Assembly (NCBI GenBank): GCA_045545295.1
Contig: JAZQAO010000036.1
Location: forward strand, 139,029 to 203,028
Origin: Clostridia bacterium
GTDB lineage: Bacteria; Bacillota; Clostridia; UMGS1883
Length of the DNA: 64,000 bases
Direction: 5' to 3'
A program made the position numbers and the translations under genes. The notes below the pieces were generated by a model. The model had not been told where the DNA came from, made no database searches, and was given only the letters and a program-made list of their open reading frames with translations. Shown here one piece after another: positions 1 to 64,000 of this stretch. Positions within the stretch are counted from its first letter, which is position 1. Every line of letters begins with the position of its first letter.

Positions 1-1
1 C

Positions 2-3000
2 AAGGGCGACCCGAACCTCAGAGTAATGGAAGACGGAAAAAACAACAAAGCTCTTTATGTTCCGGGTGATAACACGATAAACACACTAACATTTCCTCTT
101 GACGGACTTGAAGAGTTGTTTGTAATGAGCTTCAAACTTAAGTTTGAAGGCGGAAAAATCCCTCTGAGATTTACGTTTAATGACAAGGGAAACCAGGAAT
201 TTACTCCGTTTACGATAGATTCGAAAGGAAACATAGTTTTACATAACGGAAAGCTTGTCGGCGGAGTGAATGTGGGAAGATATACCGAAATCACCGTTAA
301 GTTCAACGCTCTCATAAAGCGTTACGATGTGATTGTTAACGGTCGTCTTGCGGCAAGCAACCACCTTTATACAGCAGATATTTCGGTTCCGACAACGCTT
401 ATTGTCAAAAGCTCTTTAGGTGAAGCGGATTCTGCACTTTATGTTGATGAGCTTGCTGTATATAACGGAACTGATGTCAGAAAGAATATCAAGTGGGGCT
501 CATACAACAGCGATATTCTTGAGTTTGCACCTGTTGATATGAAAAATCGTAAGCCTATGATTTTTGTTAACAACGATTTTAACACAAGAGGCAAGGCGTT
601 CAGCGGCATTAGTCCCTATAATAAGTCAAATGTCATTGAGTATATGCAGTATACTGAGGACAACGGATGTCTTCTTATGGACAAAACCTTAGCTGCAACA
701 GACCCCTTTATTGATATCGGGATTAAGGGTGCCGAAGCAATGCTCAACTTTGTACTTGAGGTTGATATTACAAGTGACGAGCTTGGTTCTACTCTGTACT
801 TATTTAATGTGAGAAGTGATACCACAGGCTGGGGACAGACATTCACAGTTTCGCCTGAAGGTGAAATCAAAAACCATCTCGGAACATCACTTGCAAAAAT
901 CGCAGAGGGTGAGTTTGTGCAGCTCGCAGCTGCATATAAGCTTGCACAGCAGACTTATGATGTATATGTAAATAAGAAAAAGGTACTTGAAAATGTACCG
1001 GTAGCAGCAAAGAATTTTGGCGTTCTTACAGATATCAGAATTCAGCAGATGCCCAATCAGGGTAACGGCAGATTTATTCTTGATAATCTGAGAGTTTACG
1101 AAGCAACCGAGCCGTATACCCTCACAGGGGAGGGAGAGGATCTGTATTCGGTTCTTCCTGACGACACAGACGATATCGCTAAATTAAGCGGTACGGTGGC
1201 ATTCCACGAGAATGCAAAATACCTTGTAGCAAAGAACCGCAAGACGGATATGCAGGCATACTCCTATCATGAGGGGAACTGTCTTATGGTTCCGGAAGAT
1301 GTATTCAGGATCGGTATGGGTCTTGGTGTTAAATATGATGAAAAAAGCGGCAGCATCTCTCTCGGCGCAGATATAAAAATGACGCTTGGTAAAACCGAGG
1401 CAACAGCACAGGGTAAGACTATTGAGCTTGATGCTGCGCCTGCCATAAAGAATGGCAAGGTATATCTTCCGGTAAAGTCAATAGTGGAAAAAGCACTTAG
1501 TAAACAGTATCTTCATCATAAAACAGGGCTTGTTGTTATTTCAAACACTCCCTTTAAGTACAGTGATGATGAAAGTGTGCTTAAAGCGCTTTCAACTTAT
1601 GTATTCTTCCCGCGTCTTTCTACTGATGAGATAATGGGACTTTATGAAAAGTCAGAATACAAAAACGTTCATCCCAGAATTATGGCAACGGCAGAGGATT
1701 TTGAAAGAATCAAAGAAATGTACAAAACCGATGCACGTGTTAAAGAATGGGTGGATAACGTTCTGGAAACTGCTGATAAGGCTCTTCCCACAACTCCCAA
1801 CGAAAGATGGTTTGATGCCGGAAACAAGCAGACACTTACCTACGTTCATATCGTGCTTGAAAGACTCACGTCGCTTTCATTTGCATGGAAGATAACAGGG
1901 GATACAAAGTATGCGGAGCGCGCATGGGTTGAAATGAAATCCGTTGCAGAGCTTCCTGACTGGAATCCGCAGCATTTCCTTGATGTAGGTGAAATGACCT
2001 ATGCTATGAGTATTGCTTACGACTGGTGCTACGATTTCCTTACAGAGGAACAACGTAAAATCACAGCCGATGCAATTCTCTATAACGGACTTGAAGCAGG
2101 CCGTGAACAGTATCAGGGCAGACCAATCGGTACAAACTACGTATTCCAGGCAATGAACTGGAACTCGGTATGTAACGGCGGTCTCATAGTTGGTGCTTGT
2201 GCAATATTTGACGAACACCCCGTTCAGGCTCGCTACACCATAAAAAACGGTCTTCGCAGTTTTGAGTATATGATACCTGAATTTGCTCCCTCCGGTGCAT
2301 GGGTAGAAGGTGTCGGTTACTGGGAATATACGGTCAAGTTTATGGGCTATATGATAGAGACTATGCAGAAAATACTTGGAACAGACTTTGATATGGCGCG
2401 TTACACCGGTATTGACAAAACAGCCGACTTTATATTAGGTATAAAAGGTAATGTGGGATATAACAACTTCCACGATGCAGGAGAAGGAAATGGTCTCAGC
2501 GTACAGCTTTTGTGGCTTGCAAGACACTTTAAGAGTTCTAAGATTGCCGATGCATATTTCTCAGTACTGGATATGCAGAATCTTAATGGCGGAATGTATG
2601 ACTGTTTGTGGTATGATCCAAGCCTTCTCGGTGACGGAAATGACAAATATCCTCTTGATGTAACAACCCCCGTGACGGAAACAGGTTCTATGCGTGAAAA
2701 CTGGGATGACCAGAACGGAATGTGGATTTCCTACAGTGGCGGTGCAAATCTAGTTAACCACTATCACCTTGACGAAGGTTCCTTTGTCCTTGATATGCTT
2801 GGCGAAAGATGGGCGCTCGATATGGGCGGTGGCGGATTCACCTATACTTACAGCGGCTCACGTAATGATATTTTCAGAGTGCGTCCCGAAAGTCATAACA
2901 CACTTGTAATTAACCCGGACGAATCTGCAGGACAGGAATTGACGGCATATTGCCCCATAATCCGTGCGGAAAGCAAGCCCAGGGGTGCAATTCAGGTCAT

Positions 3001-4126
3001 TGACCTTACAAGTGCATATTCTTCCGATGCTGATAAAGTACACCGTGGCTTTATGCTCAAGGATGACAGACGTACTGCAGTAATCCGTGACGAAATCGAG
3101 CTTCTTGAAAAGTCCGATGTTTACTGGTTTATGCACACGGAAGCAGAAGTAGAGCTTGTTTCATCCGATACTGCTATTCTTACAAAGAACGGCAAGAGGA
3201 TGCAGCTTAAGTTTATTGCAGAAAATGCAGAAGCAGCATTTACCGATACAAAGGTTGAGCCGTTCCCCACTTCACCTCAGATTGAGGGGCAGCCGGATAA
3301 CTCTCCTTATCAGCGAGTTGGAATCAAGCTTACAGGAGAAGGAGAAATCGCAGTATCTGTAAGAATAACGCCTGCTGAAGAATATTCAGCAGAAATTCCC
3401 TTCGAGTGCAGTGAAATTTCCGCTTGGACAATTCCTGACGGAGATATAACACCTCTTCCGGTGCATAAGGGAATATACGTTGACGGTCAGCTGATAAAGG
3501 GCTATAAGTCAAACGAAAACACTTATATACTGAAGTCTATCGACAAAAAAGCAAAAATTCCGGTTGTTACGATAGATGGCGGTGCATACGCAGTAGAAAA
3601 GATTTCAGAAGCGAAATCCTACGGCGAGAGCACAGTTTACAAACTTCTTGGAAATGGCGGAAAGTACACAACCGTCAAAGTGAATTTTGTTTATCAGGAG
3701 CTTGTACCCCTTCCTGATATAGAGGGAAGAATAAGACATATTCCTCTTGAACTTTATGCAAGCGCAAATCCTGAGAAGCATAATCCCGACAAGCACGTAA
3801 ACGATGATAATTTTGAAACCAAGTGGGCGGCAAGCGGTGTGCAAACACTGACCTTTGAATTCCACGAACCGAAAGTGATTGAAGCAATTGCGCTTAATAC
3901 TTCCCGTGCTGAAACGAGAAGCTACAAGTTCACAATCGAGGTTTCGGAAGACGGTGTAAATTATACCGAAATTTTCAAGGGCTCAACAAGAGTTGGCAAC
4001 AAAGGCTATGAAGTTATGGAAATTCCCTCTGTTACAACCAAGTACATACGCTACAAGGGTGACGGAAACAACGAAAACTCATGGAACACTATTAACGAGC
4101 TTGCCATCTTAGGCCCTGTACGCTGA
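2..4126 (+). CDS. Multidomain heparinase II/III-like polysaccharide lyase (5' end probably outside the window): LamG-like modules + Cu-amine-oxidase-N1-like stalk + heparinase II/III-like core + C-terminal F5/8 type C (discoidin) domain
   Basis: ORF track 26..4126. The frame has no stop back to nt 2, and Met26 has no signal peptide although the paralog at 12192 does. Motifs VHPRIMATAEDF, WNPQHFLDVGEM, NHYHLDEGSFVLDMLGERWALDMG and VRPESHNTLVINP are typical of the heparinase II/III family. KVYLPVKSIVEKAL resembles a Cu_amine_oxidN1 stalk. The tail DDNFETKWAA...INELAILG is discoidin-like. Confidence 0.75.
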   Translation, partial: KGDPNLRVMEDGKNNKALYVPGDNTINTLTFPLDGLEELFVMSFKLKFEGGKIPLRFTFNDKGNQEFTPFTIDSKGNIVLHNGKLVGGVNVGRYTEITVKFNALIKRYDVIVNGRLAASNHLYTADISVPTTLIVKSSLGEADSALYVDELAVYNGTDVRKNIKWGSYNSDILEFAPVDMKNRKPMIFVNNDFNTRGKAFSGISPYNKSNVIEYMQYTEDNGCLLMDKTLAATDPFIDIGIKGAEAMLNFVLEVDITSDELGSTLYLFNVRSDTTGWGQTFTVSPEGEIKNHLGTSLAKIAEGEFVQLAAAYKLAQQTYDVYVNKKKVLENVPVAAKNFGVLTDIRIQQMPNQGNGRFILDNLRVYEATEPYTLTGEGEDLYSVLPDDTDDIAKLSGTVAFHENAKYLVAKNRKTDMQAYSYHEGNCLMVPEDVFRIGMGLGVKYDEKSGSISLGADIKMTLGKTEATAQGKTIELDAAPAIKNGKVYLPVKSIVEKALSKQYLHHKTGLVVISNTPFKYSDDESVLKALSTYVFFPRLSTDEIMGLYEKSEYKNVHPRIMATAEDFERIKEMYKTDARVKEWVDNVLETADKALPTTPNERWFDAGNKQTLTYVHIVLERLTSLSFAWKITGDTKYAERAWVEMKSVAELPDWNPQHFLDVGEMTYAMSIAYDWCYDFLTEEQRKITADAILYNGLEAGREQYQGRPIGTNYVFQAMNWNSVCNGGLIVGACAIFDEHPVQARYTIKNGLRSFEYMIPEFAPSGAWVEGVGYWEYTVKFMGYMIETMQKILGTDFDMARYTGIDKTADFILGIKGNVGYNNFHDAGEGNGLSVQLLWLARHFKSSKIADAYFSVLDMQNLNGGMYDCLWYDPSLLGDGNDKYPLDVTTPVTETGSMRENWDDQNGMWISYSGGANLVNHYHLDEGSFVLDMLGERWALDMGGGGFTYTYSGSRNDIFRVRPESHNTLVINPDESAGQELTAYCPIIRAESKPRGAIQVIDLTSAYSSDADKVHRGFMLKDDRRTAVIRDEIELLEKSDVYWFMHTEAEVELVSSDTAILTKNGKRMQLKFIAENAEAAFTDTKVEPFPTSPQIEGQPDNSPYQRVGIKLTGEGEIAVSVRITPAEEYSAEIPFECSEISAWTIPDGDITPLPVHKGIYVDGQLIKGYKSNENTYILKSIDKKAKIPVVTIDGGAYAVEKISEAKSYGESTVYKLLGNGGKYTTVKVNFVYQELVPLPDIEGRIRHIPLELYASANPEKHNPDKHVNDDNFETKWAASGVQTLTFEFHEPKVIEAIALNTSRAETRSYKFTIEVSEDGVNYTEIFKGSTRVGNKGYEVMEIPSVTTKYIRYKGDGNNENSWNTINELAILGPVR

Positions 4127-4140
4127 ACGGAGGTAGAAAA

Positions 4141-5997
4141 ATGAAAAAGATAATTACATATTTACTGGTGCTTGTAATGTTGCTGGCATCATCCGCCTCT
4201 GTTTTGGCACAAACAACAATTTCAATTGTTAATCCTACAGGAGCAAGTGAAATATACGAGGGTGAAAGCCTGAATATCAAGGCAACTCTTTCGGAGAATT
4301 CTGCATACAAGGTTGCGTTTTACCTTAACGGAGATTGGGTAAGCACAGTTTATGCATCAGATACTCCTGAATGCGAAATTACAAACATTTGTGCAGGAAG
4401 TAACACAGTACGTGCCGATGCGCTCAGCGCATCGGGCACGGTGCTTGCAACAGATACCGTTACATTCAGCGTAAACGCAAATGAAGCACCTGTTGTCTCG
4501 GTAGCGGGACTTGACAGCGAAATTGATTTGTCTTTATCGGATACTGTATCTGCTTCTGTTACTGACAGTGAAGATAACTTCACCGAAGCGAAGGTTTTTC
4601 TTAACGGAATCGAGCTTGGAACTTATACGGAAACCAGCTTTGATATCGACATTTCGTCGGCAGCATCGGGAGAAAACGCTCTCGTAATAGAGGCGGTAGA
4701 TGCTTACGGCAAAAAAGGAATTTTTGAAAAGATTTTCACTGCTAATCAAGAGATTGCACAGACTCTTGTGGAGAATAATTTTGATGACTACACAAGCGGA
4801 ACCCCTGCGAAATTTACAAATTTTGTAACAAACAAGGGTGCAAGCTACAGTGCCGTAACCACAGAGGATGAAAGCTACGGAACAAGCCTTTGTCTTACAG
4901 CAAATACGATTGAGAATTCTCCTGACGTAGATGCTCATATCTATCTTGGTACAGATTCAGGCAAGCAGAAGTTTGTTGTAAAAACATCATATTATTTCCC
5001 CGGAAATGCCGACGGAAATTATGATGCAACTGCAACACTTTACTTCCGTGCGGGAAACGGCTCGTCAAGAGAACTTGTGGATTTTGACAAGAACGGAAAG
5101 CTTAAATGCTACGGTGAAGCAGGTATAAAGTCAACAACATACGACCTTAATACATGGTACGATATGGAGCTTTATATCGACACCCGAACAGGTATGTACG
5201 ATGTAATTCTCAACGGTACACCGGTTATTGAAGGATATACCAACGTACATATAAGAGACCTTGGAATTTCGGCATTCCGTTTCGGTATTTGTACAAGAAC
5301 AGGGCATAGCGGTGCACATCCGGCATCTGATGTAGGTGCAAAGGTGTATATGGATAACATATCTGTTGTTTCTATACTTGATGTGCCGAAAATTGAGAAA
5401 GTATATTCCGAAGGAAATACCGATACTGTTTCCGGTGGAGTGGGTGAAATTAAGGCAAAGCTTTCTGCGGTAATTGACGGAAGTGATATTTTGGAAAATG
5501 TTACTCTTATGAGTGAGTTTGGTGAAGTTAATATCACTGATGCAGTTTACGATTCTCAGAATTTAACCGTTAATTTTACAACAAATGCCGAAATTCAGCC
5601 CGGTGCAGATTACACACTTATTATTAAGGAAGGAACTAAAATGACAAGCACCCTTAAAACAGTGTGTGATATCCGCTGCGGATTTACTGCTGAAAATGGC
5701 GATTACAGCGTACCCGACGGAAAATTTGAATTTTCAGACGGGGAGATTACATTTAAAGGCTCGGTTGATAATAAGACATCACTGCCCCTTGAGGCAATTG
5801 CAGTTATGTATGTATGGCAGGAAAACAAGATTGTTTCGGCTTATACTACAGCAATAGTTGCGACAGAAGACAGAGCTACAGAATTTACTGTTACAGGAAA
5901 GCCCCTTGTAAAAGGCGAGAGAGCGAGCGTATATGTTTTTGATGCAGATACCCTTGAAATACCTGTAACAGTAAAAAACTATTCCTACAGTAATTAA
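4141..5997 (+). CDS. Secreted non-catalytic protein: signal peptide, Ig-like repeats and one LamG-like module
   Basis: RBS GGAGG precedes the ATG. N-terminus MKKIITYLLVLVMLLASSASVLAQ is a signal peptide. A beta-sandwich module ends in KVYMDNISVV. No catalytic motif was recognised. Confidence 0.6.
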   Translation: MKKIITYLLVLVMLLASSASVLAQTTISIVNPTGASEIYEGESLNIKATLSENSAYKVAFYLNGDWVSTVYASDTPECEITNICAGSNTVRADALSASGTVLATDTVTFSVNANEAPVVSVAGLDSEIDLSLSDTVSASVTDSEDNFTEAKVFLNGIELGTYTETSFDIDISSAASGENALVIEAVDAYGKKGIFEKIFTANQEIAQTLVENNFDDYTSGTPAKFTNFVTNKGASYSAVTTEDESYGTSLCLTANTIENSPDVDAHIYLGTDSGKQKFVVKTSYYFPGNADGNYDATATLYFRAGNGSSRELVDFDKNGKLKCYGEAGIKSTTYDLNTWYDMELYIDTRTGMYDVILNGTPVIEGYTNVHIRDLGISAFRFGICTRTGHSGAHPASDVGAKVYMDNISVVSILDVPKIEKVYSEGNTDTVSGGVGEIKAKLSAVIDGSDILENVTLMSEFGEVNITDAVYDSQNLTVNFTTNAEIQPGADYTLIIKEGTKMTSTLKTVCDIRCGFTAENGDYSVPDGKFEFSDGEITFKGSVDNKTSLPLEAIAVMYVWQENKIVSAYTTAIVATEDRATEFTVTGKPLVKGERASVYVFDADTLEIPVTVKNYSYSN

Positions 5998-6040
5998 ATT
6001 AATTTAATAAATAATTTTTAATTAAGAAAGGATGAAAAAA

Positions 6041-8119
6041 ATGGCAAAGACTAAAAAACTTTTATGTCTGGCAGTGGCAGTAGCGCTTGTTTCTTCGCTC
6101 TTCTGCTTGCCGGCAAGTGCTACCGCTAACTGGTCACATATCTTTGATATGTCAGCAATGATGGGTGCAGGTAGTTACGGCAGACACGGTTCAACAACTA
6201 CTACAGATTATAATGTAGCAGGAGTATATGGAAAGAGTACTGATGGTGTGTTGAAGCTCAACGCAACTGCAGAAACTGCGGACTACTATCTTGGATTGTC
6301 AGGAAGTAAAACGCTATATGCTTTTACTGCAAACTCCAAGACAGTAATTTCGTATGATGTAGCATTCGATTCATTGGATGCTACCGGAAACAATCACGTT
6401 TCCCTTATGCAGTTTGCCAATGCAACCGGTGGACAGATTGCTCAACTTAATTTAGTACAGATTACAAAGGGCGGTCAGGTAAATCCTTTGGACAAAGGTT
6501 ACATAGCGACTTCTGTAAAACCGGGTTGCTGGAATAACATTACTGCAGTTATTGACCTTGGCTCTGATTCAAAAACATATACTTGTACTATTTATCTCAA
6601 CGGGGTATCCGTACAAAGCACTACAGGAACACTTTCAACTGAAACTGCTTATGTAAGAGCATTGAGAATTTGTGACCGTACAGTTGGAGGCACAGTATAT
6701 ATCGACAATCTGAAGTTTGCTTCATATCCCGCTGCAGATACAGTTAACCTTAATTTCGTATCTCAAGCAGCAACTACTGATGCAGCTAAAGTCGCTGTGA
6801 ATACTGCAAACAATACTGTTGCTATTACCGATGCAGATTTGAAAGTTGCAGAATTTAAGAATATTACAACAGGCTTTGTTGTTCTTGGTGAAGATGGTGC
6901 GGTAGCAGCAGATGATGCTTCTATTTTAGATTCTGAAATTTATGCAGTATATGTAAATGATGTTAACTCATACTATGCACCCTACACAATTTCTGTAATT
7001 CCTCCTGTAATTACAGGTAGCACAACTGTATATCAGGAAATTATCAACAATGATACAAAAGAAATCAGAGTTGTTGATATGCCGAAACTTACAGTTGGCA
7101 CATTCAAGGATAATGTAACAAATACAGGTACACTGTCTATAACTAAAAACGGTGAGGCTGCTGCTGACAGTGATTTACTTAAGGATTGCACAGTTAACCT
7201 TACACTTGGCAGTTACTATGACTATACTTACACAGTTGTTACCGAGCGCAGCTATCTTCTTAAGAAAGAAACCTTTGACGGAACATTTACAACAAGAACA
7301 AGCGGTAACGGAACTGTTTATTCAGGAAATGGTTTCGTTTGGGCAGGAAATACAAACGGAATCAGCGGAGTAACATTTGGTGAACTGACAGGTCTCGGCG
7401 GCAAAGATGCAGACGATTCAAGTTTTGGCATTACTGTTAACGGAGCAAGTGCAGATCAAGAAATCTTTACTTATATTTCAAATCCGTATATAAACAGCAG
7501 CAAGGTAATCAACACCACTCATACTCTTGAAACAAAGATTTATCTGGATGATGTTGATGCGGCAGATTTCAGCGCAATTGATTTCTGTATTAACGGAAGA
7601 AACCTTCTTAAAATTTCCCCTGACGGAAGCATCAAGCACACAGACGGTACAGTTGCTACCGGTGTGAAGTGGACGGCAGGTGAATGGATTCCCGTTGCAG
7701 TAACATATCACAAGGCTACAAATATAATTGATGTTTATGTAGGCGGCAAAAAGATAGCTTGCACATGGAATCCTGCTCCTAACGGTTCAGATATTCGTTT
7801 CCGTCCGTGGGTAAAGAAGGATGCAGTTTTTACATTTGCAATGGACGATGTTAAAATCTACACAGACAGTCTTGCAAAAGTAAGATATGACGTTGACTCT
7901 GCAAACCGTACAGTTGTTGCAGATGCAACAGAAAACCTTGCAACTCTTCCCATTATTGCAGAGTATGACAGTACAGGAAAACTTCTTGGTGTAACTCTCG
8001 GAAAGAGTGAAAAAACAATTTCAAGAAATTACGCAGCAGATAGCAAGGTAAAGGTTATCCTTATTAACAGTCTTGCAGAGCTTGAAGCTATAACAGACGT
8101 ATACGAAGCAGTTAGATAA
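6041..8119 (+). CDS. Secreted LamG-repeat protein, paralog of the N-terminal two thirds of 8629..12171
   Basis: The ATG at 6041 is better spaced from RBS AGAAAGGA than the ATG at 6032. Signal peptide MAKTKKLLCLAVAVALVSSLFCLPASA. Modules end in TVYIDNLKFASY and FAMDDVKIYTD. Long colinear similarity to the next gene, e.g. ETFDGTFTTRTSGNGTVYSGN versus ETFDGTYSQRTSGNGKIYVGN. Confidence 0.65.
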   Translation: MAKTKKLLCLAVAVALVSSLFCLPASATANWSHIFDMSAMMGAGSYGRHGSTTTTDYNVAGVYGKSTDGVLKLNATAETADYYLGLSGSKTLYAFTANSKTVISYDVAFDSLDATGNNHVSLMQFANATGGQIAQLNLVQITKGGQVNPLDKGYIATSVKPGCWNNITAVIDLGSDSKTYTCTIYLNGVSVQSTTGTLSTETAYVRALRICDRTVGGTVYIDNLKFASYPAADTVNLNFVSQAATTDAAKVAVNTANNTVAITDADLKVAEFKNITTGFVVLGEDGAVAADDASILDSEIYAVYVNDVNSYYAPYTISVIPPVITGSTTVYQEIINNDTKEIRVVDMPKLTVGTFKDNVTNTGTLSITKNGEAAADSDLLKDCTVNLTLGSYYDYTYTVVTERSYLLKKETFDGTFTTRTSGNGTVYSGNGFVWAGNTNGISGVTFGELTGLGGKDADDSSFGITVNGASADQEIFTYISNPYINSSKVINTTHTLETKIYLDDVDAADFSAIDFCINGRNLLKISPDGSIKHTDGTVATGVKWTAGEWIPVAVTYHKATNIIDVYVGGKKIACTWNPAPNGSDIRFRPWVKKDAVFTFAMDDVKIYTDSLAKVRYDVDSANRTVVADATENLATLPIIAEYDSTGKLLGVTLGKSEKTISRNYAADSKVKVILINSLAELEAITDVYEAVR

Positions 8120-8128
8120 TTGGTAACA

Positions 8129-8172
8129 GGGGATGTAAAAAAAGTCCAGACTGCAAAAAGGCGATAATGATA
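8129..8172 (+). repeat. A-motif, copy 1 (stop-codon-proximal conserved ~40-mer)
   Basis: GGGGATGTAAAAAAAGTCCAGACTGCAAAAAGGCGATAATGATAC aligns by eye with 51890-51930 and 63259-63300. Confidence 0.5.
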
Positions 8173-8260
8173 CAAAATATAGATGGTTTGTAAATTATAA
8201 AATTATCCTATTTTGTTGAAAAATCTCATTTATTTCGATTTTTCTTCGTTTTTGTGCCTT

Positions 8261-8590
8261 TTTGCTACAAACAAACTTCGCCTCTCGGTCGTCGCAACTA
8301 ACGCTTTAGTCGTATTTGCTTTGCAAATATCGACGCAGTCGCTTGGTTGCTCCTCTCCCATTCAGAGCACGCTTACGCTACCACTCTGAACGGGGCCCGT
8401 TATGTAGGGTCTCCCAAAAAGTCCGAAGACTTTTTGGGAAAGAGACAAAACAAGATTGCAACCATAGTTTTCCTGCGGAAAACGTAATTGCAAACCTTGT
8501 TTTGGCGAGCCTTCGGGTAACCTGACAATGCCTGCACACAGGCATTGTCAGCTCAGTTTGTTCGTTCTGAAGCATTTTTTTCCTATCCCC
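8261..8590 (+). repeat. B-family intergenic repeat, long form (B1, 330 bp) filled with perfect hairpins
   Basis: Termini TTTGCTACAAACAAACTTCGCCTCTCGG ... CCTTCGGGTAACC ... CAGTTTGTTCGTTCTGAAGCATTTTTTTCCTATCCCC match the short copies. The interior contains at least 6 hairpins read directly (see findings). Confidence 0.7.
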
Positions 8591-8628
8591 TAAAAAGTAG
8601 GTGTAATTTTAAGGAAAGGAAGAATGAT

Positions 8629-11600
8629 ATGACAAAAATGAAAAAGCTTTTATGTCTGGCACTTGTGATTACGCTTCTTTCCTCGCTTATTTGTATATCG
8701 GCAAGTGCCGAGGTTACAGAAGCCGCAAAGGTTACCTTTGCAGGCGGTGCTTATGATTCAACAGCATCTATAGGTAATGCCGACCCGTCTTTTTTGGGTG
8801 GTGTTTACGGAAAGGCTGAGGACGATTACAGTGCAGCATTTTTAAATGCGGAAGGAGATAAATTCTTCTCCGTAGGTACAGGAGCAGACGGTCTTACAGT
8901 GGAAGAGGGCGGTAAGCTTAAGATTTCTTACGACCTTGCTTCTAACGATTTTCACTCTGCTTCAAAAGAGGGCGGCACAAGAGCAACTCATGGCCGTTAT
9001 GTAAGTATGAAGATTAACGATGGTGGTCGTTTCGTTATACTCGGACCTAACGGTTATACTCTTGATGACGGTACTACAAATCAGAGAGGAACATACAGCA
9101 AGCTTAATGACTATGCATGGAATAATATAACAGCAATTTTTGAGTTTAACGAAGACAACTCTGCGGCTGATTATAAGCTCTATGTAAACGGCAAGCAGGT
9201 TCATCGCAATGAAGCTTATGCAGTACGTCTCCCGAAGAAGGTAAATGATTTTCGTGTAGGTGGTGTGTTAATCAGCACTGATGAAGTTTACTACGATAAC
9301 TTTGTTGTAGAAGCATACGGAGCAGAAGATGAAGCTCCGGCAATTAACTTCACAACAGATGCAGCAGCACTTGAGGGTAACGAAGCTCTTGTAGATGCTA
9401 CTGAAAAAGTGATTAACATTTCAGATGTTGAAATGACAGTAGCAGATTTCAGAGCGGCTACAGAAAACTTTATGGTTCTTAACGAAACAGGTGCAGTAGC
9501 GGATGATAGCGACTATATCGCATATTCGACAGTTTATGCAGTTTGCAAGGACGGTGTAAACACATATTACGACAAGTATGAATTTTCAATTGAACCTCCT
9601 GTAATTGAGGCGACAACTAACGAATTCAAGGAAATTGTTAACAGTGATACAAAGGAAATCAGACTTGTTGACAGAATGGATTTAACTGTTGGCGAATTCC
9701 TTGCAAACACAGAAGGTGCTACAGTAACTCTTCTTGACGGAAACGAAGCTTCCGATGATACACTTCTTAAAAACTGTAGGGTAAGTGCGGTTCTCGGATC
9801 AATCTACGACATTGAATATACTCTTGTTACTGCACGCAGTTATGCTCTTGAAAATGAAACCTTTGACGGAACATACTCGCAGAGAACAAGCGGTAACGGA
9901 AAAATCTATGTGGGCAATGACATTCAATGGAACGGACAGACAAACGGAAAAGCCGGCGTTAAATTTGACGAAGCGATAGGTCTTGGCGGTAAAGACGACA
10001 CAGACAAGAGTCTGGCGCTCTCTGTAGAAAACGCAGGAAGTGCCGGTGACGTGTTTATGTACCTTAACAATCCTTACTCTTTGTCAAAAACAGAGCTTTC
10101 ATCTACATTTACTATGGAAGGAAAGCTTTTCATAGACGGTGTGGATGATACAGACATAAGTTCAATTGACGTTGTTGTAAACGGTAGAGTTGCCATTAAA
10201 CTTCTGCCTGACGGCAAGATAATGACAACTGACGGTACCGTTCTTGCTCCTGTAACATGGGAAAACGGAAAGTGGCTTCCTTTTGCAATAACACAGCATA
10301 AGGCTACCAACAGAATAAACGTTTTTGTTGGTGGTATTGACGCAAAATGCAGCTGGACTGCCGGACCTTTCCAGGCAGATATCCGTCTGCGTCCCATGTT
10401 GAAGGAAGGTGCATCTTTCACCTTTGCAGTTGACGATGTTAAGATGTACACAGACAGCATCGAAAAGGTTAAATATGATATTACCGAAGATGCAGTTACA
10501 ATGACGTCAACCTTTAACCTCAGCGGAGCTCCGATTCTTGCAGTATACGATGAAGACGGAAAGCTTAACGAAGTTAAAATCGGAAAAGATGCAAACACAG
10601 TAACAATAAACTATGAAGAAGGACAGAGTGTGAAGGCTTTCCTTTGGGGTAAAGACTCTAAGCTTGGTCCTTGGACAGAAAAAGTAACAGTCGTTGACCG
10701 GGGAAACCTGGTCAACGCACTTACTGCGTCTCTTTCAAAGGCTTTTACTGATAATATGGTTCTTCAGTGCGATATGCCTGTTACAGTATGGGGAACATCG
10801 GCTGATGCAAACGGTTCAACACTTGCTGTAACACTCGGCAATGAAACAAAAACAGCCTATGTAAACGACGGAGAGTGGGAAGTAGAATTCTCTGAAAGAG
10901 AAGCAAGTGCTGACGGTGTAAAACTGACAGTAGCTACAGCAAGCGGAACAGAAACAGTTAATAACATCGCTTTTGGTGATGTGTACTTTGTCGGCGGACA
11001 AAGTAACGCATATCTTCCTATGAATACAGTTGATACATATGCAGCGGATAAAGCAAGCTTTACAAAAAGTGACGAAATCCGCATTTTTCATCAGGTAGGT
11101 AACTATGCTTCAACCGTGCAGGAAAATCCCGTAGAGGGCAGTAAGTGGGAATATGCTACAGAAAGCACAATCGGAAAAATGTCCGCAATAGGTATGTACT
11201 TTGCAAAGACTCTTAAAGAAAACGGTGTAGATAAGCCTATCGGTCTTATTTCAGTAGCACGTAGCGGATCTTCTCTTCACTGGAATATTCCCTCAAGCAT
11301 TACCGCCAAGTATCAGATTGGCTATATGACAGATAAAACAAATCAGGCATACAACGCTCTTATGGCACCGGTGGAAAAATTCAGCGCAAAGGGTATGCTC
11401 TGGTATCAGGGTGAAAATGACTCTATAAAGGGTTCAACAGACATTATTTCTCAGTCAACAGAAATTTACAAAGATATGTTCAGCGATTTCCACTCATATC
11501 TTAAGCAAACAACTAAAAACAACGATTTCAAGATGTTTACGGTTCAGCTTTCAAGCCATCCTTCCGAACAAATGCTTGCCGGAAATCCTACAACAGGCTG

Positions 11601-12171
11601 GCAGCTTCCGTGGTTCCGTTCATATCAGTATGATATATCAAAGAATGTTGATGATGTTTATCTCATTCCCTCACAGGATTGCGGATATAGAAAAGATGAT
11701 GACGATGCGGCTCATCCCGACTATAAAAAACCCATTGGCGAGCGTCTTGCAAAGGCAGCTCTTTATGCAATTTACGGTACTGAAACAGAAAACAATGCTC
11801 TTTCTCCCATGCCCGACAGCATAAGCTATGATGGTAACACAGTTACAATTAAGTTCAAAAATGTTGCAGAGGGACTTAAGCTTGTAACAGGAGATGAGCT
11901 TAAAGGCTTTGAAATCATAGATGAAAACGGTAATGCAGTAGATGCCGTGACAATTATATCAGGAAAAGATACTGTAGTAATAACTAGCGATGCAGTAACA
12001 GAAGCCAAAGGTGTACGTTACGCATTTTACCGTGCAGCGGCAAATACCATTGCAAACCTTACCGATTCCAACGGATTGCCGTGTCCCACATTCACCCACG
12101 ATAAGGGTGCAGATAACGGCAGCAAATCACAGAAAATTGCGCCGCTTTCAGATGGTGTAATGTTAGATTAA
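8629..12171 (+). CDS. Secreted LamG-repeat protein fused to a C-terminal SASA/DUF303-type carbohydrate O-acetylesterase
   Basis: The track ORF starts at 8545, but those 28 codons lie in an intergenic repeat. The ATG at 8629 follows AAGGAAAGGAAG and gives signal peptide MTKMKKLLCLALVITLLSSLICISASA. The C-terminal region has DNMVLQCDMPVTVWG and VYFVGGQSNA (GQSN motif) plus WYQGEND, as in sialate O-acetylesterase-like enzymes. Confidence 0.7.
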   Translation: MTKMKKLLCLALVITLLSSLICISASAEVTEAAKVTFAGGAYDSTASIGNADPSFLGGVYGKAEDDYSAAFLNAEGDKFFSVGTGADGLTVEEGGKLKISYDLASNDFHSASKEGGTRATHGRYVSMKINDGGRFVILGPNGYTLDDGTTNQRGTYSKLNDYAWNNITAIFEFNEDNSAADYKLYVNGKQVHRNEAYAVRLPKKVNDFRVGGVLISTDEVYYDNFVVEAYGAEDEAPAINFTTDAAALEGNEALVDATEKVINISDVEMTVADFRAATENFMVLNETGAVADDSDYIAYSTVYAVCKDGVNTYYDKYEFSIEPPVIEATTNEFKEIVNSDTKEIRLVDRMDLTVGEFLANTEGATVTLLDGNEASDDTLLKNCRVSAVLGSIYDIEYTLVTARSYALENETFDGTYSQRTSGNGKIYVGNDIQWNGQTNGKAGVKFDEAIGLGGKDDTDKSLALSVENAGSAGDVFMYLNNPYSLSKTELSSTFTMEGKLFIDGVDDTDISSIDVVVNGRVAIKLLPDGKIMTTDGTVLAPVTWENGKWLPFAITQHKATNRINVFVGGIDAKCSWTAGPFQADIRLRPMLKEGASFTFAVDDVKMYTDSIEKVKYDITEDAVTMTSTFNLSGAPILAVYDEDGKLNEVKIGKDANTVTINYEEGQSVKAFLWGKDSKLGPWTEKVTVVDRGNLVNALTASLSKAFTDNMVLQCDMPVTVWGTSADANGSTLAVTLGNETKTAYVNDGEWEVEFSEREASADGVKLTVATASGTETVNNIAFGDVYFVGGQSNAYLPMNTVDTYAADKASFTKSDEIRIFHQVGNYASTVQENPVEGSKWEYATESTIGKMSAIGMYFAKTLKENGVDKPIGLISVARSGSSLHWNIPSSITAKYQIGYMTDKTNQAYNALMAPVEKFSAKGMLWYQGENDSIKGSTDIISQSTEIYKDMFSDFHSYLKQTTKNNDFKMFTVQLSSHPSEQMLAGNPTTGWQLPWFRSYQYDISKNVDDVYLIPSQDCGYRKDDDDAAHPDYKKPIGERLAKAALYAIYGTETENNALSPMPDSISYDGNTVTIKFKNVAEGLKLVTGDELKGFEIIDENGNAVDAVTIISGKDTVVITSDAVTEAKGVRYAFYRAAANTIANLTDSNGLPCPTFTHDKGADNGSKSQKIAPLSDGVMLD

Positions 12172-12191
12172 ACTTTTTACAGGAGGCAGTT

Positions 12192-15100
12192 ATGACAAAG
12201 AGAATTACAGCCTGTTTTATCAGTATAATAATGATAATCACATCATTGGTTATTTCTGCCTCTGATAAGCTTGTGCTGACGGAAAATCACGGAAGAATTA
12301 TACTCAGCACAGGCTTTGACAACAGTGATCTGACTTTTAACAGCAGTGTATTGTATATTGATTCAAAAGGGGAGTCTGTTTCTCTCAGAAAAAACGGATA
12401 TATAAATATCTGTAAAAACACAAAGGGAACGGACCCCTATTTTGACGTGGATTTATCGACTGTCAGCCCGGAGGGGATTGTTTTCAGTGCAGATTTTAAA
12501 ACAGGTGACAGCGCTATAGTTGCAGACCTTTTTAAAATGCGCTATTCGGACAATTCGATGGTCAGTCTTCTGTCTCTGGGTGAAGACAATATTGTGCGTT
12601 GTATGGGTAAAACCATCACTACTCTCAGTGCAGTAAAAATGACAAATATAGCGGTGTTTATTAAAAATAACGGATATTATGAAGTGTATGCGGATGATGA
12701 ACTTAAAACAAGCGGAAGCACCGGGAAAACTCTTTCGTGGCAGTTTATTCGCTGTCAGATTTTACCCGACAACCTTACAGGTTCACTGGGGATTGACAAT
12801 CTTAAAATATACAGTGCCGCAACTTTTGGCGAAGAAGCGGAAATCTATATTATAAACAATGATTTTAACGATGAAAAAACCTATAAAGACGGTTTTGTGC
12901 GCATTATCGCAGGAAGCGGAAACAGTATTTTATGTGAGGGTGAGTCCTCACTTGAAATAATCACGGAGGATAATACCAAAGACCCCTATATGGATGTATT
13001 TATACCGGATAATGACACGTTTTCTTCTCTTGTTTTTTCAGCTGATTTTACAGTGGAAAAGCTAGGGGCAAAAACAAACATTTTCCAGCTAAGAAATGAC
13101 AAAAAACAGTATCTGTCGGATGTTTTCATTACAGAGGCAGGAAACATTTATCAGCATTCAAATAAAATTGCAGAGGTTTCAGAAGGTGAGAAAGTAAACA
13201 TTGCACTTATCTACAATGTTACAGAATCATCCTATGATGTATATATAAACGAAGAAAAGAAAGTCTCAGGTGCAAAAAGCTCCTACAGCGGTGTAGTAGA
13301 AAGAATGAGAATACAGGTTCTGCCCAATTACGGAACGGGAACACTGTCAATAGACAATCTTAAAGTCTACGAAGGTGAAGAAATTTGTGACGTGGCAGAT
13401 ACGGGTAGTATTTCGGGATGGTCTGTACTTCCTGATGCCCGTACGGATAAAGTCCGCCTGGGTGAAGCAGTTGCCTATCATACTGCGGCAGACTATGCTT
13501 TTTATAACGGCGAAAAGCATCTTTTACCGGCGCGTCCTTATGTAAAAAACAAAGAAATATATATACCGGGCGAAATTGTTTTCCCCATCACAGGTGCAGT
13601 CGGAGAGGATATGCTTTTGAGCGAGCTGTGTGAAAAACACGGCAAGGAGTTTTTCTGTGACGATACAGGTCTTATCGTGATAACAGACGGGGAATTTCCC
13701 TATAAGGACAATAGAGCGGTGACAGACAGCCTTTCTACATATTTATTCTCGCATCGACCGGACAAGGCGGAGATAGAGAATTTATTTACGCAGTCGGGAA
13801 ATAATTCTGTTCATCCCAGAATAATGGCAACGCAGGAGGACTTTGATTATTTTAAACAGCAGAGAAATACTGACACATATATGTCAGACTGGATAGAAAA
13901 TATAATATATAGGGCAGATAATATGCTTTTAACTCTGCCCTGTGAGTACAAGCTTCAGGAATACAGACTTAATGCTGTTGTGAGTGTTGTACTTGAACGC
14001 ATTACTACACTCGGCTTTGCTTACCGTGTAACGGAGGATGTGGCTTACGCGCAGCGCGCTCTTAAAGAAATGGAAAAGGTAATGACCTATCCTGACTGGA
14101 ATTCCCAGCATTTCCTTGATACGGCGGAGCTTACTTTTGCTATGGCAATCGGCTATGACTGGTGCTATGAATATCTTGAAAAAGAAAGAAAAACGGATGA
14201 GGTAGTAAAGGCTATTGTTACGATGGGACTAAATGAAGGTGACAAGCAATACAGAGGGTACGTAAACGGAACAAGCTTTATTTTTCAGGATATGAACTGG
14301 AACAGTGTATGTAATGCCGGCATGACAGCAGGAGCTTTGGCAATTATGGAAAAAGAGCCTGAATTTTGTGCTGGAATAGTTAAAAATGCTATCCGCTCAA
14401 TTGAATATATGTTTCCTGCATTTTCGCCTGACGGAGGATGGCAGGAAGGAACGGGATACTGGGAATACGCATTCAGCTATCTTGTAAAAATTGCAGAATG
14501 TCTAAAGAGTGTTCTTGGTACGGATTTTGATATTCCTATGTTTACAGGCATAGAAAACTCCGTTATGTACAGAATTGCCATGCAGGGAAGCACCTACAGC
14601 AATAATTATCACGACAGCAACGAAACAAAAGATGTAAATGCAGAAATCCTGTGGGCAGGAAAATATTTTGACAGAACTGATTTCTCTGCATATTACCTTA
14701 GCAGAATCAAGAACACAGTTCAGAATGACGAATTGTGGAGATGTATTTATTATGACAGAAAAACATCTGTTAATCAGCCGTACAGCTTCCCCCGTGATAT
14801 GATGTTCAAAAACCTTGAAGCTGTATCTATGCGAAGCTCGTACACGGATGAAAATGCTACCTTCCTGAGCTTCCACGCAGGTGACAACAGTGTAAACCAC
14901 AGACAGTTCGATGCAGGCACTTTTGTTCTTGATATGATTGGCGAAAGGTGGGCAAGTGATTTGGGTACAGAGCCTCTTTCGTATCTCGGTGTGGCTTCAA
15001 AAAATCTTTACAGAGTGCGCCCCGAGGGACATAATACCCTGGTAATAAATCCTTCGGAGCAAATCGGACAGGAGTCAAAAACAGATTGCCCCGTTACAAA

Positions 15101-16508
15101 GCTTGTAAGTGAAGATAACGGAGCTTACGCAGTGACAGATTTAACAAGCGCTTATGTAAATCAGGCAGACAGTGTTGTCCGCGGGTTTATGCTTACAGAT
15201 GGCAGACGGACTGCTGTAATCCGTGATGAAATTGTTGTTAAAGAAAGCTCGCAAATATACTGGTTTATGCATACAGGGGCAGATATTTCTATTGTGGATA
15301 ATAACACAGCGATTCTTACCATAGGGAATAAATCAGTTCAGATGAAGGTTGTGGTAGAGGATGCAGATGCAGAGCTTTATTCTACTGATGCAACTTCCTT
15401 TGATACTACACAGAGTGAAAGCGGACAGGCAGACAATTCTGCTTACAGGAAAGTGGCGATTAAGCTTACAGGAAGCGGAGCTATGAGTATTTCTGTGCGT
15501 ATTACCCCACTTGATGAACCTTTTGCCCAGACAGAGTTTATACCAAAGGAAATTTCCTCTTGGAGTATAGATGAAGATTCATTTTCTCCTGAAGATTACT
15601 CAAGACAATATATAATTCACAGCGAGCTTTTCGACAATGAAATAAACTCCCCAACCAGCATATATACCCTATGGCAGCTGCGTAACGGAGACGGATCTGT
15701 GGGTGGAATGATACAGAGTAAAAAGAACTCAATCACCAGAGAAACTGCAATCGGTTCAAAAGGTGATGACGACGGCTGTATTGTTGTAAAAACTGAAAAT
15801 CTCACTACGCAGACAGGTATAGACCCCTTTGTACAGATAGAGTGTAATGATGCCACAAAAGGTAACGTAACCTTTGAATTTCAGGTTTACGCAGATGGTG
15901 AACAGACTGTTTACGTTCAGCTTATAGACAGTAACAGTGCCACAAAGCTTCTTATGGAAATGAAGCCTGACGGCATGGCATATATTTCAGGCATAAAAGC
16001 AGCACCTGCAGAGCGGGGTAAATGGCACGATGTTGCAATCACATTGCGTGGCAATAAGAAAACAGCAGATATTTATATTGATGGAAAGCTTGTAAAAACG
16101 GGAATCAGCGCAAGCACAGATGTTAAAAGAATAAAAATTATTTCTCTGTATCAGGCACCTGATGCCGGAGAAGCAAGAAATGGATTAACCGCCATTGACA
16201 ATGTAAGAGTGTATATGGGAGAAAAGGAAAATTATTACTATGCACTTTTTGCAAATGGCGAAAAAACAGAGGATGTAACAGTGGCTGATGAAATTTATGT
16301 CAATATTTCTGACGAAGCCGGACTAAAAGGGTATTTTGCGAGTGCATCCACTGACGGCAGTACCGAAGGCATAAATGTAATAAACCCCGGTGAAGATATG
16401 AGATTCAAACTTCAGCCGGGTAAAAAGGGAAAACTTCTTATATGGGATAAATATTCCCTATACCCTGAAAAGATGAGCATAACAACAGGAGGAAACAGCA
16501 ATGAGTAA
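12192..16508 (+). CDS. Secreted multidomain heparinase II/III-like polysaccharide lyase (LamG x2, stalk, lyase core, C-terminal LamG)
   Basis: RBS AGGAGG. Signal/anchor MTKRITACFISIIMIITSLVISAS. Modules end in LGIDNLKIYSA, LSIDNLKVYEG and TAIDNVRVYMG. Lyase motifs VHPRIMATQEDF, WNSQHFLDTAEL, NHRQFDAGTFVLDMIGERWASDLG and VRPEGHNTLVINP parallel those of ORF 26..4126. Confidence 0.75.
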   Translation: MTKRITACFISIIMIITSLVISASDKLVLTENHGRIILSTGFDNSDLTFNSSVLYIDSKGESVSLRKNGYINICKNTKGTDPYFDVDLSTVSPEGIVFSADFKTGDSAIVADLFKMRYSDNSMVSLLSLGEDNIVRCMGKTITTLSAVKMTNIAVFIKNNGYYEVYADDELKTSGSTGKTLSWQFIRCQILPDNLTGSLGIDNLKIYSAATFGEEAEIYIINNDFNDEKTYKDGFVRIIAGSGNSILCEGESSLEIITEDNTKDPYMDVFIPDNDTFSSLVFSADFTVEKLGAKTNIFQLRNDKKQYLSDVFITEAGNIYQHSNKIAEVSEGEKVNIALIYNVTESSYDVYINEEKKVSGAKSSYSGVVERMRIQVLPNYGTGTLSIDNLKVYEGEEICDVADTGSISGWSVLPDARTDKVRLGEAVAYHTAADYAFYNGEKHLLPARPYVKNKEIYIPGEIVFPITGAVGEDMLLSELCEKHGKEFFCDDTGLIVITDGEFPYKDNRAVTDSLSTYLFSHRPDKAEIENLFTQSGNNSVHPRIMATQEDFDYFKQQRNTDTYMSDWIENIIYRADNMLLTLPCEYKLQEYRLNAVVSVVLERITTLGFAYRVTEDVAYAQRALKEMEKVMTYPDWNSQHFLDTAELTFAMAIGYDWCYEYLEKERKTDEVVKAIVTMGLNEGDKQYRGYVNGTSFIFQDMNWNSVCNAGMTAGALAIMEKEPEFCAGIVKNAIRSIEYMFPAFSPDGGWQEGTGYWEYAFSYLVKIAECLKSVLGTDFDIPMFTGIENSVMYRIAMQGSTYSNNYHDSNETKDVNAEILWAGKYFDRTDFSAYYLSRIKNTVQNDELWRCIYYDRKTSVNQPYSFPRDMMFKNLEAVSMRSSYTDENATFLSFHAGDNSVNHRQFDAGTFVLDMIGERWASDLGTEPLSYLGVASKNLYRVRPEGHNTLVINPSEQIGQESKTDCPVTKLVSEDNGAYAVTDLTSAYVNQADSVVRGFMLTDGRRTAVIRDEIVVKESSQIYWFMHTGADISIVDNNTAILTIGNKSVQMKVVVEDADAELYSTDATSFDTTQSESGQADNSAYRKVAIKLTGSGAMSISVRITPLDEPFAQTEFIPKEISSWSIDEDSFSPEDYSRQYIIHSELFDNEINSPTSIYTLWQLRNGDGSVGGMIQSKKNSITRETAIGSKGDDDGCIVVKTENLTTQTGIDPFVQIECNDATKGNVTFEFQVYADGEQTVYVQLIDSNSATKLLMEMKPDGMAYISGIKAAPAERGKWHDVAITLRGNKKTADIYIDGKLVKTGISASTDVKRIKIISLYQAPDAGEARNGLTAIDNVRVYMGEKENYYYALFANGEKTEDVTVADEIYVNISDEAGLKGYFASASTDGSTEGINVINPGEDMRFKLQPGKKGKLLIWDKYSLYPEKMSITTGGNSNE

Positions 16509-17628
16509 CATTAAAGAAATGGTATCTTTCATACTTGAAAAAACCAAAAAAAATATGGAGAAATTTGGCGAGAATACCCCTGTGGCAGTAATAGACGGCA
16601 GGAATTTCAGATATGCGTCAATAGACGACTGGCGTCTCGGCTTCTGGGGCGGAATTCTAAACTATTGCTATGTGTTAAGCGGGGATGAAAAGTTCCTCGG
16701 ATATGCAGATATTCAGGAGAAAAAGCTTAAGGATAAGCTCTATAATCACCCTCAGACCCTTGACCACGATATCGGTTTTTTGTATGAGCCCACAGCTCTT
16801 ACAAAGTATTATCTTAAGGGGGACGAGGAAAGTCTTCGTATTGCAATTGATGCGAGCGACGTTCTTATCAGTCGCTATAATCCGAAGGGTAAGTACATAA
16901 AAGCATGGAACGAATGGCCAACTGAGCCTGTCTTTTCAAAGGAGCATGACAGACGAATTATAATAGACTGTATGTTTAATCTCCCACTTTTGTTCGAAAT
17001 AAGCAAGATTACAGGTGACAAAAAGTATTACGAGGTTGCGTATAACCATGCGGAAACCTGCAGAAAAACAATAGTACGCAAGGATGGAACAACCTATCAT
17101 ACATTCCTTTTCGACAGGGAAACAGGTGCTCCCGACAAGGGAGAAACCTGGCAGGGATATGAGGATGAGTCCTGCTGGTCACGTGGTCAGGCATGGGCAG
17201 TAGGTGGATTTACTATGGCATACCGCTACACAAAAGATGAAAACTTTTTAAAGACGGCAATCCTTACGGCAGATAAGTTCATCGAGCTTCTTGATGATGA
17301 TTTTATGCCTGCGTGGGATTTTGATTTCCGTAATCAGGGAGCTGTTCCCGACGCATCCGCATCAGCAATTACTGCATGTGGTCTTCTGGAGCTCTGCGAA
17401 TATGTTGACAAAGAAAAGGGAGACTTTTACAGGGAAACAGCAAGGAAACTTATTGATACTCTCTGGGAAAAATGCGCATCAAAGGATGATGCCTCCTATG
17501 AGGCGCTGATTAAGCGCTGTACGGGATTTCACAGAGTAAATTCAGAGGTTGATACGGGAATTATTTACGGAGACTATTATTTTGTAAAAGCGGTTACCCG
17601 TCTTTACGGAAAAGAGTGGATTATATAA
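16501..17628 (+). CDS. Unsaturated glucuronyl hydrolase, GH88 family
   Basis: 375 aa with no signal peptide. Motifs IIDCMFNLPLLF and CWSRGQAWAVGG are typical of GH88. It overlaps the upstream stop by 8 nt and has RBS AGGAGG. Confidence 0.75.
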   Translation: MSNIKEMVSFILEKTKKNMEKFGENTPVAVIDGRNFRYASIDDWRLGFWGGILNYCYVLSGDEKFLGYADIQEKKLKDKLYNHPQTLDHDIGFLYEPTALTKYYLKGDEESLRIAIDASDVLISRYNPKGKYIKAWNEWPTEPVFSKEHDRRIIIDCMFNLPLLFEISKITGDKKYYEVAYNHAETCRKTIVRKDGTTYHTFLFDRETGAPDKGETWQGYEDESCWSRGQAWAVGGFTMAYRYTKDENFLKTAILTADKFIELLDDDFMPAWDFDFRNQGAVPDASASAITACGLLELCEYVDKEKGDFYRETARKLIDTLWEKCASKDDASYEALIKRCTGFHRVNSEVDTGIIYGDYYFVKAVTRLYGKEWII

Positions 17629-18401
17629 TGAGCTTTGAAGTGATAGATTTTCATACTCATCCTTTTTTGGAAAAAAACGAAAGAATAGGTGCATATGTGT
17701 CTTCGGTGGATTTATGTACACAGGATTTTTTTGAAGATATGGAAAAATCCGGAGTGACACTTGCATTAGGAAGTGTTATCGGTCCGAAGGTCAACTGCTT
17801 TGAGGATTTGCACCGGCTTAATCTTCATGCACTTAAGCTTCGGGATGAATATAGCGGGAAATATATCCCCGGCATTCACGTGCATCCCGGTTATGTGAAA
17901 GAATCCTTGCAGGAAGTAGAATTTGCAATAAAAAATAACGTAAAAATGATAGGTGAGCTTGTTCCTTATCACCACGGGTGGGAGGATTATTCACAGAAAG
18001 AATTTCTTGAAATTCTCGACTTTGTAAATACGGCAGGTATGCTTGTAAATCTTCACATAAGCGAAGCTGAAGAGCTGTGTCAGATAGAAAAAGCTGTGAA
18101 AATGTATAAAAATATCACGTTTGTATTGGCTCATCCCGGATATGGGGACAGGTTACAAAAGCACCTTGAAATGCTCGGTAAATATGAGAACGTATATATG
18201 GATTTGTCAGGGTCAGGCATAGAACTCTACGGTGCATTAAAGAAGATAACCGACACTGTCGGCTATGACCGTCTTCTTTTCGGAACTGATTACCCTGTAA
18301 CGGCATTCGGCACATATATATCTGCAGTATTAAGTGAAAGAATTTCGGACATTGCAAAGGAACATATACTGGGCCTTAACGCAAAACGGATACTTGGTTA
18401 A
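17616..18401 (+). CDS. Amidohydrolase-2 (TIM-barrel metal-dependent hydrolase) family protein
   Basis: VIDFHTHPF N-terminal metal motif, HP..GY and a C-terminal LLFGTDYP motif. The start could be 17616 or the in-frame ATG at 17628, which overlaps the GH88 stop. Confidence 0.55.
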   Translation: MDYIMSFEVIDFHTHPFLEKNERIGAYVSSVDLCTQDFFEDMEKSGVTLALGSVIGPKVNCFEDLHRLNLHALKLRDEYSGKYIPGIHVHPGYVKESLQEVEFAIKNNVKMIGELVPYHHGWEDYSQKEFLEILDFVNTAGMLVNLHISEAEELCQIEKAVKMYKNITFVLAHPGYGDRLQKHLEMLGKYENVYMDLSGSGIELYGALKKITDTVGYDRLLFGTDYPVTAFGTYISAVLSERISDIAKEHILGLNAKRILG

Positions 18402-18416
18402 AAGGAGATTACAAGA

Positions 18417-20852
18417 ATGGAAATCGGATCATTTCTTAAAGGAAAATTGAATAAAAAAACTACATACTCATATTATCACCGCGGTTCAAAAGAACCCTAT
18501 CTCCCGGATAACTTAAAAGAAGAGGCAGAAAAATCTTTCTACAGTGCCGATAACGGAAACCTGTTTTATGAGACGGAGGTTTCGTGGAACGGTTCCCTTC
18601 TCCTCTTTGACGGAATAGATATTTCCTTCAGACTCGGAAGCGAATGCTTTATAGATCATATTGAGCTGGAGCAAGGGAAAAACTCCCATATTAAAAGTGT
18701 GGAAGTTCTGACAAACATTTCGGGAAAACTAAAAAAGATAGGACTGTATAATGGGGAAACCGGAGAATATATTTCAAAAAAGAGCATTGTCATTCCTGTA
18801 GGATTTTATGCAGATAATGTAGTTTTGCGTCTTAACGGTGCGTGCATGGATATAGCCGTAAAAAAGCTTGATATATGGGGTGCATGGGATATAAAAAACA
18901 GTGTATGGCCATTGCCGGAGAGTATCAGCTTTTCAGGGAAATTCCCTCTTTCTGTATTGAAAACTGTAAAAGCAGTTACTGAACAGGAAAAGTTTGCTGC
19001 AGAGTATCTCAGAGAAAAGTTTTTTGAAAAAACAAACATTAATCTTGGAATTGTGTCAGAAAATGCAGACATTTCCCTTGAAATAAAAGGCGACGGAGAA
19101 AAAGATTCTTACTCTCTTATTTCAAAAAGCGGGAAGTGTGATTTGTCTGCAGTAAATAAGAGAAGTCTTCTTTATGCGGCAGATGCACTTTTGCAGCTTG
19201 TTGACGGACAATTTTTGAAGGAAGCGGAAATTTCCCACGAAGATTTTTGTCAGATGCGCGGTGTTCATTTCGGACTTCCGAATAAAAATCAGATTGATTT
19301 TTTAAAGAATATGGTTAAATACGTCTTTGTTCCCGGTCATTACAATATGGCATTTATTGAGGTTGGAGCAGGGTTAAAATATGATAAATTTCCGGAAATA
19401 AACAGAGCATGGACATTATGGAATGAAAAGTACGAAAACGGAGAGGGACCGGAGCCTGTTCATTATAAATTTGTGAGTAAGTATCCCTGGGAAAAAAGCG
19501 AAGTAAGAGAGCTTTGTGAATTTTTTAAAGCTTATGGAATAGAGGTTGTTCCTGAGGTGCAGAGCCTTGGTCATACTCAGTATATAACTTACGCTCATCC
19601 CGAAATGGTGGAAAAGACTCGAGATTATACAGAAAAAAATGACACTGACCTTAATGTTGCCGATGCAATTCCGACAGGGGACTATCACTGCATGTGCCCA
19701 AACCATCCTGAATACTACAATGTTATTTTCGGGGTGCTTGACGAGGTTATAGAAGCATTCCGTCCTGAAAGGTTCGTACATATGGGCCATGACGAGGCTG
19801 TAAATATAGGGAAATGCTCAAGATGCACGGGAAAAGAACGCGGAGATATTTTCGCAAAAGAGGTTAACACTTTAAATCAGTATGTTAAGGGTAAAAATCT
19901 CCGTATGATGATATGGTCAGATATGCTGCAGGACGAGTATTATGCCGCTCCTAAAGCAATAGATAAACTTGACAAAGATATTATTATGCTGGATTTTGTG
20001 TGGTACTTTCATACGGAAGATGATATTGAAGATCGATTGCTGTCACGGGGATTTAACGTTATGATGGGCAATATGTATTCAAGTCATTACACACGATTCG
20101 AAAAAAGAATCCGCAAAGAGGGTATGGTCGGAGCGGAGGTTTCGACCTGGTCTGAATGCAGTGAGCTTTCTTATGCATCAGCCGGCAAAATGTATGAGCT
20201 TGTTATGAGTGCAGCTTCTCTTTCGTCTTGTTCATATAATTCCTCTTTTGCCCTCACTTACAACGAAATTATAAAACCGATTCTTAAAGAGTTAAGGGAA
20301 AAAATCGGAGGTCTTAAATGCGACGGTGAAATAAAGAAGATTGAAACAGGCGGCAGTGAAAGAAACATTCCTTCTGACATACGGGGTATTGTACCATATA
20401 ATAGTGCGGTTGTTTTATCCGAAGATGAAAGTATAAATGAAATAATTGTTGATGATTGCGCGAAGGCTATAAAAGTCACTCACGCAACACTGTTTGACGG
20501 GAAAAGAAAATCAGCAGTAAGAAAAGACCTTTATAAAACTGCAGTTTACGAAATAGTTTATGAAGACGGCTCATCTTACGAAGAAAATATATATTACGGA
20601 GGCGGTATCTACAGCTATCACAGCGCATACGGAACTCCGATAAAGCTTGCCATGTACCGCCATGTAGGTTATGGCGGTACTTATATGGCAACACCTGAAT
20701 GCGGAAAGACCCATTCAGGAGAAGATTATACATTATACAGCTACTCGTTTAAAAATCCTGAACCTTCAAAGAAAATAATGCTTCTCAGATTAAAATATTG
20801 CGGGGAAGCGCAGACAGATTCAGTTATATTCAATATAGAGCTTATGGCTTAA
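18417..20852 (+). CDS. GH20-related glycosidase (putative beta-N-acetylhexosaminidase-like), 811 aa
   Basis: MRGVHFGLP, IEVVPEVQSLGHTQ and FVHMGHDEAV resemble the GH20 R-x-x-D, PE.D.PGH and H-x-G-x-D-E blocks. No signal peptide. RBS AAGGAG. Confidence 0.5.
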   Translation: MEIGSFLKGKLNKKTTYSYYHRGSKEPYLPDNLKEEAEKSFYSADNGNLFYETEVSWNGSLLLFDGIDISFRLGSECFIDHIELEQGKNSHIKSVEVLTNISGKLKKIGLYNGETGEYISKKSIVIPVGFYADNVVLRLNGACMDIAVKKLDIWGAWDIKNSVWPLPESISFSGKFPLSVLKTVKAVTEQEKFAAEYLREKFFEKTNINLGIVSENADISLEIKGDGEKDSYSLISKSGKCDLSAVNKRSLLYAADALLQLVDGQFLKEAEISHEDFCQMRGVHFGLPNKNQIDFLKNMVKYVFVPGHYNMAFIEVGAGLKYDKFPEINRAWTLWNEKYENGEGPEPVHYKFVSKYPWEKSEVRELCEFFKAYGIEVVPEVQSLGHTQYITYAHPEMVEKTRDYTEKNDTDLNVADAIPTGDYHCMCPNHPEYYNVIFGVLDEVIEAFRPERFVHMGHDEAVNIGKCSRCTGKERGDIFAKEVNTLNQYVKGKNLRMMIWSDMLQDEYYAAPKAIDKLDKDIIMLDFVWYFHTEDDIEDRLLSRGFNVMMGNMYSSHYTRFEKRIRKEGMVGAEVSTWSECSELSYASAGKMYELVMSAASLSSCSYNSSFALTYNEIIKPILKELREKIGGLKCDGEIKKIETGGSERNIPSDIRGIVPYNSAVVLSEDESINEIIVDDCAKAIKVTHATLFDGKRKSAVRKDLYKTAVYEIVYEDGSSYEENIYYGGGIYSYHSAYGTPIKLAMYRHVGYGGTYMATPECGKTHSGEDYTLYSYSFKNPEPSKKIMLLRLKYCGEAQTDSVIFNIELMA

Positions 20853-20865
20853 AAGAGGTAGAAAA

Positions 20866-21750
20866 ATGGTTTATATAATTTTAATTGCAGCAACACTTAT
20901 GTGTTCGGGAAAAGCTCTTGTAACAAAAATAATCGGAAATGCCGCAAAAACGCCCCACGATGTGCTTTTGCTTAACAGTGCATTGTTTCTGGTGGGCGCA
21001 GCAGCCGCGGGAATTACGGGAGCCGGAAATCTGGAAATAATGACAGAAGTGTCGGGAGTTTCACTTTTATTGGCAGCAGTTCTTTCGTTCTTTCTGCTGT
21101 TCACGATTATAATGCAGATTTATGCAATGAATAACGGCCCCGTTTCTCTGGGAACGTTGATATACTCTTTGGGATTTCTCGTTCCCATATTTTACAGTGC
21201 TGCATTTCTTGGTGAAGATATGTCTGTGGCTCAGTGCTTTGGAGTATTACTTATAATAGTATCTCTTGTGATGATTGTTCCACCTGAAAAAGGGCAAAAA
21301 TTTTCGTTTATGTGGATAACGTTTGCTTTTCTTGCCATGCTTGGCTCGGGAACAAGTGCGGTTGTACAGAAAATCCACCAGAATACTGCTTTTAAGGATG
21401 AATTGAGCGCATTTGTCTTATATTCGTTTTTATTTGCGTCCGCTCTTGCGCTGATAGCATCGGTAATTGCAAAAAAAGCCTTCCGCGGAGAAAGATATGC
21501 GCTGTTTGACCGAAAGGGTGTGATATGGCTTATATTGATAAGCGGTATGATAGTAGGCTTTATGAATGTAGCAAATACAAATCTTGCAGGGAAGCTTCCT
21601 GCAATAATACAATTTCCTGTGTATAACATCGGCTCCATGATAATTACTGCAATTCTTGGGAAAATAGTTTTCAAGGATAATTTGTCAAAAAGAAAGCTTC
21701 TGGGATTTGTACTTGGACTTGTAGCGGTAACAATAATAGGATTAACATAA
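20866..21750 (+). CDS. DMT/EamA-like 10-TM permease
   Basis: 294 aa, hydrophobic throughout with about 10 predicted helices. It has a similar layout to ORF 45946..46794. Confidence 0.55.
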   Translation: MVYIILIAATLMCSGKALVTKIIGNAAKTPHDVLLLNSALFLVGAAAAGITGAGNLEIMTEVSGVSLLLAAVLSFFLLFTIIMQIYAMNNGPVSLGTLIYSLGFLVPIFYSAAFLGEDMSVAQCFGVLLIIVSLVMIVPPEKGQKFSFMWITFAFLAMLGSGTSAVVQKIHQNTAFKDELSAFVLYSFLFASALALIASVIAKKAFRGERYALFDRKGVIWLILISGMIVGFMNVANTNLAGKLPAIIQFPVYNIGSMIITAILGKIVFKDNLSKRKLLGFVLGLVAVTIIGLT

Positions 21751-21764
21751 GGGAGGTTTTTTAT

Positions 21765-24185
21765 ATGATAAGTAATAATAAAACAGTTTTAAAAATAAAA
21801 GCAGGAAAAGTATCTGACGGTTTTTCTGCAGAAATCATTTCTGAAAAAGAAATAAGCGAAATAAATTGGAATATTACTGATAACGATACTGTAGTTATGA
21901 AGGGTGAGTCAGAAAGCACAACTGTAAGTGCAATTTTAGATGCTAAACCTTGGTCTGTAGAAAGCCCTGTGCTTTATACATTTAATGCTATCATTACATA
22001 TAAAAACGGAGAAAAGGAAGAACTGAGTGATAGATTTGGTTTCCGTTGGTTTGAAACTGATGAAAAGTACATCTACCTTAACGGCTATCCCTTTTATATG
22101 CGTGCATATATCCGCGGTGCCGCAGCTCACGAGCATCAGAATAACTGCAATCTTTCCGAATACGAATTTTATAAAAAGAATATCCGTATGGCAAAAAGCT
22201 ACGGCTTTAACACAATCCGTTTTCACTCTGTTATTCCTCCGGAGGAATGCTTTTGTGCGGCAGACGAAGAGGGTATTCTTATTCATATAGAAATGCGTAA
22301 GGAAAATGACGACTATAACAATCTTCAGGAAATGCTTTACGGTAAAAATGACTTTATAACAGACGATGCACTTCTTGAAATTATACATAATCTTTATAAT
22401 CATCCATCGTTTATGGTTTACTGTGTAGGTAACGAAATCCGCGAACCGGGCAAGAAACCGAGAATCAAGGAAATCCGTGACTTTATAAAAAAACACGACC
22501 CTGCACGTCTTTTCATAGACACCTGTGCACACGGTGAATATGACCGTGACGGTGTTGATTTTGACGTTCAGCATATGGGTTATTTCTTCCCTTACGGAAG
22601 ATATGCCGATATGTTCAGTAATACCGATAACCTTCTTTGCTTCGGTACAGTCAATAACCGTGAAATGGTGAAAGAAACTGAAAATGCAAAAATCCGCAGA
22701 GGAATAGAGTTTAAAAGACCTCTTATAGCTCACGAAGTATGTCACTATACCTCGTGGAGAGATTACTATGCCCTTAAAGAAAAGTTTGAAAAGTATGGTG
22801 TTCCTGCACCCTGGTGGGTTGAGGAAGAAATAAAGATGATTGAAGCAAAGGGTTATAAGGATAACTTCAAGGAAACCTTGCAGATAACAAAGGACTATCA
22901 GTTCCGTTGTTGGAAAACTGCACTTGAGGGAATAAGAGCAAGCCATCTTTTGTCAGGTTTCCACATGCTTCAGTTTGCAGATACAGATAAGTACGAAAAC
23001 TCAAACGGTGTTGTAGATTGCTTTGATGATCCTCACGGAATCAGTCAGGAGGAATTTCGTAAATTCAATGCAGACACCGTAGTTCTTGCAAGACTTCCAA
23101 AACAGGTGTATACAGCAGGGGAAGAGGTTAAAATCCCCGTTCTTCTTTCACAATATATGATAAATCCACCAAAAAGCGGAGAATTCAGCTACATTCTTGA
23201 GGGAGAGACGCTGTATAGCGAAGGAACACTTGCCGATACAGATACGGGAAATTCAGGCATACACGAAGTATGCTCACTTGAAATCAAACTTCCCGAAGTG
23301 ACAAAGGCAGAAAAACTTACTCTCTCTTGCAAAATAGATTTTGAAGACGGTAGTAAGTGCCTTAACAGCTGGGAAATGTGGGTGTTTCCCGAAATGGAAA
23401 ATACCGTGTCCGCAACCGTTAAAATGGACGGAGATTACATAACAGCAGAAGATGACGATAATCTTATTATCACAGACCGACTTAACGAAGAATTTTTCGG
23501 GGACCTTGAATGTGGCAAAACTGTAATGCTTATCTACAGAACAAGCTGGACAAGGCATCTTCTTGACAAAACTCAGAGAGCACCTGAGTATGCTTTCCGA
23601 GCAGTGTGGGACCGTTACAAGGGCGTAATATGGGACAGAGGCACAATTAACGGCGGTAAGGATGATAAAGAAATACTTAATAAATACGGCTTTTGTACCG
23701 ACGGTCAGCTTAATTTCCAGTATTATGACCTGATAAACGACAGTGACAAAATAAATCTTGACGACTTCCCCGTTGCGGCAAAGTCGATCGTAAGCTGCCT
23801 TGATAAGGCTAACCGTGACAGATTCGATGCTACAAAATTCAGACTTCCTGAATTGATGTACGACAGAACAATGCGTCACTTCAGTTATGTGTTTGAATTA
23901 AAGATAGGTAAAGGAAAGCTCCTTGTTTGCGGATTCAATTTTACAAATATGGAAAACCCGGCAGTAAAAGCAATGCTTAATACTCTTGTAAACTACTGTA
24001 AATCGGATGACTTCAATCCCGAAGCAGAAATTACTGCGGGAGATTTAAAAGCATATCTTAAAAAAGTTGCTCAGAGCGGACCTAATAAAGAAGGTATGAT
24101 GACACAATACTGGCAGCTTGACGCAGAGCCTGTAGAGTCAATGGACTACTGGGAAGAGTCGGAAAGGTATTTAAGAGAGGATTAA
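21765..24185 (+). CDS. GH2-like glycoside hydrolase (clan GH-A), paralog of 25511..28291
   Basis: RFGFRWFE..IYLNGYPFYMRAYIRG, YGFNTIRFHS and CVGNEI (NE acid/base) are arranged as in GH2. The C-terminal block LLVCGFNFTNMENPAVKAML..DFNPEAEI parallels LLVCSLNLNETDPGAMWL..DFNPKDTI in the paralog. Confidence 0.6.
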   Translation: MISNNKTVLKIKAGKVSDGFSAEIISEKEISEINWNITDNDTVVMKGESESTTVSAILDAKPWSVESPVLYTFNAIITYKNGEKEELSDRFGFRWFETDEKYIYLNGYPFYMRAYIRGAAAHEHQNNCNLSEYEFYKKNIRMAKSYGFNTIRFHSVIPPEECFCAADEEGILIHIEMRKENDDYNNLQEMLYGKNDFITDDALLEIIHNLYNHPSFMVYCVGNEIREPGKKPRIKEIRDFIKKHDPARLFIDTCAHGEYDRDGVDFDVQHMGYFFPYGRYADMFSNTDNLLCFGTVNNREMVKETENAKIRRGIEFKRPLIAHEVCHYTSWRDYYALKEKFEKYGVPAPWWVEEEIKMIEAKGYKDNFKETLQITKDYQFRCWKTALEGIRASHLLSGFHMLQFADTDKYENSNGVVDCFDDPHGISQEEFRKFNADTVVLARLPKQVYTAGEEVKIPVLLSQYMINPPKSGEFSYILEGETLYSEGTLADTDTGNSGIHEVCSLEIKLPEVTKAEKLTLSCKIDFEDGSKCLNSWEMWVFPEMENTVSATVKMDGDYITAEDDDNLIITDRLNEEFFGDLECGKTVMLIYRTSWTRHLLDKTQRAPEYAFRAVWDRYKGVIWDRGTINGGKDDKEILNKYGFCTDGQLNFQYYDLINDSDKINLDDFPVAAKSIVSCLDKANRDRFDATKFRLPELMYDRTMRHFSYVFELKIGKGKLLVCGFNFTNMENPAVKAMLNTLVNYCKSDDFNPEAEITAGDLKAYLKKVAQSGPNKEGMMTQYWQLDAEPVESMDYWEESERYLRED

Positions 24186-24200
24186 ATTTTGGAGGAAAAT

Positions 24201-24713
24201 ATGGCGACAGTTTCGTACATAGCATCAATGATTGCGACGGTTCTCGGACTTATAGAGCCGTTCGGCAAAAAAATGAAAACAATTTTAACACTTAATTTTC
24301 TTGGAAACCTGCTTGTGGGTTTAAGCTACCTTATGGTAGGACAGAAAAGCGGTGCACTGATTTGCTTTACAGCATGTGTGCAGGTACTTATAAACTACAC
24401 CTTTGACGCACGTGGCAAAAAGCTTCCCTTATGGCTTATAATTGTGCACGCAGTGGTATTTCTGGCAGTAAATATACTGACCTTTGCAGCGTGGTTTGAT
24501 ATTTTTGCTCTTGTTGCGGCAATGCTTTTTGTATTGAGTGTTGCACAAAACAGTGCAAAGTATTACAGAGTGCTTTATGTGTCAAATTCCCTTGTATGGA
24601 TAGCGTATGATTTTCTTGCGAAAGCCTACGGAAACCTTGTTACACATATTGTGCTTTTTATAGCAACGGGAATTGCAATTATCATCAGAGATAAAAGAAA
24701 AAAGGCGGAATAA
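24201..24713 (+). CDS. Small polytopic membrane protein, YgjV-like
   Basis: The ATG at 24201 sits 6 nt after GGAGGA; the track start at 24189 is a TTG inside the RBS. About 5-6 hydrophobic helices and a basic tail RDKRKKAE. Confidence 0.4.
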   Translation: MATVSYIASMIATVLGLIEPFGKKMKTILTLNFLGNLLVGLSYLMVGQKSGALICFTACVQVLINYTFDARGKKLPLWLIIVHAVVFLAVNILTFAAWFDIFALVAAMLFVLSVAQNSAKYYRVLYVSNSLVWIAYDFLAKAYGNLVTHIVLFIATGIAIIIRDKRKKAE

Positions 24714-24716
24714 ATT

Positions 24717-25469
24717 ATGAAACAGGAAGAAATTTTTATTAAATCAACACTTGACGGCACAATGCAGCCATCACTCTTATACCGCAGTAAAAATGCGGGA
24801 AGACCGCTTCTTGTAGGTCTTCATACATGGAGCTATGACAGATTTAATCAGGTGTATAGTATGGTGGAATCGGCTGAAAAATATGACTTTAATCTGATTC
24901 TGCCGGAATTCCGTGGGCCTAACCTTACGGAAAATCCTATCCGTACAGAGGCTTGCGGTTCACTTCTTGCAAAGCAGGATATTAAGGATGCAGTAGATTA
25001 CTGCGTAAAAGAGCTGGATATAGACAGAGACAATATCTTTCTTCTCGGTGCAAGCGGTGGCGGACATATGGCACTTCTTATGGCAGGCTTCTGCCCGGAG
25101 TATTTCAAAGCTATAGGTGCGTTTGTAGGAATAACAGACCTTGAAAAATGGGCAGATGAAAACGACGAATATACAGAGCACATCCTTGCCTGCTGCAGTA
25201 ATGACAAGGAAGAAATGAAAAAACGCTCTCCCATGAGCTATGTGGAAACAATCGCAAAAGCAAACCTTAAGATTTTCCACGGAAAATACGATAACTCTGT
25301 GCCGTTTACTCACAGTATGAAACTTTATAATGAAATAATTTCAAACTATCCCGAGGCAAGAGTGTATCTTGAAATATTTGACGGCGGTCATACTATGGAT
25401 ATGGAAGATGCAATGAGGTGGATTTTGTCCCAGTATAAAAAAGTTGAGAAAAAGACAGTAACGGGTTAA
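24717..25469 (+). CDS. Alpha/beta hydrolase (S9 peptidase or carbohydrate esterase-like)
   Basis: GASGGGHMAL (GxSxG nucleophile elbow), later FHGKYDNSVP and FDGGH, compatible with a Ser-Asp-His triad. Confidence 0.55.
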   Translation: MKQEEIFIKSTLDGTMQPSLLYRSKNAGRPLLVGLHTWSYDRFNQVYSMVESAEKYDFNLILPEFRGPNLTENPIRTEACGSLLAKQDIKDAVDYCVKELDIDRDNIFLLGASGGGHMALLMAGFCPEYFKAIGAFVGITDLEKWADENDEYTEHILACCSNDKEEMKKRSPMSYVETIAKANLKIFHGKYDNSVPFTHSMKLYNEIISNYPEARVYLEIFDGGHTMDMEDAMRWILSQYKKVEKKTVTG

Positions 25470-25510
25470 AGTTAATTAGCGAAAAACATCCAACTGAAAG
25501 GAAATCACAT

Positions 25511-28291
25511 ATGTATAAATCATTTTCATTAAACGGAGCATGGGAAATGCATTATCAGGAAGAAAGATATACTGATAAAGTAAATCCCTTTAAAGGAATA
25601 TATGTGGAAGAAGATGCCGCAGGCACAGAGCCTGAGGCTATAAGTATTGACATAATTGAAAACGCAGTGCCTGCCTATTGGGAGGATATGACAGAGTCTT
25701 TCAGGCTTACCTCCTTTTTCGGTAAGCTCAGAATAAATCCGGAATACGGTCTGCAGAGCTATCCAATTGCAGGAAATGCCCCCGATATGGCACTTCCCAA
25801 TATTATGGGAACATTCTTCTACCGCAGAAGCTTTGAATGGGTTAATGTGGAAAATGATACAGTAATTCATTTTGACGGTGTGCAGAATACTGCTTATGTG
25901 TGGATAAATGACATATTTCTCGGCTATCATGAGGGGTATAGCACTCCCTTTGATATAGAAATCCCAAAAGGTATTCTTAAAGACGGAAATAACGAAATAG
26001 TTATATCTGTTTCAAACCATAGACTTAAAGGATATATGGATGAGCCTGTGTCGGGTCTTACAAGCCGTGCGGCAAATGAATATACAGGCGGAATAACAGG
26101 CGATGTTGAATTAAGAGTGTATAACTGCCCCTTAAGGGATGCCGCTGTTTTAATCTCTGATGATTGCACTACTGCCTGTGTCACTGTTGAAATGACGGAA
26201 AAAACAACTTTCACATGGAAAGTTTGTGACAATGAAAAAATAGTAAAAGAGGGAACAGGAGACGGTGACTTTTCTTTTTGTACTGACGGCATGGAGTGTT
26301 GGTCACCTGAAAATCCAAAGCTTTATGAATTGAAAATAATTTGCGGAGAAAGCGAGCTTATACAAGAATTCGGCATCCGCAAACTTACTGCAGACGGTGT
26401 AAAGTTTAAGCTTAATAATACCCCGTACTATCTTCGCGGAATATGCGAGCATTGCTATTTCCCCGAAACAATTCATCCCAATCACGACTATAATTACTAC
26501 AAAAGCATAATAAAGACGATAAAAAAGCTTGGCTTCAACTTTATCCGTTTTCATACATATATTCCCGAGGAAGAATATATGAAAGCCGCCGATGAGCTTG
26601 GAATTCTTCTTCACGTGGAATGTCCCAACAATACTACTGTTTCCGAGTGGGAGAAAATCGTAAAATTCTGCAGAAAGCACACTTCTGTAGTTATTTACTG
26701 CTGCGGTAACGAGCTTTTAATTGATGAGCCTTTTATAGAATACCTAAACGAATGTGCAGACGAAGTACATAATAACACAGACGCATTATTTTCACCTATG
26801 AATGCACTTCGCGGACTTGAATATTTCTGGGTTGAAAAGGAGCAGGAAAAGTATACAAAGGAGACGCCATTCAAGCACCATCCAAAACGTTTTGAAAAAC
26901 TTTCAAAATTCAGTGATATGTATTCTACTTATACAAACGGAAACCACAGCTATTTTTCACTTAACTGCGATGCAAAGAAAATGGATGAGTGGAGCGTTGT
27001 CTATAACAAACCCCGTGTAAGCCACGAAATATGTATAGACGGAACATATACAGACCTTAGCCTTAAAGACAGATATAAAGGTACAAGAGTAGGAAAAACA
27101 GATATGTTCACCTCACTTGAACGTCATCTTGAAAGTAAAGGACTGCTTGCTAAAGCACCGTTATATTTTAAAAACTCTTCACAGTGGCAGAGAAGAGTAA
27201 GAAAGTACTGCTTTGAACAGGTGCGACAAAGTGACCTTATTTCAGGCTATGACTTCCTCGGTCCTATTGATACACACTGGCATACATTTGGCTATGATGT
27301 AGGTATGATGAATGAGTTTTATGAATTAAAACCGGGAGAAACTGAAAGAAATGTGCTGATGTATAATTCCCCTACAGTTCTTCTTTCAAGCCTTGGTAAG
27401 AAGAGAAACTTTAAATCAGGTGAAAAACTAAATTGTAAAATTTCAGTTTCTCACTACGGAAAAGGAAATATCAAGGACGCAGTTCTTGAAGTAAAACTCC
27501 TTATAGGCGGAGAGGTAGCCGAAAGACAATCTGCAGAAGTTAAAGAAATAGAAAACGGCAAAGTGGTTGAAATATTTGACTTCAGTTGTACTTTACCAAA
27601 AGCAGATAAACCAAAAAAAGCAACACTTTATGTGTCACTTAACGGTGAGGGTATATTTGCAGAAAACCAGTGGGAGCTTTACATATTCCCCGAAAAGGAA
27701 TACACAGAGGAAAACATTACAGTTCTCAAAGATACAGAGCTTGATGAACTTACAAAGCTTCTTGAAAACGGCAAGGATGTGCTTTTACTTACATCAAAGC
27801 CATTTAAGGGAATTCCCACAAGTTACCGAATAGCACTTGCGGGAAGAACATCGGGAAATCTTGCAACAGTTGTAAGTGACCATCCTTTATTAAAAGATAT
27901 ACCCCATGAAGGCTTCTGCGGATGGCAGTTCGGTGATATGCTTGAAGGGGGAGAAGCAGTATGCTTTGAGGCAGATGTTCCCTTCAATCCCATTGTAGAA
28001 GTTGTTTCAACACATAAATATGCAATAAAGCAGGCAGCACTGTTTGAATTCAAGGCACTTAACGGAAGACTGCTTGTATGCTCATTAAACTTAAATGAAA
28101 CTGATCCCGGAGCAATGTGGCTTAAAGCGAGACTTACGGAATATATGAGAAGTGAAGATTTTAACCCTAAAGACACAATTGACGAAAAAGGACTTATTGC
28201 ACTCTCAAACAGTAAGGTTGTAAAAACTGCAGGCAATACAAACCTTGCCTTTAATCCTAACGACAAGACCGCTATGAGAAAGAAAAGATAA
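25511..28291 (+). CDS. GH2-like glycoside hydrolase, 926 aa
   Basis: FFYRRSFEW, HFDGVQNTAYVWINDIFLGYHEGYSTPFDIEI (GH2 sugar-binding domain pattern), FNFIRFHTYIP and CCGNEL. Confidence 0.65.
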   Translation: MYKSFSLNGAWEMHYQEERYTDKVNPFKGIYVEEDAAGTEPEAISIDIIENAVPAYWEDMTESFRLTSFFGKLRINPEYGLQSYPIAGNAPDMALPNIMGTFFYRRSFEWVNVENDTVIHFDGVQNTAYVWINDIFLGYHEGYSTPFDIEIPKGILKDGNNEIVISVSNHRLKGYMDEPVSGLTSRAANEYTGGITGDVELRVYNCPLRDAAVLISDDCTTACVTVEMTEKTTFTWKVCDNEKIVKEGTGDGDFSFCTDGMECWSPENPKLYELKIICGESELIQEFGIRKLTADGVKFKLNNTPYYLRGICEHCYFPETIHPNHDYNYYKSIIKTIKKLGFNFIRFHTYIPEEEYMKAADELGILLHVECPNNTTVSEWEKIVKFCRKHTSVVIYCCGNELLIDEPFIEYLNECADEVHNNTDALFSPMNALRGLEYFWVEKEQEKYTKETPFKHHPKRFEKLSKFSDMYSTYTNGNHSYFSLNCDAKKMDEWSVVYNKPRVSHEICIDGTYTDLSLKDRYKGTRVGKTDMFTSLERHLESKGLLAKAPLYFKNSSQWQRRVRKYCFEQVRQSDLISGYDFLGPIDTHWHTFGYDVGMMNEFYELKPGETERNVLMYNSPTVLLSSLGKKRNFKSGEKLNCKISVSHYGKGNIKDAVLEVKLLIGGEVAERQSAEVKEIENGKVVEIFDFSCTLPKADKPKKATLYVSLNGEGIFAENQWELYIFPEKEYTEENITVLKDTELDELTKLLENGKDVLLLTSKPFKGIPTSYRIALAGRTSGNLATVVSDHPLLKDIPHEGFCGWQFGDMLEGGEAVCFEADVPFNPIVEVVSTHKYAIKQAALFEFKALNGRLLVCSLNLNETDPGAMWLKARLTEYMRSEDFNPKDTIDEKGLIALSNSKVVKTAGNTNLAFNPNDKTAMRKKR

Positions 28292-28309
28292 AAGAAAAGG
28301 AGAAGTATT

Positions 28310-29770
28310 ATGTCTTTTAAAAATCCCATTTATTTGAAAAAAACCTTTTGCAATCCAATGTCTTTGCCCCAATGCCCAAAGGGAGAGGACGAAGGATGGG
28401 ATGCGATGGAGTACACGGGAGAAAAAGAGCAGGATTATCGCTCGATTTCAGACCCCAGTGTGTTATATTACGACAACAAGTGGTACTTGTACCCAAGCTA
28501 CGGAATGAGCTTTGTTTCGGAAGATTTCGTTACATGGAAGCATGTTCGTTCAACACCATATAATATGAAATACTCGCCCTCTGTAATACCTCACAGAGGA
28601 AAGTTTCTTATGACATCCCATTCAAACGGACTTTATATCGGTGAAACCCCTACAGGACCTTTTGAGTATCTCGGTGATTTTATTATGCCTGATGGCACAG
28701 AGGTGAAGCCTCTTGATTCGGCTCTTTTCAGGGACGACGACGGGCGCATTTATGTGTATTATTTTGATATGACAGAATCTGACGAAAAAGGGTTTTTTAC
28801 CTCTATGTCTATGGGGGTAGAACTTGACGGAGATAATCCTCTCCGTTTTGTGTCGGAGCCTTGTATAATTAATAAATTTGACGAAAATAACTGGTGGGAG
28901 CATAACGGTGCTGACAATCAGGACAGCAAATTCGGTTGGATTGAGGGGCAGTGGATGCTCAAGCATAACGGCAGATACTATATGATTTATTCTGCGCCCG
29001 GCACACAATTCAGGTCTTACTGCATGGCGGCATATTACTCTGACGAAGGACCTCTCAGCGGGTTTATATGTCAAAAAAATAATCCTGTAACAGAGCACCG
29101 TCACGGACTTGTAAGTGGTGCGGGACACGGCAGTATAGCACACGGCCCCGATAATTCACTATGGGCATTTTATACTGTGACGAACGGTGCTGTGCATCCT
29201 TTTGAAAGACGTATAGGGATGGATAGAGTGTATGTTAATTCTGACGGGGAGCTTTATTCAAAAGTAACAGATACTCCTCAGTTTGGCTTTGGTTATGAGG
29301 AAAATCCACATAATACCGACACAGGACTTAAACCCCTTACTTTTATGCACCGTCACCACGTAAAGTCGTCAAGTGCAGAAGAAGGCAGAGGTACTATATA
29401 TGCTTTTGACGAGAGCACACTTACCTGGTGGCAGCCCCTTGCAGAGGATAAGGAGCCTACACTTTATGTAGATATGGGGACAGAGTACATCTGCGAGGCA
29501 TCAAGAATTATGTGGCGCGATGTTAATATGAATTATGAAAAAGGAATTCTTCCCGGTCCGTATAAATATGTTATTGAAGGAAGATTAAGAGCGGGAGAGG
29601 GTGAATGGACAACTCTCCTTGATATGACAGATAACAGTGAAGACTATAATATTGATTACAGAAGCTTTCAGCCCGTTATATGCAGAGAGCTTAGATTAAG
29701 AATAACAGGCTGGCAAGAAGGGATAACACCGGGTGTTGTCAGCTTCACAGTGTTTGGAATACGAGCATAA
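28310..29770 (+). CDS. GH43-like beta-propeller glycosidase with C-terminal F5/8 type C domain
   Basis: ISDPSVLYYDNKWYLYPS, WIEGQWMLKHNGRYYMIYSA and GHGSIAHGPD are GH43-like. The tail WWQP..LYVDMGTEYICEASRIMW...RELRLRITGW is discoidin-like. Confidence 0.6.
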   Translation: MSFKNPIYLKKTFCNPMSLPQCPKGEDEGWDAMEYTGEKEQDYRSISDPSVLYYDNKWYLYPSYGMSFVSEDFVTWKHVRSTPYNMKYSPSVIPHRGKFLMTSHSNGLYIGETPTGPFEYLGDFIMPDGTEVKPLDSALFRDDDGRIYVYYFDMTESDEKGFFTSMSMGVELDGDNPLRFVSEPCIINKFDENNWWEHNGADNQDSKFGWIEGQWMLKHNGRYYMIYSAPGTQFRSYCMAAYYSDEGPLSGFICQKNNPVTEHRHGLVSGAGHGSIAHGPDNSLWAFYTVTNGAVHPFERRIGMDRVYVNSDGELYSKVTDTPQFGFGYEENPHNTDTGLKPLTFMHRHHVKSSSAEEGRGTIYAFDESTLTWWQPLAEDKEPTLYVDMGTEYICEASRIMWRDVNMNYEKGILPGPYKYVIEGRLRAGEGEWTTLLDMTDNSEDYNIDYRSFQPVICRELRLRITGWQEGITPGVVSFTVFGIRA

Positions 29771-29793
29771 AAATATACTAAAGGAGAATATCT

Positions 29794-32700
29794 ATGCTTT
29801 ACAAAAAGAATAATACACAAAAACTTGATAAAAAGCTTTTTAAAAATCCTACTTCAGAATATCGCGGAGCACCCTTCTGGGCATGGAACTGCGAACTTGA
29901 AGAAGACGAGCTTTTGAGGCAAATCGAATATCTTAAAGAAATGGGTATGGGCGGTTTTCATATGCATACACGAAGTGGGATGGAGACAACCTACCTCAGC
30001 GATGAATTTATGAAGCTTGTAAAAAGTTGTGTGAAAAAAGCAAAAAAAGAAGACATGCTCGCATGGCTCTACGATGAAGACCGTTGGCCTTCAGGTGCTG
30101 CAGGCGGTTATGTTACTAAAGACCCAAAATACAGACAGCGCAATCTTCTTTTTACTGTAAATAAACGTGATGATGATCTGGAAAAAGATGATGCTATAGA
30201 AAAAGGTGCTCCCTATTTTATCGGGGCATATGATATTCACCTTGATAAAAATGGCTTCATGACATCATACAAGATGCTAAAAGAAGGGGAAGAAGCAACC
30301 GGAATATGCCGATATGCCTATGTTCTGGCTGAAGAACCCTCCGGATGGTTCAACGGAGAAGCTTATCTTGATACACTCAACCCTGAAGCGGTTAATAAAT
30401 TTATAGAAATAACTCACGAAACTTATAAAAAGGAAGTCGGGGAAGAGTTTGGCAAAACAATCCCCGCAATGTTTACGGACGAACCCCATTTTGCAAAGAA
30501 AGAAACACTCAGCTTTGCTGAAAGTGATGCGGATGTCTGTCTTCCATGGACTCCCGATTTTGACAAAACGTATTTTGATTCTTACGGCATCAGCTTAACA
30601 GAGCATCTTCCGGAGTTGTTCTGGGATTTAGCAGACGGCAAAGTGTCAAAGGTAAGATATTACTATCACGACCACGTGTGTGAAAGATTTACTACGGCAT
30701 ACAGTGACCAGTACGGCAAGTGGTGTCGCGACAACGGCATTTATATGACGGGACATATGTGGGAGGAAAATACTCTCCGCCGTCAGACTGCCGCAATTGG
30801 TGAGGCCATGCGTGCTTACCGCAACTACGGACTTCCCGGAATTGATATGCTCTGTAATTTCAGGGAGTATGACACTGTAAAGCAAGCACAGTCTGCAACA
30901 CGACAGTTTGGTTATGAGGGTGTCCTTTCGGAGCTTTACGGTGTAACAAACTGGGATTTTGATTTCCGCGGACATAAATTTCAAGGAGACTGGCAGGCGG
31001 CAATGGGTGTAACGGCACGTGTGCATCATCTTTCATGGGTTTCTATGAAAGGTGCTGCAAAGCGTGATTATCCCGCATCTATAAATTATCAGTCTCCGTG
31101 GTATAAGGAATACTCTTACATAGAAGACCACTTTGCGCGTCTGGGCACTGTCCTTACAAGAGGTAAATCAAAGGTAAACGTTGGTGTAATCCACCCTGTG
31201 GAAAGCTATTGGATTAACTGGGGTCCTTCGGAAAACACTGCCGACGTGAGAAATCAGCTTGATAAAAACTTTGCAGACGTAATAGAATGGCTTCTTTTCG
31301 GAACAATTGATTTTGACTTTATTTCAGAATCGTGCCTTCCTGATTTGTGTACTGATGTTTCTGACAGAGTTACAGTGGGACAAATGAGCTACAGTGCAAT
31401 TGTTGTCCCCGAATGTATAACACTCAGAAAAACAACAGTTGATATGATTGATAAGTTTATCCAAAAAGGCGGCAAGGTAATTTTCATGGGTGCGTGCCCA
31501 AAATATATTGACGTTGAAGAAAACAGTGATATTGAAAGAATATATAACAGTGCTATCAGAATTCCTTTCAGTAAAAATCCGCTTCTTGATGCACTTTGTG
31601 AGGAAAGAGATATTGAAATCCGCGACGAGTTTGGCGAAATGACAGATCAGTTCTTCTATCAGATGAGAGAGGACAACGACTGCAGCTGGCTCTTTGTAGC
31701 AAATGCACGTCCCGAAACAATGAATATTTTTCTTTCATATAACGGTGCAGAACGTGCTGTCAATACAGTTATCAAAATCAAGGGTGAGCTCGACCTTGAG
31801 CTTTACGACACTTTGACAGGGGATATAAAAGAAATTCCTTATATTCACAAAAATGGTTTTACGGAAATTGATTATGCGTTTTATGCAAATGACAGCCTGC
31901 TTCTCAGATTGACGAAAGCTGCAGGAGAGCCTGCTGTAGCTTACCAGCAGCCTGTGGATGTCTTTGGATGTATTGACTGTAAGCATAAGGTGGAATATAC
32001 CCGTGAAGAAGAAAATGTATGCGTTCTTGACCTTGCAGAATATGCCCTTGATGACGGAGAGCTGCAGCCTACAGAAGAAATCTTCAGAATTGACCGCGAC
32101 CTCAGACAGGACCTTGGCTGGTCCCTTGCTGACGGGCAGGATGTACAGCCCTGGGTTATTGAAAAGGAGAAAATTACGCATTTTGTTACACTTAAATTCA
32201 CCTTTAACAGTGAAGAGGAAATAGAGGGTACATATTTTTGTGCGGAGGAGGTTTCATCCCTTAATCTTAACGCAGAAGAAATAAAACTTGAAGATTGCGG
32301 ATATTTTGTAGATAAGTCAATCAGAAAATATTCTATGCCCAAAATTAGGAAAGGTGAAAATATTCTTATTGCACGTGTACCTTTTGGTAAACGCATAAGC
32401 CTTGAAACCTGTTACCTTATCGGAGATTTTGATGCTTCTGTTGCAGGCTGCGAAATAACCCTTAAAAAACCGTCAGACAAAATAGCCTTCGGCAGTATTA
32501 CAAATCAGGGAATGCCTTTTTATGGCGGCAATCTTACATATCGTATGGAAGTGGAAATTACTGAAGATTGTGATGTTTTAATTAATTCTGCGAAATACAT
32601 AGGCGCACTTCAGAAAGTGTATTTTGACGGGGAAGAAAAAGGTAATATAGCATTTGAGCCATATACTCTTATGCTTGAAAATGTAAAGAAGGGTAAACAT

Positions 32701-32886
32701 ATTCTGGAAATGAAGTTCTTCGGTAACAGAAACAATACCTTCGGAGCACTCCATAACTGCGGTAGAAGCACATGGTACGGCCCTAATTATTGGTATTCCA
32801 CCGAAGACTCCTGGTGTTATGAATATAATTTGAAAAATACAGGTATACTTAAGAGCCCCGTTTTGAAAATGCTAAAAAGGAGATAA
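29794..32886 (+). CDS. Large glycoside hydrolase, GH106-like (possible alpha-L-rhamnosidase); family assignment tentative
   Basis: N-terminus YRGAPFWAWNCELEEDELLRQIEYLKEMGMGGFHMHTRSG resembles the FWxWN...GxGG start of GH106 and related enzymes. 1030 aa with no signal peptide. Confidence 0.4.
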   Translation: MLYKKNNTQKLDKKLFKNPTSEYRGAPFWAWNCELEEDELLRQIEYLKEMGMGGFHMHTRSGMETTYLSDEFMKLVKSCVKKAKKEDMLAWLYDEDRWPSGAAGGYVTKDPKYRQRNLLFTVNKRDDDLEKDDAIEKGAPYFIGAYDIHLDKNGFMTSYKMLKEGEEATGICRYAYVLAEEPSGWFNGEAYLDTLNPEAVNKFIEITHETYKKEVGEEFGKTIPAMFTDEPHFAKKETLSFAESDADVCLPWTPDFDKTYFDSYGISLTEHLPELFWDLADGKVSKVRYYYHDHVCERFTTAYSDQYGKWCRDNGIYMTGHMWEENTLRRQTAAIGEAMRAYRNYGLPGIDMLCNFREYDTVKQAQSATRQFGYEGVLSELYGVTNWDFDFRGHKFQGDWQAAMGVTARVHHLSWVSMKGAAKRDYPASINYQSPWYKEYSYIEDHFARLGTVLTRGKSKVNVGVIHPVESYWINWGPSENTADVRNQLDKNFADVIEWLLFGTIDFDFISESCLPDLCTDVSDRVTVGQMSYSAIVVPECITLRKTTVDMIDKFIQKGGKVIFMGACPKYIDVEENSDIERIYNSAIRIPFSKNPLLDALCEERDIEIRDEFGEMTDQFFYQMREDNDCSWLFVANARPETMNIFLSYNGAERAVNTVIKIKGELDLELYDTLTGDIKEIPYIHKNGFTEIDYAFYANDSLLLRLTKAAGEPAVAYQQPVDVFGCIDCKHKVEYTREEENVCVLDLAEYALDDGELQPTEEIFRIDRDLRQDLGWSLADGQDVQPWVIEKEKITHFVTLKFTFNSEEEIEGTYFCAEEVSSLNLNAEEIKLEDCGYFVDKSIRKYSMPKIRKGENILIARVPFGKRISLETCYLIGDFDASVAGCEITLKKPSDKIAFGSITNQGMPFYGGNLTYRMEVEITEDCDVLINSAKYIGALQKVYFDGEEKGNIAFEPYTLMLENVKKGKHILEMKFFGNRNNTFGALHNCGRSTWYGPNYWYSTEDSWCYEYNLKNTGILKSPVLKMLKRR

Positions 32887-32892
32887 ACATAG

Positions 32893-35355
32893 ATGCTATA
32901 TGATAGAACACAGGAAAAATGCGTTTACGGACATTTTAATACTGACGAGAAAGCTTCTTATACACTGACGGACAGACAGGCGCTTAAATCACCGTGGTAC
33001 TACGTCTACAGTAACAGGAAAATTCTGCTGTATGTTGACCAGAACGGTCCGGTAAAAGTACAGTATCAGCCCCCTAACGGAATTCTCGTGATAAAACGCG
33101 AAATGGGCGAAAATCAGAGTAAATGGCAGGTATGGGTACAGTCTGACGACCTAAATGACGGCATTGCGGTCAGTAATTTTGGTGCTCCTGACCTTCGCTA
33201 CGGCAAAAAGACAAATATGGAGGCAAAGTGGACTCCTGAAAAAGCGATTTATACAGTAGAGCACAACAATGCCGATATTATTACCGAGATTTTTGTGCCC
33301 TCAGACAAAGCAACCGTCTGTATGAAAACCACAGTTGTAAATAAAAGTGAAAAGAAAATGAATTTCAATGTACTGCCGTCGATATTTCCTTATGTAAATG
33401 TTCCGCAGATGGTGGCGTGGGACTTACCTGAATGGTATCTTTCTACAACTGTTAAACGTACCGGTGAAATGCTTACTTTCCGCGGTCAGATGAAAGACCC
33501 CGAAATGAAACCGGATGGCGACCGCAGTGTCACATTTAATGTTGATTATGACGAAAATGCACAGATAGAGCTTGATATGGCAGAATTTTGCGGATCGGGA
33601 AATTTCTTCTCTCCTGACAAGGTTACAGGAGGTGAAGAACTCTCGCTTAAAATGAGCGAGGCTGACGGAACTGGTTTCGGAGGATATCAGGCGGTGTATG
33701 CGTCAAAATACAGCTTTACTCTTGAAGCAGGTGAGAAAAAAACTCTGACTCAGGTTTTAACTATTCAGGAGGATTATCACTATAACGATGAGGAAAATCT
33801 GTTTGACAAGGCATATTTTGACGAAAAGCTCTATCAGAAAAGAGTAAAATCCACCAGGGACTTTTATGAAGAATTATTCAGTAAACGTACCGTTAAAACA
33901 CAAAATAAGTTATATGACAATTTTATAAATTACTTCACTCCCCTTGAAATGTTCTGGGTAGGCTCCCTCGACCGTGGATGGCCGTCGTCAATGCGCGGAA
34001 TCCGTGATGCAAGTCAGGATTTTATGGGACTTTTACACCTTGACCCGGCATGGACGCGGGAGATAATACTCGATATGTTCCTTCATCAGCAAAAAGACGG
34101 CTGGATGCCAAGGCAGATAAGCACAGTTTCAAGGACTGCACCTCACGATATGCGATACTACTGTGACGGTGGTGCATTCCTGCTTGAATTAATTCACGAA
34201 TATATGACCTTCACCCGTGATACTTCCATTCTGGAAGAAAAAGTTATGTGGCTTGACAGTGATGAAGAATCAACTGTTCTTGAGCATATAGTCCGCTGTA
34301 CAGAGTTTTATCTTGAAGACAAAAACATCGGAGAACATGGTCTTTGCAAGGTGTGGTACGGAGACTGGTGGGACCCTATGGATAAAATCGGTATGGAAGG
34401 ACGGGGTGAGTCCGTCACTGTAACTGCGCAGATGGTACTTAACCTTAAAAACCTTTCTGATATGTATAATTGGTTGTACGAAAACGGAAAGGTTGATAAA
34501 GTTTATCTGGAACTTTCTGAAAAATATCTTGAAATCCGCAAGACAATGATAGATAATATGCAAAAGCATGCCTATAACTCTGCAGGATTTTTTAACGGAT
34601 ATTTTAACGATAACGGTAAATGGCTTCTCAGTGAAAAAGACCCTGACGGCGAAAAAAGAGTGTATCTTGTGTCAAATGCCTGGGCACTAATTGCGGATTG
34701 TGCAACGGAAGAAATGAAAAAAAGTGTACTGGACAATATCGAAAATGAATGTCTTGGTGTAACAGGATATAACACTAACAGCAAGGGATTCCCTGTGTAC
34801 ATTAATAAAGCAGGCAGAAAAGGTAACGGTTCAAGTCCCGGTGCAAGCTCGTACAACCATGCCCAGAGCTTTTTTGTGCGTGCCTGCTGTGAGTGTGGTG
34901 ACGCAGAAAGAGCATATAACGCGACAAGATATATTCTTCCGATAGAGGAAGAATATCATCCTGTGGAAAAAACTTATGCTCCGCCCTATGCTATAGCAAA
35001 CTGTTACAGTACAAGCGCCAGATTTCCTCACAGGGTAGGTTTTCAGTTCCTTTCGGGAACGGTATCGTATGTGCTCCGAACCGTGTATAATTTCTTTTTT
35101 GGTATTACATTCTGCTATGATGGTCTGCTTCTTAAACCGTGTCTTTCCAAAGAATTCGGTGACTGCGAAGTAAAGTTTACATACCTTGGAAACAGTTTCA
35201 CGGTATATTACAAAAAAACAGACAGCGCTGACAAAAAAGTTATGCTTAACGGTAGTGTATGGAGAACAGAAATTAATGAAAACAGCGGAAAGCAGACAGC
35301 CTTTTTCCCGGATACGGATATCAAGAAAGAAAACACAATAATAGTTGAATATTAA
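32893..35355 (+). CDS. (alpha/alpha)6-barrel glycoside hydrolase or phosphorylase related to GH94 (GT36-like)
   Basis: DGWMPRQIS, WYGDWWDPMDKIGMEGRGESV (compare the DWND...G.GESV block of cellobiose phosphorylases) and SYNHAQSFFVRA. Confidence 0.45.
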   Translation: MLYDRTQEKCVYGHFNTDEKASYTLTDRQALKSPWYYVYSNRKILLYVDQNGPVKVQYQPPNGILVIKREMGENQSKWQVWVQSDDLNDGIAVSNFGAPDLRYGKKTNMEAKWTPEKAIYTVEHNNADIITEIFVPSDKATVCMKTTVVNKSEKKMNFNVLPSIFPYVNVPQMVAWDLPEWYLSTTVKRTGEMLTFRGQMKDPEMKPDGDRSVTFNVDYDENAQIELDMAEFCGSGNFFSPDKVTGGEELSLKMSEADGTGFGGYQAVYASKYSFTLEAGEKKTLTQVLTIQEDYHYNDEENLFDKAYFDEKLYQKRVKSTRDFYEELFSKRTVKTQNKLYDNFINYFTPLEMFWVGSLDRGWPSSMRGIRDASQDFMGLLHLDPAWTREIILDMFLHQQKDGWMPRQISTVSRTAPHDMRYYCDGGAFLLELIHEYMTFTRDTSILEEKVMWLDSDEESTVLEHIVRCTEFYLEDKNIGEHGLCKVWYGDWWDPMDKIGMEGRGESVTVTAQMVLNLKNLSDMYNWLYENGKVDKVYLELSEKYLEIRKTMIDNMQKHAYNSAGFFNGYFNDNGKWLLSEKDPDGEKRVYLVSNAWALIADCATEEMKKSVLDNIENECLGVTGYNTNSKGFPVYINKAGRKGNGSSPGASSYNHAQSFFVRACCECGDAERAYNATRYILPIEEEYHPVEKTYAPPYAIANCYSTSARFPHRVGFQFLSGTVSYVLRTVYNFFFGITFCYDGLLLKPCLSKEFGDCEVKFTYLGNSFTVYYKKTDSADKKVMLNGSVWRTEINENSGKQTAFFPDTDIKKENTIIVEY

Positions 35356-35374
35356 AAGGATATAGGTGACCATA

Positions 35375-37579
35375 ATGTATAAACTTAACTACAACAAAAT
35401 CCCTGCAGAGTGGATTAACGGTCTCCCATTAGGAAATGGAAGACTTGCGGTAATGTACTGGGGTGACGGAAATAGAGACATCCTCTCACTTAACCACGAG
35501 CGTCTCTGGAGTGCAAAATATAAAGGTAAAGAGCCTGAAGTAGTTTATGACAAGCTTCCTATGTTAAGAGATTTTCTTAAGAAAAGAGACTACTTCCGTG
35601 CTACAGTTTTGGCAAATGTTTTCTTTGGTGGCATAGGTGGGGACAGCGGGATTTATCCGGGTAGAATTGATAGCTTCATTCCAGCGGGTAATCTTGTGTT
35701 TGAGCACAGTAAAGAGTTTTCTGACTGTAAAAGTGAGCTTGACATAATAAGCGGAATTGCTGATATTAAACGTGAAAAAAATACGCAAATTAAAATGTTT
35801 TGCGACAGTAATGACGGAAACGTTATGGCTTTGTGGCAAAGCGACAGCGGTATAAGCGGAAAAATGTATTTTGAAAGAACAGCTGACCCTGACGGAAAGT
35901 ATTCTGTAAGCTATACAGGTGGTGCTATAGAATTTATCTGTAGTTTCAGCTGGAATTCAAGCTATGCCGTAAAAGTAAAAATTTGTACTGACGGTATTGT
36001 AAATGCGCAGGACGAAGGAATATATATAGAAAATGCAAAAAAAATTGTTGCAGCTACTAATGTAGTCCTTACAGAAACTGATGAAAGAGATTTCAATCTT
36101 GATTTTGACAATGTTTATAAGGCTCACTCAAAGACCTTCAGCGAATATATGTCAAGAATGAGCTTTTCAATAGAGTCAGAGGATAAAAATATCCCTACAG
36201 ATGAACGCATCAAAAAGATAAGAGCCGGGGAGAGAGATAATAAACTTCAGGAACTTTATTTCCACTACGGAAGGTATCTTATGGCATCATCCTGTATTTG
36301 CGGTACACTTCCTCCAAATCTTCAGGGTAAATGGAACGCAGAAATTAAGCCGCCGTGGCAAAGTGATTATCACCTTGATATCAATCTTCAGATGAACGAA
36401 TGGATGATAGAAGGCGCAAACTTCTCTGAATTTGCACTTCCTCTTGCAGATTTCCTTGTTTCAATGATTCCGGGCGGAAGAAAAGCGGCTAAAAACGTAT
36501 ACGGATGCCGTGGTATATGGCTTTTCCACGGAGCAGACATTTGGGGCGAGCCGACACCGGAATCCTTTGGATATGCTGTATGGGTAGGTTCTGCAGCTTG
36601 GATTGCACAGCCACTCTGGCAGCATTATGTGTATACAGGTGATAAAGATTATCTTAAAAATAAGGCATATAAATTCTTCAAAGAGGTTGCCCTTTTCTAC
36701 GAGGACTTCCTTGAAGAGGATGAAGACGGGGTTATGCAGTTAATGCCCAGCCAGTCCCCTGAAAACAGATTCAAGGGTGCGGGTGCAGTGGTTACTGTTG
36801 GTATATGTACATCAAGCGCTATTGACGTTCAGCTTGCTTATGATGCATTTGGATATGCGATTAATTCTGCACGGATTCTAGGTATTGATGAGGAAGAAGC
36901 TGAGAAGTGGGAAGAACTCAGAAGCAAGCTCCCGCCTTTCAGAATAGGCAGTGACGGAAGACTTATGGAGTGGAACGAGGAATTTGAGGAAGAACAGCCT
37001 GGGCACAAGCATCTTTCTCACCTTTACGGACTTTATCCTTCAGATATTTTCACTCCGGAAGCACGAAAGGCCGAGTATGAAGCTGCAATAAAATCATTTG
37101 AATTCAGAATGGCTAATGAAAGCGGATATACCGGTTGGAGCAGAGCCTGGATTTCGAATATTTATGCAAGAATCGGAAACAAAGAAGGTTTCTATAATCA
37201 GGTGGAAGGTCTTTTAAAGGATTTTGCAACAGAAAGCCTGCTTGATATTCACCCTGACCCCGTAAGACCGGGGGTAGGTCCTGATATATTCCAGATAGAC
37301 GGAAACTTTGGTATGGTGTCGGCTGTAATCGAAGCTCTTTGCGGATATTTTGACGGCAAGGTGCATTTCCTGCGTGCGCTTCCGGACCAGTGGAAAAACG
37401 GACATATCAGCGGTGTAAAGCTTCCCGGCGGACATACAGTTTCCATTGAGTGGAAAAATAGCCTTGTTACAAAACTTACAGTTGCTATGGGATTCAGTGA
37501 AAGTCTGACAGCTGTTATAAACGGAAACGAGACTGTAATAACAGGTAAAATCGGTGAAATTATTGAAATTAATATATAA
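35375..37579 (+). CDS. GH95 alpha-L-fucosidase
   Basis: PAEWINGLPLGNGRLAVMYWG, LQGKWNAEIKPPWQSDYHLDINLQMNEW and FQIDGNFG are hallmark GH95 blocks. The ATG at 35375 is preferred over the GTG at 35366. Confidence 0.8.
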   Translation: MYKLNYNKIPAEWINGLPLGNGRLAVMYWGDGNRDILSLNHERLWSAKYKGKEPEVVYDKLPMLRDFLKKRDYFRATVLANVFFGGIGGDSGIYPGRIDSFIPAGNLVFEHSKEFSDCKSELDIISGIADIKREKNTQIKMFCDSNDGNVMALWQSDSGISGKMYFERTADPDGKYSVSYTGGAIEFICSFSWNSSYAVKVKICTDGIVNAQDEGIYIENAKKIVAATNVVLTETDERDFNLDFDNVYKAHSKTFSEYMSRMSFSIESEDKNIPTDERIKKIRAGERDNKLQELYFHYGRYLMASSCICGTLPPNLQGKWNAEIKPPWQSDYHLDINLQMNEWMIEGANFSEFALPLADFLVSMIPGGRKAAKNVYGCRGIWLFHGADIWGEPTPESFGYAVWVGSAAWIAQPLWQHYVYTGDKDYLKNKAYKFFKEVALFYEDFLEEDEDGVMQLMPSQSPENRFKGAGAVVTVGICTSSAIDVQLAYDAFGYAINSARILGIDEEEAEKWEELRSKLPPFRIGSDGRLMEWNEEFEEEQPGHKHLSHLYGLYPSDIFTPEARKAEYEAAIKSFEFRMANESGYTGWSRAWISNIYARIGNKEGFYNQVEGLLKDFATESLLDIHPDPVRPGVGPDIFQIDGNFGMVSAVIEALCGYFDGKVHFLRALPDQWKNGHISGVKLPGGHTVSIEWKNSLVTKLTVAMGFSESLTAVINGNETVITGKIGEIIEINI

Positions 37580-38824
37580 GAGGTGTAATGTTATACGTTA
37601 TAACGAAGCAAAAGAAATCTATGCCCGTCTGGGTGTAAATGCAGAAAAAGCAATTGAGGTAGTTAAGAATTTCCCTATTTCCATGCACTGCTGGCAGGGA
37701 GATGACGTAATCGGCTTTGACAGCATCGGTTCTCTTACAGGTGGTATCCAGACAACCGGTAACTATCCCGGTCGTGCTACTACGCCCGAAGAATTAATGG
37801 CGGATATTGACAAGACAATGAGCCTTATTCCCGGTAAAAAGAAAATTAATGTTCATGCCTGCTATGCAGTATTTAACGGAAATAAAGCAGACAGAGATGC
37901 CCTTAAGCCTGAACACTTCAAGGCTTGGGTAGACTTTGCAAAGGAGAGAGGAATGGGACTTGACTTTAACCCCACATTCTTCTCACATGCAATGATAAAG
38001 GATAACCTTACTCTTTTTCCCCTGATGAAGAAGTGAGAAAGTTCTGGGTAGAACACGGCAAAAGATGTGTTGAAATATCACAGTACTTTGCAGAAGAAAC
38101 AGGTATTCCCTGTGTAATGAATATATGGATTCCCGACGGCTACAAGGATATTCCTGCAGACAGACTCGGACCGAGAGAAAGATTCAAGAAATCACTTGAC
38201 GAAATCCTTTCAATTCCTTACGACAAGGAAAAAGTGTATGTATGCCTTGAATCAAAGGTGTTCGGTATTGGCATGGAATCCTACACAGTAGGAAGTGCAG
38301 AATTCTGCCTTAACTATGTAAATCAGAAGGGTATCACACCCCTTATGGATAACGGTCATTATCATCCCACAGAAGTGGTATCCGATAAGATTGCAGCAAT
38401 GCTTCCCTTCCACGAAAAGATTGCTCTTCACGTAACACGTGGCGTAAGATGGGACAGTGACCACGTAGTTCTGTTTGATGACGAAACAAAGGAAATTGCC
38501 AAGGAAATCGTACACCACGATGCCCTTGACCGAGTGTTCATTGCAACAGACTACTTTGATGCATCAATAAACAGAATTTCAGCTTGGGTAACAGGTATGA
38601 GAAGTGTGCAGAAAGCACTGCTTAATGCGCTCCTTCAGCCTGTTGATACTCTTAAATCACTTCAGAATGAGGGAAGACTTACAGAGCTTATAGTGCTTCA
38701 GGAAGAACTCAAGACAGCACCCTTTGGTGATGTATGGGAAGAATATCTTAATCACGAAAATGTAAGCGCAAACTACATAGATGAAGTATTAAAGTATGAG
38801 AAAGAAGTTCTTTCTAGACGATAA
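37554..38824 (+). pseudogene. rhaA: L-rhamnose isomerase split into two frames (apparent 1-nt loss in a T5C4 tract at 38014-38022)
   Basis: ORFs 37554..38036 and 38033..38824 together are colinear with RhaA: PISMHCWQGDDV, GGIQTTGNYPG, NPTFFSH | FWVEHGKRC, MNIWIPDGYKD, HYHPTEVVSDKI, RWDSDHVV. Adding one base in the tract gives TLFSPDEEVRKFW. The N-terminal start is also ambiguous: the ATG at 37588 after AAGAGG is in a different frame. Confidence 0.8.
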
Positions 38825-38859
38825 TTTGGGTACAGATTTATATGAATAGAGGCATTAGT

Positions 38860-38993
38860 ATGAAAATGACTTTCCGTTGGTACGGAAGCGACGATTCAAT
38901 AACCCTTGACTACATAAGACAGATTCCCTTTATGACAGAGCCTTAGGTGCAATGTATATGGCAGGTATATGGGAAACATTGGACAAAATGTAA
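38860..38993 (+). pseudogene. uxuA: Mannonate dehydratase remnant: N-terminal ~24 codons joined to the C-terminal ~16 codons, with ~1 kb of interior missing
   Basis: RBS AGAGG is followed by MKMTFRWYGSDDSITLDYIRQIP (the UxuA N-terminus), then a stop. An offset frame reads LGAMYMAGIWETLDKM*, which resembles a UxuA C-terminus. Confidence 0.7.
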
Positions 38994-39049
38994 TTTTTTC
39001 CAATGTTTCCCGAATGCGGAATTAAGAATACGGAATGAGGAATTATATA

Positions 39050-39895
39050 ATGAATTTACCATTTAATATAGACTTAACAGGCAAGGTGTGTGTTGTAACA
39101 GGTGCAGGCGGTGTGCTTTGTTCTCTTTTTGCAAAGGCACTTGCATCTACCGGTGCAAAGGTAGCACTTTTAGACCTTAATATTGATGCCGCAAACGCTT
39201 TCGCAAAGGAAATCTGTGACGAGGGCGGCATAGCAAAGGGATATATTTGTAATGTGCTTGAAACTGAAAGCATACAGAAAGCACACGAAGAAATCGTAAA
39301 GGATTTCGGTACCTGTGACATTCTCATCAACGGTGCAGGTGGTAACAACCCCAAGGCAACTACTGATGACGAATACTTTACTCCCGAAGATATAGGCAAC
39401 GTAAAGACATTCTTCGACCTTGACAAGTCAGGTGTTGAGTTTGTGTTTAACCTTAACTTTCTGGGAACACTTTTGCCCACACAGGTTTTTGCAAAGGATA
39501 TGCTCGATAAGGAAGATGCAAGCATCATCAACATTTCAAGTATGAATGCGTACACACCTCTTACAAAAATTCCTGCATACAGCGGTGCAAAGGCTGCAAT
39601 TTCAAACTTTACACAGTGGCTTGCAGTACACTTTTCAAAGACAAATATCCGCTGCAACGCAATAGCACCGGGATTCTTTGTAACAAAGCAGAATGAAAAG
39701 CTTCTCTTTAACGAAGACGGAACTCCCACAGCAAGAACAGGCAAAATCCTTGCTGCAACACCTATGGACCGCTTCGGAAAAGCAGAGGAACTTATAGGAA
39801 CACTTCTTTTCCTTGTACATAAAGAGGCTTCGAGCTTTGTTAACGGTGTTGTAATCCCCGTAGACGGTGGATTCAGTGCATATAGCGGTGTATAA
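39050..39895 (+). CDS. uxuB: SDR-family oxidoreductase, D-mannonate oxidoreductase-like (YjmF/UxuB type)
   Basis: TGAGGVLC (Rossmann TGxxGxxG), NGAGGNNP and YSGAKAA (catalytic YxxxK). It sits directly after the uxuA remnant, as in uxuA-uxuB pairs. The ATG at 39050 follows GAGGA. Confidence 0.6.
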   Translation: MNLPFNIDLTGKVCVVTGAGGVLCSLFAKALASTGAKVALLDLNIDAANAFAKEICDEGGIAKGYICNVLETESIQKAHEEIVKDFGTCDILINGAGGNNPKATTDDEYFTPEDIGNVKTFFDLDKSGVEFVFNLNFLGTLLPTQVFAKDMLDKEDASIINISSMNAYTPLTKIPAYSGAKAAISNFTQWLAVHFSKTNIRCNAIAPGFFVTKQNEKLLFNEDGTPTARTGKILAATPMDRFGKAEELIGTLLFLVHKEASSFVNGVVIPVDGGFSAYSGV

Positions 39896-40167
39896 AAAGT
39901 GAACTTTACGTTGAAGTAGCATTTGTTGGATACTAAATGATAATATCAGCAACTAGCTTTGAAAAAAGCTTTTGCACAACAACTTCGGCCATCCTCTTCA
40001 TAATTAAAACTTGCCATGAGTTTTTTCATAGTGCCGGAGTTGTTGTTATAAATAAGGTATAAACTTTGCTATGAGTTTATATAAATAGTGGGGTGTTACG
40101 GACTTTGAACTGCCCCCATTTGTACAGACAGCACAAAAAAGAGTGCCTATGGTAGAAATATTAAATT

Positions 40168-41022
40168 TTAAGCAACATACTGACTTCGTTTTTCAAGCGA
40201 AGTCAGTTTTGTTTTTAGTTGTATTCTTTCATGATTGTAAAAATGTATGTATTCATCTATGAGCAAACGAGCTTCCTCATAGCTCTCAAGTTTAGTACGG
40301 TAAATACACTCTGTTTTAAGAATAGAAAAGAAATTTTCAGCTAATGCATTGTCATACGGATTTCCTTTCCTTGACATTGATGGCGTAATGTTGTATGATT
40401 TAGTTAGCTTGAAATACTGATGAGATGTGTATTGAAAGCCTTGGTCACTGTGGAGCTGCAACTCTGCAGTGACTTTTTCTTTTCTCTTTGCTTCTCTAAT
40501 TGTTAAAAGAACAAGATTCATATTCTGCTCTGTTCCGGTTCTGTAAGCAACGATACTGTTATCGTATAAATCTCTGATAACTGACAAGTACAATGTTCCT
40601 TGTTTAGTTTTGATATAGGAAATATCTGTAACCCATTTTTGATTTGGTCGTTCAGCGTTGAAATCCCTGTTTAACAAATTTGGATAACGATGCAGATGTT
40701 CGCCATAATTACGATATTTCTTTCTTCTGACAACAGATAAAAGATTGTATTTCTGCATTACACGAAGTATTGTTTTGGGATTGTGGTGTACGCCTTGTCT
40801 TTCAAGCCATATATGTACTCTACGATATCCGTAAGTTTTGCCGCAGTTTTCCTGACATTCTTTTATCTTTTCAGCAAGTGCCAAATCCTTTGCAGGTATA
40901 TTCATTCTTTTTACATAGTCATAATATCCGCTTCTTGATACATTGAAAAATCTGCACATTTCACTTATTGAATATTTATCCCTGTGACGATAGATAACCA
41001 AATATTTTACACTTGTTCTCAC
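40168..41022 (-). CDS. IS3-family transposase OrfB (DDE/rve integrase core)
   Basis: WVTDISYIKT (D), LHSDQGFQYTS (D) and NALAENFFSILKTE (E), with the spacing typical of rve-domain IS3 transposases. Confidence 0.85.
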   Translation of the reverse strand: MRTSVKYLVIYRHRDKYSISEMCRFFNVSRSGYYDYVKRMNIPAKDLALAEKIKECQENCGKTYGYRRVHIWLERQGVHHNPKTILRVMQKYNLLSVVRRKKYRNYGEHLHRYPNLLNRDFNAERPNQKWVTDISYIKTKQGTLYLSVIRDLYDNSIVAYRTGTEQNMNLVLLTIREAKRKEKVTAELQLHSDQGFQYTSHQYFKLTKSYNITPSMSRKGNPYDNALAENFFSILKTECIYRTKLESYEEARLLIDEYIHFYNHERIQLKTKLTSLEKRSQYVA

Positions 41023-41282
41023 TTCCTTTCGATGAGCGAGAGAAAATCCCGCATTAGTTCATTTTCCATTTCTAATGTCTTTATCCTTGCATCTTTGCGA
41101 GTGAGAATATATTTCAATGCATCAATTTTATCTTGCTTTTTATTATATCGGGTAATGAAGTTTTCATATTGTTTTTTACTGAATCCAAATTTCTCGCAGA
41201 TTTGTCTACTCGTATAGCCATTATTCTTTAATTCAATAATTTCTTTTTCATATTCTTGTATATGACGATAACTTCTTGGCAT
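41019..41282 (-). CDS. IS3-family transposase OrfA (HTH)
   Basis: 87 aa: NNGYTSRQICEKFGFSKKQYENFITRY helix-turn-helix plus a leucine-zipper-like tail. RBS AGGAGG. The stop TGA overlaps the GTG of orfB (AGTGA). Confidence 0.8.
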   Translation of the reverse strand: MPRSYRHIQEYEKEIIELKNNGYTSRQICEKFGFSKKQYENFITRYNKKQDKIDALKYILTRKDARIKTLEMENELMRDFLSLIERK

Positions 41283-41406
41283 AAAAATACCTCCTATGGT
41301 TTTTCCTATTATACCATAGGAGGCTCTTTTTTTCTATTGTCCGTTTTTACTGGTTCTGTTCAGAAAAGTGTTAGAAAGCACTCTTTTTCAGAAAAATTCA
41401 AGGCAT

Positions 41407-41441
41407 AAGAAAAACCGCTTAACCTTATTGGTTAAGCGGTT
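41407..41441 (-). terminator. Rho-independent terminator downstream of tRNA-Arg
   Basis: Perfect 12-bp stem AACCGCTTAACC/GGTTAAGCGGTT (41413-41424 / 41430-41441) with a 5-nt loop, followed on the minus strand by TTTCTT. Confidence 0.75.
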
Positions 41442-41446
41442 CTTTA

Positions 41447-41523
41447 TGGCGTGCTTGGAGGGATTCGAACCCCCGACCCTTTGGTTCGTAGCCAAATACT
41501 CTATCCAACTGAGCTACAAGCAC
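41447..41523 (-). tRNA. tRNA-Arg (anticodon ACG), CCA encoded
   Basis: Manual cloverleaf on the minus strand: GTGCTTG-TA-GCTC-AGTTGGATA-GAGT-A-TTTGG-CTACGAA-CCAAA-GGGTC-GGGGG-TTCGAAT-CCCTC-CAAGCAC-G-CCA. Confidence 0.85.
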
Positions 41524-41660
41524 GTATTAAATTATATAAATGTTCGAATCCTAGGGATTCTACCCGTTTGCGGTGCCCGAAGACTCGCTGCTGACGCAAC
41601 TCGCTTTTCGACCGCTGCACAGCTCTGCACCCTCGCTTCATCTGCCACCGGCAGCGCTCA

Positions 41661-41721
41661 GGTTCGATTCCCCCGACCCTTTGTGCTAGCCAAATACTCT
41701 AGGGAGCTGAGCTACAAGCAC
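41661..41721 (-). pseudogene. Degenerate tRNA-Arg-like duplicate, 198 bp upstream of the intact gene
   Basis: It shares GTGCTTGTAGCTCAG, AGAGTATTTGGCTA and GGGTCGGGGG with the intact tRNA. The D-loop is altered, the anticodon loop is 2 nt short, the T-loop reads AATCGAA, and the 3' acceptor strand is missing. Confidence 0.6.
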
Positions 41722-41739
41722 ATTTCAAACGTAAATTAT

Positions 41740-41768
41740 ATAATAACATACAAAGCATAAAAAAGCAA
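41740..41768 (-). promoter_or_regulatory. Candidate sigma-A promoter upstream of the tRNA-like copy and tRNA-Arg
   Basis: Minus strand: TTGCTT (41768-41763), 17 nt, TATTAT (41745-41740), about 19 nt upstream of the tRNA-like 5' end. Confidence 0.4.
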
Positions 41769-41821
41769 GTGTTTTTTTAGAAAAATTTAAAAAAATATGT
41801 GCTGGTTAAATAAAATGTTTT

Positions 41822-41920
41822 GGGGAGTGGAAAAGAGGTCAGAACGGACGAATTGAACCCCGAAGGGGCTTGCCGAAGCTGTATGAGATACAGCGAGAGT
41901 TGAAATTCGTTCGTAGCAAA
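41822..41920 (-). repeat. B-family intergenic hairpin repeat, short form (copy B3)
   Basis: Its reverse complement aligns with 8261-8590 and 63389-63489. The termini CTTTTGCTACGAACGAATTTCAAC...TTCAATTCGTCCGTTCTGAC..TTTTCCACTCCCC enclose the small hairpins CTGTATCTCATACAG and CCCCTTCGGGG. Confidence 0.6.
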
Positions 41921-41924
41921 AGGA

Positions 41925-41962
41925 TTGAAAATAAAGAAAGACCGTATAAAATACGGCCTTTC
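41925..41962 (-). terminator. Rho-independent terminator after the NagB-like gene
   Basis: Minus strand GAAAGGCCGTA-loop-TACGGTCTTTC (11-bp stem, one mismatch), followed by TTTATTTTC. Confidence 0.6.
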
Positions 41963-42049
41963 AACAATAATAAATTGTTTAATGGTTTCAGAATTATTAA
42001 TTCTGTTTGTTTTCTTTTTGCGTTCTGGACTTTTTTACACCCACAAAAA

Positions 42050-43021
42050 TTAATATCCAACCTTTTCCCAGCATTCGAAGGGAGCAGCGAGTTCTTCGCT
42101 GATGTAAACCTGAGTCTTCTTTGTCTGAAGCATTGAAGAGGGAAGATAAGGTGTGATAGGACCGTGTGTGCAAAGACGGCTTGTCATTCTCTGCCATGAA
42201 GAGAATGTACCGCAGGTTGCAAGTGCGTGAACTTCGATTCTTTCCTTAGCACGCATTACATCGAGAGGTCCGATAGTTGCAGCACAGGGAGGAACATTAG
42301 CGATATCACCTGACTGACCGAATGTACCGTTAAGTGAGTTCTGCATAATTGTCATGGGATGAAGCTTAACAATCTGTGCAGGCTGGTTGAGCCATTCTTC
42401 GATGTCACCGCTTCCGATGAATTCAGGAATAGGATCAACAAATGCCATATGACCTGCCCATCCGGGAGATGTTGATGCGATATCAGCACCTGTACCTTCT
42501 GTGATATCATCAATAATCTTGGAGTAATCCTTGATGTTTGCATTTGTGGGGAAGTGAACGTTTTCCATAGGCATACGGAGCTTTTCATCGATCTGACCGT
42601 AAAGGTACTTAATCATAGAATGAGCAAAGCCTGCTTCGTATGTGATAGGAGCGATGTTTCCGTTTTCGTCAGCCCATTCGTCCTCTGCTACAAGGTGAAC
42701 CTTGCTACAGTCAACACCGAAGTAGTTAATAAGCTGTGCAAGAGGGATATATGTATCAGGCTCGGGATTGCCGAGGATCATAGTAAAGCTCTTACCTGCT
42801 TCTGAAGCAGCTCTGAGACGCTCAAAAAGTGTTGCGATGAGAACAGGATGGGGGTTCATCATAACCTTTACGTTGAACTCCGGATGCCACCAGTCTTCTC
42901 TCTTCTCAAGGTCCTTGCCGCTAAGGCTACGAACGTATTCACAAACCTTCTTGTCCTTGAAGGGGACAAACTCATGAGGCTGGAAATCAAATTTTGTTGC
43001 GGGATCTGTAATAAAACTCAT
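42050..43021 (-). CDS. Glucosamine-6-phosphate deaminase / 6-phosphogluconolactonase superfamily protein (NagB-like, extended)
   Basis: The ATG at 43021 follows AAGGAGAAG; the track start at 43066 adds 15 poorly supported codons. TMILGNPEPDTYIPLAQLIN, VHLVAEDEW and GADIASTSPGWAGHMAFVDP resemble the sugar-phosphate isomerase/deaminase fold. Confidence 0.5.
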   Translation of the reverse strand: MSFITDPATKFDFQPHEFVPFKDKKVCEYVRSLSGKDLEKREDWWHPEFNVKVMMNPHPVLIATLFERLRAASEAGKSFTMILGNPEPDTYIPLAQLINYFGVDCSKVHLVAEDEWADENGNIAPITYEAGFAHSMIKYLYGQIDEKLRMPMENVHFPTNANIKDYSKIIDDITEGTGADIASTSPGWAGHMAFVDPIPEFIGSGDIEEWLNQPAQIVKLHPMTIMQNSLNGTFGQSGDIANVPPCAATIGPLDVMRAKERIEVHALATCGTFSSWQRMTSRLCTHGPITPYLPSSMLQTKKTQVYISEELAAPFECWEKVGY

Positions 43022-43066
43022 TTTTTTCTTCTCCTTTATTTTATAATTAATTAAATTTTTTACCAT

Positions 43067-43250
43067 ATAGAAAATTGAGTATTCTATCGCGAGGCGCTTC
43101 GTCCTTTTTTTAATTTATGGGAAATTGCGTTTTTTATCGCGAGCAATATTTGTGGGTTTTAAGTTAAGTTTGGACGCGACGTGGGTGAAGCGGCACGCTT
43201 CTTTTTTATTCAGTCGGGACGCGAAATGGGTGAAGCGGCACGCTTCTTCA
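43067..43250 (+). repeat. D-family repeat units (2-3 degenerate copies)
   Basis: GACGCGACGTGGGTGAAGCGGCACGCTTCTTTTTT (43173-43207) and GACGCGAAATGGGTGAAGCGGCACGCTTCTTC (43218-43249) match the core of the 63.6-kb tandem array. The upstream GAAAATTGAG...TATCGCGAGGCGCTTCGTCCTTTTTTT is a diverged unit. Confidence 0.65.
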
Positions 43251-44384
43251 ACTTAACTGTTCACCGCCAAGGATAACGTGCTTAACATCAAACTGATGGT
43301 CGACAAATATAAGGTCGGCACGTCTGCCTTTTGCGATTAAGCCTCTATCAGTAAGTGAAAGAAGCTTTGAGGGGTTAGTGGATGCATACTTGAACACATC
43401 GCACACTGAACCGCCTGTGTGTACCATCATATTGTGGCACGCTACATCAAGGGTGAGCTTGCTTCCTGCGATGTCACCGCCCCAGTCGAAGTTGATGTCG
43501 TGCGCTTCTTCAAGACCGGGAATCGGAGGACCGTCTGCAACGAACGCATCGGCAATCAGGATGATTTTATCCTGTCCCTTGATTTTCTTTATAAGTCTGA
43601 TGTTATAGGGGTGAACGTGTACACCCATTGAATCGCAGATGATTTCCGCGTAAATATCCTGGTTGTAGTTAACTGTTTCATCAACACATACGCCACGCAC
43701 CTCGGGATAATTTTCAAGAGTACCTGTTGCATTTGTGTGGTGAGTACCAAGCTTAAGACCGTAGGGCATAAGTGCCTCAATCTGTGCGGGAGTAGCCTCT
43801 GAATGAGCTACAGAGAACACAATTTCGGGAATTTCACGTTTTACATACTTAACGAAATCTTCAATTCCCTCTCTTTCGGGGGCTACGCACCAAACCTTTG
43901 CAAAGCCTTTTGCAGCCTCAACAATTTCAGCGTAGTCCTTTTCAACAATGGCATCTTTCCATACGTTCTTTTCCTTATCACAACCAAAGTCGGGGTTAAG
44001 GTAAGGTCCCTCCATATAAACGCCCATAAGGTTACGGCATTCACCGTTTGCGATTGCTTCGCGGTATTTCCTGAAAGTTTCAAGATGCTCTTCCTTATTC
44101 ATACTGTAGAAAAGTGCGGGAAGAACAGAAGTAACACCGTGCTTAAGAAGTGTTCTTGAACACTTAACGGGGTCTTCGTGGAAATATGTTTCACCGTCAG
44201 CGTGAGTGTGGATATCAATAAGACCGGGACCAACATAAAGCCCCTCTGCATCAATAACCTCACAACCGTCAGGAATAGGTAATTTTTTGCCGAAATCAAC
44301 TATTTTTCCGTCCTCCATAAGGATTACGGCATCGGGAATATAGTGGTCAGCCATAACAAGAATTGCATTTTTTACAGCAAGCAT
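43248..44384 (-). CDS. N-acetylglucosamine-6-phosphate deacetylase-like amidohydrolase (NagA family)
   Basis: PGLIDIHTHADG, YMEGPYLNPDFG, VAHSEATPAQ, GTHHTNA, AEIICDSMGVHVHP and LIADAF are colinear with the conserved NagA blocks. Confidence 0.6.
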   Translation of the reverse strand: MLAVKNAILVMADHYIPDAVILMEDGKIVDFGKKLPIPDGCEVIDAEGLYVGPGLIDIHTHADGETYFHEDPVKCSRTLLKHGVTSVLPALFYSMNKEEHLETFRKYREAIANGECRNLMGVYMEGPYLNPDFGCDKEKNVWKDAIVEKDYAEIVEAAKGFAKVWCVAPEREGIEDFVKYVKREIPEIVFSVAHSEATPAQIEALMPYGLKLGTHHTNATGTLENYPEVRGVCVDETVNYNQDIYAEIICDSMGVHVHPYNIRLIKKIKGQDKIILIADAFVADGPPIPGLEEAHDINFDWGGDIAGSKLTLDVACHNMMVHTGGSVCDVFKYASTNPSKLLSLTDRGLIAKGRRADLIFVDHQFDVKHVILGGEQLS

Positions 44385-44388
44385 AGTC

Positions 44389-45732
44389 TTATTTCAAGCT
44401 TGTAAGAAGCTCTTTTCCTTCCTTAATGATAAATTCGGCAACGCCTGCCTTGAAGCGTGAGCTTCTTGCCTCATAACCGCCCTCATCATAAGAGTCCTGC
44501 ATGGGGAAGTAACCCTCACTACCGTTTGAAAGACAACAGGGAAGAACCATACCGAAGCCTTCTGTAGCCTTAAGACCTACACCGATACCTGTGAAAGGCT
44601 CACCGGGGATACCGATGATTGCAACGGGACCAATCTTAAGTGCTGAAAGACGCATATCAAATGCATCGGGACCGTTTTCAAGTCTTACCATTCTGCCTGC
44701 TTCTGCAACAACAGTTGTAAGCATCATACCTTCATAGGGAAGCTCACTGTCCTTACCTGCGTTGTGGAGGTCGTTAATTCTGTGAGCCTCGGGCATATCC
44801 TTGGGGTCAGGTCTGTTTGAGGGAACGTTAATAACAATCTGCTTTGATACAAGGCTGTCAACGTCAACATACTCAACCTTGTCATAAGCCTGAAGTACAC
44901 CGCCTGTAACAACTCTTGCAATATATTTTGCGTGAGCGTAACCTCTTGATACGTCGTCAAAGTCCATAAACATATCGTTGAGGTAGCCGCCTGTGGGATG
45001 AACGTTGACGTGGTTTACATCGCCCTGTGCACCGTTGAAGAAGATACACTTTGTGTTGTCAAGAATCTTTTCAACAGTACCGCGGAGAAGTCCGGGCCAG
45101 TCTGCAGAAATCTTACAACCGCCAACAACGTCGGGATGGTTTGCAAAGTTTACGTATACGATAGACTCTGCACCCTCACGGTCAAAACGCATTACGTTAA
45201 CGCTTTCATCAGTGTCACCAATAGGACGAACAATATCGGGGTTGTTAACACCGGGGTTAGTTTTGATGCTGCCGTCACGCATTACATAGCGACGAACAAA
45301 TGCAACATTGGGTGCAGTACCCTTACCGTAGCCCATCTTTGCATCCTTGAGGTCCTCGAGTGCGAACTGTGCGGCATCTACAATCTTACGGCCGACAAAA
45401 GAAGTATATTCCTTTACAAGCTCATTTTCAGTCACTCTTTCAAGTGCGGGAGCAGTGTGGGTATGTGTAGCTGAAATAATGATGTTTTCCGCAGGAACAC
45501 CCGTTGCATCACTGATTGCTTTTATGTAGTCGTTACAAAGATTCTGCTCAATACCGCAGTGGTCAACTGTGATAAGAAGTGTCTTTGTATCCCCTGACAC
45601 AAGTGCAAGAGCGTTAATCTCAAGCTCGTCAAGAACTCCATCGGCAAAACGGGGCTTGAAATAGCCGCGAATCGGAATGCCCATAGGAGGGGTTATATTT
45701 ACTCTGCCAAAACCGGCTTTTAGATTGTTCAT
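44389..45732 (-). CDS. Neutral/alkaline ceramidase-like N-terminal-domain protein (paralog 1 of 3)
   Basis: GFGRVNITPPMGIPIRGY, DELEINALAL, ISATHTHTAP (THTH metal motif) and FANHPDV. RBS GGAGG. No signal peptide. Confidence 0.55.
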   Translation of the reverse strand: MNNLKAGFGRVNITPPMGIPIRGYFKPRFADGVLDELEINALALVSGDTKTLLITVDHCGIEQNLCNDYIKAISDATGVPAENIIISATHTHTAPALERVTENELVKEYTSFVGRKIVDAAQFALEDLKDAKMGYGKGTAPNVAFVRRYVMRDGSIKTNPGVNNPDIVRPIGDTDESVNVMRFDREGAESIVYVNFANHPDVVGGCKISADWPGLLRGTVEKILDNTKCIFFNGAQGDVNHVNVHPTGGYLNDMFMDFDDVSRGYAHAKYIARVVTGGVLQAYDKVEYVDVDSLVSKQIVINVPSNRPDPKDMPEAHRINDLHNAGKDSELPYEGMMLTTVVAEAGRMVRLENGPDAFDMRLSALKIGPVAIIGIPGEPFTGIGVGLKATEGFGMVLPCCLSNGSEGYFPMQDSYDEGGYEARSSRFKAGVAEFIIKEGKELLTSLK

Positions 45733-45789
45733 TTAAAAAACCTCCAATGTTTTTGTCCGAAAGTACGGACAGTATATTATTACTACTAA

Positions 45790-45818
45790 ATAATATCATT
45801 AAAAAACGGCTCTGTCAA
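45790..45818 (-). promoter_or_regulatory. Candidate sigma-A promoter for the operon 45732->42050
   Basis: Minus strand TTGACA (45818-45813), 17 nt, TATTAT (45795-45790). Confidence 0.55.
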
Positions 45819-45895
45819 CACGAAAAACAGCGAAAACTTCTTTTAAGACTGAAAAATTTTAATTTCGAATAGGTTTCGGTAATGAATAAAACTGA

Positions 45896-45940
45896 AACAA
45901 AATAATAAGAGGATGTAAAAATTGGTTTTTTTACATCCTC
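45896..45940 (-). terminator. Rho-independent terminator after the DMT permease gene
   Basis: Perfect 13-bp stem GAGGATGTAAAAA/TTTTTACATCCTC (45909-45921 / 45928-45940), followed on the minus strand by TTATTATTTTGTTT. Confidence 0.75.
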
Positions 45941-45945
45941 CGGTA

Positions 45946-46794
45946 CTAAATGCTAAGAAAAATTATTGCCAGTATTCCCATAATAAATCCGCATAATTGG
46001 TTTTTTGAAATTTTTTCCTTATAAACAAGAAGTGATATTAAAAACGTTACGATTATTCCTCCCGCGGAAATAAGGGGAAACATTATCGATGCAGACATAC
46101 TTTCCGAAAGAATCATAACAAAAAGATTGACGATGCCTGCCATAATCCCGGATATACCTGCAGGAATCCATATATGTCGCATTACCGGTTTCAGAGATGT
46201 TCTTTCTTTTAACAGCGAAACGGTAAAAAGAAAAACAGTTACAACAGCAAGCGCGATTATCATAAATTCATTTTTATACTCTCCGTTAAATTTCACCTGC
46301 TGCATTTTCTGAAATACGGAGCACATCCCATTACCTAAAAAGGCAAGAAAAACATAAAGAACCCAGCGGGGTGTGGAAGTATAAGCTTCATTTTTTTTGT
46401 TAATTAAAAACAGTGAAACAGCAAGTATAACTATTCCGACAGGAAGAAAAACAGAGACAGATTCCTTTAAAAAAATAATCCCGTAAAACGTCGGTAACAT
46501 AAGAGAATAAGAAGTTACAAGTGACGTTAGCGAAAGTGAACCGCATTCTATGGCAAGAGTTAAAAAAAGTGTTGCAACAAGAAAAGATCCTGCAAATAAT
46601 ACTGAATAAATCAGCATTCCGGGAACCCACCGGAACGTTTTTGTTGTTATTATAAAAAACAGCATAGCAAAAAAAGTTGTCAGCGCGGACAACAAATAAA
46701 CACCGGTATTTCCGGCTTTTTGAGTGTAATATTTTTTTGATATATTTTGTGCTGCGACACCTGTTATGATAGAAATCAGAAGTAAAGTATTCAT
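45946..46794 (-). CDS. DMT/EamA-like 10-TM permease
   Basis: 282 aa, hydrophobic throughout. RBS AAAGGAAA. Same architecture as 20866..21750. Confidence 0.55.
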   Translation of the reverse strand: MNTLLLISIITGVAAQNISKKYYTQKAGNTGVYLLSALTTFFAMLFFIITTKTFRWVPGMLIYSVLFAGSFLVATLFLTLAIECGSLSLTSLVTSYSLMLPTFYGIIFLKESVSVFLPVGIVILAVSLFLINKKNEAYTSTPRWVLYVFLAFLGNGMCSVFQKMQQVKFNGEYKNEFMIIALAVVTVFLFTVSLLKERTSLKPVMRHIWIPAGISGIMAGIVNLFVMILSESMSASIMFPLISAGGIIVTFLISLLVYKEKISKNQLCGFIMGILAIIFLSI

Positions 46795-46812
46795 TTAGTT
46801 TTCCTTTCTTTG

Positions 46813-46841
46813 TTGCATTTTCTTCCCTCTAGTGATAAAAT
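46813..46841 (+). promoter_or_regulatory. Candidate promoter of the PocR-AraC regulator gene
   Basis: TTGCAT (46813-18), 17 nt, TAAAAT (46836-41), then RBS GGAGGGA and the GTG at 46863. Confidence 0.45.
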
Positions 46842-46862
46842 GACATAAAAGGAGGGAGAAAA

Positions 46863-47657
46863 GTGTACATAAAATATAATATAGAAAAGCTTGGAAGTAT
46901 TCTTAATGATTTATCTGTTCTGACAGGAATAAGCATTGCTTTCCTTGATTGTGAACTGAATCGTCTGTGCGGAAGTGTAAAGGAAAACGATTTTTGCGAA
47001 AAAATGCAGAAAAATGAAGAATTCCTGAAAAAATGTATATGTTCCGATAATGACATAATTGAAAAATGCAACAAAACAAAATGTTTTGAAAATCACATTT
47101 GCTATGCCGGATTGTACGATGCGTCTCTACCTGTAGTTGTAAACGGGGTTACAGTCGGTTTCATAATTATGGGCAGAGTGCGTACTGACTTATCTCCCAA
47201 AGAATGCTTCTTTACTGACAGCGAAGAATTGAGGAAACTTTACTGTGAGCTTCCGTATTTTTCCGATAGTCAGCTTCAGAGCCTTAAAACCCTGCTGCCA
47301 AGCATACTGTTTGCAGATGCAATAAATTTTGAACTTGATGAAATTTCAGAAAAAATGGCAGAATACATCGAAAGCAATCTGACGGAGGATTTGAGCATTA
47401 GCAATCTTTGTAAAAAGTTTTTTGTATCAAAAAATTTTCTGTACAAATGCTTTAAGGAGCGCTACTCAACAACGGTGAATGAATACATAACGTCAGTACG
47501 TCTTAAAGAAGCGAAAAAGCTTCTTTTGAAAACTAAAGACCCAATATTTCTCATATGCGAAAAAGCAGGAATTCCGAATTACACATATTTTTGCAAACTT
47601 TTTAAAAGAAGAGTAGGGATGAGTCCCGTTGAATTCAGGAGAAATCACTCAAAGTAA
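46863..47657 (+). CDS. AraC-family transcriptional regulator with an N-terminal PocR-like sensory domain
   Basis: The N-terminus LSVLTGISIAFLD...C..FC....C.SD is PocR-like. The C-terminus has two HTH units (LSISNLCKKFFVSKNFLYKCFK; ICEKAGIPNYTYFCKLFKRRVGMSPVEFR). Confidence 0.7.
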   Translation: MYIKYNIEKLGSILNDLSVLTGISIAFLDCELNRLCGSVKENDFCEKMQKNEEFLKKCICSDNDIIEKCNKTKCFENHICYAGLYDASLPVVVNGVTVGFIIMGRVRTDLSPKECFFTDSEELRKLYCELPYFSDSQLQSLKTLLPSILFADAINFELDEISEKMAEYIESNLTEDLSISNLCKKFFVSKNFLYKCFKERYSTTVNEYITSVRLKEAKKLLLKTKDPIFLICEKAGIPNYTYFCKLFKRRVGMSPVEFRRNHSK

Positions 47658-48577
47658 GATTTAAGAAATTCTGCCAAAGTACCGTCGTACTCAGCTTCGC
47701 ACATATAATAAAATCCAAGCTGATTTCCGCTAGCATAGTTGATATACACTTTACCGTTGTAGTCGCACATATCAATGTCGGAATTATTGATTATAAAACC
47801 GGTGGTTGTTATTTTTTCAATAAGTTCATCGTCAAGGTCAGCCGCTCTGGGAGAAATAAGACGGTCATTATTATCGGGCATCAGAATAGGATTGTAGTAG
47901 CCTACATACCAGTCTTCAAAATCTTTTGTACGGTAAATATAGTTTGTATAGTGCTGACACGGCAGCTCTGTTACAGAAATAACATAATACCACCCTTCGC
48001 TGTATTTCATCCAGGGACCGCCCATATAACGTTCCTTTGAAAATCCTTTGTCATAGTCCATAAATGTCCACTCTTTAAGGTTCGGAGAAGTAGCGAAAAA
48101 CAAGGTAAAGGGGAATTTTCCCACGTGTTCCTCGGGGTGGCTTGCCTCCATAAGAAGTACATAGCCGTCAGGACCTTTTGTAAGAGATGTGTTGTAATAC
48201 ACCCATCCCGGATTTGTAAATAGCGGTCTGTTTGACCATTTTATGAGGTCTGTGCTTTCATAGATGCGGATAGTGCCTCTGTTTTTCATATCTACCCCAA
48301 GAACGTAAGCGGTGCCGTCTTCAATGTAAGCAGAATGAAAATAGCTGTCCTCTGCAAGAGTAGATATTATTTTACCGCTTTCAACATCTCGGATTACTGC
48401 ATATCTCAAAATTGTCGGATCAGTCCCGTTAAGCGGGTCAAAAAGCTCCATACGCATAAGCTTGCCATTCCAGACAAAGGGTGTCATTTCTCCGTTCGGA
48501 CTACAAGCACCAAGCTTTTTGATTTCCGGAAATCGATTTTTCATTATGGTGTTTTTATCATAATTGAATTCAGCCAT
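47645..48577 (-). CDS. Hypothetical protein, possibly a five-bladed beta-propeller glycosidase-like fold
   Basis: The ATG at 48577 is 8 nt after AAGGAG. Repeated W/Y-rich beta-strand blocks (IRIYESTDLIKWSN, LFFATSPNLKEWTF, GWYYVISV). No family motif was recognised with certainty. The 3' end overlaps the convergent AraC gene by 13 nt. Confidence 0.3.
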   Translation of the reverse strand: MAEFNYDKNTIMKNRFPEIKKLGACSPNGEMTPFVWNGKLMRMELFDPLNGTDPTILRYAVIRDVESGKIISTLAEDSYFHSAYIEDGTAYVLGVDMKNRGTIRIYESTDLIKWSNRPLFTNPGWVYYNTSLTKGPDGYVLLMEASHPEEHVGKFPFTLFFATSPNLKEWTFMDYDKGFSKERYMGGPWMKYSEGWYYVISVTELPCQHYTNYIYRTKDFEDWYVGYYNPILMPDNNDRLISPRAADLDDELIEKITTTGFIINNSDIDMCDYNGKVYINYASGNQLGFYYMCEAEYDGTLAEFLKSYFE

Positions 48578-48589
48578 TCTATCCACTCC

Positions 48590-50137
48590 TTAAAATTTTA
48601 TTATTGCAAAACCTGCTGCCGGAATGACGGCAGTGTAAGTATTGTTGTTTTCTTTTTCAGGATTAATGCTACCGCACTCCTCTTTGATAACCTCAATGTT
48701 ACAAGCTTCTTTGAATGTAATTTTTACTGCTTTATTTGCCCGGGGATTAATTGTATCACCTTTTTCAAGACTTCGTTCGTTACCTTCGTTGTTGAAAATC
48801 GAAAGATAGCGATTACCGTTTTTGTCTGTCGATACAAGCCAACACAGTTCATCAACATAGCATGGCATAACTTCTTTTATAAGTTTGTTCAGGCTTTTTT
48901 CAAGTTCATATAAATCCGTGCTTTCCAGAATTCTGAAGCTTTCTCCTTTGGCTTTAAAAAAAGACGATTGAACCGTTGCATCTATGAGGTATTCGTACCT
49001 TGACAGAACTTCTTTGGGTGCATCTTCGTATATAATGTCAAAAACATCCGGGAATCTTGAGTTTGTGATAACGTGTCCCTCATTACCGACACTTTCAGTT
49101 TGTGAATAGATGAGTTTAAGAACGTCTTCTATGTGTCCATAGTGCTTTTTGCGGCTGTTATCAAGTATGCAGCGCATATATTCGTTTCGGTGATTGCCGA
49201 TTTTCCAGGGTGTGAACATATCCGGAATTTCAACACACGAATAATCTTTTGGCAGAACTATAGCGAAAGGAATGACGGCCTTCATATCTTTGAATTTAAG
49301 AGAATCGTTTATGAAATTCTTTTTGACAATGCCGTAATCGGAAAGGTCGAAGGTGTTCATATCGGAATAGCTGCAGTTAAGTCCCCACTCCTCGGAAAAA
49401 TAGTCAGCTCCCGACATAAGAGCATAGTAGTAGATTCTGTTTTGCAGCAGTCTGGAGCTTCCACCGTTTTTGCCGTATGAAGTAAAATCGTCGGGATGCG
49501 AGTCCTGAGTAAGATACCACTCGTTTGACGGATCCTGATTAAAGCAGGGCATCGTATAGATGTATTTGCCGTTTTCGCGGATTTCACGCCAGCATTCATA
49601 GTATACACCCCAGGTTTTATTGCTTGCTTTTGCAATGCCTCTTGCAAGTGAAACCTCAATCCGCATAAGGGTTATCTGACAGCCGACTTCAGGCATAAAA
49701 GAATTCATCCCAAGCTCGTCCTGAATTTTTGTCATAAGATAATAACTGTCACATGGAAGAATATGCTTTTCTGTTTCAGCCATTCTGCGAAGGTATAAAT
49801 CTTTTATTTCGGCAAAATATTCATCGGGAGTTAGGGCATAATGCATTTTAGAATACATTTGCGGAGTATCCTGTGAAAAAGCAGAAAGAACAGTGCCATC
49901 AGGCATTTTTGCAAATTTCCGCAAGGTTCTGTTGTAAAGAGTTTTTTCATCATACGGGCCGCAATCGCCATTCATAACTCGCAGAATTGTTTGCCAATCA
50001 GAATTTCGGCGGTTTGAAGCACTTTCGTGAAGTTGAAATCCCAGAAAGTTGTCGCCCAAAACAGTGCAGTATTCCTTTATAAGTGATTTGTCGAAGTCGT
50101 ACTTATGATAGGTTATTCCGCCTGCAATACGATCCAC
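48590..50137 (-). CDS. Hypothetical protein (unassigned); true 5' end unresolved and probably upstream (up to ~50354)
   Basis: The track ORF starts at a GTG with no RBS. The same frame stays open for 65 more protein-like codons (to 50332) without ATG, GTG or TTG. Confidence 0.4.
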   Translation of the reverse strand: MDRIAGGITYHKYDFDKSLIKEYCTVLGDNFLGFQLHESASNRRNSDWQTILRVMNGDCGPYDEKTLYNRTLRKFAKMPDGTVLSAFSQDTPQMYSKMHYALTPDEYFAEIKDLYLRRMAETEKHILPCDSYYLMTKIQDELGMNSFMPEVGCQITLMRIEVSLARGIAKASNKTWGVYYECWREIRENGKYIYTMPCFNQDPSNEWYLTQDSHPDDFTSYGKNGGSSRLLQNRIYYYALMSGADYFSEEWGLNCSYSDMNTFDLSDYGIVKKNFINDSLKFKDMKAVIPFAIVLPKDYSCVEIPDMFTPWKIGNHRNEYMRCILDNSRKKHYGHIEDVLKLIYSQTESVGNEGHVITNSRFPDVFDIIYEDAPKEVLSRYEYLIDATVQSSFFKAKGESFRILESTDLYELEKSLNKLIKEVMPCYVDELCWLVSTDKNGNRYLSIFNNEGNERSLEKGDTINPRANKAVKITFKEACNIEVIKEECGSINPEKENNNTYTAVIPAAGFAIIKF

Positions 50138-50360
50138 ATAAAAGGGAAAATTTTCGCTCTTTATAAGATTATACAGCTTACTGTTCTTTGAGGCATATTT
50201 ATTAAACTTTCTTTCTTCCGGTACAGCAAAGCAATGCTGAATTTTAAACCCGCTTTCACTGTTGATAAGCCCGTTTTTCTCAAGTCCTTTAATACAGTCT
50301 TCGTTATATACATGAAAAAATTTGATAAAAAATCACTTCCTGAACGGTATTCATAAAAGT

Positions 50361-50389
50361 AATATACTATGATGCTTTGCGAAGTGCAA
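50361..50389 (-). promoter_or_regulatory. Candidate promoter for the minus-strand genes 50.3->47.6 kb
   Basis: Minus strand TTGCAC (50389-50384), 17 nt, TATATT (50366-50361). Confidence 0.45.
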
Positions 50390-50415
50390 TATATTATTTT
50401 CACAAAATATTGCAC
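50384..50415. promoter_or_regulatory. Perfect 9-bp inverted repeat GTGCAATAT-N14-ATATTGCAC (candidate operator)
   Basis: Read directly at 50384-50392 and 50407-50415. The left arm overlaps the predicted -35 of the minus-strand promoter. Confidence 0.45.
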
Positions 50416-50473
50416 TATTTTCCCTTAAGGTAAAAAAGTGCATAAAAACGAAAATGTTTCGGTGTTGAAAATA

Positions 50474-50502
50474 TTGAAATGAATAGAAAAATGCAGTATA
50501 AT
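50474..50502 (+). promoter_or_regulatory. Candidate sigma-A promoter of the FucI-like gene
   Basis: TTGAAA (50474-79), 17 nt, TATAAT (50497-502). Confidence 0.6.
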
Positions 50503-50533
50503 AAATTTATATTATTCTGAAAGGATGATTTTT

Positions 50534-51886
50534 ATGGCAAAAACAGCATTTGTGGGATTTGGTGAAGTCAATACTCCCATAGATATTATCATTAAAAAGT
50601 GCAGCGATGCAGCGGCAGCACTTGAGAAAGAGGGACTTGACCTTATAAAGGTGTTCCCCGTAACAGACGATTACGAGGAAAAGGATGTAAACAAGGCGAT
50701 AGAAGCACTTAAGGGACAGGATTTCGACAGCCTTGTAGTTTGTATTGCAGGCTGGATTCCTACACACGCAGTTGTTAAGGTTACAGAGCATTTTCGTGAA
50801 AAGCCTATGGTTCTCTGGGGACTTTGCGGATGGATAGAGAATGACGGCAGAATTGTTACAACAGCAGACCAGGCAGGGACAACTGCAATCAGAAAGACAT
50901 TCTATGACCTCGGATATACATTCCGCTACATATACGATATTATCGGATTACCCTCAAACACAAAGAAAGTAGCTTCATTCTGTAAAGCGGCAGAGGCAGC
51001 TAAAAAGCTTCGTCACGCAAAGGCAGGTATGGCAGGCTACCGTGATATGAACCTTTACGGCACACAGGCTGACGGCCCCTCTCTTAAGAGAGTTGTGGGA
51101 AGCGAAATTGAAACATTTGAAATGCTTGAAATGGAACAGAGATATCAGCGCATTACTGATGCCGAGAAGCAGGAAGTAATTGACAAAGCTATCTCAAAGT
51201 GGCATTTTCTTAAGGAAGCAAAACCGGAAGGCCTTCAGAAAGCTGCAGGCTACTACCTTGCGGTTAAGGCAATCTGCGACGAAAGAGGTTATGATGCAAT
51301 TTCTCTTAAGGACGTTGACGGTATGAAAAAGCTTCTCGGATTCCCGCCTGCACCTATTTTTATGCTTCTTTCTGATGAGGCAAAGCTTTGTACAATCCCT
51401 GAAAATGACTGTCTTGGTAACATTACGCAGCTTATGGTTAAATACCTCACAGGTCAGTGTGCGGCATACCTTGAATTCTATGAATTCTTTACAGACAGTG
51501 TACTTGCAGGTGTTCCCGACTATGTTCCCGCTGAAATCGTAGACGGTGATGTTACAGTTATGCCTGCGGCATTCGGGGAACTTTCAGAGGGTATTCTTAA
51601 CGTAAGCAAGGTTAAGACGGGCGAGCTTACAATGTGTCGCCTTACATGCATTGACGGAGAATATTATATGCACCTTGTAAAGGGTAACGGTGTAACTCCT
51701 CCCAAGTGGGAAGAAGCAGGCTGGACACAGCCTGCACCTCAGCTTCCCGGTCTTAAGATTGAACTCGATGACGTTCCCGCATTCGCAGAAAATGTAATGT
51801 GTCAGCACTATATTATTTCTTATGGCGATAATACAGAGCTTATTGAAAATCTCTGTTATATACTCGGAATTGAAGTTATAAAATAA
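50534..51886 (+). CDS. L-fucose isomerase-like sugar isomerase family protein
   Basis: The ATG at 50534 is 9 nt after GAAAGGA. The N-terminus AFVGFGEVNTP, the ~450 aa size and AYLEFYEF / MCQHYIISYGD resemble FucI/AraA-like isomerases (COG2407 type). Confidence 0.5.
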   Translation: MAKTAFVGFGEVNTPIDIIIKKCSDAAAALEKEGLDLIKVFPVTDDYEEKDVNKAIEALKGQDFDSLVVCIAGWIPTHAVVKVTEHFREKPMVLWGLCGWIENDGRIVTTADQAGTTAIRKTFYDLGYTFRYIYDIIGLPSNTKKVASFCKAAEAAKKLRHAKAGMAGYRDMNLYGTQADGPSLKRVVGSEIETFEMLEMEQRYQRITDAEKQEVIDKAISKWHFLKEAKPEGLQKAAGYYLAVKAICDERGYDAISLKDVDGMKKLLGFPPAPIFMLLSDEAKLCTIPENDCLGNITQLMVKYLTGQCAAYLEFYEFFTDSVLAGVPDYVPAEIVDGDVTVMPAAFGELSEGILNVSKVKTGELTMCRLTCIDGEYYMHLVKGNGVTPPKWEEAGWTQPAPQLPGLKIELDDVPAFAENVMCQHYIISYGDNTELIENLCYILGIEVIK

Positions 51887-51889
51887 TGC

Positions 51890-51930
51890 GGGATGTTAAA
51901 AATGCCCAGAGCACAAAAGGACGATTTGTT
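51890..51930 (+). repeat. A-motif, copy 2
   Basis: GGGATGTTAAAAATGCCCAGAGCACAAAAGGACGATTTGTT, starting 4 nt after the stop of 50534..51886. Confidence 0.5.
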
Positions 51931-51990
51931 AAATGCGGAATTCGGAGTGCGAAGTTCGAAGTGAAGGAAATTTTTGCTGAAGCAAAAATA
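51931..51990 (+). repeat. C-family repeat, partial copy (C4)
   Basis: AAATGCGGAATTCGGAGTGCGAAGTTCGAAGTGAAGGAAATTTTTGCTGAAGCAAAAATA is the reverse complement of the right half of the C copies at 55.2, 57.0 and 59.2 kb. Confidence 0.6.
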
Positions 51991-52016
51991 TTTGTTTAAT
52001 AGAAAGGAAAATTAAA

Positions 52017-53507
52017 ATGAGTTTATTAATCGGTTGGGCGGAAGAAAGCCTTGTACCTTCAAAAAAGGTTGACCTTGCAGGTCAGTTCTTTGAAAGAATT
52101 TCAGAATATGTTGAATCTGAAATCAGCGTAACTGCTATGGCTGTTGAATCAAACGGCGACCAGATGATTATTGCATCGGTGGATATTGTAAGTATGCCCC
52201 TTAACCTTATTAATATCGCCCGTGAAAAGTTCAGTAAAATCTGTCCCGGTGTTGACCCCCGTAAGCTTATTGTAGGTGCAACACATACACATACGTCATT
52301 ACGTGTTTCAGACCCCGGTGCAGGCACTGCAGGTTTTTCAAGTGCGGTATCGGTGCTTAAAGAATTTTTGCCCGAGGGTAAAGATTATAAAAAGCTTGTT
52401 GAACGAGATGACACAGTTCTCACAATTGAAGAGGGTAATGAGCTTGTAACAGATAAAATTGCCCTTGCCGCAAAAAATGCGTGGGAGAACCGCAAAGAAG
52501 CACTTTATACAAACGAATTCGGAAGAGCGGCAGTCGGTATGTGCCGCAGAGTAAGTTTCCTTGACGGTAGCGCTGAAATGTGGGGCGATACAAGAAGAGG
52601 CGATTTTGTAGCACTTGAGGGTGGAAACGACTCCGGTATTGAGCTTATATATACATTTGATAAGAATAAGAAGCTTACAGGCGTTGTTGCAAATATTGCC
52701 TGCCCTGCACAGATTCTTGAACAGAGAAGCTTTATTTCCGCAGACTACTGGGGAAGAGCAAAGGCAATTATTCGTGAAAAGCTTGGAAGCGATGTGTTTC
52801 TTCTCGGTCTTTGTGGTGCGGGCGGTGACCAGTGTCCCCGTGATCTTGTAAGATGGGTTGATCCCGAAACACCCATTGACGATCCAAATGTGAAACGTCC
52901 CAATCCCGTTAATCGCAAGGCGGATCCTTCGATGTATGACGTCAGTGGATGTAACAAAGCAGGAAAGAGAATTGCCAACGAAATTATTTCTGTGTTTGAA
53001 GAAATCACAGAACTTAAAGGAGAAGCAGTTCTTGAGCATAGAGTAATCGACCTTGACCTTCCGCTTCGAAAGGCGACAAAAGGAGATTACGATAAAGCTG
53101 TAAGAGAGATTGAATACTACATAGAAAAGAATAAGGATAAAGAAAAGTTCGACTTTGAGGATAATGCAAAGATGCACATTTACTCGGGCACTATTGCACG
53201 TTACCGCCGTCAGCAGATGCAGGAAATTTATCCTATTGAAACACATATTGTACGTTTTGGTGACATAGCATTTTCAACAAATCCCTTTGAACTTTTCCTT
53301 GACTTTGGTAACTACATAAAGGCAAGAAGCAATGCAAGTCAGACCTTTATCATTCAGCTTTGCTGTGGCAGTGGCGGATACCTTCCCACCGAAAAGGCAG
53401 AAAAGGGCAGTCACTACAGTGCATATATTTCAAGCGGTAATGTAGGACACGAGGGCGGCGACCTTTTTGCAAGAAAGACAGTAAAAGAAATTAACGATAT
53501 GTTTTAA
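52017..53507 (+). CDS. Neutral/alkaline ceramidase-like protein (paralog 2 of 3)
   Basis: IGWAEESLVP, ISVTAMAVES, VGATHTHTS and FSTNPFELFLDFG. Colinear with 53576..55105 (IGWSRKDVS, MNATHTHCGP, FATNQFELYMDY). Confidence 0.55.
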   Translation: MSLLIGWAEESLVPSKKVDLAGQFFERISEYVESEISVTAMAVESNGDQMIIASVDIVSMPLNLINIAREKFSKICPGVDPRKLIVGATHTHTSLRVSDPGAGTAGFSSAVSVLKEFLPEGKDYKKLVERDDTVLTIEEGNELVTDKIALAAKNAWENRKEALYTNEFGRAAVGMCRRVSFLDGSAEMWGDTRRGDFVALEGGNDSGIELIYTFDKNKKLTGVVANIACPAQILEQRSFISADYWGRAKAIIREKLGSDVFLLGLCGAGGDQCPRDLVRWVDPETPIDDPNVKRPNPVNRKADPSMYDVSGCNKAGKRIANEIISVFEEITELKGEAVLEHRVIDLDLPLRKATKGDYDKAVREIEYYIEKNKDKEKFDFEDNAKMHIYSGTIARYRRQQMQEIYPIETHIVRFGDIAFSTNPFELFLDFGNYIKARSNASQTFIIQLCCGSGGYLPTEKAEKGSHYSAYISSGNVGHEGGDLFARKTVKEINDMF

Positions 53508-53524
53508 AACGGAATGTTAAAAAC

Positions 53525-53564
53525 AAAAAAACTGCGATGTGGATTTCCACATCGCAGTTTTTTT
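53525..53564. terminator. Bidirectional Rho-independent terminator between convergent genes
   Basis: AAAAAAACTGCGATGTGG-ATTT-CCACATCGCAGTTTTTTT: an 18-bp perfect palindrome arm with an A-tract on one side and a T-tract on the other. Confidence 0.85.
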
Positions 53565-53575
53565 GTTTTTAAATA

Positions 53576-55105
53576 TTATTCATATAATTTGTTTAATTCT
53601 TCAAGCGTCGCCTCAACTAATTCCTGACCACCTTCGGGTGAAACAAGGTTGCAGTACATAGATGCACTGTAGCCGTTACCTGCTGCGGCACGCTCTGTTG
53701 CAAGGTAGCTGCCTGCTGCTCTTCCTTCAGGCTGACCGCAAAGCTGAACTATAAAGGTCTGCTCAAAGGGTGAACGTCCCTGAATTCTGTGCTGATAGTC
53801 CATATAAAGCTCAAACTGGTTTGTTGCAAAGGCAATGTTGCCAAGTTTTATAACGTGCATTTCCATAGGAAGCTTCGGGTTTTTTTTCTGCTCTTCGTAG
53901 CGTTTCATAGCTCTGGCGTATCTTCCGCCGGAGGACATAATAACGCTGTTCTGATACATTCTTTCAAGAGGTTCTCCGTCCGTTACGAAAGGCTTTTTAA
54001 CAACGTTCTTTTCGTTTTCTTCTACACAGAACTGATATTCTTCGTCTGTAATAAGCCTTTTTGAAAGCTCAACTGTTTTAATGGTGTGTGCCACGGGAAG
54101 GTCGTTAAACTTTTCTTTCTGTGTCCAACCATAAACCTCGTCAAAGGCATCAGCAATTCTTTCACCTATATCAAGGCGGCGGTATCGTTCATAAGTTTCG
54201 CTTACGATTTCAGGCATTTTGTAGTCTGCGTATTTAAGGCGGAAGCGTCTTTCCTCTGCCTTTGAATAGTGAAGAATTCTCGGTGAAAGGTCACCTGCAG
54301 CGGCACACTGTGAAAGGATATAGATGTCACCATACCGCTTTGAAATCTGTTCACGGACATCTGCCCAGAAATCTGCTGTAAGGCAGTTATCCATTTCGGA
54401 ATTCTGCGAGGGACAGGGCACATTTATAATTGCACCTGTAAGCTTTTCATCCTTATCAAAAGTGAAGAGGAAGTTTGCAAAGGGGTCTGTACCTGCCTCA
54501 TAATGGCTGAACATTCTATCTTTTGTACTGCCGTACATCTGTGCGTGACCGCCTACAAACTGTGCAGAGTTAAAGTGTGCGTTTTCGGGACGCTTTGAAA
54601 GGTCATCAAAATACACAACTCGTCTTGAATGTGCAACAGTTGCAAAACCGTAACCGTAGGAAACGTAGCCTTCTTTTCTTTCTGTGAAGGACTCTACGAT
54701 TCCTTCTGCGGTAGTTTCGATAAACCACTTTCTGTATTCGCCGTTTGATTTTATTTCAACACCCTCGTGAGGAACTTCTGAAATGGGCTTTCCTGCCCAT
54801 ACCTTGTCTTCTTCAAAAAGGCAGGGTCCGCAGTGGGTGTGGGTAGCATTCATTATAATTTTAGTTGTATCAATTTCGGGATTAAGCTCGCTTACTCTTG
54901 CACGTACAAGGTCGAGGATACCTGCATTGATGCTTACTGTATCAACCTGTACAAAAATAACATAGTCACCGTTGTTTTCAAGTGTAAGAATATTTACAAG
55001 GATAGGGTCAAGAACACCCTGTGAAACTCTTAACTTGAACTGACCTGTGATTGGGAGAGGTTCATTCGTGGAAACATCTTTTCTTGACCAACCAATTTTT
55101 AACAT
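53576..55105 (-). CDS. Neutral/alkaline ceramidase-like protein (paralog 3 of 3)
   Basis: The ATG at 55105 is 9 nt after AAGGAG; the track start is the TTG at 55114. See the motifs listed for 52017..53507. Confidence 0.55.
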   Translation of the reverse strand: MLKIGWSRKDVSTNEPLPITGQFKLRVSQGVLDPILVNILTLENNGDYVIFVQVDTVSINAGILDLVRARVSELNPEIDTTKIIMNATHTHCGPCLFEEDKVWAGKPISEVPHEGVEIKSNGEYRKWFIETTAEGIVESFTERKEGYVSYGYGFATVAHSRRVVYFDDLSKRPENAHFNSAQFVGGHAQMYGSTKDRMFSHYEAGTDPFANFLFTFDKDEKLTGAIINVPCPSQNSEMDNCLTADFWADVREQISKRYGDIYILSQCAAAGDLSPRILHYSKAEERRFRLKYADYKMPEIVSETYERYRRLDIGERIADAFDEVYGWTQKEKFNDLPVAHTIKTVELSKRLITDEEYQFCVEENEKNVVKKPFVTDGEPLERMYQNSVIMSSGGRYARAMKRYEEQKKNPKLPMEMHVIKLGNIAFATNQFELYMDYQHRIQGRSPFEQTFIVQLCGQPEGRAAGSYLATERAAAGNGYSASMYCNLVSPEGGQELVEATLEELNKLYE

Positions 55106-55153
55106 AATAGACAACTCCTTATATTTTAGTTTTAAATTTAATGTGTTTGTAAA

Positions 55154-55290
55154 GTTCGAAATGTAAAATTCGAAATGATGGTCGGTTTTCCCTTGTGTGA
55201 AAACCTTTTATCCTTATAACTGGAAACAAGGATTTTTGACTTGTCAAAAATCTTCATTCACTTCGAACTTCGCATTTCGCACTTCGAACT
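55154..55290 (-). repeat. C-family intercistronic hairpin repeat (C1)
   Basis: GTTCGAAATGTAAAATTCGAAATGATGG...GGTTTTC-N8-GAAAACC...GATTTTTGAC-TT-GTCAAAAATC...CACTTCGAACTTCGCATTTCGCACTTCGAACT. The termini are imperfect inverted repeats. Confidence 0.7.
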
Positions 55291-55317
55291 AAATTGATTT
55301 TTAATTTTTCAATCTGT

Positions 55318-56919
55318 TTAATCAATCTCGCCGCCTGCGGCTATTATGGAAAGTTCCCTTCTTGTAAGAACTCTGCCGTATTTATCGTCCTCAATTATAT
55401 CGGGTTTAACGATAAATTTACCTTTCTGCAGGTGACAAAGCTCAATAATTTTATTGAAATACTCAAGAACTTTTGCATTTCTCTTGAAATCGTTTCTGTA
55501 AAGCTCACCGTCGATAACTGCACGAAGGTAAATCATCTGCCACTTTTTAAGATTGCGGATTTCTTCGGGAAGTGATGCATCAACTTCAACAATTGCCTTT
55601 TCAATTTCGGGAATACCTTCGGGATTGTCGATGGGATAACGGTGTCCCGGCTCAAATCCGCGGTGGAGAGTTTTTTCCATAGCAAAGATTGCATCGTGTG
55701 CTTTCTGAAGAAGCTCGCCCTCAAGTCCGAATTCGTAAGAAAGATATTCTTTTATAGTATCGGATGCACTCTGTCCGTCGCGGTATAAGCGAAGCATAAC
55801 CACCTTGTTGATTTCTTCGTAGAAACCTTCAGAATAGGGCCAACCGCCTGCAAGCTTGTCACCGTCACGGTCCCAAAGCTCCTGCAAAAGTGCGGGGATG
55901 GGGTTAGAACCGTAACCGCCCCAGGGAAGAATATCGCACATACTGATTTCGGGAAAACCGAGGATAGGTCTTCTCATACCCTTTTCAAAGGCGTAACGCT
56001 GATACTGGGGTTCTGCAACAAGGTACTTACATTCGCTGAGTCTGCCTTCGTCCATAACTTTATTCATCATCTCAAACTCAACATCGGTTTCGGTAAACGT
56101 ACCGAACTGCCAGAGTGAAAGAACAAGGTCTGTATTGGGCATATATTCCTTAACCATGGGGATAATTGCTTCAACGGTCTTTATATAGCCGTTACCGCCC
56201 CAGGGAGCACACTTACTGCAACTGCAACCGCCCTCGTCATAAGGTGTGATTGAAAGGTAGTCAAGCTGAAGGTCCTTGAAGGTTTCAAACCAGCTTCTGC
56301 GGTATTCAAGGATTTTTTCAAGTCCGCCCGGTTTGTTGGGGCAGATTTCTACATGGTAGTGTCCCTGAAGTACATTTACATATCCGTCGTGGCCCGGTGT
56401 CCAGTCAGCACGAAGCTGTTCGGGACTTGTTCTGAACGCTTCGTTTGAAATAGTGGTCATCATAATTTTAAGACCAATGGATTTGGCGTAACGCAGGATT
56501 TTCTTAAGACGCTCTGCATATTCCTTGCCGTCCTCCATACTGTCAAAATAGTACATATCAAACCACATGCGAAGCATATTTGTACCCCAGAGGGCAATAT
56601 CGTCAATATGGCGGTATATTTCTTCAAGGGGGGCACATTCGTAGTAGTTGTGATTATGGGATGCAAAATACATTGCACAAATTTCTTTTTTTGACTTGAA
56701 TGTACCGTTTTCGATTTTCGGATTTCGTATAAATCTTCCAAGGGTGTTGAGAAGCTCGGAATAAGAGCCTGCACTGATTGCACCGTCCTCAATTTTTCCT
56801 TCAAGTTCGGAAAGAGAATCGTCGATTAAAAGGGTAATGTCGTATTTTCCTTTAAGTCTGTCTTCTGCAATTCTTGCAATGTTAGAAAGGGTTTTGTCCG
56901 CTTTGTTATAAGTAATCAT
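55318..56919 (-). CDS. Hypothetical TIM-barrel glycosidase-like protein with a CxCxxC motif
   Basis: MMTTISNEAF (possible NE acid/base) and YDEGGCSCSKCAPWGG (a Cys cluster reminiscent of the Zn site described in GH42 enzymes). RBS AAAGGAG. No signal peptide. Confidence 0.35.
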   Translation of the reverse strand: MITYNKADKTLSNIARIAEDRLKGKYDITLLIDDSLSELEGKIEDGAISAGSYSELLNTLGRFIRNPKIENGTFKSKKEICAMYFASHNHNYYECAPLEEIYRHIDDIALWGTNMLRMWFDMYYFDSMEDGKEYAERLKKILRYAKSIGLKIMMTTISNEAFRTSPEQLRADWTPGHDGYVNVLQGHYHVEICPNKPGGLEKILEYRRSWFETFKDLQLDYLSITPYDEGGCSCSKCAPWGGNGYIKTVEAIIPMVKEYMPNTDLVLSLWQFGTFTETDVEFEMMNKVMDEGRLSECKYLVAEPQYQRYAFEKGMRRPILGFPEISMCDILPWGGYGSNPIPALLQELWDRDGDKLAGGWPYSEGFYEEINKVVMLRLYRDGQSASDTIKEYLSYEFGLEGELLQKAHDAIFAMEKTLHRGFEPGHRYPIDNPEGIPEIEKAIVEVDASLPEEIRNLKKWQMIYLRAVIDGELYRNDFKRNAKVLEYFNKIIELCHLQKGKFIVKPDIIEDDKYGRVLTRRELSIIAAGGEID

Positions 56920-56938
56920 AAAAAATCTCCTTTAATAA

Positions 56939-57137
56939 GTTCGAAATGTAAATATATCCCTCCACCAAGCTACGCTTGGTCCCCCTCCCTTTAGGCAAGG
57001 GAGGCTGCAAAATTCGAAATGATGGTAGTTTTTCTCTCACAAGAAAAACTTTTATTTATGTGAAATTTTCAAATAAGGATTTTTGCTGAAGCAAAAATTT
57101 ACCTTCACTTCGAACTTCGCATTTCGCACTTCGAATT
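56939..57137 (-). repeat. C-family repeat (C2) carrying a 56-bp nested insertion at 56953-57008
   Basis: Same termini as C1. The segment TATATCCCTCCACCAAGCTACGCTTGGTCCCCCTCCCTTTAGGCAAGGGAGGCTGC interrupts GTAAA|AATTCGAAATG. Confidence 0.7.
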
Positions 57138-57145
57138 AATGATTA

Positions 57146-59104
57146 TTAATTCTTTAAAATAAGATAATACATTGAACGAGATTCACTGCCGAGAGAAATA
57201 GTAAGTTTACCATTCTCATACTTTGTGGGAACCATACCGATATAGAATCCTTCGGGACTGATACCCCATACTTCATAAGTGGAGATGGGTGTTTCAATTT
57301 CGATTTCCGCCTTGATTGATTCTATCAGAACGGGGGCTTCTCCGTATTCTATCATCTGGTCACCAACGAATTTTGCACCAGTATTTTGTGCTCTGCCCAC
57401 GGTGGTGAGAAGAATATTTGAAGATTCTGTTATTTTTTCGTCTGTAAGGGAACTCATTGCAATAACTGCAAAATCTGTTTCTGCCGTTACCTTAACGCCT
57501 GAAAGGTCGATTGTGCCGTTCTTTGCAAGGAAGCCGTAAGCACATTTTGTGCCGTCTGTGTCAATGTAGCCGTAATTCTTTTCACGGCTGATGAAAAGCT
57601 CACCTGTATCTGAAAGAATATTTCCGTCAACCTTAACGGGCTTATCCTCTGCGAATTTGTCAAAGCTGTATTCAGAATATACTCCGTGACGCTCGATAGC
57701 ATTAGCAAGGTCGGCATCGTTAAATTTTGTTTTTGAAATGTGGCTGTATGTCTTAAATTCGTTAGCCTTTTTAACATCTCCACGTCTTGTCATAATAGCT
57801 GCGTGATAGAAAAGACCAAACTTTGCGGGGTCATTCCAAGTGCTGAAAATACCCTGACGGTAGGGAGTTCCACCAATCTTTTCGGAATAGATTTCTCTGC
57901 CGAGAATGTCCATTCTTTCAAGGCGTGCACTGTATGAATATGTGTGGATTGCATAGCCGTTCCACCCTTGTAAAAGTCCCAATGCCGCAGTGTAAAGAAC
58001 ACCGTCTGCACGATATTCGTTAGGCCAGGGAACGTCCCACTCGGAAATATATGTAGGCTTGTTTTCTGCACTCATATAAGCGCCTGTGAGAAGATATGTT
58101 TCATTTGCTTGAGTTACGGACTTGTTTTCGCAACACTTCCTGAATTCTTCCCAGCAACCCCATGTGTAGTAGTAGGGATGTGTGTCGATGTAATCTGCAC
58201 AAAGCTGTGTCTTTACGTTTGCAGGCACGATAGAGTGGTTTGTTCCGTTGAGAGGAATTTTAATTCCGATTTCACGCATATAGGAAAACATTTCCTCGTA
58301 ATACTTTTCCTGAATATATATTTTGAAATCAACGATAGTTTCGTTTTCGCTATCGTTTTTAAAGTCAAAATCGGCTGATGTCTTGTCGTAGCCGTTTTCC
58401 TTGAGCCACTTATCGAAAAGGGCAAGGATTTTTGTGTTGTAAGGCTCGGGGAAAGGGAACTTGAAATGGAATGAGAAGAGGTCACTTTCATTACAAACCT
58501 CTGCAAGAACGAATATGGGGTCGTCGCAGTAACGAAGATCTGTGTAGGGGTTTTCGTGTGTCCATAAATCCTTACAGAGTTTTTTCTGCAGGTCAATCAG
58601 TGTCTCGTCAAAATAGTTGACAGGCTTTGCAGAATCGCCCAGAGCTTTTGCATTTTCAACGCCCTCTTCCGCACGGAAACGTCTGTATGTGAGCATATCC
58701 ATATAGCAATAGATACCCTCTTTTTTAAGACAGTAAATAAGGTAGTCAAGTCTGTCCATGCTTTCGGGGTCAAGAGTGGCTCCTGTCATTTTCTTACCTT
58801 TTGTAAAAGCAAAGATGTTTGGAGTGTGCCACTCGGCGTCAAGCTGGTGGAATCTTACAAGGTTAAGACCGATTTTACTGAGTCTTTTTGCAAGGATTTC
58901 TGCATAGTCGTGTTCAGGAAAGCATCCCCAGCCATTGAAGTTTGTTCCCCAGAACTTCACCTTTGTGCCGTCCTCGAAAACGAAATCTCTGCCGTCAACC
59001 TTAAGAAAACCGTGCTTACCTGCAGGCTTTTCATCCTCAAACATAAAAGATATGTCAATGGGTACATCATCGTGATAAAACGGATATGGAATAAATTCGG
59101 TCAT
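57146..59104 (-). CDS. Clan GH-A (GH5-like) glycoside hydrolase, tandem paralog A
   Basis: KFWGTNFNGWG, LNLVRFHQLD, EVCNESD (NE acid/base) and YISEWDVPW (candidate nucleophile E). No signal peptide. RBS AAAGGAG. Confidence 0.5.
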   Translation of the reverse strand: MTEFIPYPFYHDDVPIDISFMFEDEKPAGKHGFLKVDGRDFVFEDGTKVKFWGTNFNGWGCFPEHDYAEILAKRLSKIGLNLVRFHQLDAEWHTPNIFAFTKGKKMTGATLDPESMDRLDYLIYCLKKEGIYCYMDMLTYRRFRAEEGVENAKALGDSAKPVNYFDETLIDLQKKLCKDLWTHENPYTDLRYCDDPIFVLAEVCNESDLFSFHFKFPFPEPYNTKILALFDKWLKENGYDKTSADFDFKNDSENETIVDFKIYIQEKYYEEMFSYMREIGIKIPLNGTNHSIVPANVKTQLCADYIDTHPYYYTWGCWEEFRKCCENKSVTQANETYLLTGAYMSAENKPTYISEWDVPWPNEYRADGVLYTAALGLLQGWNGYAIHTYSYSARLERMDILGREIYSEKIGGTPYRQGIFSTWNDPAKFGLFYHAAIMTRRGDVKKANEFKTYSHISKTKFNDADLANAIERHGVYSEYSFDKFAEDKPVKVDGNILSDTGELFISREKNYGYIDTDGTKCAYGFLAKNGTIDLSGVKVTAETDFAVIAMSSLTDEKITESSNILLTTVGRAQNTGAKFVGDQMIEYGEAPVLIESIKAEIEIETPISTYEVWGISPEGFYIGMVPTKYENGKLTISLGSESRSMYYLILKN

Positions 59105-59123
59105 AAAATTTCTCCTTTAATAA

Positions 59124-59203
59124 GTTCGAAATGTAAAATTCGAAATGATGGTGGGTTTTCTCCGAAAAGAAAACCTTTAATTCCGCATTCCGCATTTCGC
59201 ATT
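59124..59203 (-). repeat. C-family repeat, short variant (C3)
   Basis: GTTCGAAATGTAAAATTCGAAATGATGGTGGGTTTTCTCCGAAAAGAAAACC...TTCCGCATTCCGCATTTCGCATT. It abuts the stop codon of 59202..61154. Confidence 0.65.
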
Positions 59204-61154
59204 AGTTTTTAACTATCAAGTAATACATTGACCTTGACTCTGTTCCGAGAGAAATAGTAAGTTTACCATCCTCATACTTTGTGGGAACCATACCGATGTA
59301 GAAACCTTCGGGACTGATACCCCATACTTCATAAGTGGAGATGGGTGTTTCGATTTCAATTTCTGCCTTGATTGCTTCAATAAGAACGGGTGCTTTGCCG
59401 TAGTCCATCATCTGGTCGCCGACGAACTTGGCGTCAGTATTTTGTGCTCTGCCCACAGTGGTGAGAAGAATATTTGAAGATTCGGTGATTTTTTCATCTG
59501 TAAGTGAACTCATTGCAATAACTGCAAAGTCTGTTTCTGCTGTCACCTTAACGCCTGAAAGGTCAATAGTACCATTCTTCGCAAGGAAGCCGTAAGCACA
59601 TTTCGTGCCGTCTGTGTCAATGTAGCCGTAATTCTTTTCACGGCTGATGAAAAGCTCACCCGTATCGGAAAGGATATTGCCGTCAACCTGCTGAGGCTTT
59701 TCATCTGCAAACTTGTCAAAGCTGTATTCTGAATATATACCGTGCTTTTCTATTATCTCTGAAATATCGGGCTTGTTAAACACGGTTTTTGAAAGATGGC
59801 TGATAGTTTTGAATTCGTTTGCCTGCTTTACGTCGCCACGTCTTGTCATAATTGCCGCATGGTAGAAAAGACCGAACTTTGCAGGGTCGTTCCAGGTGCT
59901 GAAAATACCCTGGCGGTAAGGTGTGCCGCCGATTTTTTCGGAATATATTTCTTTACCGAGCATATCCATTCTGTCAAGACGGGCAGTGTATGAATATGTG
60001 TGGATTGCATAGCCTGACCAGCCGTGAAGAAGACCTATTGCAGCAGAGTAAAGAACACTGTCTGCACGGTATTCGTTAGGCCATGGAACATCCCACTCGG
60101 AAATATATACGGGTTTGTTTTCTACACTCATACAAGCAATCTTATCAAGGTATGATTCGTTTGACTGTGTTATGGATTTATTCATACAGCATTTGCGGTA
60201 TTCTCCCCAGCTCCAGTCATAGTAATATGTATGACCGTCAGTGTAATCTGTTCCAAGCTGTGTTTTTACGTTTGCAGGAAACATCGCCCAATTTGTTCCG
60301 GTGATAGGGATTTTTATTCCGATTTCACGCATGTAGGAAATCATATCTTTGTAATGGGTTTCGTGAAGATACATCTTGAATGCAAGAAGTGTTTCATCCT
60401 CTTTACTTGTAAGGTCAATATCGGCGGATGTTTTATCGTAACCGTTGTCTTTGAGCCACTTGTCAAAAAGATTAAGCATTCTTGTCTGATACGGCTCGGG
60501 GAAGGGCATTGCCCAGTAGTGCGAGAAGCAGTCGCTTTCATTGCAAACCTCTGCAAGCACAAAAACCGGATCATCGCAGTAACGTAGTCCCGTATAGGGG
60601 TTTTCGTGTGTCCATAAGTCCTTACAGAACTTTTTCTGAAGCTCAATAAGCTTTTCGTCAAAATAATCAAGGGGCCTTGCCGCATCAACAAGAGCTGCCG
60701 CATTTTCCACACCTTCCTCTGCACGGAATCTGCGGTATGTGAACATATCCATATAGCAGTAGATACCCTCTTTTTTAAGGCAATAAATAAGGTAATCAAG
60801 CCTGTCAATACTCTCGGGGTCAATCTGTCCGCCTGGCATTCTCTTACCTTTTGTAAAAGCAAAAATATTGGGAGTGTTCCACTCGGAATCAAGCTGATGA
60901 AATCTTACAAGGTTAAGACCGATTTTGGAAAGCCTTTTTGCAAGCTTCTCGGCATAGTCGTGCTCGGGAAAGCATCCCCAGCCGTTAAAGTTCGTTCCCC
61001 AGAATTTTACCTTTGTGCCGTCCTCAAAAACAAAATCTCTGCCGTCTGTCTTAAGAAAACCGTGCTTTCCTGCAGGTTTCTCATCCTCAAACATAAATGA
61101 AATATCAATCGGGACATCATCGTGAAAAAACGGATATGGAATAAATTCGGTCAT
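59202..61154 (-). CDS. Clan GH-A (GH5-like) glycoside hydrolase, tandem paralog B
   Basis: The ATG at 61154 follows AAAGGAG; the track start at 61199 adds 15 codons inside the promoter region. Colinear with paralog A along its whole length. Confidence 0.5.
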   Translation of the reverse strand: MTEFIPYPFFHDDVPIDISFMFEDEKPAGKHGFLKTDGRDFVFEDGTKVKFWGTNFNGWGCFPEHDYAEKLAKRLSKIGLNLVRFHQLDSEWNTPNIFAFTKGKRMPGGQIDPESIDRLDYLIYCLKKEGIYCYMDMFTYRRFRAEEGVENAAALVDAARPLDYFDEKLIELQKKFCKDLWTHENPYTGLRYCDDPVFVLAEVCNESDCFSHYWAMPFPEPYQTRMLNLFDKWLKDNGYDKTSADIDLTSKEDETLLAFKMYLHETHYKDMISYMREIGIKIPITGTNWAMFPANVKTQLGTDYTDGHTYYYDWSWGEYRKCCMNKSITQSNESYLDKIACMSVENKPVYISEWDVPWPNEYRADSVLYSAAIGLLHGWSGYAIHTYSYTARLDRMDMLGKEIYSEKIGGTPYRQGIFSTWNDPAKFGLFYHAAIMTRRGDVKQANEFKTISHLSKTVFNKPDISEIIEKHGIYSEYSFDKFADEKPQQVDGNILSDTGELFISREKNYGYIDTDGTKCAYGFLAKNGTIDLSGVKVTAETDFAVIAMSSLTDEKITESSNILLTTVGRAQNTDAKFVGDQMMDYGKAPVLIEAIKAEIEIETPISTYEVWGISPEGFYIGMVPTKYEDGKLTISLGTESRSMYYLIVKN

Positions 61155-61183
61155 TGCAAAAATCTCCTTTTTGAAATTTATAC

Positions 61184-61212
61184 TTGCATTATACCACATC
61201 TTCGTCTATAAT
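61184..61212 (+). promoter_or_regulatory. Candidate sigma-A promoter of the AraC gene 61269..62054
   Basis: TTGCAT (61184-89), 17 nt, TATAAT (61207-12). Confidence 0.6.
61188..61198 (-). promoter_or_regulatory. Candidate extended -10 promoter (TGgTATAAT) for the GH operon 61154->55318
   Basis: Minus strand TGTGGTATAAT. The TATAAT (61193-61188) overlaps the -35 of the divergent promoter. The leader to the ATG at 61154 is about 27 nt and contains an RBS. Confidence 0.5.
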
Positions 61213-61268
61213 CTAGTTAAAACAATGCAAAAAACCAATGAAAAACAGCACTTTTTTGGAGGGAAGCT

Positions 61269-62054
61269 ATGAAAGCTACGTTTGAAAACAATGATGTATT
61301 GCTTTGTGCGGAGAGTGGGAGAAGTATGCCGGGTTACCCGATGCAGTTTCATACTCACGCAGAAATTATATATATTATATCGGGAACTGTGACTATAACG
61401 GTTGACGGGATAAAACGCACGCTGAAAGCAGGACAGATGAGTATTTGCTTCCCCTATTCTATGCACGAATATGAAGAAAGTCCCGATTCAAAAATATTAC
61501 TTGTGCTTTTTTCAGCAAGTGCGACAGGTGTTTTTGAGCAGGATTTACTTACGAAAAAACCCGTTGTTCCTTATATTGAGGACGGGACGGTGCTTTACGC
61601 TACTCTTTGTAAAATTGTTGATTTTAAGAAAAAAGGCAAGGAGTACGAAAAAATTGCAATGGCATATCTTTGTGCCGCGGTGGGGGAAATACTGTCACAT
61701 CTTTCCCTTTATGATATTGAAAGCACCGACACGGGCACAATTCAGAAAATTCTGATATACTGTACCGAAAATTTCCGTGACAGCGATATGTGCCTTGACA
61801 AGGTGGCGAAAAATCTTTTTATCAGCAAAAGCTATATCTCCAAAATTTTTGCAAAAAAGCTTAAATGTAATTTCCGTGAATATATAAACTCTCTGCGTGT
61901 TAATGAAGCAAAATCACAGCTTGAGGGAACAGATTTCAAGATAATTGACATTATGGAAAACTGCGGATTTAAAAATCAGAGCAGCTTTAACCGTGTGTTT
62001 TTTGAAGAGTGCAAAGTAACGCCGCGGGAATACAGAAAAGAGAAGAAAAAGTAA
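61269..62054 (+). CDS. AraC-family transcriptional regulator (cupin-like N-terminal domain + two HTH units)
   Basis: HTHAEIIYIISGTVTITVDG is cupin-like. C-terminal VAKNLFISKSYISKIFAKKL and IMENCGFKNQSSFNRVFFEECKVTPREYR. RBS GGAGGGA. Confidence 0.75.
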   Translation: MKATFENNDVLLCAESGRSMPGYPMQFHTHAEIIYIISGTVTITVDGIKRTLKAGQMSICFPYSMHEYEESPDSKILLVLFSASATGVFEQDLLTKKPVVPYIEDGTVLYATLCKIVDFKKKGKEYEKIAMAYLCAAVGEILSHLSLYDIESTDTGTIQKILIYCTENFRDSDMCLDKVAKNLFISKSYISKIFAKKLKCNFREYINSLRVNEAKSQLEGTDFKIIDIMENCGFKNQSSFNRVFFEECKVTPREYRKEKKK

Positions 62055-62059
62055 ATAAT

Positions 62060-62092
62060 AGTACACTTTGGGGACAGTCCCCAAAGTGTACT
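62060..62092 (+). terminator. Strong hairpin after the AraC gene (possible terminator, no clear U-tract)
   Basis: GTACACTTTGGGG-ACAGT-CCCCAAAGTGTAC: a perfect 13-bp stem at 62061-62073 / 62079-62091. Confidence 0.45.
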
Positions 62093-62183
62093 AAAAACAT
62101 AAAATTATTCTGTCATTTGCGGTATGGGCGTTTTTAACATCCCATCCAGATTGGATTTTGTCCAAAAGGTTAGAATCTGTCTC

Positions 62184-62213
62184 TTGACCTTTGTTTTAAG
62201 GGGGTTGTATAAT
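62184..62213 (+). promoter_or_regulatory. Candidate sigma-A promoter of 62246..63268
   Basis: TTGACC (62184-89), 18 nt, TATAAT (62208-13). Confidence 0.6.
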
Positions 62214-62245
62214 TAAAGTAACAAAAAACAAAGGAGATGTTTGTT

Positions 62246-63268
62246 ATGGAAAAAAAGTGGGGACTTTTAGTTCATCTTGGTCGTAATATGTGGGGCGACC
62301 TTAGGGCACAGACAGAGGTTCATTTCGATATGGATGTATGGAATGACTTTGTTGACCATTGTGAGGCTAACGGACTTAATATGATTATTATGGACGTTGG
62401 TGAGGCTGTCGAGTGGGAAAGCCATCCCGAGCTTTCAATCAAGGGTGCATGGAGTAAAGAGCTTGTTAAGAGCGAGGTTTTAAGACTTCGTGAAAAGGGT
62501 ATCGAGCTTATTCCCAAGCTCAACTTCTCTAAGACACACGATGCGTGGCTTGGTGTTTATTCAAGAATGGCTTCAACACCCGAATATTACAAGGTGACAA
62601 AAGAATTAATCGAGGAAGTTTACGAAATGTTCCTTCATCCCTCAATCATACATATCGGTATGGACGAGGAAAACTGGAAGCATGCTACAGAAGGTGACAG
62701 ATCAGTTATTATGTTCCGTTCAAGTGCTCTTCAGGTTAATGATACAAACTATTTTATTGAATGTGTAGAAAACCTCGGTGCAAAATGTCATATGTGGCAT
62801 GATCCTTACTGTAACGTAAAGGAAGAAGATGCGGAAAAAATCAAAAAATCCGTTATTCCCGAGGTTTGGATGTACTATTCATACCTTAAAGAAAACTGGA
62901 CACTTATTTCCGAGCAGGACGATGAAGTAAAGGATTTCTACGCAACAGAATTTGTTCGCCGTTACGGTTACACAATCGAATATGTTGAGGAATCACCCTC
63001 TGTATTAAACGCAATCAAGCTTCTTGAAAAATTCTTCGAGGAAAAGAGACATTTCTTCCTTGCAACAAGTAACCTTTACATAAAGAACTGCGAAAAGGAT
63101 GCTATAGAATTTGTAAGAAGAAATAACCCTGACCTTTCACTTCTTGACGGTATGATTGGTGCACCCTGGGGCAGAATGTGGCCCGACAGAAAAGAGCTTT
63201 TGTGGGAAGCGGTTGAGCTTGTGGGTAAGGCAAGAAAACAAGCAGAAGAAATAATTGTGGGATGTTAA
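62246..63268 (+). CDS. Small GH20-like TIM-barrel protein (340 aa)
   Basis: The ATG at 62246 is 9 nt after AAAGGAG. WGLLVHLGRNMW, ELIPKLNFSKTHDAW and IHIGMDEENW (an H-x-G-x-D-E-like block) echo the motifs of 18417..20852. Confidence 0.4.
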   Translation: MEKKWGLLVHLGRNMWGDLRAQTEVHFDMDVWNDFVDHCEANGLNMIIMDVGEAVEWESHPELSIKGAWSKELVKSEVLRLREKGIELIPKLNFSKTHDAWLGVYSRMASTPEYYKVTKELIEEVYEMFLHPSIIHIGMDEENWKHATEGDRSVIMFRSSALQVNDTNYFIECVENLGAKCHMWHDPYCNVKEEDAEKIKKSVIPEVWMYYSYLKENWTLISEQDDEVKDFYATEFVRRYGYTIEYVEESPSVLNAIKLLEKFFEEKRHFFLATSNLYIKNCEKDAIEFVRRNNPDLSLLDGMIGAPWGRMWPDRKELLWEAVELVGKARKQAEEIIVGC

Positions 63269-63300
63269 AAAGCTCCAGAACGCAAAACGAATATCGTTTT
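63259..63300 (+). repeat. A-motif, copy 3
   Basis: GGGATGTTAAAAAGCTCCAGAACGCAAAACGAATATCGTTTT. It overlaps the last three codons and the stop of 62246..63268. Confidence 0.5.
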
Positions 63301-63388
63301 AATAAAATGCTTTTATTGAATAATAAAAACAAAGTACCGTTAAATGTTTTCGGTAGAAATTTGCGATGCAAATTTCGAAATAATTCGT

Positions 63389-63489
63389 TTTGCTACGAAC
63401 AAACTTCACCTCTCGGCGTATCCACACATACGCCTTCGGGTAACCCCTATGGGTTCAGTTTGTCCGTTCTGAAACTTTTTTCCTATCCC
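63389..63489 (+). repeat. B-family repeat, short form (B2)
   Basis: TTTGCTACGAACAAACTTCACCTCTCGGCGTATCCACACATACGCCTTCGGGTAACCCCTATGGGTTCAGTTTGTCCGTTCTGAAACTTTTTTCCTATCCC. Confidence 0.7.
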
Positions 63490-63510
63490 TTTGCGGGATA
63501 TTAAAATGCC

Positions 63511-63540
63511 CTTTGCTACGAACATTTTTTCCTATTTTCC
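63511..63540 (+). repeat. B-family repeat, collapsed copy (termini only)
   Basis: CTTTGCTACGAACA|TTTTTTCCTATTTTCC: the left and right ends of the B element are joined with no interior. Confidence 0.5.
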
Positions 63541-63576
63541 ATGCAGAATGCATAGTGCAAAATGGTTTTATAAAAA

Positions 63577-63975
63577 GCAACGTAAACTGAGGTTTTACGT
63601 TGCTTTTTTTCCTTATAGGAATTTGCGTAATTTTATTCGCGTGAAGCTATGTTCGACATTTGCAGGTGCGCGACATGGGTGAAGCGGCACGCTTCTTTTT
63701 TCTGCAAAGGAAATTGAGCAAAGTAATACGCGTGAAATTATGTTCACACTTTGCACGTGCGCGACGTGGGTGAAGCGGCACGCTTCTTTTTTTCTGTAAA
63801 GGAAATTGAGCAAAGTAATACGCGTGAAATTATGTTCACACTTTGCAGGTGCGCGACATGGGTGAAGCGGCACGCTTCTTTTTTACTGCAAAGGAAATTG
63901 AGCAAAGTAACACGCGTGAAATTATGTTCACACTTTACACGTGCGCGACGTGGGTGAAGCGGCACGCTTCTTTTT
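63577..63975 (+). repeat. Tandem array of ~4.3 units of 91-92 bp (D family), each with a GC hairpin plus T-run
   Basis: The core GCGCGAC(A/G)TGGGTGAAGCGGCACGCTTC starts at 63668, 63759, 63851 and 63943. Unit 0 (63577-63667) has a different hairpin, AAGCAACGTAAA...TTTACGTTGCTT. The array ends near 63975. Confidence 0.85.
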
Positions 63976-64000
63976 ATTTGGGGTGACAAAGATTATTGGC

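Follow-up and report, generated by a model that had tools for sequence, protein, structure and literature searches.

What does a gut bacterium take apart with some 40 kb of co-directional carbohydrate-active genes, and is such a locus unusual? The DNA analysed here (the window, 64,000 nucleotides) belongs to an uncultured gut bacterium of the Clostridia/Oscillospiraceae. Open reading frames on the + strand run through it without a break from base 2 to 39895 (ORF listing; start and gap analysis). As read from the sequence, this run is the downstream three-quarters (the right-hand ~40 kb) of a ~52-kb Gram-positive polysaccharide-utilisation locus (PUL) comprising ~26 co-directional genes and a divergent AraC regulator. 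It is a canonical Gram-positive PUL, an ordinary kind of locus.

The run holds 19 genes (Table 1). The initial annotation listed 20 consecutive + strand genes; co-direction stands, and the count falls to 19, its genes 18 and 19 being the halves of one broken rhaA. The minimal spacing it described is real: all intergenic gaps but two (~509 nt 5' of the esterase gene and 210 nt 5' of the last gene) fall between -26 and +41 nt. Its five secreted proteins likewise correspond to five signal-peptide-like N-termini; the remaining proteins lack them. For lyase no. 1 this N-terminus lies outside the window. The gene is cut at the window edge and open from base 2; its true start, 159 nt upstream, and its signal peptide are visible in contig L001, and the full protein has 1419 aa. 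The 3' boundary of the locus is an IS3-type element. A tRNA gene adjoins this element, a boundary feature outside the system.

Table 1. Features of the locus and its 3' boundary (window coordinates).
Feature	Position	Strand	Evidence
PL35 lyase no. 1, secreted, multi-modular	2..4126	+	Pfam; PDB 8KHW 4.4e-69, 8KHV 3e-67, 9O3Q 9.3e-50
Secreted 618-aa Ig-like/CBM-like protein	4141..5997	+	Signal-peptide-like N-terminus; Big_7, weak Sialidase-like CBM, CBM6, Big_5
Secreted 695-aa protein	6032..8119	+	Paralogue of the esterase protein's non-catalytic N-terminal 673 residues
Secreted LamG-like + CE20 (SASA-type) O-acetylesterase fusion	8629..12171	+	SASA 2.8e-18; PDB 9H4U 3.4e-40, 7KMM 5.2e-27
PL35 lyase no. 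2, secreted, 1438 aa	12192..16508	+	Pfam; PDB 8KHW 3.7e-66, 8KHV 5.1e-59, 9O3Q 6.3e-46
GH88 unsaturated glucuronyl hydrolase, cytoplasmic	16501..17628	+	Pfam GH88 58.9 bits; PDB 1VD5 3.5e-69
Amidohydro_2-family metal hydrolase	17616..18401	+	PF04909 93.8 bits; overlaps GH88 gene
Divergent GH20, cytoplasmic	18417..20852	+	GH20 catalytic + GH20b domains; PDB 8BAL, 9FYL 1e-15
EamA/DMT-superfamily membrane transporter	20866..21750	+	Pfam EamA, two repeats; hydrophobic N-terminus
GH2-like glycosidase, cytoplasmic	21765..24185	+	GH2 Ig + TIM-barrel domains; PDB 6ED1 1e-17
YgjV-family inner-membrane protein	24189..24713	+	PF10688 55.7 bits
S9/BD-FAE-type alpha/beta-hydrolase esterase, cytoplasmic	24717..25469	+	Peptidase_S9 1.4e-20, BD-FAE 2.2e-16
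GH2 glycosidase nearest GH2_20	25511..28291	+	Pfam GH2_N; PDB 8U01 2.2e-38; BT4151 model 231 bits
GH43, cytoplasmic, C-terminal F5/8 type C (CBM32-like)	28310..29770	+	GH43 1e-24, F5_F8_type_C 4e-08; PDB 4QQS 1.2e-15
1030-aa GH106-distant glycosidase-like protein, cytoplasmic	29794..32886	+	Pfam GH106 24.1 bits; NCBIfam BT4145 E 5.9e-17
GH94-like beta-glycoside phosphorylase	32893..35355	+	Pfam GH94 129.5 bits; PDB 4ZLE 2.2e-39
GH95 alpha-L-fucosidase or alpha-L-galactosidase, cytoplasmic	35375..37579	+	GH95 2.5e-130; PDB 2RDY 4.5e-99, 8ZBV, 7KMQ, 4UFC
rhaA (L-rhamnose isomerase), disrupted	37554..38824	+	Two ORFs = RhaA profile positions 6-146, 153-417
SDR-type D-mannonate oxidoreductase (UxuB-like), glucuronate catabolism	39035..39895	+	NCBIfam NF006132 452.9 bits
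IS3-type insertion sequence	40168..41282	-	Pfam rve + HTH_21; orfA 41019-41282, orfB/rve 40168-41022
tRNA gene	41450..41523	-	Rfam RF00005, 67.3 bits

Sulfatases, SusC/D, ABC or PTS domains and regulators are absent from positions 2-39895, as first reported. The conclusion drawn from this, an odd locus without transporter or regulator and unlike classic ones, was rejected as a window-edge artefact. The 12-15 kb upstream of window base 1, seen in contigs L001 (99% identity) and L023-L025, carry genes for a 753-aa AraC regulator in divergent orientation, for two ABC permeases and two solute-binding proteins, and also for another GH95, a surface protein of 904 aa and an SLH protein. No ABC ATPase gene was found in the stretch seen. 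Inside the run itself lie the EamA and YgjV-family proteins, the latter a putative small-solute transporter; both genes, like the Amidohydro_2 gene, had been passed over before. The missing sulfatases are not anomalous for PL35, because both VvPL35 of Victivallis vadensis, the founding member, and BcPL35 of Bacteroides caccae prefer unsulfated chondroitin (for BcPL35, PMC12269599).

Both large secreted proteins classify as genuine PL35 polysaccharide lyases. They had been described as heparinase II/III-like, with a place outside the lyase families left open, and the searches put both inside PL35. Each has the DUF4962 and Hepar_II_III_C architecture (Pfam) and matches three PL35 crystal structures at E 1e-69 to 1e-46; the next heparinase/alginate-lyase-type structures reach only 1e-5 to 1e-8. 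Asn187, Tyr241 and His397 of GAGase VII are kept in both (alignment), and in lyase no. 2 Gln replaces the second His of the HxH motif. The two are paralogues (38% identity over 922 aa). Lyase no. 1 consists of LamG-like (with a LamG_3 match in the N-terminal part), Cu_amine_oxidN1, PL35 catalytic (~residues 540-1135) and C-terminal CBM32/F5_F8 type C modules; lyase no. 2 ends in a LamG_3 module. Their PL35 modules are at most ~35-40% identical to characterised enzymes and 43-51% identical to their nearest database relatives outside the species, so specificity is not transferable.

The other secreted proteins point to binding and deacetylation at the surface. The esterase protein consists of ~690 aa of LamG-like binding modules followed by a CE20 carbohydrate O-acetylesterase, as the earlier call of a SASA-type fusion had it. 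Its structural matches are 9H4U (Fl8CE20_II, a CE20 structure) and 7KMM, presumably also CE20. The gene's most likely start codon is ATG 8629 rather than TTG 8545; AAGGAAAGG stands upstream of this ATG, and a signal peptide (MTKMKKLL...) follows. The 695-aa protein has no match in Pfam or PDB; it is 40% identical to the esterase protein (BLASTP, E 4e-145) and is a putative binding protein. Its gene varies between strains: contig L001, elsewhere 97-99% identical, has nothing that matches positions 6124-6970 at the nucleotide level, and contig L002 lacks the gene. The 618-aa protein, without a catalytic domain in Pfam or a sequence match in PDB, is a putative surface glycan-binding protein.

The cytoplasmic enzymes largely bear out the families first assigned (GH88, GH20, two GH2, GH43, GH94-like, GH95) in Pfam, NCBIfam and PDB searches. 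GH88 keeps Asp88 and Asp149 in the alignment with 1VD5, the unsaturated glucuronyl hydrolase (UGL) of Bacillus sp. GL1. GH20 has an HMGHDE (H-x-G-x-D-E) motif and may be a beta-N-acetylhexosaminidase or of the disaccharide-releasing "biosidase" type; 8BAL and 9FYL both belong to cluster GH20:19.1, the subject of the lacto-N-biosidase/LacNAc-ase discovery paper. The two GH2 enzymes look like GH2_20-type beta-galactosidases, not pentose-specific ones. The first lacks the N-terminal sugar-binding domain, and its C-terminal half scores 210 bits, far below cut-off, with the BT4151 exo-beta-1,4-galactosidase model; the second is nearest to 8U01, placed in GH2_20, a group of beta-galactosidases on decorated substrates (PMC12243196). 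The GH43 match 4QQS has alpha-L-arabinofuranosidase activity, according to the title of its paper. GH94-like keeps the catalytic Asp (GDWWDPM) and the YNHA His of 4ZLE, a cellobionic acid phosphorylase. Its homologues (65-67% identity) elsewhere stand alone amid housekeeping genes, and since this clade occurs outside PULs, the enzyme may not be substrate-specific. The GH95 start (ATG 35375) agrees with a 734-aa orthologue in contig L026. The alpha/beta hydrolase noted before is of the S9/BD-FAE type, a probable deacylase of imported oligosaccharides. The Amidohydro_2 protein possibly carries out a lactonase or isomerase-type step.

Evidence for rhamnose is thinner than first thought. The 1030-aa protein called GH106-like is a distant homologue, below both cut-offs (Pfam, 24.1 against 29 bits; BT4145 rhamnosidase model, 60.9 against 1300 bits) and without a PDB sequence match; it is a candidate member, only a distant relative of GH106 alpha-L-rhamnosidases. 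The rhamnose catabolic gene does belong to the RhaA family, but two lesions break it in this strain: compared with the intact L026 gene, a single nucleotide is lost near 38016, and the start ATG at 37593 reads ATA. The rhamnose inference is weaker for both reasons. The mannonate catabolic gene is secure, scoring well above the curated cut-off of 281 bits.

Taken together, these families, motifs, N-termini and gene order make a Gram-positive PUL with lyase cleavage, import and trimming probable as a whole. A mechanism of deacetylation with lyase cleavage, import by an ABC system, GH88 action and exo-trimming is well supported, with every activity and the order of steps predicted from the genes. 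The 618-aa, 695-aa, SLH and 904-aa proteins (LamG/Ig/CBM-rich) would bind an O-acetylated polysaccharide with 4-linked GlcA at the surface. The CE20 fusion would take off acetyl groups, and the PL35 lyases would break the main chain by beta-elimination, so that each new non-reducing end carries 4,5-unsaturated uronate. The oligosaccharides would enter through the upstream ABC system, one binding protein of which is Smon0123/AlgQ-like. In the cytoplasm, GH88 would take off the unsaturated uronate before exo-enzymes strip the remainder: the two GH95 would release fucose or L-galactose, the two GH2 galactose, GH20 beta-HexNAc or a HexNAc-terminated disaccharide, GH43 a pentose or other residue, the GH106-like protein possibly rhamnose, and the GH94-like enzyme beta-glucose by phosphorolysis. 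The S9 esterase would remove residual acyl groups, and freed glucuronate would enter the isomerase pathway via the mannonate oxidoreductase. The kduI/kduD or dhuI/dhuD, kdgK and kdgA genes needed for the unsaturated uronate product were not found in the locus. Cleavage outside and trimming inside had been proposed from the start, and the secreted acetylesterase and lyases and the cytoplasmic GH88 and exo-glycosidases fit it. From the branches then listed (Fuc, Rha, HexNAc, pentose or Gal), rhamnose is weakened (rhaA, GH106), and GH2 does not speak for pentose.

The best guess for the substrate, held tentatively and at slightly less than even chances, is a GlcA-HexNAc (GAG-like) polymer with acetyl groups and Fuc/Gal, from bacterial capsule or exopolysaccharide or from host mucosal glycoconjugates. 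The accessory set (GH95, GH43, GH106-like, GH2_20-like, CE20, rhaA) resembles plant pectin/xyloglucan side-chain toolkits as much as GAG-like ones. A plant acidic heteroglycan (arabinogalactan-protein/gum arabic-type, RG-II-like side chains, seed mucilage), cut by the lyases at GlcA and stripped of Fuc/L-Gal, Gal, Rha and Ara in the cytoplasm, would suit these families, the matches to the B. thetaiotaomicron BT4145 and BT4151 NCBIfam models, the CE20 clades active on xylan, xyloglucan, pectin and RG-II, the presence of rhaA and uxuB, and relatives from goat rumen and other rumen MAGs. It is rather unlikely all the same: plant wall polysaccharides would offer the HexNAc-dependent GH20 nothing to act on, the characterised PL35 enzymes found include none with a plant polymer as substrate, GH28, GH78, GH127, PL1, PL9 and PL11 are absent from the locus, this strain's rhaA is disrupted, and the GH106 score falls below threshold.

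A host GAG locus is unlikely. Its PL35 lyases would degrade hyaluronan, chondroitin or heparosan in unsulfated or desulfated form, its GH88, GH20 and GH2 would complete the breakdown of the oligosaccharides, and GH95, GH2, GH20 and CE20 would also trim neighbouring mucin or proteoglycan glycans. The characterised PL35 enzymes found (GAGases, BcPL35, VvPL35) are all GAG-active, though one GAGase degrades alginate too; the lack of sulfatases fits BcPL35 and VvPL35, and the best GH88 matches include GAG-disaccharide hydrolases of streptococci. The 520-aa upstream binding protein has its best match in Smon0123 (4.4e-40), which binds unsaturated GAG disaccharides (PMC5430744), and also resembles AlgQ1/2. 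The kept GH20 D-E pair requires a 2-acetamido substrate, and in CE20 certain clades have a link to host glycans and O-acetyl sialate. Yet GAGs do not call for two GH95, GH43, GH106-like and GH94-like proteins, several esterases and rhaA; sialidase, GH29, GH89 and GH109 are absent from the locus; a number of related PL35 loci come, by their record titles, from metagenomes of the rumen or herbivore gut; and identity to characterised PL35 enzymes is low. It is improbable that the locus is an accreted island, a PL35/GH88 core joined to unrelated exo-glycosidase genes for several glycans. Distant PL35 loci do share only GH88, a UxuB/KduD-like SDR or GH95 with the window locus, the GH94-like clade occurs outside PULs and an IS element sits at the end. 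A syntenic relative (lyase no. 1 86% identical in protein, 77% in nucleotide sequence) differs in content, with extra SASA, GDSL, RpiB-like and 193-aa genes, but keeps the order from the lyases through GH95. The tight spacing, with overlapping stop and start codons nearly throughout, argues for co-transcription, and the 26 genes were found to have only a single regulator and a single ABC system between them.

No characterised PUL matching the locus was found in the literature, a match that the initial annotation had named as decisive against its reading. The B. thetaiotaomicron RG-I/RG-II PULs (BT4145 GH106, BT4151 GH2, GH95, GH43) share exo-glycosidase families, used there to remove galactose and L-sugars from an acidic glycan of complex structure, with window matches to the BT4145/BT4151 models far below equivalog cut-offs. 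They rely on GH28, PL1, PL9 or PL11 and many RG-II-specific families, absent here, and lack the combination of PL35, GH88 and GH20. The PL35 GAGases II, III and VII of Spirosoma fluviale and Bacteroides intestinalis (PMC12088678, PMC11262172) resemble the window's catalytic modules in fold, family and Asn/Tyr/His. They are single modules of ~610 aa, whereas here the module lies inside 1419- and 1438-aa proteins with LamG-like, Cu_amine_oxidN1, CBM32 or LamG modules, and the Gln of lyase no. 2 sets it apart.

The Streptobacillus moniliformis and streptococcal GAG clusters combine a lyase, UGL, a Smon0123-dependent ABC importer or PTS, and DhuD/DhuI (PMC5430744). Extracellular lyase, import of unsaturated oligosaccharides and cytoplasmic GH88 recur in the window locus; the binding protein's similarity to Smon0123 is a family-level match, not orthology. 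Their lyase is reportedly PL8, against PL35 here, and the window locus lacks dhuD, dhuI, kdgK and kdgA and adds many exo-glycosidases and esterases of its own. The Ruminococcaceae UCG-13 xanthan locus and the Bacillus sp. GL1 gellan/xanthan pathway act on an acetylated GlcA exopolysaccharide by extracellular lyase and esterase, then GH88, then exo-glycosidases or GH94. The logic is alike at the level of the enzyme families used, and the best PDB match of the window GH88 is the GL1 enzyme. These Gram-positive systems reportedly use PL8 or other lyases, GH5, GH38 or GH78 and are not known to contain GH95 or GH20.

Bacteroides caccae PUL25 comprises BcPL35, BcGH88, GH109 and a GH154-type dehydratase and acts on chondroitin (PMC12269599). 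Both loci have a PL35 endo-lyase keystone, GH88 and a hexosaminidase; PUL25 acts on the unsulfated backbone, and the two lyases of the window match its PL35 structure (9O3Q) with E values of 1e-46 to 1e-50. PUL25 is a Sus-type Bacteroidota system with single-module periplasmic or surface enzymes, whereas the Gram-positive window locus would import through an ABC system, has an AraC regulator and encodes ~1400-aa lyases; it has GH20 in place of GH109 and no GH154-type protein. It goes beyond PUL25 in its two GH95, two GH2, GH43, GH106-like, GH94-like and CE20 proteins.

Co-directional genes spanning about 52 kb, together with a regulator, make up the locus, which contains every standard part of a Gram-positive polysaccharide utilization locus (PUL), since related contigs carry the regulator and importer genes upstream of the window. 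Within the window, + strand ORFs run without interruption from base 2 to 39895 in the ORF listing, and the start and gap analysis gives distances of -26 to +41 nt between genes with two exceptions, about 509 nt ahead of the esterase gene and 210 nt ahead of the last gene. The initial annotation described a tight, co-directional block of 20 genes; the arrangement holds, and the count falls to 19 because its genes 18 and 19 are halves of one rhaA. ORF 1 is open from base 2 and truncated at the window edge; in L001, a 99%-identical MAG contig, lyase 1 starts 159 nt farther upstream, where the signal peptide MKRLLALLLCIMMLPAVSVTAEE is encoded.

The upstream context comes from L023-L025 (ENA contigs with the same genes), found by way of a protein that clusters with the upstream GH95; L001 and L002 (a relative 86% identical in the first-lyase protein) show the same region. 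Left of window base 1 the order is AraC, SBP_bac_1, GH95, the 520-aa binding protein, two ABC permeases, the SLH protein and the 904-aa protein, leading into lyase 1. Co-location of CAZymes, importer and regulator, as in a Gram-positive PUL, is seen only when these 15 kb upstream of the window are counted. The locus had been thought odd for lacking a transporter and a regulator; this is mistaken, as both sit just left of window base 1 in L001 and L023-L025. With the window edge allowed for, these anomalies vanish, and the standard Gram-positive PUL parts hold no mechanistic surprise. SusC/SusD domains are absent from the 36 window proteins scanned and from the upstream genes, so the locus is not a Bacteroidota Sus-like PUL. 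Two membrane proteins, an EamA/DMT protein and a YgjV-family protein, are interleaved with the cytoplasmic enzyme genes. A metagenome scan with the upstream GH95 as query returned only relatives at 23-24% identity.

Beyond the AraC regulator at the left end, the ENA contigs carry two defence-type genes, SIR2_2 (851 aa) and SLFN_AlbA_2 (383 aa; L023 68-4231). The right end is formed by an IS3-type element and a tRNA gene; calculated from the coordinates, the 73-kb ENA contig that L023 is taken from stops at about window 41.1 kb, at the IS3-type repeat. A second sugar-related cluster, on mixed strands, occupies window 42050-63268. Besides the features tabulated, it encodes an EamA transporter, an amidohydrolase and a fucose-isomerase-C-like protein. 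PDB sequence searches at E 1e-3 drew a blank for nine of its proteins, seven of which also lack a Pfam family.

Features of the locus and of the cluster downstream (window coordinates)
Feature	Position	Strand	Details
AraC-family regulator	upstream of window	divergent	753 aa
SBP_bac_1 binding protein	upstream of window		514 aa in L023; 491-aa call in L024; two ORFs in L025
GH95, upstream copy	upstream of window		826 aa
Second binding protein (SBP)	upstream of window		520 aa, Smon0123-like
Two ABC permeases	upstream of window		BPD_transp_1
SLH protein	upstream of window		556 aa, three SLH repeats
904-aa secreted protein	upstream of window		without recognisable domains
Lyase 1 (PL35)	2-4126	+	full protein 1419 aa
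618-aa protein	4141-5997	+	
695-aa protein	6032-8119	+	
Esterase	8629-12171	+	likely start ATG 8629
Lyase 2 (PL35)	12192-16508	+	1438 aa
GH88 unsaturated glucuronyl hydrolase	16501-17628	+	Pfam 58.9 bits; 1VD5 3.5e-69
Amidohydro_2 protein	17616-18401	+	Pfam 93.8 bits
Divergent GH20	18417-20852	+	Pfam 65.4 bits; H-x-G-x-D-E motif; nearest structures 8BAL, 9FYL
Two GH2 enzymes	21765-24185 and 25511-28291	+	better-scoring one nearest 8U01
S9/BD-FAE esterase	24717-25469	+	Pfam
GH43 + F5/8 type C domain	28310-29770	+	Pfam, PDB
1030-aa distant GH106 relative	29794-32886	+	Pfam below threshold; NCBIfam BT4145 model
GH94-like phosphorylase	32893-35355	+	Pfam 129.5 bits; top match cellobionic acid phosphorylase 4ZLE
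GH95	35375-37579	+	2RDY 4.5e-99
rhaA, broken	37554-38824	+	ATG to ATA at 37593; one C missing near 38016, splitting the gene into two ORFs
SDR-type D-mannonate oxidoreductase (UxuB-type)	39035-39895	+	453 bits against cut-off 281; KduD only 131 bits
IS3-type element	40168-41282	-	orfA 41019-41282, orfB 40168-41022; directly after locus
tRNA gene	41450-41523	-	adjoins IS3-type element at locus end
Neutral-ceramidase-like protein	44389-45732		second cluster; sub-threshold
AraC regulators	46863-47657 and 61269-62054		second cluster; first is PocR-type
Near-identical paralogue pair	57146-59104 and 59202-61199		second cluster

Both large secreted proteins are PL35 enzymes with predicted β-eliminative activity. 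DUF4962 and Hepar_II_III_C exceed the Pfam cut-offs in each, giving the two-domain plan of heparinase II/III-like lyases, an (α/α)6 toroid and a β-sandwich. Matches to the PL35 structures 8KHW, 8KHV and 9O3Q have E 4e-69 to 6e-46, and the next lyase structures (heparinase, oligo-alginate lyase, heparinase II) reach only 1e-4 to 1e-8. In GAGase VII the published catalytic residues are the neutraliser Asn187 with Tyr241 and His397, and essential His and Asp residues are reported close to the Mn2+ (PMC12088678). HMMER alignments to 8KHW, whose chain numbering is the paper numbering minus 14, place equivalents of all three catalytic residues in both lyases: the N of MNWNS, the Y of GYWEY, and the leading H of NHYHLD in lyase 1 and of NHRQFD in lyase 2. 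Lyase 2 has Gln in place of the second His of the HxH motif (HTHLD in 8KHW). The two lyases are paralogues sharing 38% identity across 922 residues, a stretch that takes in some of the sequence N-terminal to the catalytic module. In both, the catalytic module spans roughly residues 540-1135 of the window protein; LamG-like and Cu_amine_oxidN1 modules fill the 540 or so residues ahead of it, and a CBM32-type module in lyase 1 or LamG_3 in lyase 2 comes after it. The nearest structures to the lyase 1 CBM32 are binders of uronate polymers (AlyQ, YeCBM32 and alginate-lyase CBM32s).

The other secreted proteins extend this surface apparatus. The esterase protein fuses about 690 non-catalytic residues to a CE20 acetylesterase; its domain scores 66.8 bits for SASA, and by sequence this SASA/SGNH domain appears nearest to CE20 members (PDB 9H4U, Fl8CE20_II, 3.4e-40; 7KMM, 5.2e-27). 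The gene ahead of it encodes the 695-aa protein, a 40%-identical paralogue of the non-catalytic part, and the 618-aa protein consists solely of Ig-like and CBM-like modules. No PDB sequence match was found for the 618-aa, 695-aa, upstream 904-aa or GH106-like proteins, or for the esterase N-terminus.

The 695-aa protein gene is a strain-variable cassette, especially at 6124-6970. Nothing in L001 matches its first 300 or so residues at the nucleotide level despite flanks 97-99% identical, and the whole gene is absent from the 86% relative L002, which suggests fast turnover of a surface binding module. The gap ahead of the esterase gene holds a 221-nt insertion (8288-8508) missing from L001. It folds strongly (-92 kcal/mol for 228 nt, z = -7.6, 0/200 shuffles as good), has no Rfam match, and is flanked by motifs that reappear near 63.4 kb (63388-63489); candidate identities are a small, repeated palindromic element and a structured RNA.

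Import is represented by the 520-aa binding protein. Its top similarity in the PDB sequence search is to Smon0123 (5XS8, 5GUB; 4e-40), followed by AlgQ1 and AlgQ2, which bind alginate oligosaccharides. Smon0123 is the Streptobacillus binding protein that imports unsaturated glycosaminoglycan (GAG) disaccharides (PMC5430744).

The cytoplasmic enzymes begin with a GH88 that keeps Asp88 and Asp149, the two essential aspartates of Bacillus GL1 UGL, as HDIGF and IIIDC. In the GH20, the Asp-Glu pair, which serves substrate-assisted catalysis, is visible as HMGHDE in the translated sequence. Its nearest structures fall in cluster GH20:19.1 of a study of lacto-N-biosidases and LacNAc-ases. The better-scoring GH2 is closest to a member of subfamily GH2_20, β-galactosidases acting on decorated substrates (PMC12243196), and the idea that the GH2 enzymes are β-glucuronidases was dropped or weakened on this ground. 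The 1030-aa protein is, judged by its profile scores, only a distant relative of GH106: it reaches 24.1 bits against the Pfam threshold of 29, and its 60.9 bits against the NCBIfam BT4145 model lie far below 1300, yet with E 5.9e-17.

The GH94-like enzyme belongs to GH94, and phosphorolysis is predicted. The alignment to 4ZLE contains GDWWDPM, with the equivalent of Asp472, and YNHA; equivalents of Arg609 and Lys613 also align, the alignment opening a 3-residue gap between the two. The Asp is the catalytic residue, and the YNHA His belongs to the phosphate site. The cellobionic acid phosphorylase match and the aligned Arg/Lys pair favour a dedicated β-glucosyl-uronate phosphorylase, an idea weakened by the 65-67% homologues, which sit alone among housekeeping genes. 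Solitary homologues of this kind occur in two other Clostridia species (L027, L028), once beside GT2 glycosyltransferases. The clade has 174 database clusters at E<=1e-40; the best 120 are 55-98% identical, nearly all about 800-840 aa, and the named members are uncultured Clostridia. The solitary setting hints at a general or endogenous β-glucoside role. The rhaA gene is intact in L026 (15308-16156), also from the 86% relative, which is the reference for both lesions; the GAGGTG ribosome-binding site is still present before the altered start, and the gene is either a decaying pseudogene or an assembly error.

On the observed family memberships, motifs, localisation signals and gene order, a pathway can be drawn in which every enzyme activity is a prediction. 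Surface proteins would bind the polymer, the CE20 fusion would remove acetyl groups, and the PL35 lyases would cut at 4-linked uronic acid by β-elimination. The Smon0123/AlgQ-like ABC system would take in the unsaturated oligosaccharides, from which GH88 would take off the unsaturated uronate. GH95, GH2, GH20, GH43, the GH106-like protein and the GH94-like phosphorylase might then strip the remaining residues singly, with the S9 esterase clearing leftover acyl groups and free glucuronate passing through the mannonate oxidoreductase.

The best guess for the substrate, a little short of an even chance, is a decorated, acetylated GAG-like polymer, whether bacterial, as a capsule or exopolysaccharide, or host-derived, as mucosal glycoconjugates. 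GlcA-HexNAc chemistry is indicated because four independent components point there: PL35, GH88, the Smon0123-like binding protein and GH20. The characterised PL35 enzymes found here, from Bacteroides, Spirosoma and Victivallis and none from Firmicutes, all act on GAGs, one also on alginate (PMC12088678, PMC12269599). The lack of sulfatases noted in the initial annotation stands for the locus and is no anomaly for PL35: VvPL35 and BcPL35 favour unsulfated chondroitin (PMC12269599), a preference with which the absence agrees. Side chains and acylation beyond those of plain GAGs are indicated because the locus has two GH95, two GH2, a GH43, the GH106-like protein and both extracellular and cytoplasmic esterases, with further esterases in the 86% relative.

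The rather unlikely alternative is a plant polymer, either an acidic gum or a pectic side-chain glycan. The same exo-families serve RG-I, RG-II and xyloglucan, and rumen MAGs carry related PL35 loci; however, GH20, which needs a 2-acetamido group in its substrate, is present, and GH28, GH78 and PL1/9/11 are absent. Two genes are weaker substrate clues than they look, rhaA being doubly damaged in this strain and the GH94-like gene coming from a large clade of ~820-aa proteins. Plant GIPC head groups were dropped as a candidate, as a cytoplasmic GH88 cannot reach a lipid-bound product. A bolder reading, doubtful on balance, is that these lyases act on an O-acetylated, Fuc-/Gal-decorated GlcA heteropolysaccharide (bacterial exopolysaccharide or capsule, or plant gum) rather than on GAG or alginate. 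PL35 would then gain a new substrate class, the 1030-aa GH106-like protein would stand for a new glycosidase family, and the unannotated surface modules, about 3000 aa in all, would count as new CBMs. Whichever polymer is involved, its identification would show what a large, uncharacterised PL35 clade is specific for and give an uncultured Oscillospiraceae lineage a nutrient niche.

Synteny with the locus is confined to L001 (99%), L002/L026 (86%, "uncultured Oscillospiraceae") and the ENA contigs. Compared with the window, L026 1-16157 has four extra genes, for a 250-aa SASA esterase, a 240-aa GDSL esterase, an RpiB/LacAB-like isomerase and a 193-aa protein, and accessory content therefore varies between close relatives. 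Eighteen more distant PL35 loci, from Clostridia, Ruminococcus, Paenibacillus, Acutalibacteraceae and Armatimonadota, have in common with it only GH88, a UxuB/KduD-like SDR or GH95; the partner genes of Firmicute PL35 loci were rejected as a substrate clue, as only these three recur, and sporadically. Outside the species, the database proteins closest to the catalytic module share 43-51% identity with it, and most family members are single-module proteins, about 620 aa long and 34-37% identical, from Bacteroidales, Verrucomicrobiota, Armatimonadota and Planctomycetes.

The locus places PL35 in another setting, in large multi-modular cell-surface proteins of uncultured gut Clostridia, where the gene content suggests that it is coupled to an ABC importer as well as to genes for fucosidase, galactosidase and hexosaminidase. 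A PL35 clade with a probably complex substrate merits the attention of enzymologists. The literature search yielded no work uniting PL35 with GH88, GH95 and GH106, and no characterised matching locus. The Gram-positive xanthan and gellan systems follow a similar logic. Relative to a classical GAG cluster, the locus has the lyase, the UGL and the Smon0123-like SBP, and none of KduI/DhuI, KdgK, KdgA or a sulfatase, its sole SDR being UxuB-type. The nearest characterised systems are B. caccae PUL25, in which PL35, GH88 and a hexosaminidase act on chondroitin (PMC12269599), and the Streptobacillus and streptococcal GAG clusters (PMC5430744). The locus differs from these in its cell-envelope type, its transport, its multi-modular surface lyases and its far larger set of exo-glycosidases and esterases.

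Follow-up and report, generated by a model that had tools for sequence, protein, structure and literature searches.

The first part of the window analysed here, a 64,000-nucleotide stretch of DNA from an uncultured, Oscillospiraceae-like gut bacterium of the Clostridia, encodes five neighbouring secreted proteins that share ten copies of a concanavalin A-like, LamG-type beta-sandwich module. We consider it likely that the region forms the extracellular front of a Gram-positive gene cluster for polysaccharide utilisation, in which the module serves sugar binding and targeting. The five proteins, O1 to O5, are all encoded on the forward strand and comprise two PL35-type lyases (O1 and O5), one SASA acetyl-esterase (O4) and two enzyme-free proteins (O2 and O3). 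Signal peptides on all five, judged by eye and in the case of O1 read from an ortholog, agree with the word secreted in an earlier designation of these proteins as secreted giants; the word giants somewhat overstates the size of O2 (618 aa) and O3 (692-695 aa).

Copy number, fold and distribution of the module

The preliminary description had drawn attention to a strand that recurs at module ends, and all ten peptides it quoted are present in the plus-strand translations, at nt 440 and 1076 in O1, 5347 in O2, 6698 and 7838 in O3, 9289 and 10426 in O4, and 12789, 13347 and 16191 in O5. The strict pattern h-D-[ND]-h-x-h-Y occurs six times in the 5,333 aa of the five proteins versus 0.19 +/- 0.43 times in 2,000 shuffles, an enrichment of roughly 30-fold above chance, and not once in the 14,415 aa of the 31 other window proteins. 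A looser pattern gives 11 matches versus 1.4 in shuffles, and three in the other 31 proteins. A module HMM built from 462 instances from other organisms, with the window proteins and their close orthologs left out, recovers exactly ten modules in O1-O5 (i-E 1.6e-11 to 1.9e-31) and makes no other significant match in the window proteins, the 31 others included, so that the earlier estimate of at least ten becomes ten. At each site the match spans about 170 positions, corresponding to the full-length module.

The module is a beta-jelly-roll of about 180-200 aa with the conserved h-D-N/D-h-[RK]-h-Y segment as its last strand. Over 482 instances the terminal strand has the consensus [LFV]-Y-[IVL]-D(97%)-N/D(91%)-[VIL]-[RK]-[VI]-Y(74%)-x-G, and invariant residues are limited to core and terminal-strand positions. 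The LamG or concanavalin-like fold proposed earlier is supported by Pfam parsing, by profile-profile links among the modules and by two structural models. Laminin_G_3 (PF13385) matches O5c, O3b, O3a and O4a, and Sialidase-like_CBM (PF22585) matches O2a; the other five modules have no direct Pfam match and are linked through profiles only. Alignment of module profiles with hhalign connects PLa with PLb (98%), PLb with PLc (96%), E3b with PLc (97.5%) and PLb with E3b (95%), with weaker links for E3a and O2a (73-76%). Sequence-profile searches of the PDB return BT1020 (5mqr, E 4.7e-9) and domain 4 of AbnA (5hon, 1.4e-6) and, more weakly, a legume lectin (7e-4) and the lectin domain of NanC (6e-3). 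AlphaFold predicts O3 and the N-terminus of O5 to be all-beta (pLDDT 76 and 82) and places the motif in the last strand of every module in the two models. With these models Foldseek returns, at probability 1.0, the lectin wings of the V. cholerae sialidase, legume lectins, laminin/neurexin LG domains, tandem CBM22, galectin-8 and the B. thetaiotaomicron surface glycan-binding protein B (SGBP-B); AbnA domain 4 is also among the matches.

The modules share the jelly-roll of the Concanavalin A-like lectin/glucanase clan with its Laminin_G_3 and Sialidase-like_CBM families, solved clan relatives being AbnA domain 4 (5HON), an internal domain of BT1020 (5MQR) and the V. cholerae sialidase wings (1KIT). 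In common with these relatives they have a W...(Y)DVY(V)NG strand pair and the terminal hD(N/D)h(R/K)hY strand, are appended to secreted glycan-degrading enzymes, and give significant profile and fold matches. Unlike them, only two of the ten reach the Pfam gathering score, and they fall into a separate large group of their own (814 representatives at E<=1e-10). Across 1.84 billion proteins the module occurs in 4,367 cluster representatives, elsewhere attached to PL35, PL8, SASA and GDSL enzymes; as an accessory module it is found widely on secreted bacterial CAZymes and is not special to this locus.

Architecture of the five proteins

Two or three modules accompany each enzyme, flanking PL35 cores in O1 and O5 and a SASA domain in O4, as the preliminary description had said of lyase and esterase cores. 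O1 (1..4126) is cut by the window edge, there being no in-frame stop upstream of nt 26; its ortholog on a related contig (L001, 3827-8086) is 99% identical and has 1,419 aa with a signal peptide, so about 53 residues are missing here. It consists of module O1a (29..481, ending YVDELAVY, i-E 1.1e-20), which aligns with O5a and whose N-terminal strands fall outside the window; module O1b (551..1111, ILDNLRVY, 1.9e-31), related by BLASTP to O5c (2e-5) and O3b (8e-6); a Cu_amine_oxidN1 domain (1235..1492, Pfam E 4.7e-12); a lyase core of DUF4962/DSE-like_N and Hepar_II_III_C type (1655..3250) with the motifs MNWNSVCNGG, GYWEY and NHYHLDEGSF; and an F5/8 type C domain (discoidin, CBM32-like; 3758..4102, E 1e-11). 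O5 (12192..16508) is 36% identical to O1 over about 1,000 aa. Its signal peptide is followed by modules O5a (12291..12821, GIDNLKIY, i-E 8.5e-23; motif in model strand E197-208) and O5b (12834..13388, SIDNLKVY, 1e-29; motif in strand E383-394, within model blocks of pLDDT above 90), a linker domain, the lyase core (13803..15398), module O5c (15594..16229, AIDNVRVY, 5.8e-27; Laminin_G_3 E 1.5e-9, 38.6 bits) and a C-terminal domain.

The O5 core matches PDB 8KHW (E 9e-67), 8KHV (1e-59) and 9O3Q, a 'PL35 chondroitinase' (2e-46). Reading the translations, that of O1 directly, against the PL35 catalytic residues and Mn ligands described in PMC12088678, we find counterparts of Tyr246, His401 and Asn192 in both proteins, along with those of the Mn ligands Asp405, Asp421 and His457; in O5 Gln replaces the Mn ligand His403, a difference from PL35 enzymes. 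Judged on sequence, then, O1 and O5 are PL35-type lyases with their catalytic residues kept. They resemble GAGase II (8KHV), GAGase VII (8KHW) and the B. caccae chondroitinase (9O3Q) in the (alpha/alpha)6 toroid plus beta-sheet core (E 1e-46 to 1e-67) and in the adjoining GH88. However, the characterised PL35 lyases come from Bacteroidota and have a single core in about 600 aa, whereas O1 and O5 are multimodular (about 1,420-1,440 aa), adding a pair of LamG-like modules at the N-terminus, a Cu_amine_oxidN1-type linker and, C-terminally, an F5/8-C domain or third module. The characterised enzymes of the family cleave glycosaminoglycans, but the neighbourhood of O1 and O5, with its rhamnose, fucose and GH43 genes, is unlike a classic GAG locus and points elsewhere.

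O4 (8629..12171) most likely starts at ATG 8629, as first assumed, rather than at TTG 8545; a ribosome-binding site, AAGGAAAGGAAG, lies upstream of this ATG. Its O3-like N-terminal half carries modules O4a (8851..9318, YYDNFVVE, i-E 1.6e-11; Laminin_G_3 E 1.1e-3) and O4b (9853..10470, AVDDVKMY, 6.6e-14), a paralog of O3b, ahead of the SASA esterase domain (10978..11763, Pfam E 2.8e-18, 66.8 bits), in whose translation the GGQSNA serine motif is present.

The claim that a recognisable catalytic domain is lacking in O2 and O3 holds in Pfam and, for O3, in the structural model too. O2 (4141..5997) has a signal peptide, Ig-like (Big_7) domains, module O2a (4744..5373, YMDNISVV, i-E 1.6e-21; Sialidase-like_CBM E 1.3e-4, under the family cut-off), Big_5 and a C-terminal beta domain. 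O3 (6032..8119; gene-caller start 6041) has a signal peptide, module O3a (6200..6727, YIDNLKFA, 9.5e-17; Laminin_G_3 E 2.3e-4), whose model is a beta-sandwich carrying the motif in strand E218-230, two alpha/beta repeats of about 85 aa (6737..7246, model pLDDT 81-95), module O3b (7268..7882, AMDDVKIY, 5.3e-19; Laminin_G_3 28.1 bits versus a cut-off of 27.6; motif in strand E596-609) and a C-terminal domain of about 80 aa. The repeats recur in O4; no Pfam match or family was found for them. O3 is 39% identical to residues 1-700 of O4, and this resemblance marks it as a partial duplicate of the N-terminal part of O4.

These two proteins also vary between strains. O2 is only 51-59% identical to its orthologs, versus 86-95% for the flanking genes. 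A segment of O3 that runs from the mature N-terminus through module a and takes in repeat 1 (6124..6970) has no nucleotide similarity to L001, while its flanks are 99% and 94-98% identical; the identity matrix of module a disagrees with that of the remaining protein, and this module is freely exchanged for alleles of only 24% identity. O3 is missing altogether from the arrays in L003 and L006.

Locus setting and alternative readings

O1-O5, with their signal peptides, stand at the head of a long co-directional CAZyme cluster. Downstream genes on the same strand (16501..39895), whose products lack signal peptides, encode GH88, amidohydrolase, GH20, EamA, GH2-like, YgjV, S9 esterase, GH2, GH43, GH106-like, GH94-like, GH95, RhaA (split into two ORFs) and SDR proteins, and AraC-type regulators lie near the locus. 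The gene order recurs on five related contigs, which hold four further distinct arrays; in L001, L003, L004 and L006 it runs SLH protein, 904-906-aa protein, O1, O2, (O3), O4 and O5. The SLH-domain gene, two genes upstream in those four contigs and beyond our window, is the only hint of surface attachment.

The preliminary description had proposed an undescribed, cohesin-independent glycan capture apparatus at the cell surface. Such an apparatus could be a complex of O1-O5 with the upstream SLH and 904-aa proteins in which the LamG-like modules or Cu_amine_oxidN1 act as protein-protein assembly modules. The conserved gene order is compatible with such a complex, as is the presence in O1 and its relatives of Cu_amine_oxidN1, common in Firmicute envelope proteins; LG/LNS domains, moreover, mediate protein-protein contacts in eukaryotes. 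However, a check for anchoring finds no LPXTG, SLH, cohesin or dockerin signal in O1-O5, the proteins upstream of O1 in relatives do not carry the module, and thousands of unrelated enzyme architectures carry the module without such a neighbourhood, leaving adjacency as the sole evidence. We regard this complex as unlikely, and O1-O5 look like an ordinary utilisation-cluster front end rather than a new kind of machine.

Since the concanavalin-like fold also houses GH16, GH7, GH11/12 and PL7/13/14/18/20 enzymes, some modules, especially in O2 and O3, could themselves be catalytic and these proteins cryptic glycanases or lyases. O2a weakly matches Polysacc_lyase PF14099 (E 0.033), the module profile weakly matches glucuronan lyase 2zzj (E 0.12), and the Foldseek matches for the model of O3 include GH16 O-glycanases, but all are far below significance, and the significant matches are non-catalytic lectin or CBM-like domains. 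The confinement of invariant residues to core and terminal strand is that of a structural signature, and the free replacement of O3a is unlike a conserved active site; catalysis by the modules seems to us quite improbable. A compositional coincidence in unrelated beta-rich segments, for which the shortness of the motif is the sole argument, is refuted by the shuffle enrichment and absence of strict matches in the other 14.4 kaa, the module-to-module hhalign links, the external HMM matches and the equivalent position of the motif in the models, and retains negligible probability.

Proposed working of the locus and known systems

As part of a utilisation cluster, O1, O4 and O5 would be exported via Sec signal peptides (predicted by eye), and their modules, as putative carbohydrate-binding, substrate-targeting parts, may hold the enzymes on a substrate for which an O-acetylated, uronic-acid-containing heteropolysaccharide is the candidate. 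O2 and O3 are most likely free or loosely wall-associated glycan-binding proteins. The O4 esterase would strip acetyl groups and the O1 and O5 lyases would cleave by beta-elimination, yielding unsaturated oligosaccharides for import. The window shows neither an oligosaccharide ABC transporter nor a solute-binding protein, and its membrane proteins are limited to EamA and YgjV, so the import step draws no support from it. Cytoplasmic GH88, GH20, GH2, GH95, GH106-like and GH43 enzymes would then dismantle the imported oligosaccharides, and RhaA would channel rhamnose into metabolism.

The locus resembles cellulosome loci in its clostridial origin, in its adjacent genes for secreted multimodular polysaccharide-degrading enzymes and non-catalytic proteins, and in the SLH protein nearby in relatives, but cohesin and dockerin domains were not detected in O1-O5 and interaction modules are not repeated in the manner of a scaffoldin. 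It also differs from Bacteroidota PULs, having no SusC/SusD or lipoprotein signal. The arrangement is of an already known kind, that of multimodular CAZymes in a Gram-positive utilisation locus, where secreted enzymes with tandem binding modules are followed by cytoplasmic exo-glycosidases, sugar-catabolic genes and AraC-type regulators. The one unusual feature, as read from strain comparisons, is that O2 and the first module of O3 are hypervariable and swapped cassette-like between near-identical strains. O2 and O3 find a functional analogue in the SGBPs of Bacteroidota PULs (SGBP-B 7KWB being a Foldseek match): their cell attachment is putative by comparison, but like SGBPs they are non-catalytic, putatively glycan-binding proteins of multiple beta-domains that turn over rapidly in sequence.

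Fold and number of the modules

The five proteins O1 to O5 are encoded co-directionally at the left end of the window, at nt 1-4126 (O1), 4141-5997 (O2), 6032 or 6041 to 8119 (O3), 8629-12171 (O4) and 12192-16508 (O5). The preliminary description held that they contain at least ten copies of a beta-sandwich module closing on the strand h-D-N/D-h-x-h-Y, and all ten peptides that it quoted were found at the positions where it placed them. In O1-O5 the strict motif, h-D-[ND]-h-x-h-Y, is found 6 times, compared with 0.19 times in shuffled sequences and 0 times in 14,415 aa of other window proteins. A module HMM built from 462 instances in other organisms, none of them from this locus or an ortholog of it, identifies exactly ten modules of full length in O1-O5 (i-E 1.6e-11 to 1.9e-31), here lettered from N- to C-terminus in each protein, and nothing significant elsewhere in O1-O5 or in 31 other window proteins. 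The enrichment over shuffles and the detection of the modules by an HMM of external sequences reject chance recurrence of the motif. Hidden further copies are rejected as well, since the module is absent from the rest of the window and from the SLH protein and the 904-906-aa protein that precede O1 in related contigs. Over 482 instances the terminal strand reads [LFV]-Y-[IVL]-D(97%)-N/D(91%)-[VIL]-[RK]-[VI]-Y(74%)-x-G, and the start of the module is usually an (E/N)-x-F-(D/E/N) strand.

Evidence on the fold of these modules comes from profiles and from models. With the Pfam family Laminin_G_3, for which the gathering cut-off is 27.6 bits, O5c (38.6 bits) and O3b (28.1 bits) score over the cut-off and O3a (21.8 bits) and O4a (19.5 bits) under it; O2a matches Sialidase-like_CBM at 22.4 bits, under the cut-off of 27, and O1a, O1b, O4b, O5a and O5b are without any Pfam match. 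A 25-sequence profile of the module compared with solved structures matches an internal domain of BT1020 (5mqr, 4.7e-9) and domain 4 of AbnA (5hon, 1.4e-6), and also a legume lectin, the NanC lectin domain and laminin alpha2 LG. AlphaFold models of O3 (pLDDT 76) and of O5 residues 1-420 (pLDDT 82) are all-beta, with the motif as the last strand in each of the four modules modelled. Foldseek aligns these models at probability 1.0 with 1kit, 1f9k, 1qnw, 5hon, 4xup, 5xau, 2jd4 and 6cw1; matches at this probability include the lectin wings of V. cholerae sialidase, botulinum Hc/NTNHA jelly rolls, legume lectins, AbnA domain 4, tandem CBM22, galectin-8, laminin and neurexin LG domains, and a Bacteroides surface glycan-binding protein, and target-normalised TM-scores are 0.43-0.49 against single-domain lectins. 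The models point to a lectin/LG-like beta-jelly-roll of two antiparallel sheets for the modules of O3 and the N-terminal modules of O5, and for those of O1, O2 and O4 the same fold is predicted by homology alone. The LamG/concanavalin-like assignment in the preliminary description is therefore supported.

Profile-profile comparison places O1a/O5a, O1b/O5b, O5c and O3b/O4b in a tight group (hhalign probability 95-98%), with O3a/O4a and O2a more remote (73-76%), and these links, the PDB-profile matches and the detection of all ten copies by the external HMM show that the modules share homology among themselves and with members of the family in other proteins. Between the two LamG-like modules of O3, at window 6737-7246, and at the equivalent place in O4, lie two tandem alpha/beta repeats of ~85 aa; those of O3 are modelled at pLDDT 81-95, yet match no Pfam family.

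Catalytic cores, export and array layout

The core of O5 aligns over ~530 residues with the PL35 glycosaminoglycan lyases 8KHW (9e-67) and 8KHV (1e-59) and with the PL35 chondroitinase 9O3Q (2e-46). O1 and O5 are paralogs with 36% identity over ~1,000 aa and their cores share a Pfam pair, and it is through O5 that O1 is provisionally assigned to PL35. In the PL35 enzyme GAGase II the catalytic residues are Tyr246, His401 and Asn192, and Mn2+ is bound by His403, Asp405, Asp421 and His457 (PMC12088678). When residues are mapped onto this numbering (alignment chain index +22), equivalents of Tyr246, His401 and Asn192 are kept in O5 by alignment (GYWEY, NH.., MNWN) and, as read directly from its sequence, in O1, and the metal ligands Asp405, Asp421 and His457 are kept. 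The position of His403 is His in O1 (NHYHLD; NHYHLDEGSF) and Gln in O5 (NHRQFD; NHRQFDAGTF at window 14800-14830), a substitution that could alter the metal dependence or the activity of O5. Both proteins are thus predicted from sequence to be PL35-type lyases that would cleave a uronic-acid polysaccharide by beta-elimination. O4 carries a SASA esterase domain (PF03629; 66.8 bits against a cut-off of 24.8) in which the GQSN nucleophile motif is present (VGGQSNAY in translation). Further domains are Cu_amine_oxidN1 and F5/8 type C in O1 and the Ig-like Big_7 and Big_5 in O2. As the preliminary description had noted, O2 and O3 are without a recognisable catalytic domain: the Pfam matches and the O3 model leave no room for an unrecognised one.

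By inspection, each of O2-O5 starts with a Sec signal peptide of typical build, in which an n-region rich in K/R precedes a hydrophobic core and an A-x-A-like site. O1 is truncated by the window edge, because there is no in-frame stop before nt 26; its ortholog in a Clostridia MAG (contig L001) is 99% identical, 1,419 aa long, and begins with a signal peptide. The cell-surface placement suggested in the preliminary description finds no wall-anchoring signal in the five proteins themselves, in which no LPXTG-like motif was found near the C-termini, all hydrophilic, and no SLH repeats were matched by Pfam.

Scans of the array for Rfam families gave no match, and those for promoters and terminators were uninformative. 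Its longest intergenic gap is the 509-bp O3-O4 spacer (window 8120-8628), which contains two perfect hairpins, CCCAAAAAGTC-CGAA-GACTTTTTGGG at 8413-8438 and CAATGCCTG-CACA-CAGGCATTG near 8530, and in which similarity to L001 is interrupted at 8288-8508. The spacer has no match in Rfam, and a pseudogenised esterase remnant behind O3 was rejected, as tblastn found none.

Downstream genes and the nature of the locus

Downstream on the same strand are genes for GH88, an amidohydrolase, GH20, EamA, a GH2-like protein, YgjV, an S9 esterase and GH2, and then for GH43 with F5/8-C, GH106-like and GH94-like proteins, GH95, RhaA and an SDR. None of these has a signal peptide, which corresponds to the usual arrangement of secreted depolymerising enzymes at the front and cytoplasmic enzymes behind them. 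GH88 adjoining the lyases fits the products of beta-elimination. Judging by the rhamnose, fucose and hexosaminidase genes, the likelier substrate would be an acetylated acidic heteropolysaccharide and not a plain glycosaminoglycan. A Gram-positive polysaccharide utilisation locus would be expected to combine CAZymes, a regulator and a dedicated oligosaccharide transporter. CAZymes and AraC-type regulators are present in the window; its only membrane proteins found are EamA and YgjV, with no oligosaccharide ABC transporter or solute-binding components.

Several features of this region stand apart from the array. The L-rhamnose isomerase gene rhaA (window 37554-38824) is split into overlapping ORFs at 37554-38036 and 38033-38824 that match profile positions 6-146 and 153-417, explained either by an error in assembly or by a frameshift that may have made rhaA a pseudogene. 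The block of co-directional CAZyme genes ends at an IS3-family transposase (rve/HTH_21; 40168-41022, minus strand) and a minus-strand tRNA gene (41450-41523). Farther along, six large ORFs of 515, 496, 512, 533, 652 and 665 aa, most of them encoded on the minus strand, occupy 48590-61199 without a Pfam or NCBIfam match, flanked by AraC-type regulators at 46863-47657 and 61269-62054.

An array of such modules around enzymes invites comparison with a cellulosome and, as the preliminary description proposed, with an undescribed glycan capture apparatus. A cellulosome is defined by cohesin and dockerin modules, whereas Pfam finds neither in O1-O5 at E<=0.01, and assembly of that type is rejected. 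The apparatus proposal is not supported by the wider distribution of the module. Among 1.84 billion proteins the module is common: a cut-off of E<=1e-3 gives 4,367 cluster representatives, and one of E<=1e-10 gives 814. In a set of 156 proteins, made up of the best 150 of the 4,367 representatives and proteins from the other searches, 58 had the lyase architecture of O1 and O5, and the remainder carried 2-10 module copies on PL8 lyases or GDSL/SASA esterases or were module-only proteins. Since the module is widespread across CAZyme architectures, the claim reduces to an accessory module on ordinary multimodular CAZymes, and there is no new type of machinery here. A literature search on Laminin_G_3 modules attached to lyases returned nothing relevant. 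The best explanation is that the modules are putative CBM-like targeting modules on the secreted CAZymes of a Gram-positive utilisation locus. In such a setting, modules of this type would target the PL35 lyases and the SASA esterase to a complex acidic polysaccharide by putative binding, and O2 and O3, as two putative non-catalytic binders, would be directed to the same polysaccharide.

Variability of the non-catalytic proteins and outermost modules

The array is conserved in order in four related contigs (L001, L003, L004 and L006) as SLH protein, 904-906-aa protein, O1, O2, (O3), O4, O5, GH88 and amidohydrolase; a fifth, L005, covers only the part from O3 to the amidohydrolase. The two genes upstream of O1, beyond the left edge of the window, lie at 1-3808 in L001, 78-3740 in L003, 1-3746 in L004 and 1-3745 in L006, and encode a protein of ~555 aa with three C-terminal SLH repeats and a secreted protein of 904-906 aa that is 57-78% identical between contigs and without a Pfam match. 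The N-terminal family of O3 and O4 is rare: 8 members were found in 5.8 billion proteins, and of 185,579 species genomes just 2 contain it, one a Clostridia MAG and the other an uncultured Oscillospiraceae. O3 itself is paralogous (39% identity) to the N-terminal ~700 residues of O4. The window, L001 and L004/L005 have O3 in their arrays; its absence from those of L003 and L006 marks it as a lineage-specific partial duplicate of O4.

Divergence within the array is concentrated in particular segments. At the DNA level the window matches L001 at 99% identity over nt 1-6123 and at 94-98% from nt 6971 onward; over nt 6124-6970, the part coding for the mature N-terminus of O3, its module a and its repeat 1, no similarity is detectable. 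The identity matrix of the a-modules conflicts with that of the rest of the protein. With the a-module of P0008, a distant O4-type protein, the window O3a shares 54% identity, but with those of its own orthologs only 24-26%, whereas the b-modules of the window O3 and those orthologs are 90-94% identical; O3a of the proteins P0002 and P0004 is 79-84% identical to O4a of L003. These values suggest an exchange of a-modules between proteins of the O3 and O4 types. Relative to L004, GH88, O5 and O4 are 95%, 93% and 91% identical and the neighbours of O2 overall 86-95%, whereas O2 is only 51% identical along its entire length, and O1a (29-481) is 62-67% identical. In this handful of sequences, then, turnover or recombination is much faster in the non-catalytic proteins and outermost modules than in the catalytic cores, a pattern to be expected of specificity-determining or exposed binding modules. 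A further and, in our judgement, improbable reading is that the locus holds a diversifying glycan-recognition set, in which O2 and the module a plus repeat 1 of O3 would be exchangeable cassettes (50-75% divergence between strains with flanking genes 93-100% identical), with a-modules swapped across lineages. The lyase/esterase battery would then be re-targeted at the strain level, possibly on a surface complex nucleated by the upstream SLH and 904-aa proteins.

The locus represents a Gram-positive, heavily decorated branch of the recently defined PL35 lyases, and it delineates a large subfamily of LamG-like accessory modules (~4,400 cluster representatives with an hD(N/D)h(R/K)hY terminal strand) that might reasonably be proposed as a new carbohydrate-binding module family. 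The two non-catalytic proteins O2 and O3, hypervariable in a cassette-like manner, offer a handle on how uncultured gut Clostridia diversify glycan recognition. If the cassette reading is true, it would mean strain-level re-targeting to variable polysaccharides, such as the capsules of other microbes or host glycans.

What the first reader, a model, noticed from the sequence alone, without database searches (positions are those of the whole stretch)
8261..8590. 330-bp long-form intergenic element packed with perfect hairpins, between two paralogous genes
The element shares both termini with ~100-bp copies at 63389-63489 and 41822-41920, but carries ~230 extra nt made of near-perfect stem-loops read directly:
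- ATTTGC-TT-GCAAAT
- CCCATTCAGAG...CTCTGAACGGG
- GTCTCCCAAAAAGTC-CGAA-GACTTTTTGGGAAAGAGAC
- AAAACAAG...[GTTTTCC-TGC-GGAAAAC]...CTTGTTTT
- CC-TTCG-GG
- CTGACAATGCCTG-CACA-CAGGCATTGTCAG

The outer arms (ACAAACAAACTT / CAGTTTGTTCGT) can pair and are followed by a T7 run, so the whole unit looks like a giant terminator-like hairpin with a modular loop.

It could be a structured 3'-UTR or attenuator RNA, or a MITE that has accumulated nested palindromes. I cannot match it to any RNA family I know.
Basis: seen in the sequence. Interest (0 to 1): 0.6.

Follow-up and report, generated by a model that had tools for sequence, protein, structure and literature searches.

The report
Mosaic hairpin repeat behind stop codons
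The 330-bp hairpin-rich stretch is an enlarged copy of a small non-coding repeat that uncultured gut and rumen Clostridia carry in dozens of copies just behind stop codons; it is most likely mobile "junk-like" DNA of an undescribed family, not a regulatory RNA of the neighbouring genes.

Summary
8261-8590 is strongly folded, and its ends match the ~100-nt copies at 63389-63489 and 41822-41920(-).

It is only the 3' half of a larger unit, 8129-8590:
- a head motif 9 nt after the stop codon at 8119;
- a long-range helix;
- an A/U-rich hairpin;
- a three-helix core;
- a T-rich tail.

The genome (2.0 Mb) holds about 60 cores and 64 heads. A covariance model finds the core in 78 of 87 genomes of the order. 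Rfam has no match.

The "extra 230 nt" is a 222-nt mosaic cassette (8288-8509). It sits exactly where short copies have a 15-nt hairpin. A sister species has the same unit at the same site with the short hairpin. More distant strains lack the unit altogether.

Mismatches in the helices are A·C, not G·T, on the + strand. The core therefore fits the opposite strand, not the + strand with its T7 run.

My best reading is a non-autonomous, recombining interspersed repeat resembling MITEs, BIMEs or bcr1, with an unknown mover. Y1 transposase, TnpB and reverse transcriptase do not track it. It is a new variant of a known kind and of moderate interest.

The parts
8117..8119 (+). TAA stop codon of the upstream paralogue (ORF 6032-8119). 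The unit begins 9 nt later.
8129..8164 (+). Head motif ('A-box'), GGGGATGTAAAAAAAGTCCAGACTGCAAAAAGGCGA. The family consensus is GGGATGTTAAAAaTGCCCAGACCGCAAAAGGC.
   Evidence: There are 64 copies in the genome. Of these, 52 lie on the strand of the upstream gene, and 41 start within 15 nt of its stop codon (4.4% expected, p about 1e-39)..
8153..8162 (+). 5' arm of the long-range helix (GCAAAAAGGC). It pairs with 8256-8265.
   Evidence: The arms co-vary between subfamilies: GCAAAACGAA/TTCGTTTTGC, GTTCGTTGGC/GCCAACGAAC and GCAAAGGGA/TCCCTTTGC.
8218..8244 (+). A/U-rich hairpin GAAAAATC...GATTTTTC, followed by a T-rich stretch. It resembles a terminator but is weak.
   Evidence: The head-plus-hairpin part folds better on the gene-sense strand in 25 of 32 units. 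It does not pass the terminator scan.
8256..8265 (+). 3' arm of the long-range helix (GCCTTTTTGC).
8267..8277 (.). Outer core stem P1, first arm (ACAAACAAACT). It pairs with 8555-8565.
   Evidence: 8 of 10 modelled P1 pairs show changes on both sides across 97 copies from many genomes.
8278..8287 (.). Conserved junction TCGCCTCTCG.
8288..8509 (.). 222-nt mosaic hairpin cassette. It occupies the slot of the short P2 hairpin and is made of sub-modules at about 1-75, 76-112 and 118-222.
   Evidence: The sister species G063 has ACGTACTTACGTACG here in an otherwise identical unit. Metagenome contigs of other copies join 8287 to 8509 through 14-nt hairpins. G000 holds 4 copies, in units of different subfamilies. 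Only 7 of 39 genomes of the genus have it, and its pieces occur separately.
8510..8521 (.). Conserved junction CCTTCGGGTAAC (CTTCGG is invariant).
8522..8551 (.). Enlarged P3 hairpin CTGACAATGCCTG-CACA-CAGGCATTGTCAG.
   Evidence: Short copies have 9-16-nt hairpins here. In G063 the loop is reverse-complemented to TGTG.
8555..8565 (.). Outer core stem P1, second arm (AGTTTGTTCGT).
8566..8590 (+). Tail: TCTGAAGCA, the T7 run, then CCTATCCCC. Its end can pair with a GGG(A)T head-like motif downstream.
8591..8612 (+). Degenerate second head-like motif (TAAAAAGTAGGTGTAATTTTAAGG), just before the ribosome-binding site of the downstream gene.
   Evidence: Most units are followed by a copy of their own left-hand head motif that includes 2-9 nt of unique flank. 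Here the copy is decayed.
63259..63489 (+). Complete short-form unit (head at 63259, core at 63389-63489). Its own TAA serves as the stop codon of the upstream gene.
41822..42042 (-). Complete short-form unit on the minus strand (head GGGTGTAAAAAAGTCC at 42042-42027, core at 41920-41822).

Best explanation
The stretch is one copy of an undescribed family of small, non-coding, modular interspersed repeats of uncultured gut and rumen Clostridia.

**Anatomy of a unit** (about 225 bp, but 462 bp here):
- a head motif that lands within a few bases of a stop codon;
- a helix-closed domain with one or two hairpins;
- a three-helix core with conserved junctions and two "slots" (P2, P3) that accept hairpins of any size;
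- a T-rich tail.

**What is shown**
- Units are gained and lost between close relatives.
- Units exchange parts among themselves. The long form arose recently, when the 15-nt P2 hairpin of a resident short unit was replaced by a 222-nt cassette. That cassette is assembled from sub-modules found in other copies.
- The P3 loop has flipped between the two species.

**What is inferred**
- Spread and reshuffling happen at the DNA level. Candidate routes are template switching or recombination between hairpin-rich copies, or an unidentified enzyme acting on single-stranded hairpins.
- The core helices are kept for the strand complementary to the flanking genes.
- Any effect on the neighbouring genes (termination, mRNA stability) is a by-product, not the reason the element exists.
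For: **Copy number and spread**
- About 61 cores and 64 heads on 25 or more contigs of a 2.0-Mb genome.
- More than 116 loci in other Clostridia metagenome-assembled genomes.
- 78 of 87 genomes of the order, in 14 of 18 genera, with up to at least 46 copies each.

**Mobility at this locus**
- Contigs of three metagenome runs, 93-94% identical, skip 8114-8603 and have 59 nt instead.
- G063, 95-97% identical, has the same unit with the short P2 hairpin.

**Mobility elsewhere**
- The proA-proC spacer holds a unit in G000 and none in G002, G009 and G013. G007 and G015 carry other inserts there.

**Mosaicism**
- The cassette sits in four units of different subfamilies.
- Its pieces occur alone in other genomes.
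- Its first 112 nt are identical to a half-length copy on C24.

**Structure**
- 13 of 16 core pairs change on both sides, and 94% of cells are paired, against 82% when shuffled.
- The strand asymmetry points to the complementary strand.

**Position**
- 41 of 64 heads lie within 15 nt of a same-strand stop codon.
- Orientation follows the genes and not GC skew.

**Other**
- No Rfam family matches.
- Comparable families (bcr1, BOX, RUP, SPRITE, REP) are described in PMC3184786.
Against: - No mobilising enzyme was found. Y1 transposase is present in 49 of 87 genomes and absent from complete genomes rich in the element. There is no TnpB in G000. Reverse transcriptase is present in only 33 of 87 genomes.
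- The flanking direct repeats vary in length, from about 6 to 27 nt. This does not fit a classical transposase.
- The core is nearly as well conserved in families whose ProC is only about 43-45% identical. That level of conservation is more than expected for decaying selfish DNA.
- The very tight spacing to stop codons (mode 2-3 nt) and the fixed orientation could instead mean a function in gene expression.
- Metatranscriptome contigs contain the modules, so the element is transcribed at least passively.
Confidence: 0.6

Rival explanations
1. A cis-acting 3'-UTR or intercistronic RNA element. It would be transcribed with the upstream gene and act as a terminator or attenuator, a barrier to 3' exonucleases, or a processing site.
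For: - The head starts 0-6 nt after the stop codon in most cases and lies on the gene's strand.
- The head-plus-hairpin half folds better on the sense strand in 25 of 32 units.
- Hairpins are followed by T-rich runs.
- RNA-derived contigs join gene ends to heads, and join cores to the next head.
- Conservation is high across families.
Against: - The core helices carry A·C, not G·U, on the sense strand. All 32 cores fold better on the antisense strand.
- The terminator scan finds no terminator, and a 9-nt gap separates P1 from the T-run.
- Units sit inside housekeeping operons (proA-proC, obg-yhbY, aroC-pheA), where termination would be harmful.
- The unit is dispensable in close relatives.
Confidence: 0.2
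2. The core is a multi-copy gene for a structured RNA made from the strand opposite to the flanking genes (the minus strand here). Examples would be a regulatory antisense RNA or an RNA partner of an unknown protein.
For: - The wobble pattern and folding energies favour that strand. One variable position shows all six pair types when read on the antisense strand.
- Junction sequences are purine-rich on that strand, and they are conserved across three families.
- A 10-of-12 promoter-like site at 8635-8606(-) points into this copy.
Against: - Promoter-like sites next to the tail are not enriched: 10 of 60 against 7.4 ± 2.4 in shuffles.
- There is no terminator on that strand.
- There are dozens of copies with freely varying hairpin sizes, and copies are gained and lost between strains.
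Confidence: 0.1
3. A SINE-like retroposon. An antisense transcript ending in ...UUUUAAC would be copied at nicked GTTAAAA targets. This would give direct repeats of variable length and tandem arrays.
For: - Direct repeats of variable length end at GTTAAAA and include unique flank.
- Tandem arrays end in partial heads.
- The well-folded strand would be the RNA intermediate.
Against: - Reverse transcriptase genes are absent from 54 of 87 genomes. These include complete genomes with 25-45 copies (G017, G019, G022, G012).
- There is no evidence for an antisense promoter.
Confidence: 0.05

Closest known systems
bcr1 and related bcr repeats of the Bacillus cereus group (about 155 bp)
   Same: Both are small, non-coding and multi-copy, with a non-conserved genomic distribution between close strains. 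Both have multi-stem folds kept by compensatory changes, are transcribed, and have no known transposase (PMC3184786).
   Different: No sequence relation was tested. bcr1 has fixed 5-bp direct repeats, whereas here the repeats vary in length. bcr1 is not reported to abut stop codons or to carry swappable hairpin cassettes.
BOX elements of Streptococcus pneumoniae and BIMEs (mosaics of REP sequences) of enterobacteria
   Same: All have a modular or mosaic build from hairpin modules present in variable number. All lie in intergenic DNA, often after genes and inside operons, and all are transcribed (PMC3184786; PMC3733652, listed).
   Different: The modules, size and host lineage differ. REP/BIME families go with RAYT transposases, and here the Y1 transposase does not track the family.
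Classical MITEs (e.g. RUP, Correia)
   Same: Shared features are the size, the copy number, insertion polymorphism and imperfect terminal inverted similarity (GGGAT..AAAA against TTTT..ATCCC).
   Different: There is no fixed target-site duplication and no parent insertion sequence with the same ends was found. The internal structure is a conserved three-way junction, not a single long hairpin.
SPRITE and intrinsic terminators
   Same: Both have hairpins followed by T-runs near the 3' ends of genes.
   Different: The T-run is not adjacent to a G+C-rich stem and no site passes the terminator scan. The core fits the opposite strand.

Membership tests
Any Rfam 15 RNA family | A match to a curated covariance model at its gathering score. 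| tested here: not met
   The only hit in the window is a tRNA. A permissive scan of 8100-8700 gives only chance matches.
Classical MITE | Small, non-coding and multi-copy, with insertion polymorphism. | tested here: met
Classical MITE | Terminal inverted repeats. | tested here: inconclusive
   The head GGGATgttAAAAA and the reverse complement of the tail, GGGATaggAAAAAA, share about 10 of 13 bases.
Classical MITE | A target-site duplication of fixed length. | tested here: not met
   The direct repeats vary from about 6 to 27 nt and include the head motif.
Classical MITE | A parent insertion sequence with the same ends. | tested here: inconclusive
   None was seen in G000. Only Y1_Tnp, TnpB and RVT_1 were searched for.
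REP/BIME with RAYT | Association with a RAYT (Y1 transposase) gene flanked by the same repeats. | tested here: not met
   The one RAYT-like gene of G000 is flanked by a different palindrome. Y1_Tnp is absent from complete genomes rich in the element, such as G019, G024, G025, G079 and G056.
REP/BIME with RAYT | Short palindromes with a GTAG or CGTC head, combined as mosaics. | tested here: inconclusive
   GTAG precedes the A/U-rich hairpin in several subfamilies, and CTAC precedes P1. The mosaic build is met.
Intrinsic terminator / SPRITE-like | A G+C-rich stem followed directly by a U-run. | tested here: not met
   0 sites in 7900-8900. There are 9 nt between P1 and the T7 run.
IS200/IS605-derived element or TnpB guide RNA | A TnpA or TnpB gene in the genome, and an orientation tied to replication. 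| tested here: not met
   No TnpB. Y1 does not track the family. Orientation follows the genes (81%) and not GC skew (61-72%, against 74% for genes).
Integron attC site | RYYYAAC ... GTTRRRY inverted core sites flanking a cassette ORF inside an array. | tested here: not met
   The head contains GTTAAAA, but there is no RYYYAAC partner. The loop length varies and the units are dispersed behind housekeeping genes.
bcr1 family | Sequence similarity to bcr1 and 5-bp TTTAT-type direct repeats. | not tested
   No bcr1 sequence was compared. The resemblance is in behaviour only.

The most novel reading that the evidence does not exclude
The core could be a strand-specific folded nucleic acid, either single-stranded DNA or an antisense RNA. 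It would have conserved junctions and exchangeable hairpin cassettes, and would be recognised by a still unknown and possibly host-encoded machinery. That machinery would place copies within a few bases of translation stop codons. On this reading it is a new class of mobile element or RNA-protein system, not a decayed MITE.
Probability: 0.15. Interest if true: 0.8.

Novelty: new variant of a known kind. Interest (0 to 1): 0.5.

Why it matters
Small structured repeats are known mostly from cultured model bacteria. This family fills a few per cent of the intergenic DNA of a whole order of uncultured gut and rumen Clostridia and sits inside housekeeping operons.

Three things make it useful:
- **A clean natural series at one site.** The same locus is seen empty, with a short unit and with a long unit. 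This shows precise exchange of a hairpin cassette in a repeat.
- **Open questions about mechanism.** The tie to stop codons and the opposite strand preferences of the two halves are unexplained. They could point to a new way of moving DNA, or to a use of the elements by the host.
- **Practical consequences.** The family breaks assemblies of these genomes. It can also be mistaken for riboswitches, small RNAs or terminators in annotation.

Tried and rejected
- **Rfam.** Gathering and permissive scans found nothing.
- **RAYT / Y1 transposase as mover.** The gene has its own, different palindromes and does not co-occur with the family.
- **TnpB or guide RNA.** There is no TnpB.
- **Reverse transcriptase / SINE model.** RT is missing from most genomes, including complete ones with many copies.
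- **Antisense promoter supplied by the tail and next head.** Not enriched over shuffles.
- **Orientation set by replication.** GC skew explains the orientation less well than gene direction does.
- **attC-like or dif-like site at the tail/head hairpin.** The core sites do not match and the loop length varies from 4 to 12 nt.
- **Small ORF on the minus strand.** Hairpin lengths are not multiples of three, so no frame is kept.
- **Riboswitch for the downstream gene.** Copies lie in front of unrelated genes, a tRNA and convergent gene ends.
- **Stop-codon type as target.** TAA is only mildly over-represented: 34 of 41 against 68% genome-wide, and 8 of the 34 are the head's own TAA.
- **Direction of transcription.** Not testable.

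Full report
**1. Observation**

One loop is TTT and not TT. Two stems each carry a single A·C mismatch.

The stretch folds far better than shuffled sequence on both strands. The + strand gives -127 kcal/mol (z = -7.9) and the - strand -142 kcal/mol (z = -9.2).

A covariance model built from genome copies scores them at 109.4 and 92.6 bits. The flanking genes are paralogues, 40% identical over about 700 residues.

**2. The real extent of the element**

Alignment of about 50 genome copies with their flanks shows that the ~100-nt "core" is the 3' half of a unit of about 225 nt. The unit consists of:
- A head motif, GGGATGTTAAAAaTGCCCAGACCGCAAAAGGC.
- A domain closed by a long-range helix. The GCAAAAGGC of the head pairs with GCCTTTTGC just before the core. 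The arms co-vary between subfamilies.
- One variable hairpin and one A/U-rich hairpin with a T-rich trailer, both inside that domain.
- The core itself: outer stem P1, junction (T)CACCTCTCG, hairpin P2, junction CTTCGGGTAAC, hairpin P3, and the return strand of P1.
- A tail, TTCTGAAC-A-T6-CCTATCCC.

In the window the unit runs from 8129 to 8590. It begins 9 nt after the stop codon at 8117-8119. Units also occur in tandem, with a period of about 235 nt.

**3. Copy number and distribution**

The window lies in a 2.02-Mb, 60-contig, 41% G+C assembly.
- nhmmer finds 61 cores and 64 heads on more than 25 contigs.
- A pattern scan of one genome per species returned more than 116 loci. Almost all come from uncultured Clostridia of human and ruminant guts. 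The labels include Congzhengia, Ructibacterium and "Oscillospiraceae".
- The covariance model hits 78 of 87 genomes of the order, in 14 of 18 genera and three families.
- Scores in the other families are nearly as high as in the home genome, although ProC is only about 43-45% identical there.
- Rfam 15 has no matching family.

**4. Position relative to genes**

Positions were judged with a crude ORF-based gene call.
- 52 of 64 heads lie on the strand of the upstream gene.
- 41 of 64 start within 15 nt of its stop codon, against 4.4% expected for non-coding positions (p about 1e-39).
- The commonest gap is 2-3 nt. In 8 cases the TAA inside the head is itself the stop codon.
- Orientation agrees with GC skew no better than genes in general do (72% and 61%, against 74%). 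It therefore follows the gene, not replication.
- Many units sit inside housekeeping operons, for example proA-proC, obg-yhbY, aroC-pheA and downstream of ispDF.

**5. What the "long form" is**

The extra material is a 222-nt block (8288-8509). It sits exactly in the P2 slot. P3 is also enlarged, to 30 nt.

Three lines of evidence fix this.
- *Other copies.* Metagenome contigs of other copies join 8287 to 8509 through 14-nt hairpins.
- *Sister species.* G063 is 95-97% identical in the flanking genes and has the same unit at the same site. Its head and hairpin domain are identical base for base. It has ACGTACTTACGTACG where G000 has the 222-nt block. Its P3 loop is the reverse complement, TGTG for CACA.
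- *More distant strains.* Contigs of 5.6-30 kb from three metagenome runs are 93-94% identical to the window. They skip 8114-8603 altogether and have 58-59 nt there instead. I could not read those letters.

The locus therefore exists in three states: empty, short and long.

The block is itself mosaic.
- G000 has four copies, in units of four different subfamilies.
- Only 7 of 39 genomes of the genus have any part of it, and none outside the genus do.
- Pieces 1-75, 1-112, 82-221 and 118-221 occur on their own.
- Its first 112 nt are 100% identical to a half-length copy on contig C24.

This is the signature of recent exchange between dispersed copies, not of slow growth in place.

**6. Which strand folds**

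Across 97 copies from many genomes, 13 of 16 modelled core pairs change on both sides. 94% of cells are paired, against 82% in shuffles. The tool's own caveat applies: related sequences, and an alignment fitted to the model, both lean towards the structure.

In 168 distinct copies the non-Watson-Crick pairs in P1 and P2 are A·C or C·A 205 times and G·T 15 times on the gene-sense strand. One P1 position shows AC, AT, GC, CG, CA and TA. Read on the opposite strand, these are all six allowed pair types.

All 32 complete units fold their core better on the antisense strand, by 8.5 kcal/mol on average. The head-plus-hairpin half folds better on the sense strand in 25 of 32 units. The 222-nt block also favours the antisense strand.

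The + strand reading, in which the T7 run serves as a terminator tail, is therefore not the one the helices were kept for. In addition, the terminator scan finds nothing in 7900-8900.

**7. Transcription**

Contigs from four metatranscriptome runs contain heads joined to the ends of foreign genes, cores joined to the next head, and parts of the 222-nt block. The flanking genes of this locus were not covered.

This shows the modules are present in RNA pools, unless DNA carried over. It gives no direction.

**8. How it might move**

Most units are followed by a second copy of their own head. That copy includes 2-9 nt of the unique left flank. The repeats run from about 6 to 27 nt. A fixed staggered cut does not give this. 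The pattern fits homology- or microhomology-guided copying, or target-primed synthesis.

I tested the obvious enzymes.
- *Y1 (RAYT-type) transposase.* One gene exists in G000, but it is flanked by a different perfect palindrome. The domain is missing from several complete genomes that are rich in the element.
- *TnpB.* Absent.
- *Reverse transcriptase.* Found in only 33 of 87 genomes, and missing from complete genomes with 25-45 copies.
- *Antisense promoters next to the tail.* Not enriched.

The mover is therefore unknown. Three observations are typical of template switching in palindromic DNA. This is an inference from established knowledge of quasipalindrome mutagenesis and is not shown here:
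- the loop flip;
- the precise cassette swap;
- a "collapsed" unit at 63497-63540, which keeps only the head, a stub of P1 and the tail.

**9. Verdict**

The finding is real. It belongs to a large, undescribed family of modular structured repeats. Members of this scan's other windows have been flagged independently. I treated those notes as leads and re-derived each point here.

The family behaves most like bcr1, BOX/BIME and MITE-type repeats (PMC3184786). It differs from them in several ways:
- its tie to stop codons;
- its two halves with opposite strand preference;
- its exchangeable hairpin cassettes;
- its strong conservation across an order.

I rate it a new variant of a known kind and of moderate interest. 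A host function, or a new mobility mechanism, is not excluded.

Noticed in passing
window 63497-63540: A 'collapsed' unit, GGGATATTAAAATGCCC|TTTGCTACGAAC|ATTTTTTCCTATTTTCC. It keeps the head, a stub of the outer stem and the tail, with every hairpin missing. It looks as if the hairpins were deleted between short repeats (GCCC, GAAC).
   Followed up: partly
genome contig C24:134536-135405 (outside the window): A RAYT-like Y1 transposase gene of about 290 aa. On both sides it is flanked by the perfect palindrome TAGTACACTTTGGGGAC(A/T)GTCCCCAAAGTGTACTA. The same palindrome lies next to some units on C21 and C24. It is a separate REP-type family.
   Followed up: partly
window 51890-51960 and many genome loci: Heads without a core are often followed by palindromes whose arms have a 7-nt period (AATGCGGAATTCGGAGTGCGAAATG...). 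This is a second repeat family that uses the same head behind stop codons.
   Followed up: no
window 8606-8635 (-): A promoter-like site, TTGTCA-18-TAAAAT (10 of 12), on the minus strand. It overlaps the start region of the downstream gene and points into the element. Such sites are not general for the family.
   Followed up: partly
loci L125 (G007) and L129 (G015), proA-proC spacer: The same short spacer that holds a unit in G000 holds an unrelated G+C-rich hairpin element of about 200 nt in G007, starting TTTTGTTAAAG. In G015 it holds an inverted solo head variant. The spacer behind proA is a hot spot for different inserts.
   Followed up: no
window 8522-8551 versus G063 (L182): The 4-nt loop of a perfect 13-bp hairpin is reverse-complemented between sister species (CACA versus TGTG). 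This is a flip typical of template switching in palindromic DNA.
   Followed up: partly
window 41450-41523 (-) and 41822-42042 (-): A complete minus-strand unit lies about 300 nt upstream of a tRNA gene on the same strand. Units are therefore not confined to protein-gene ends.
   Followed up: no
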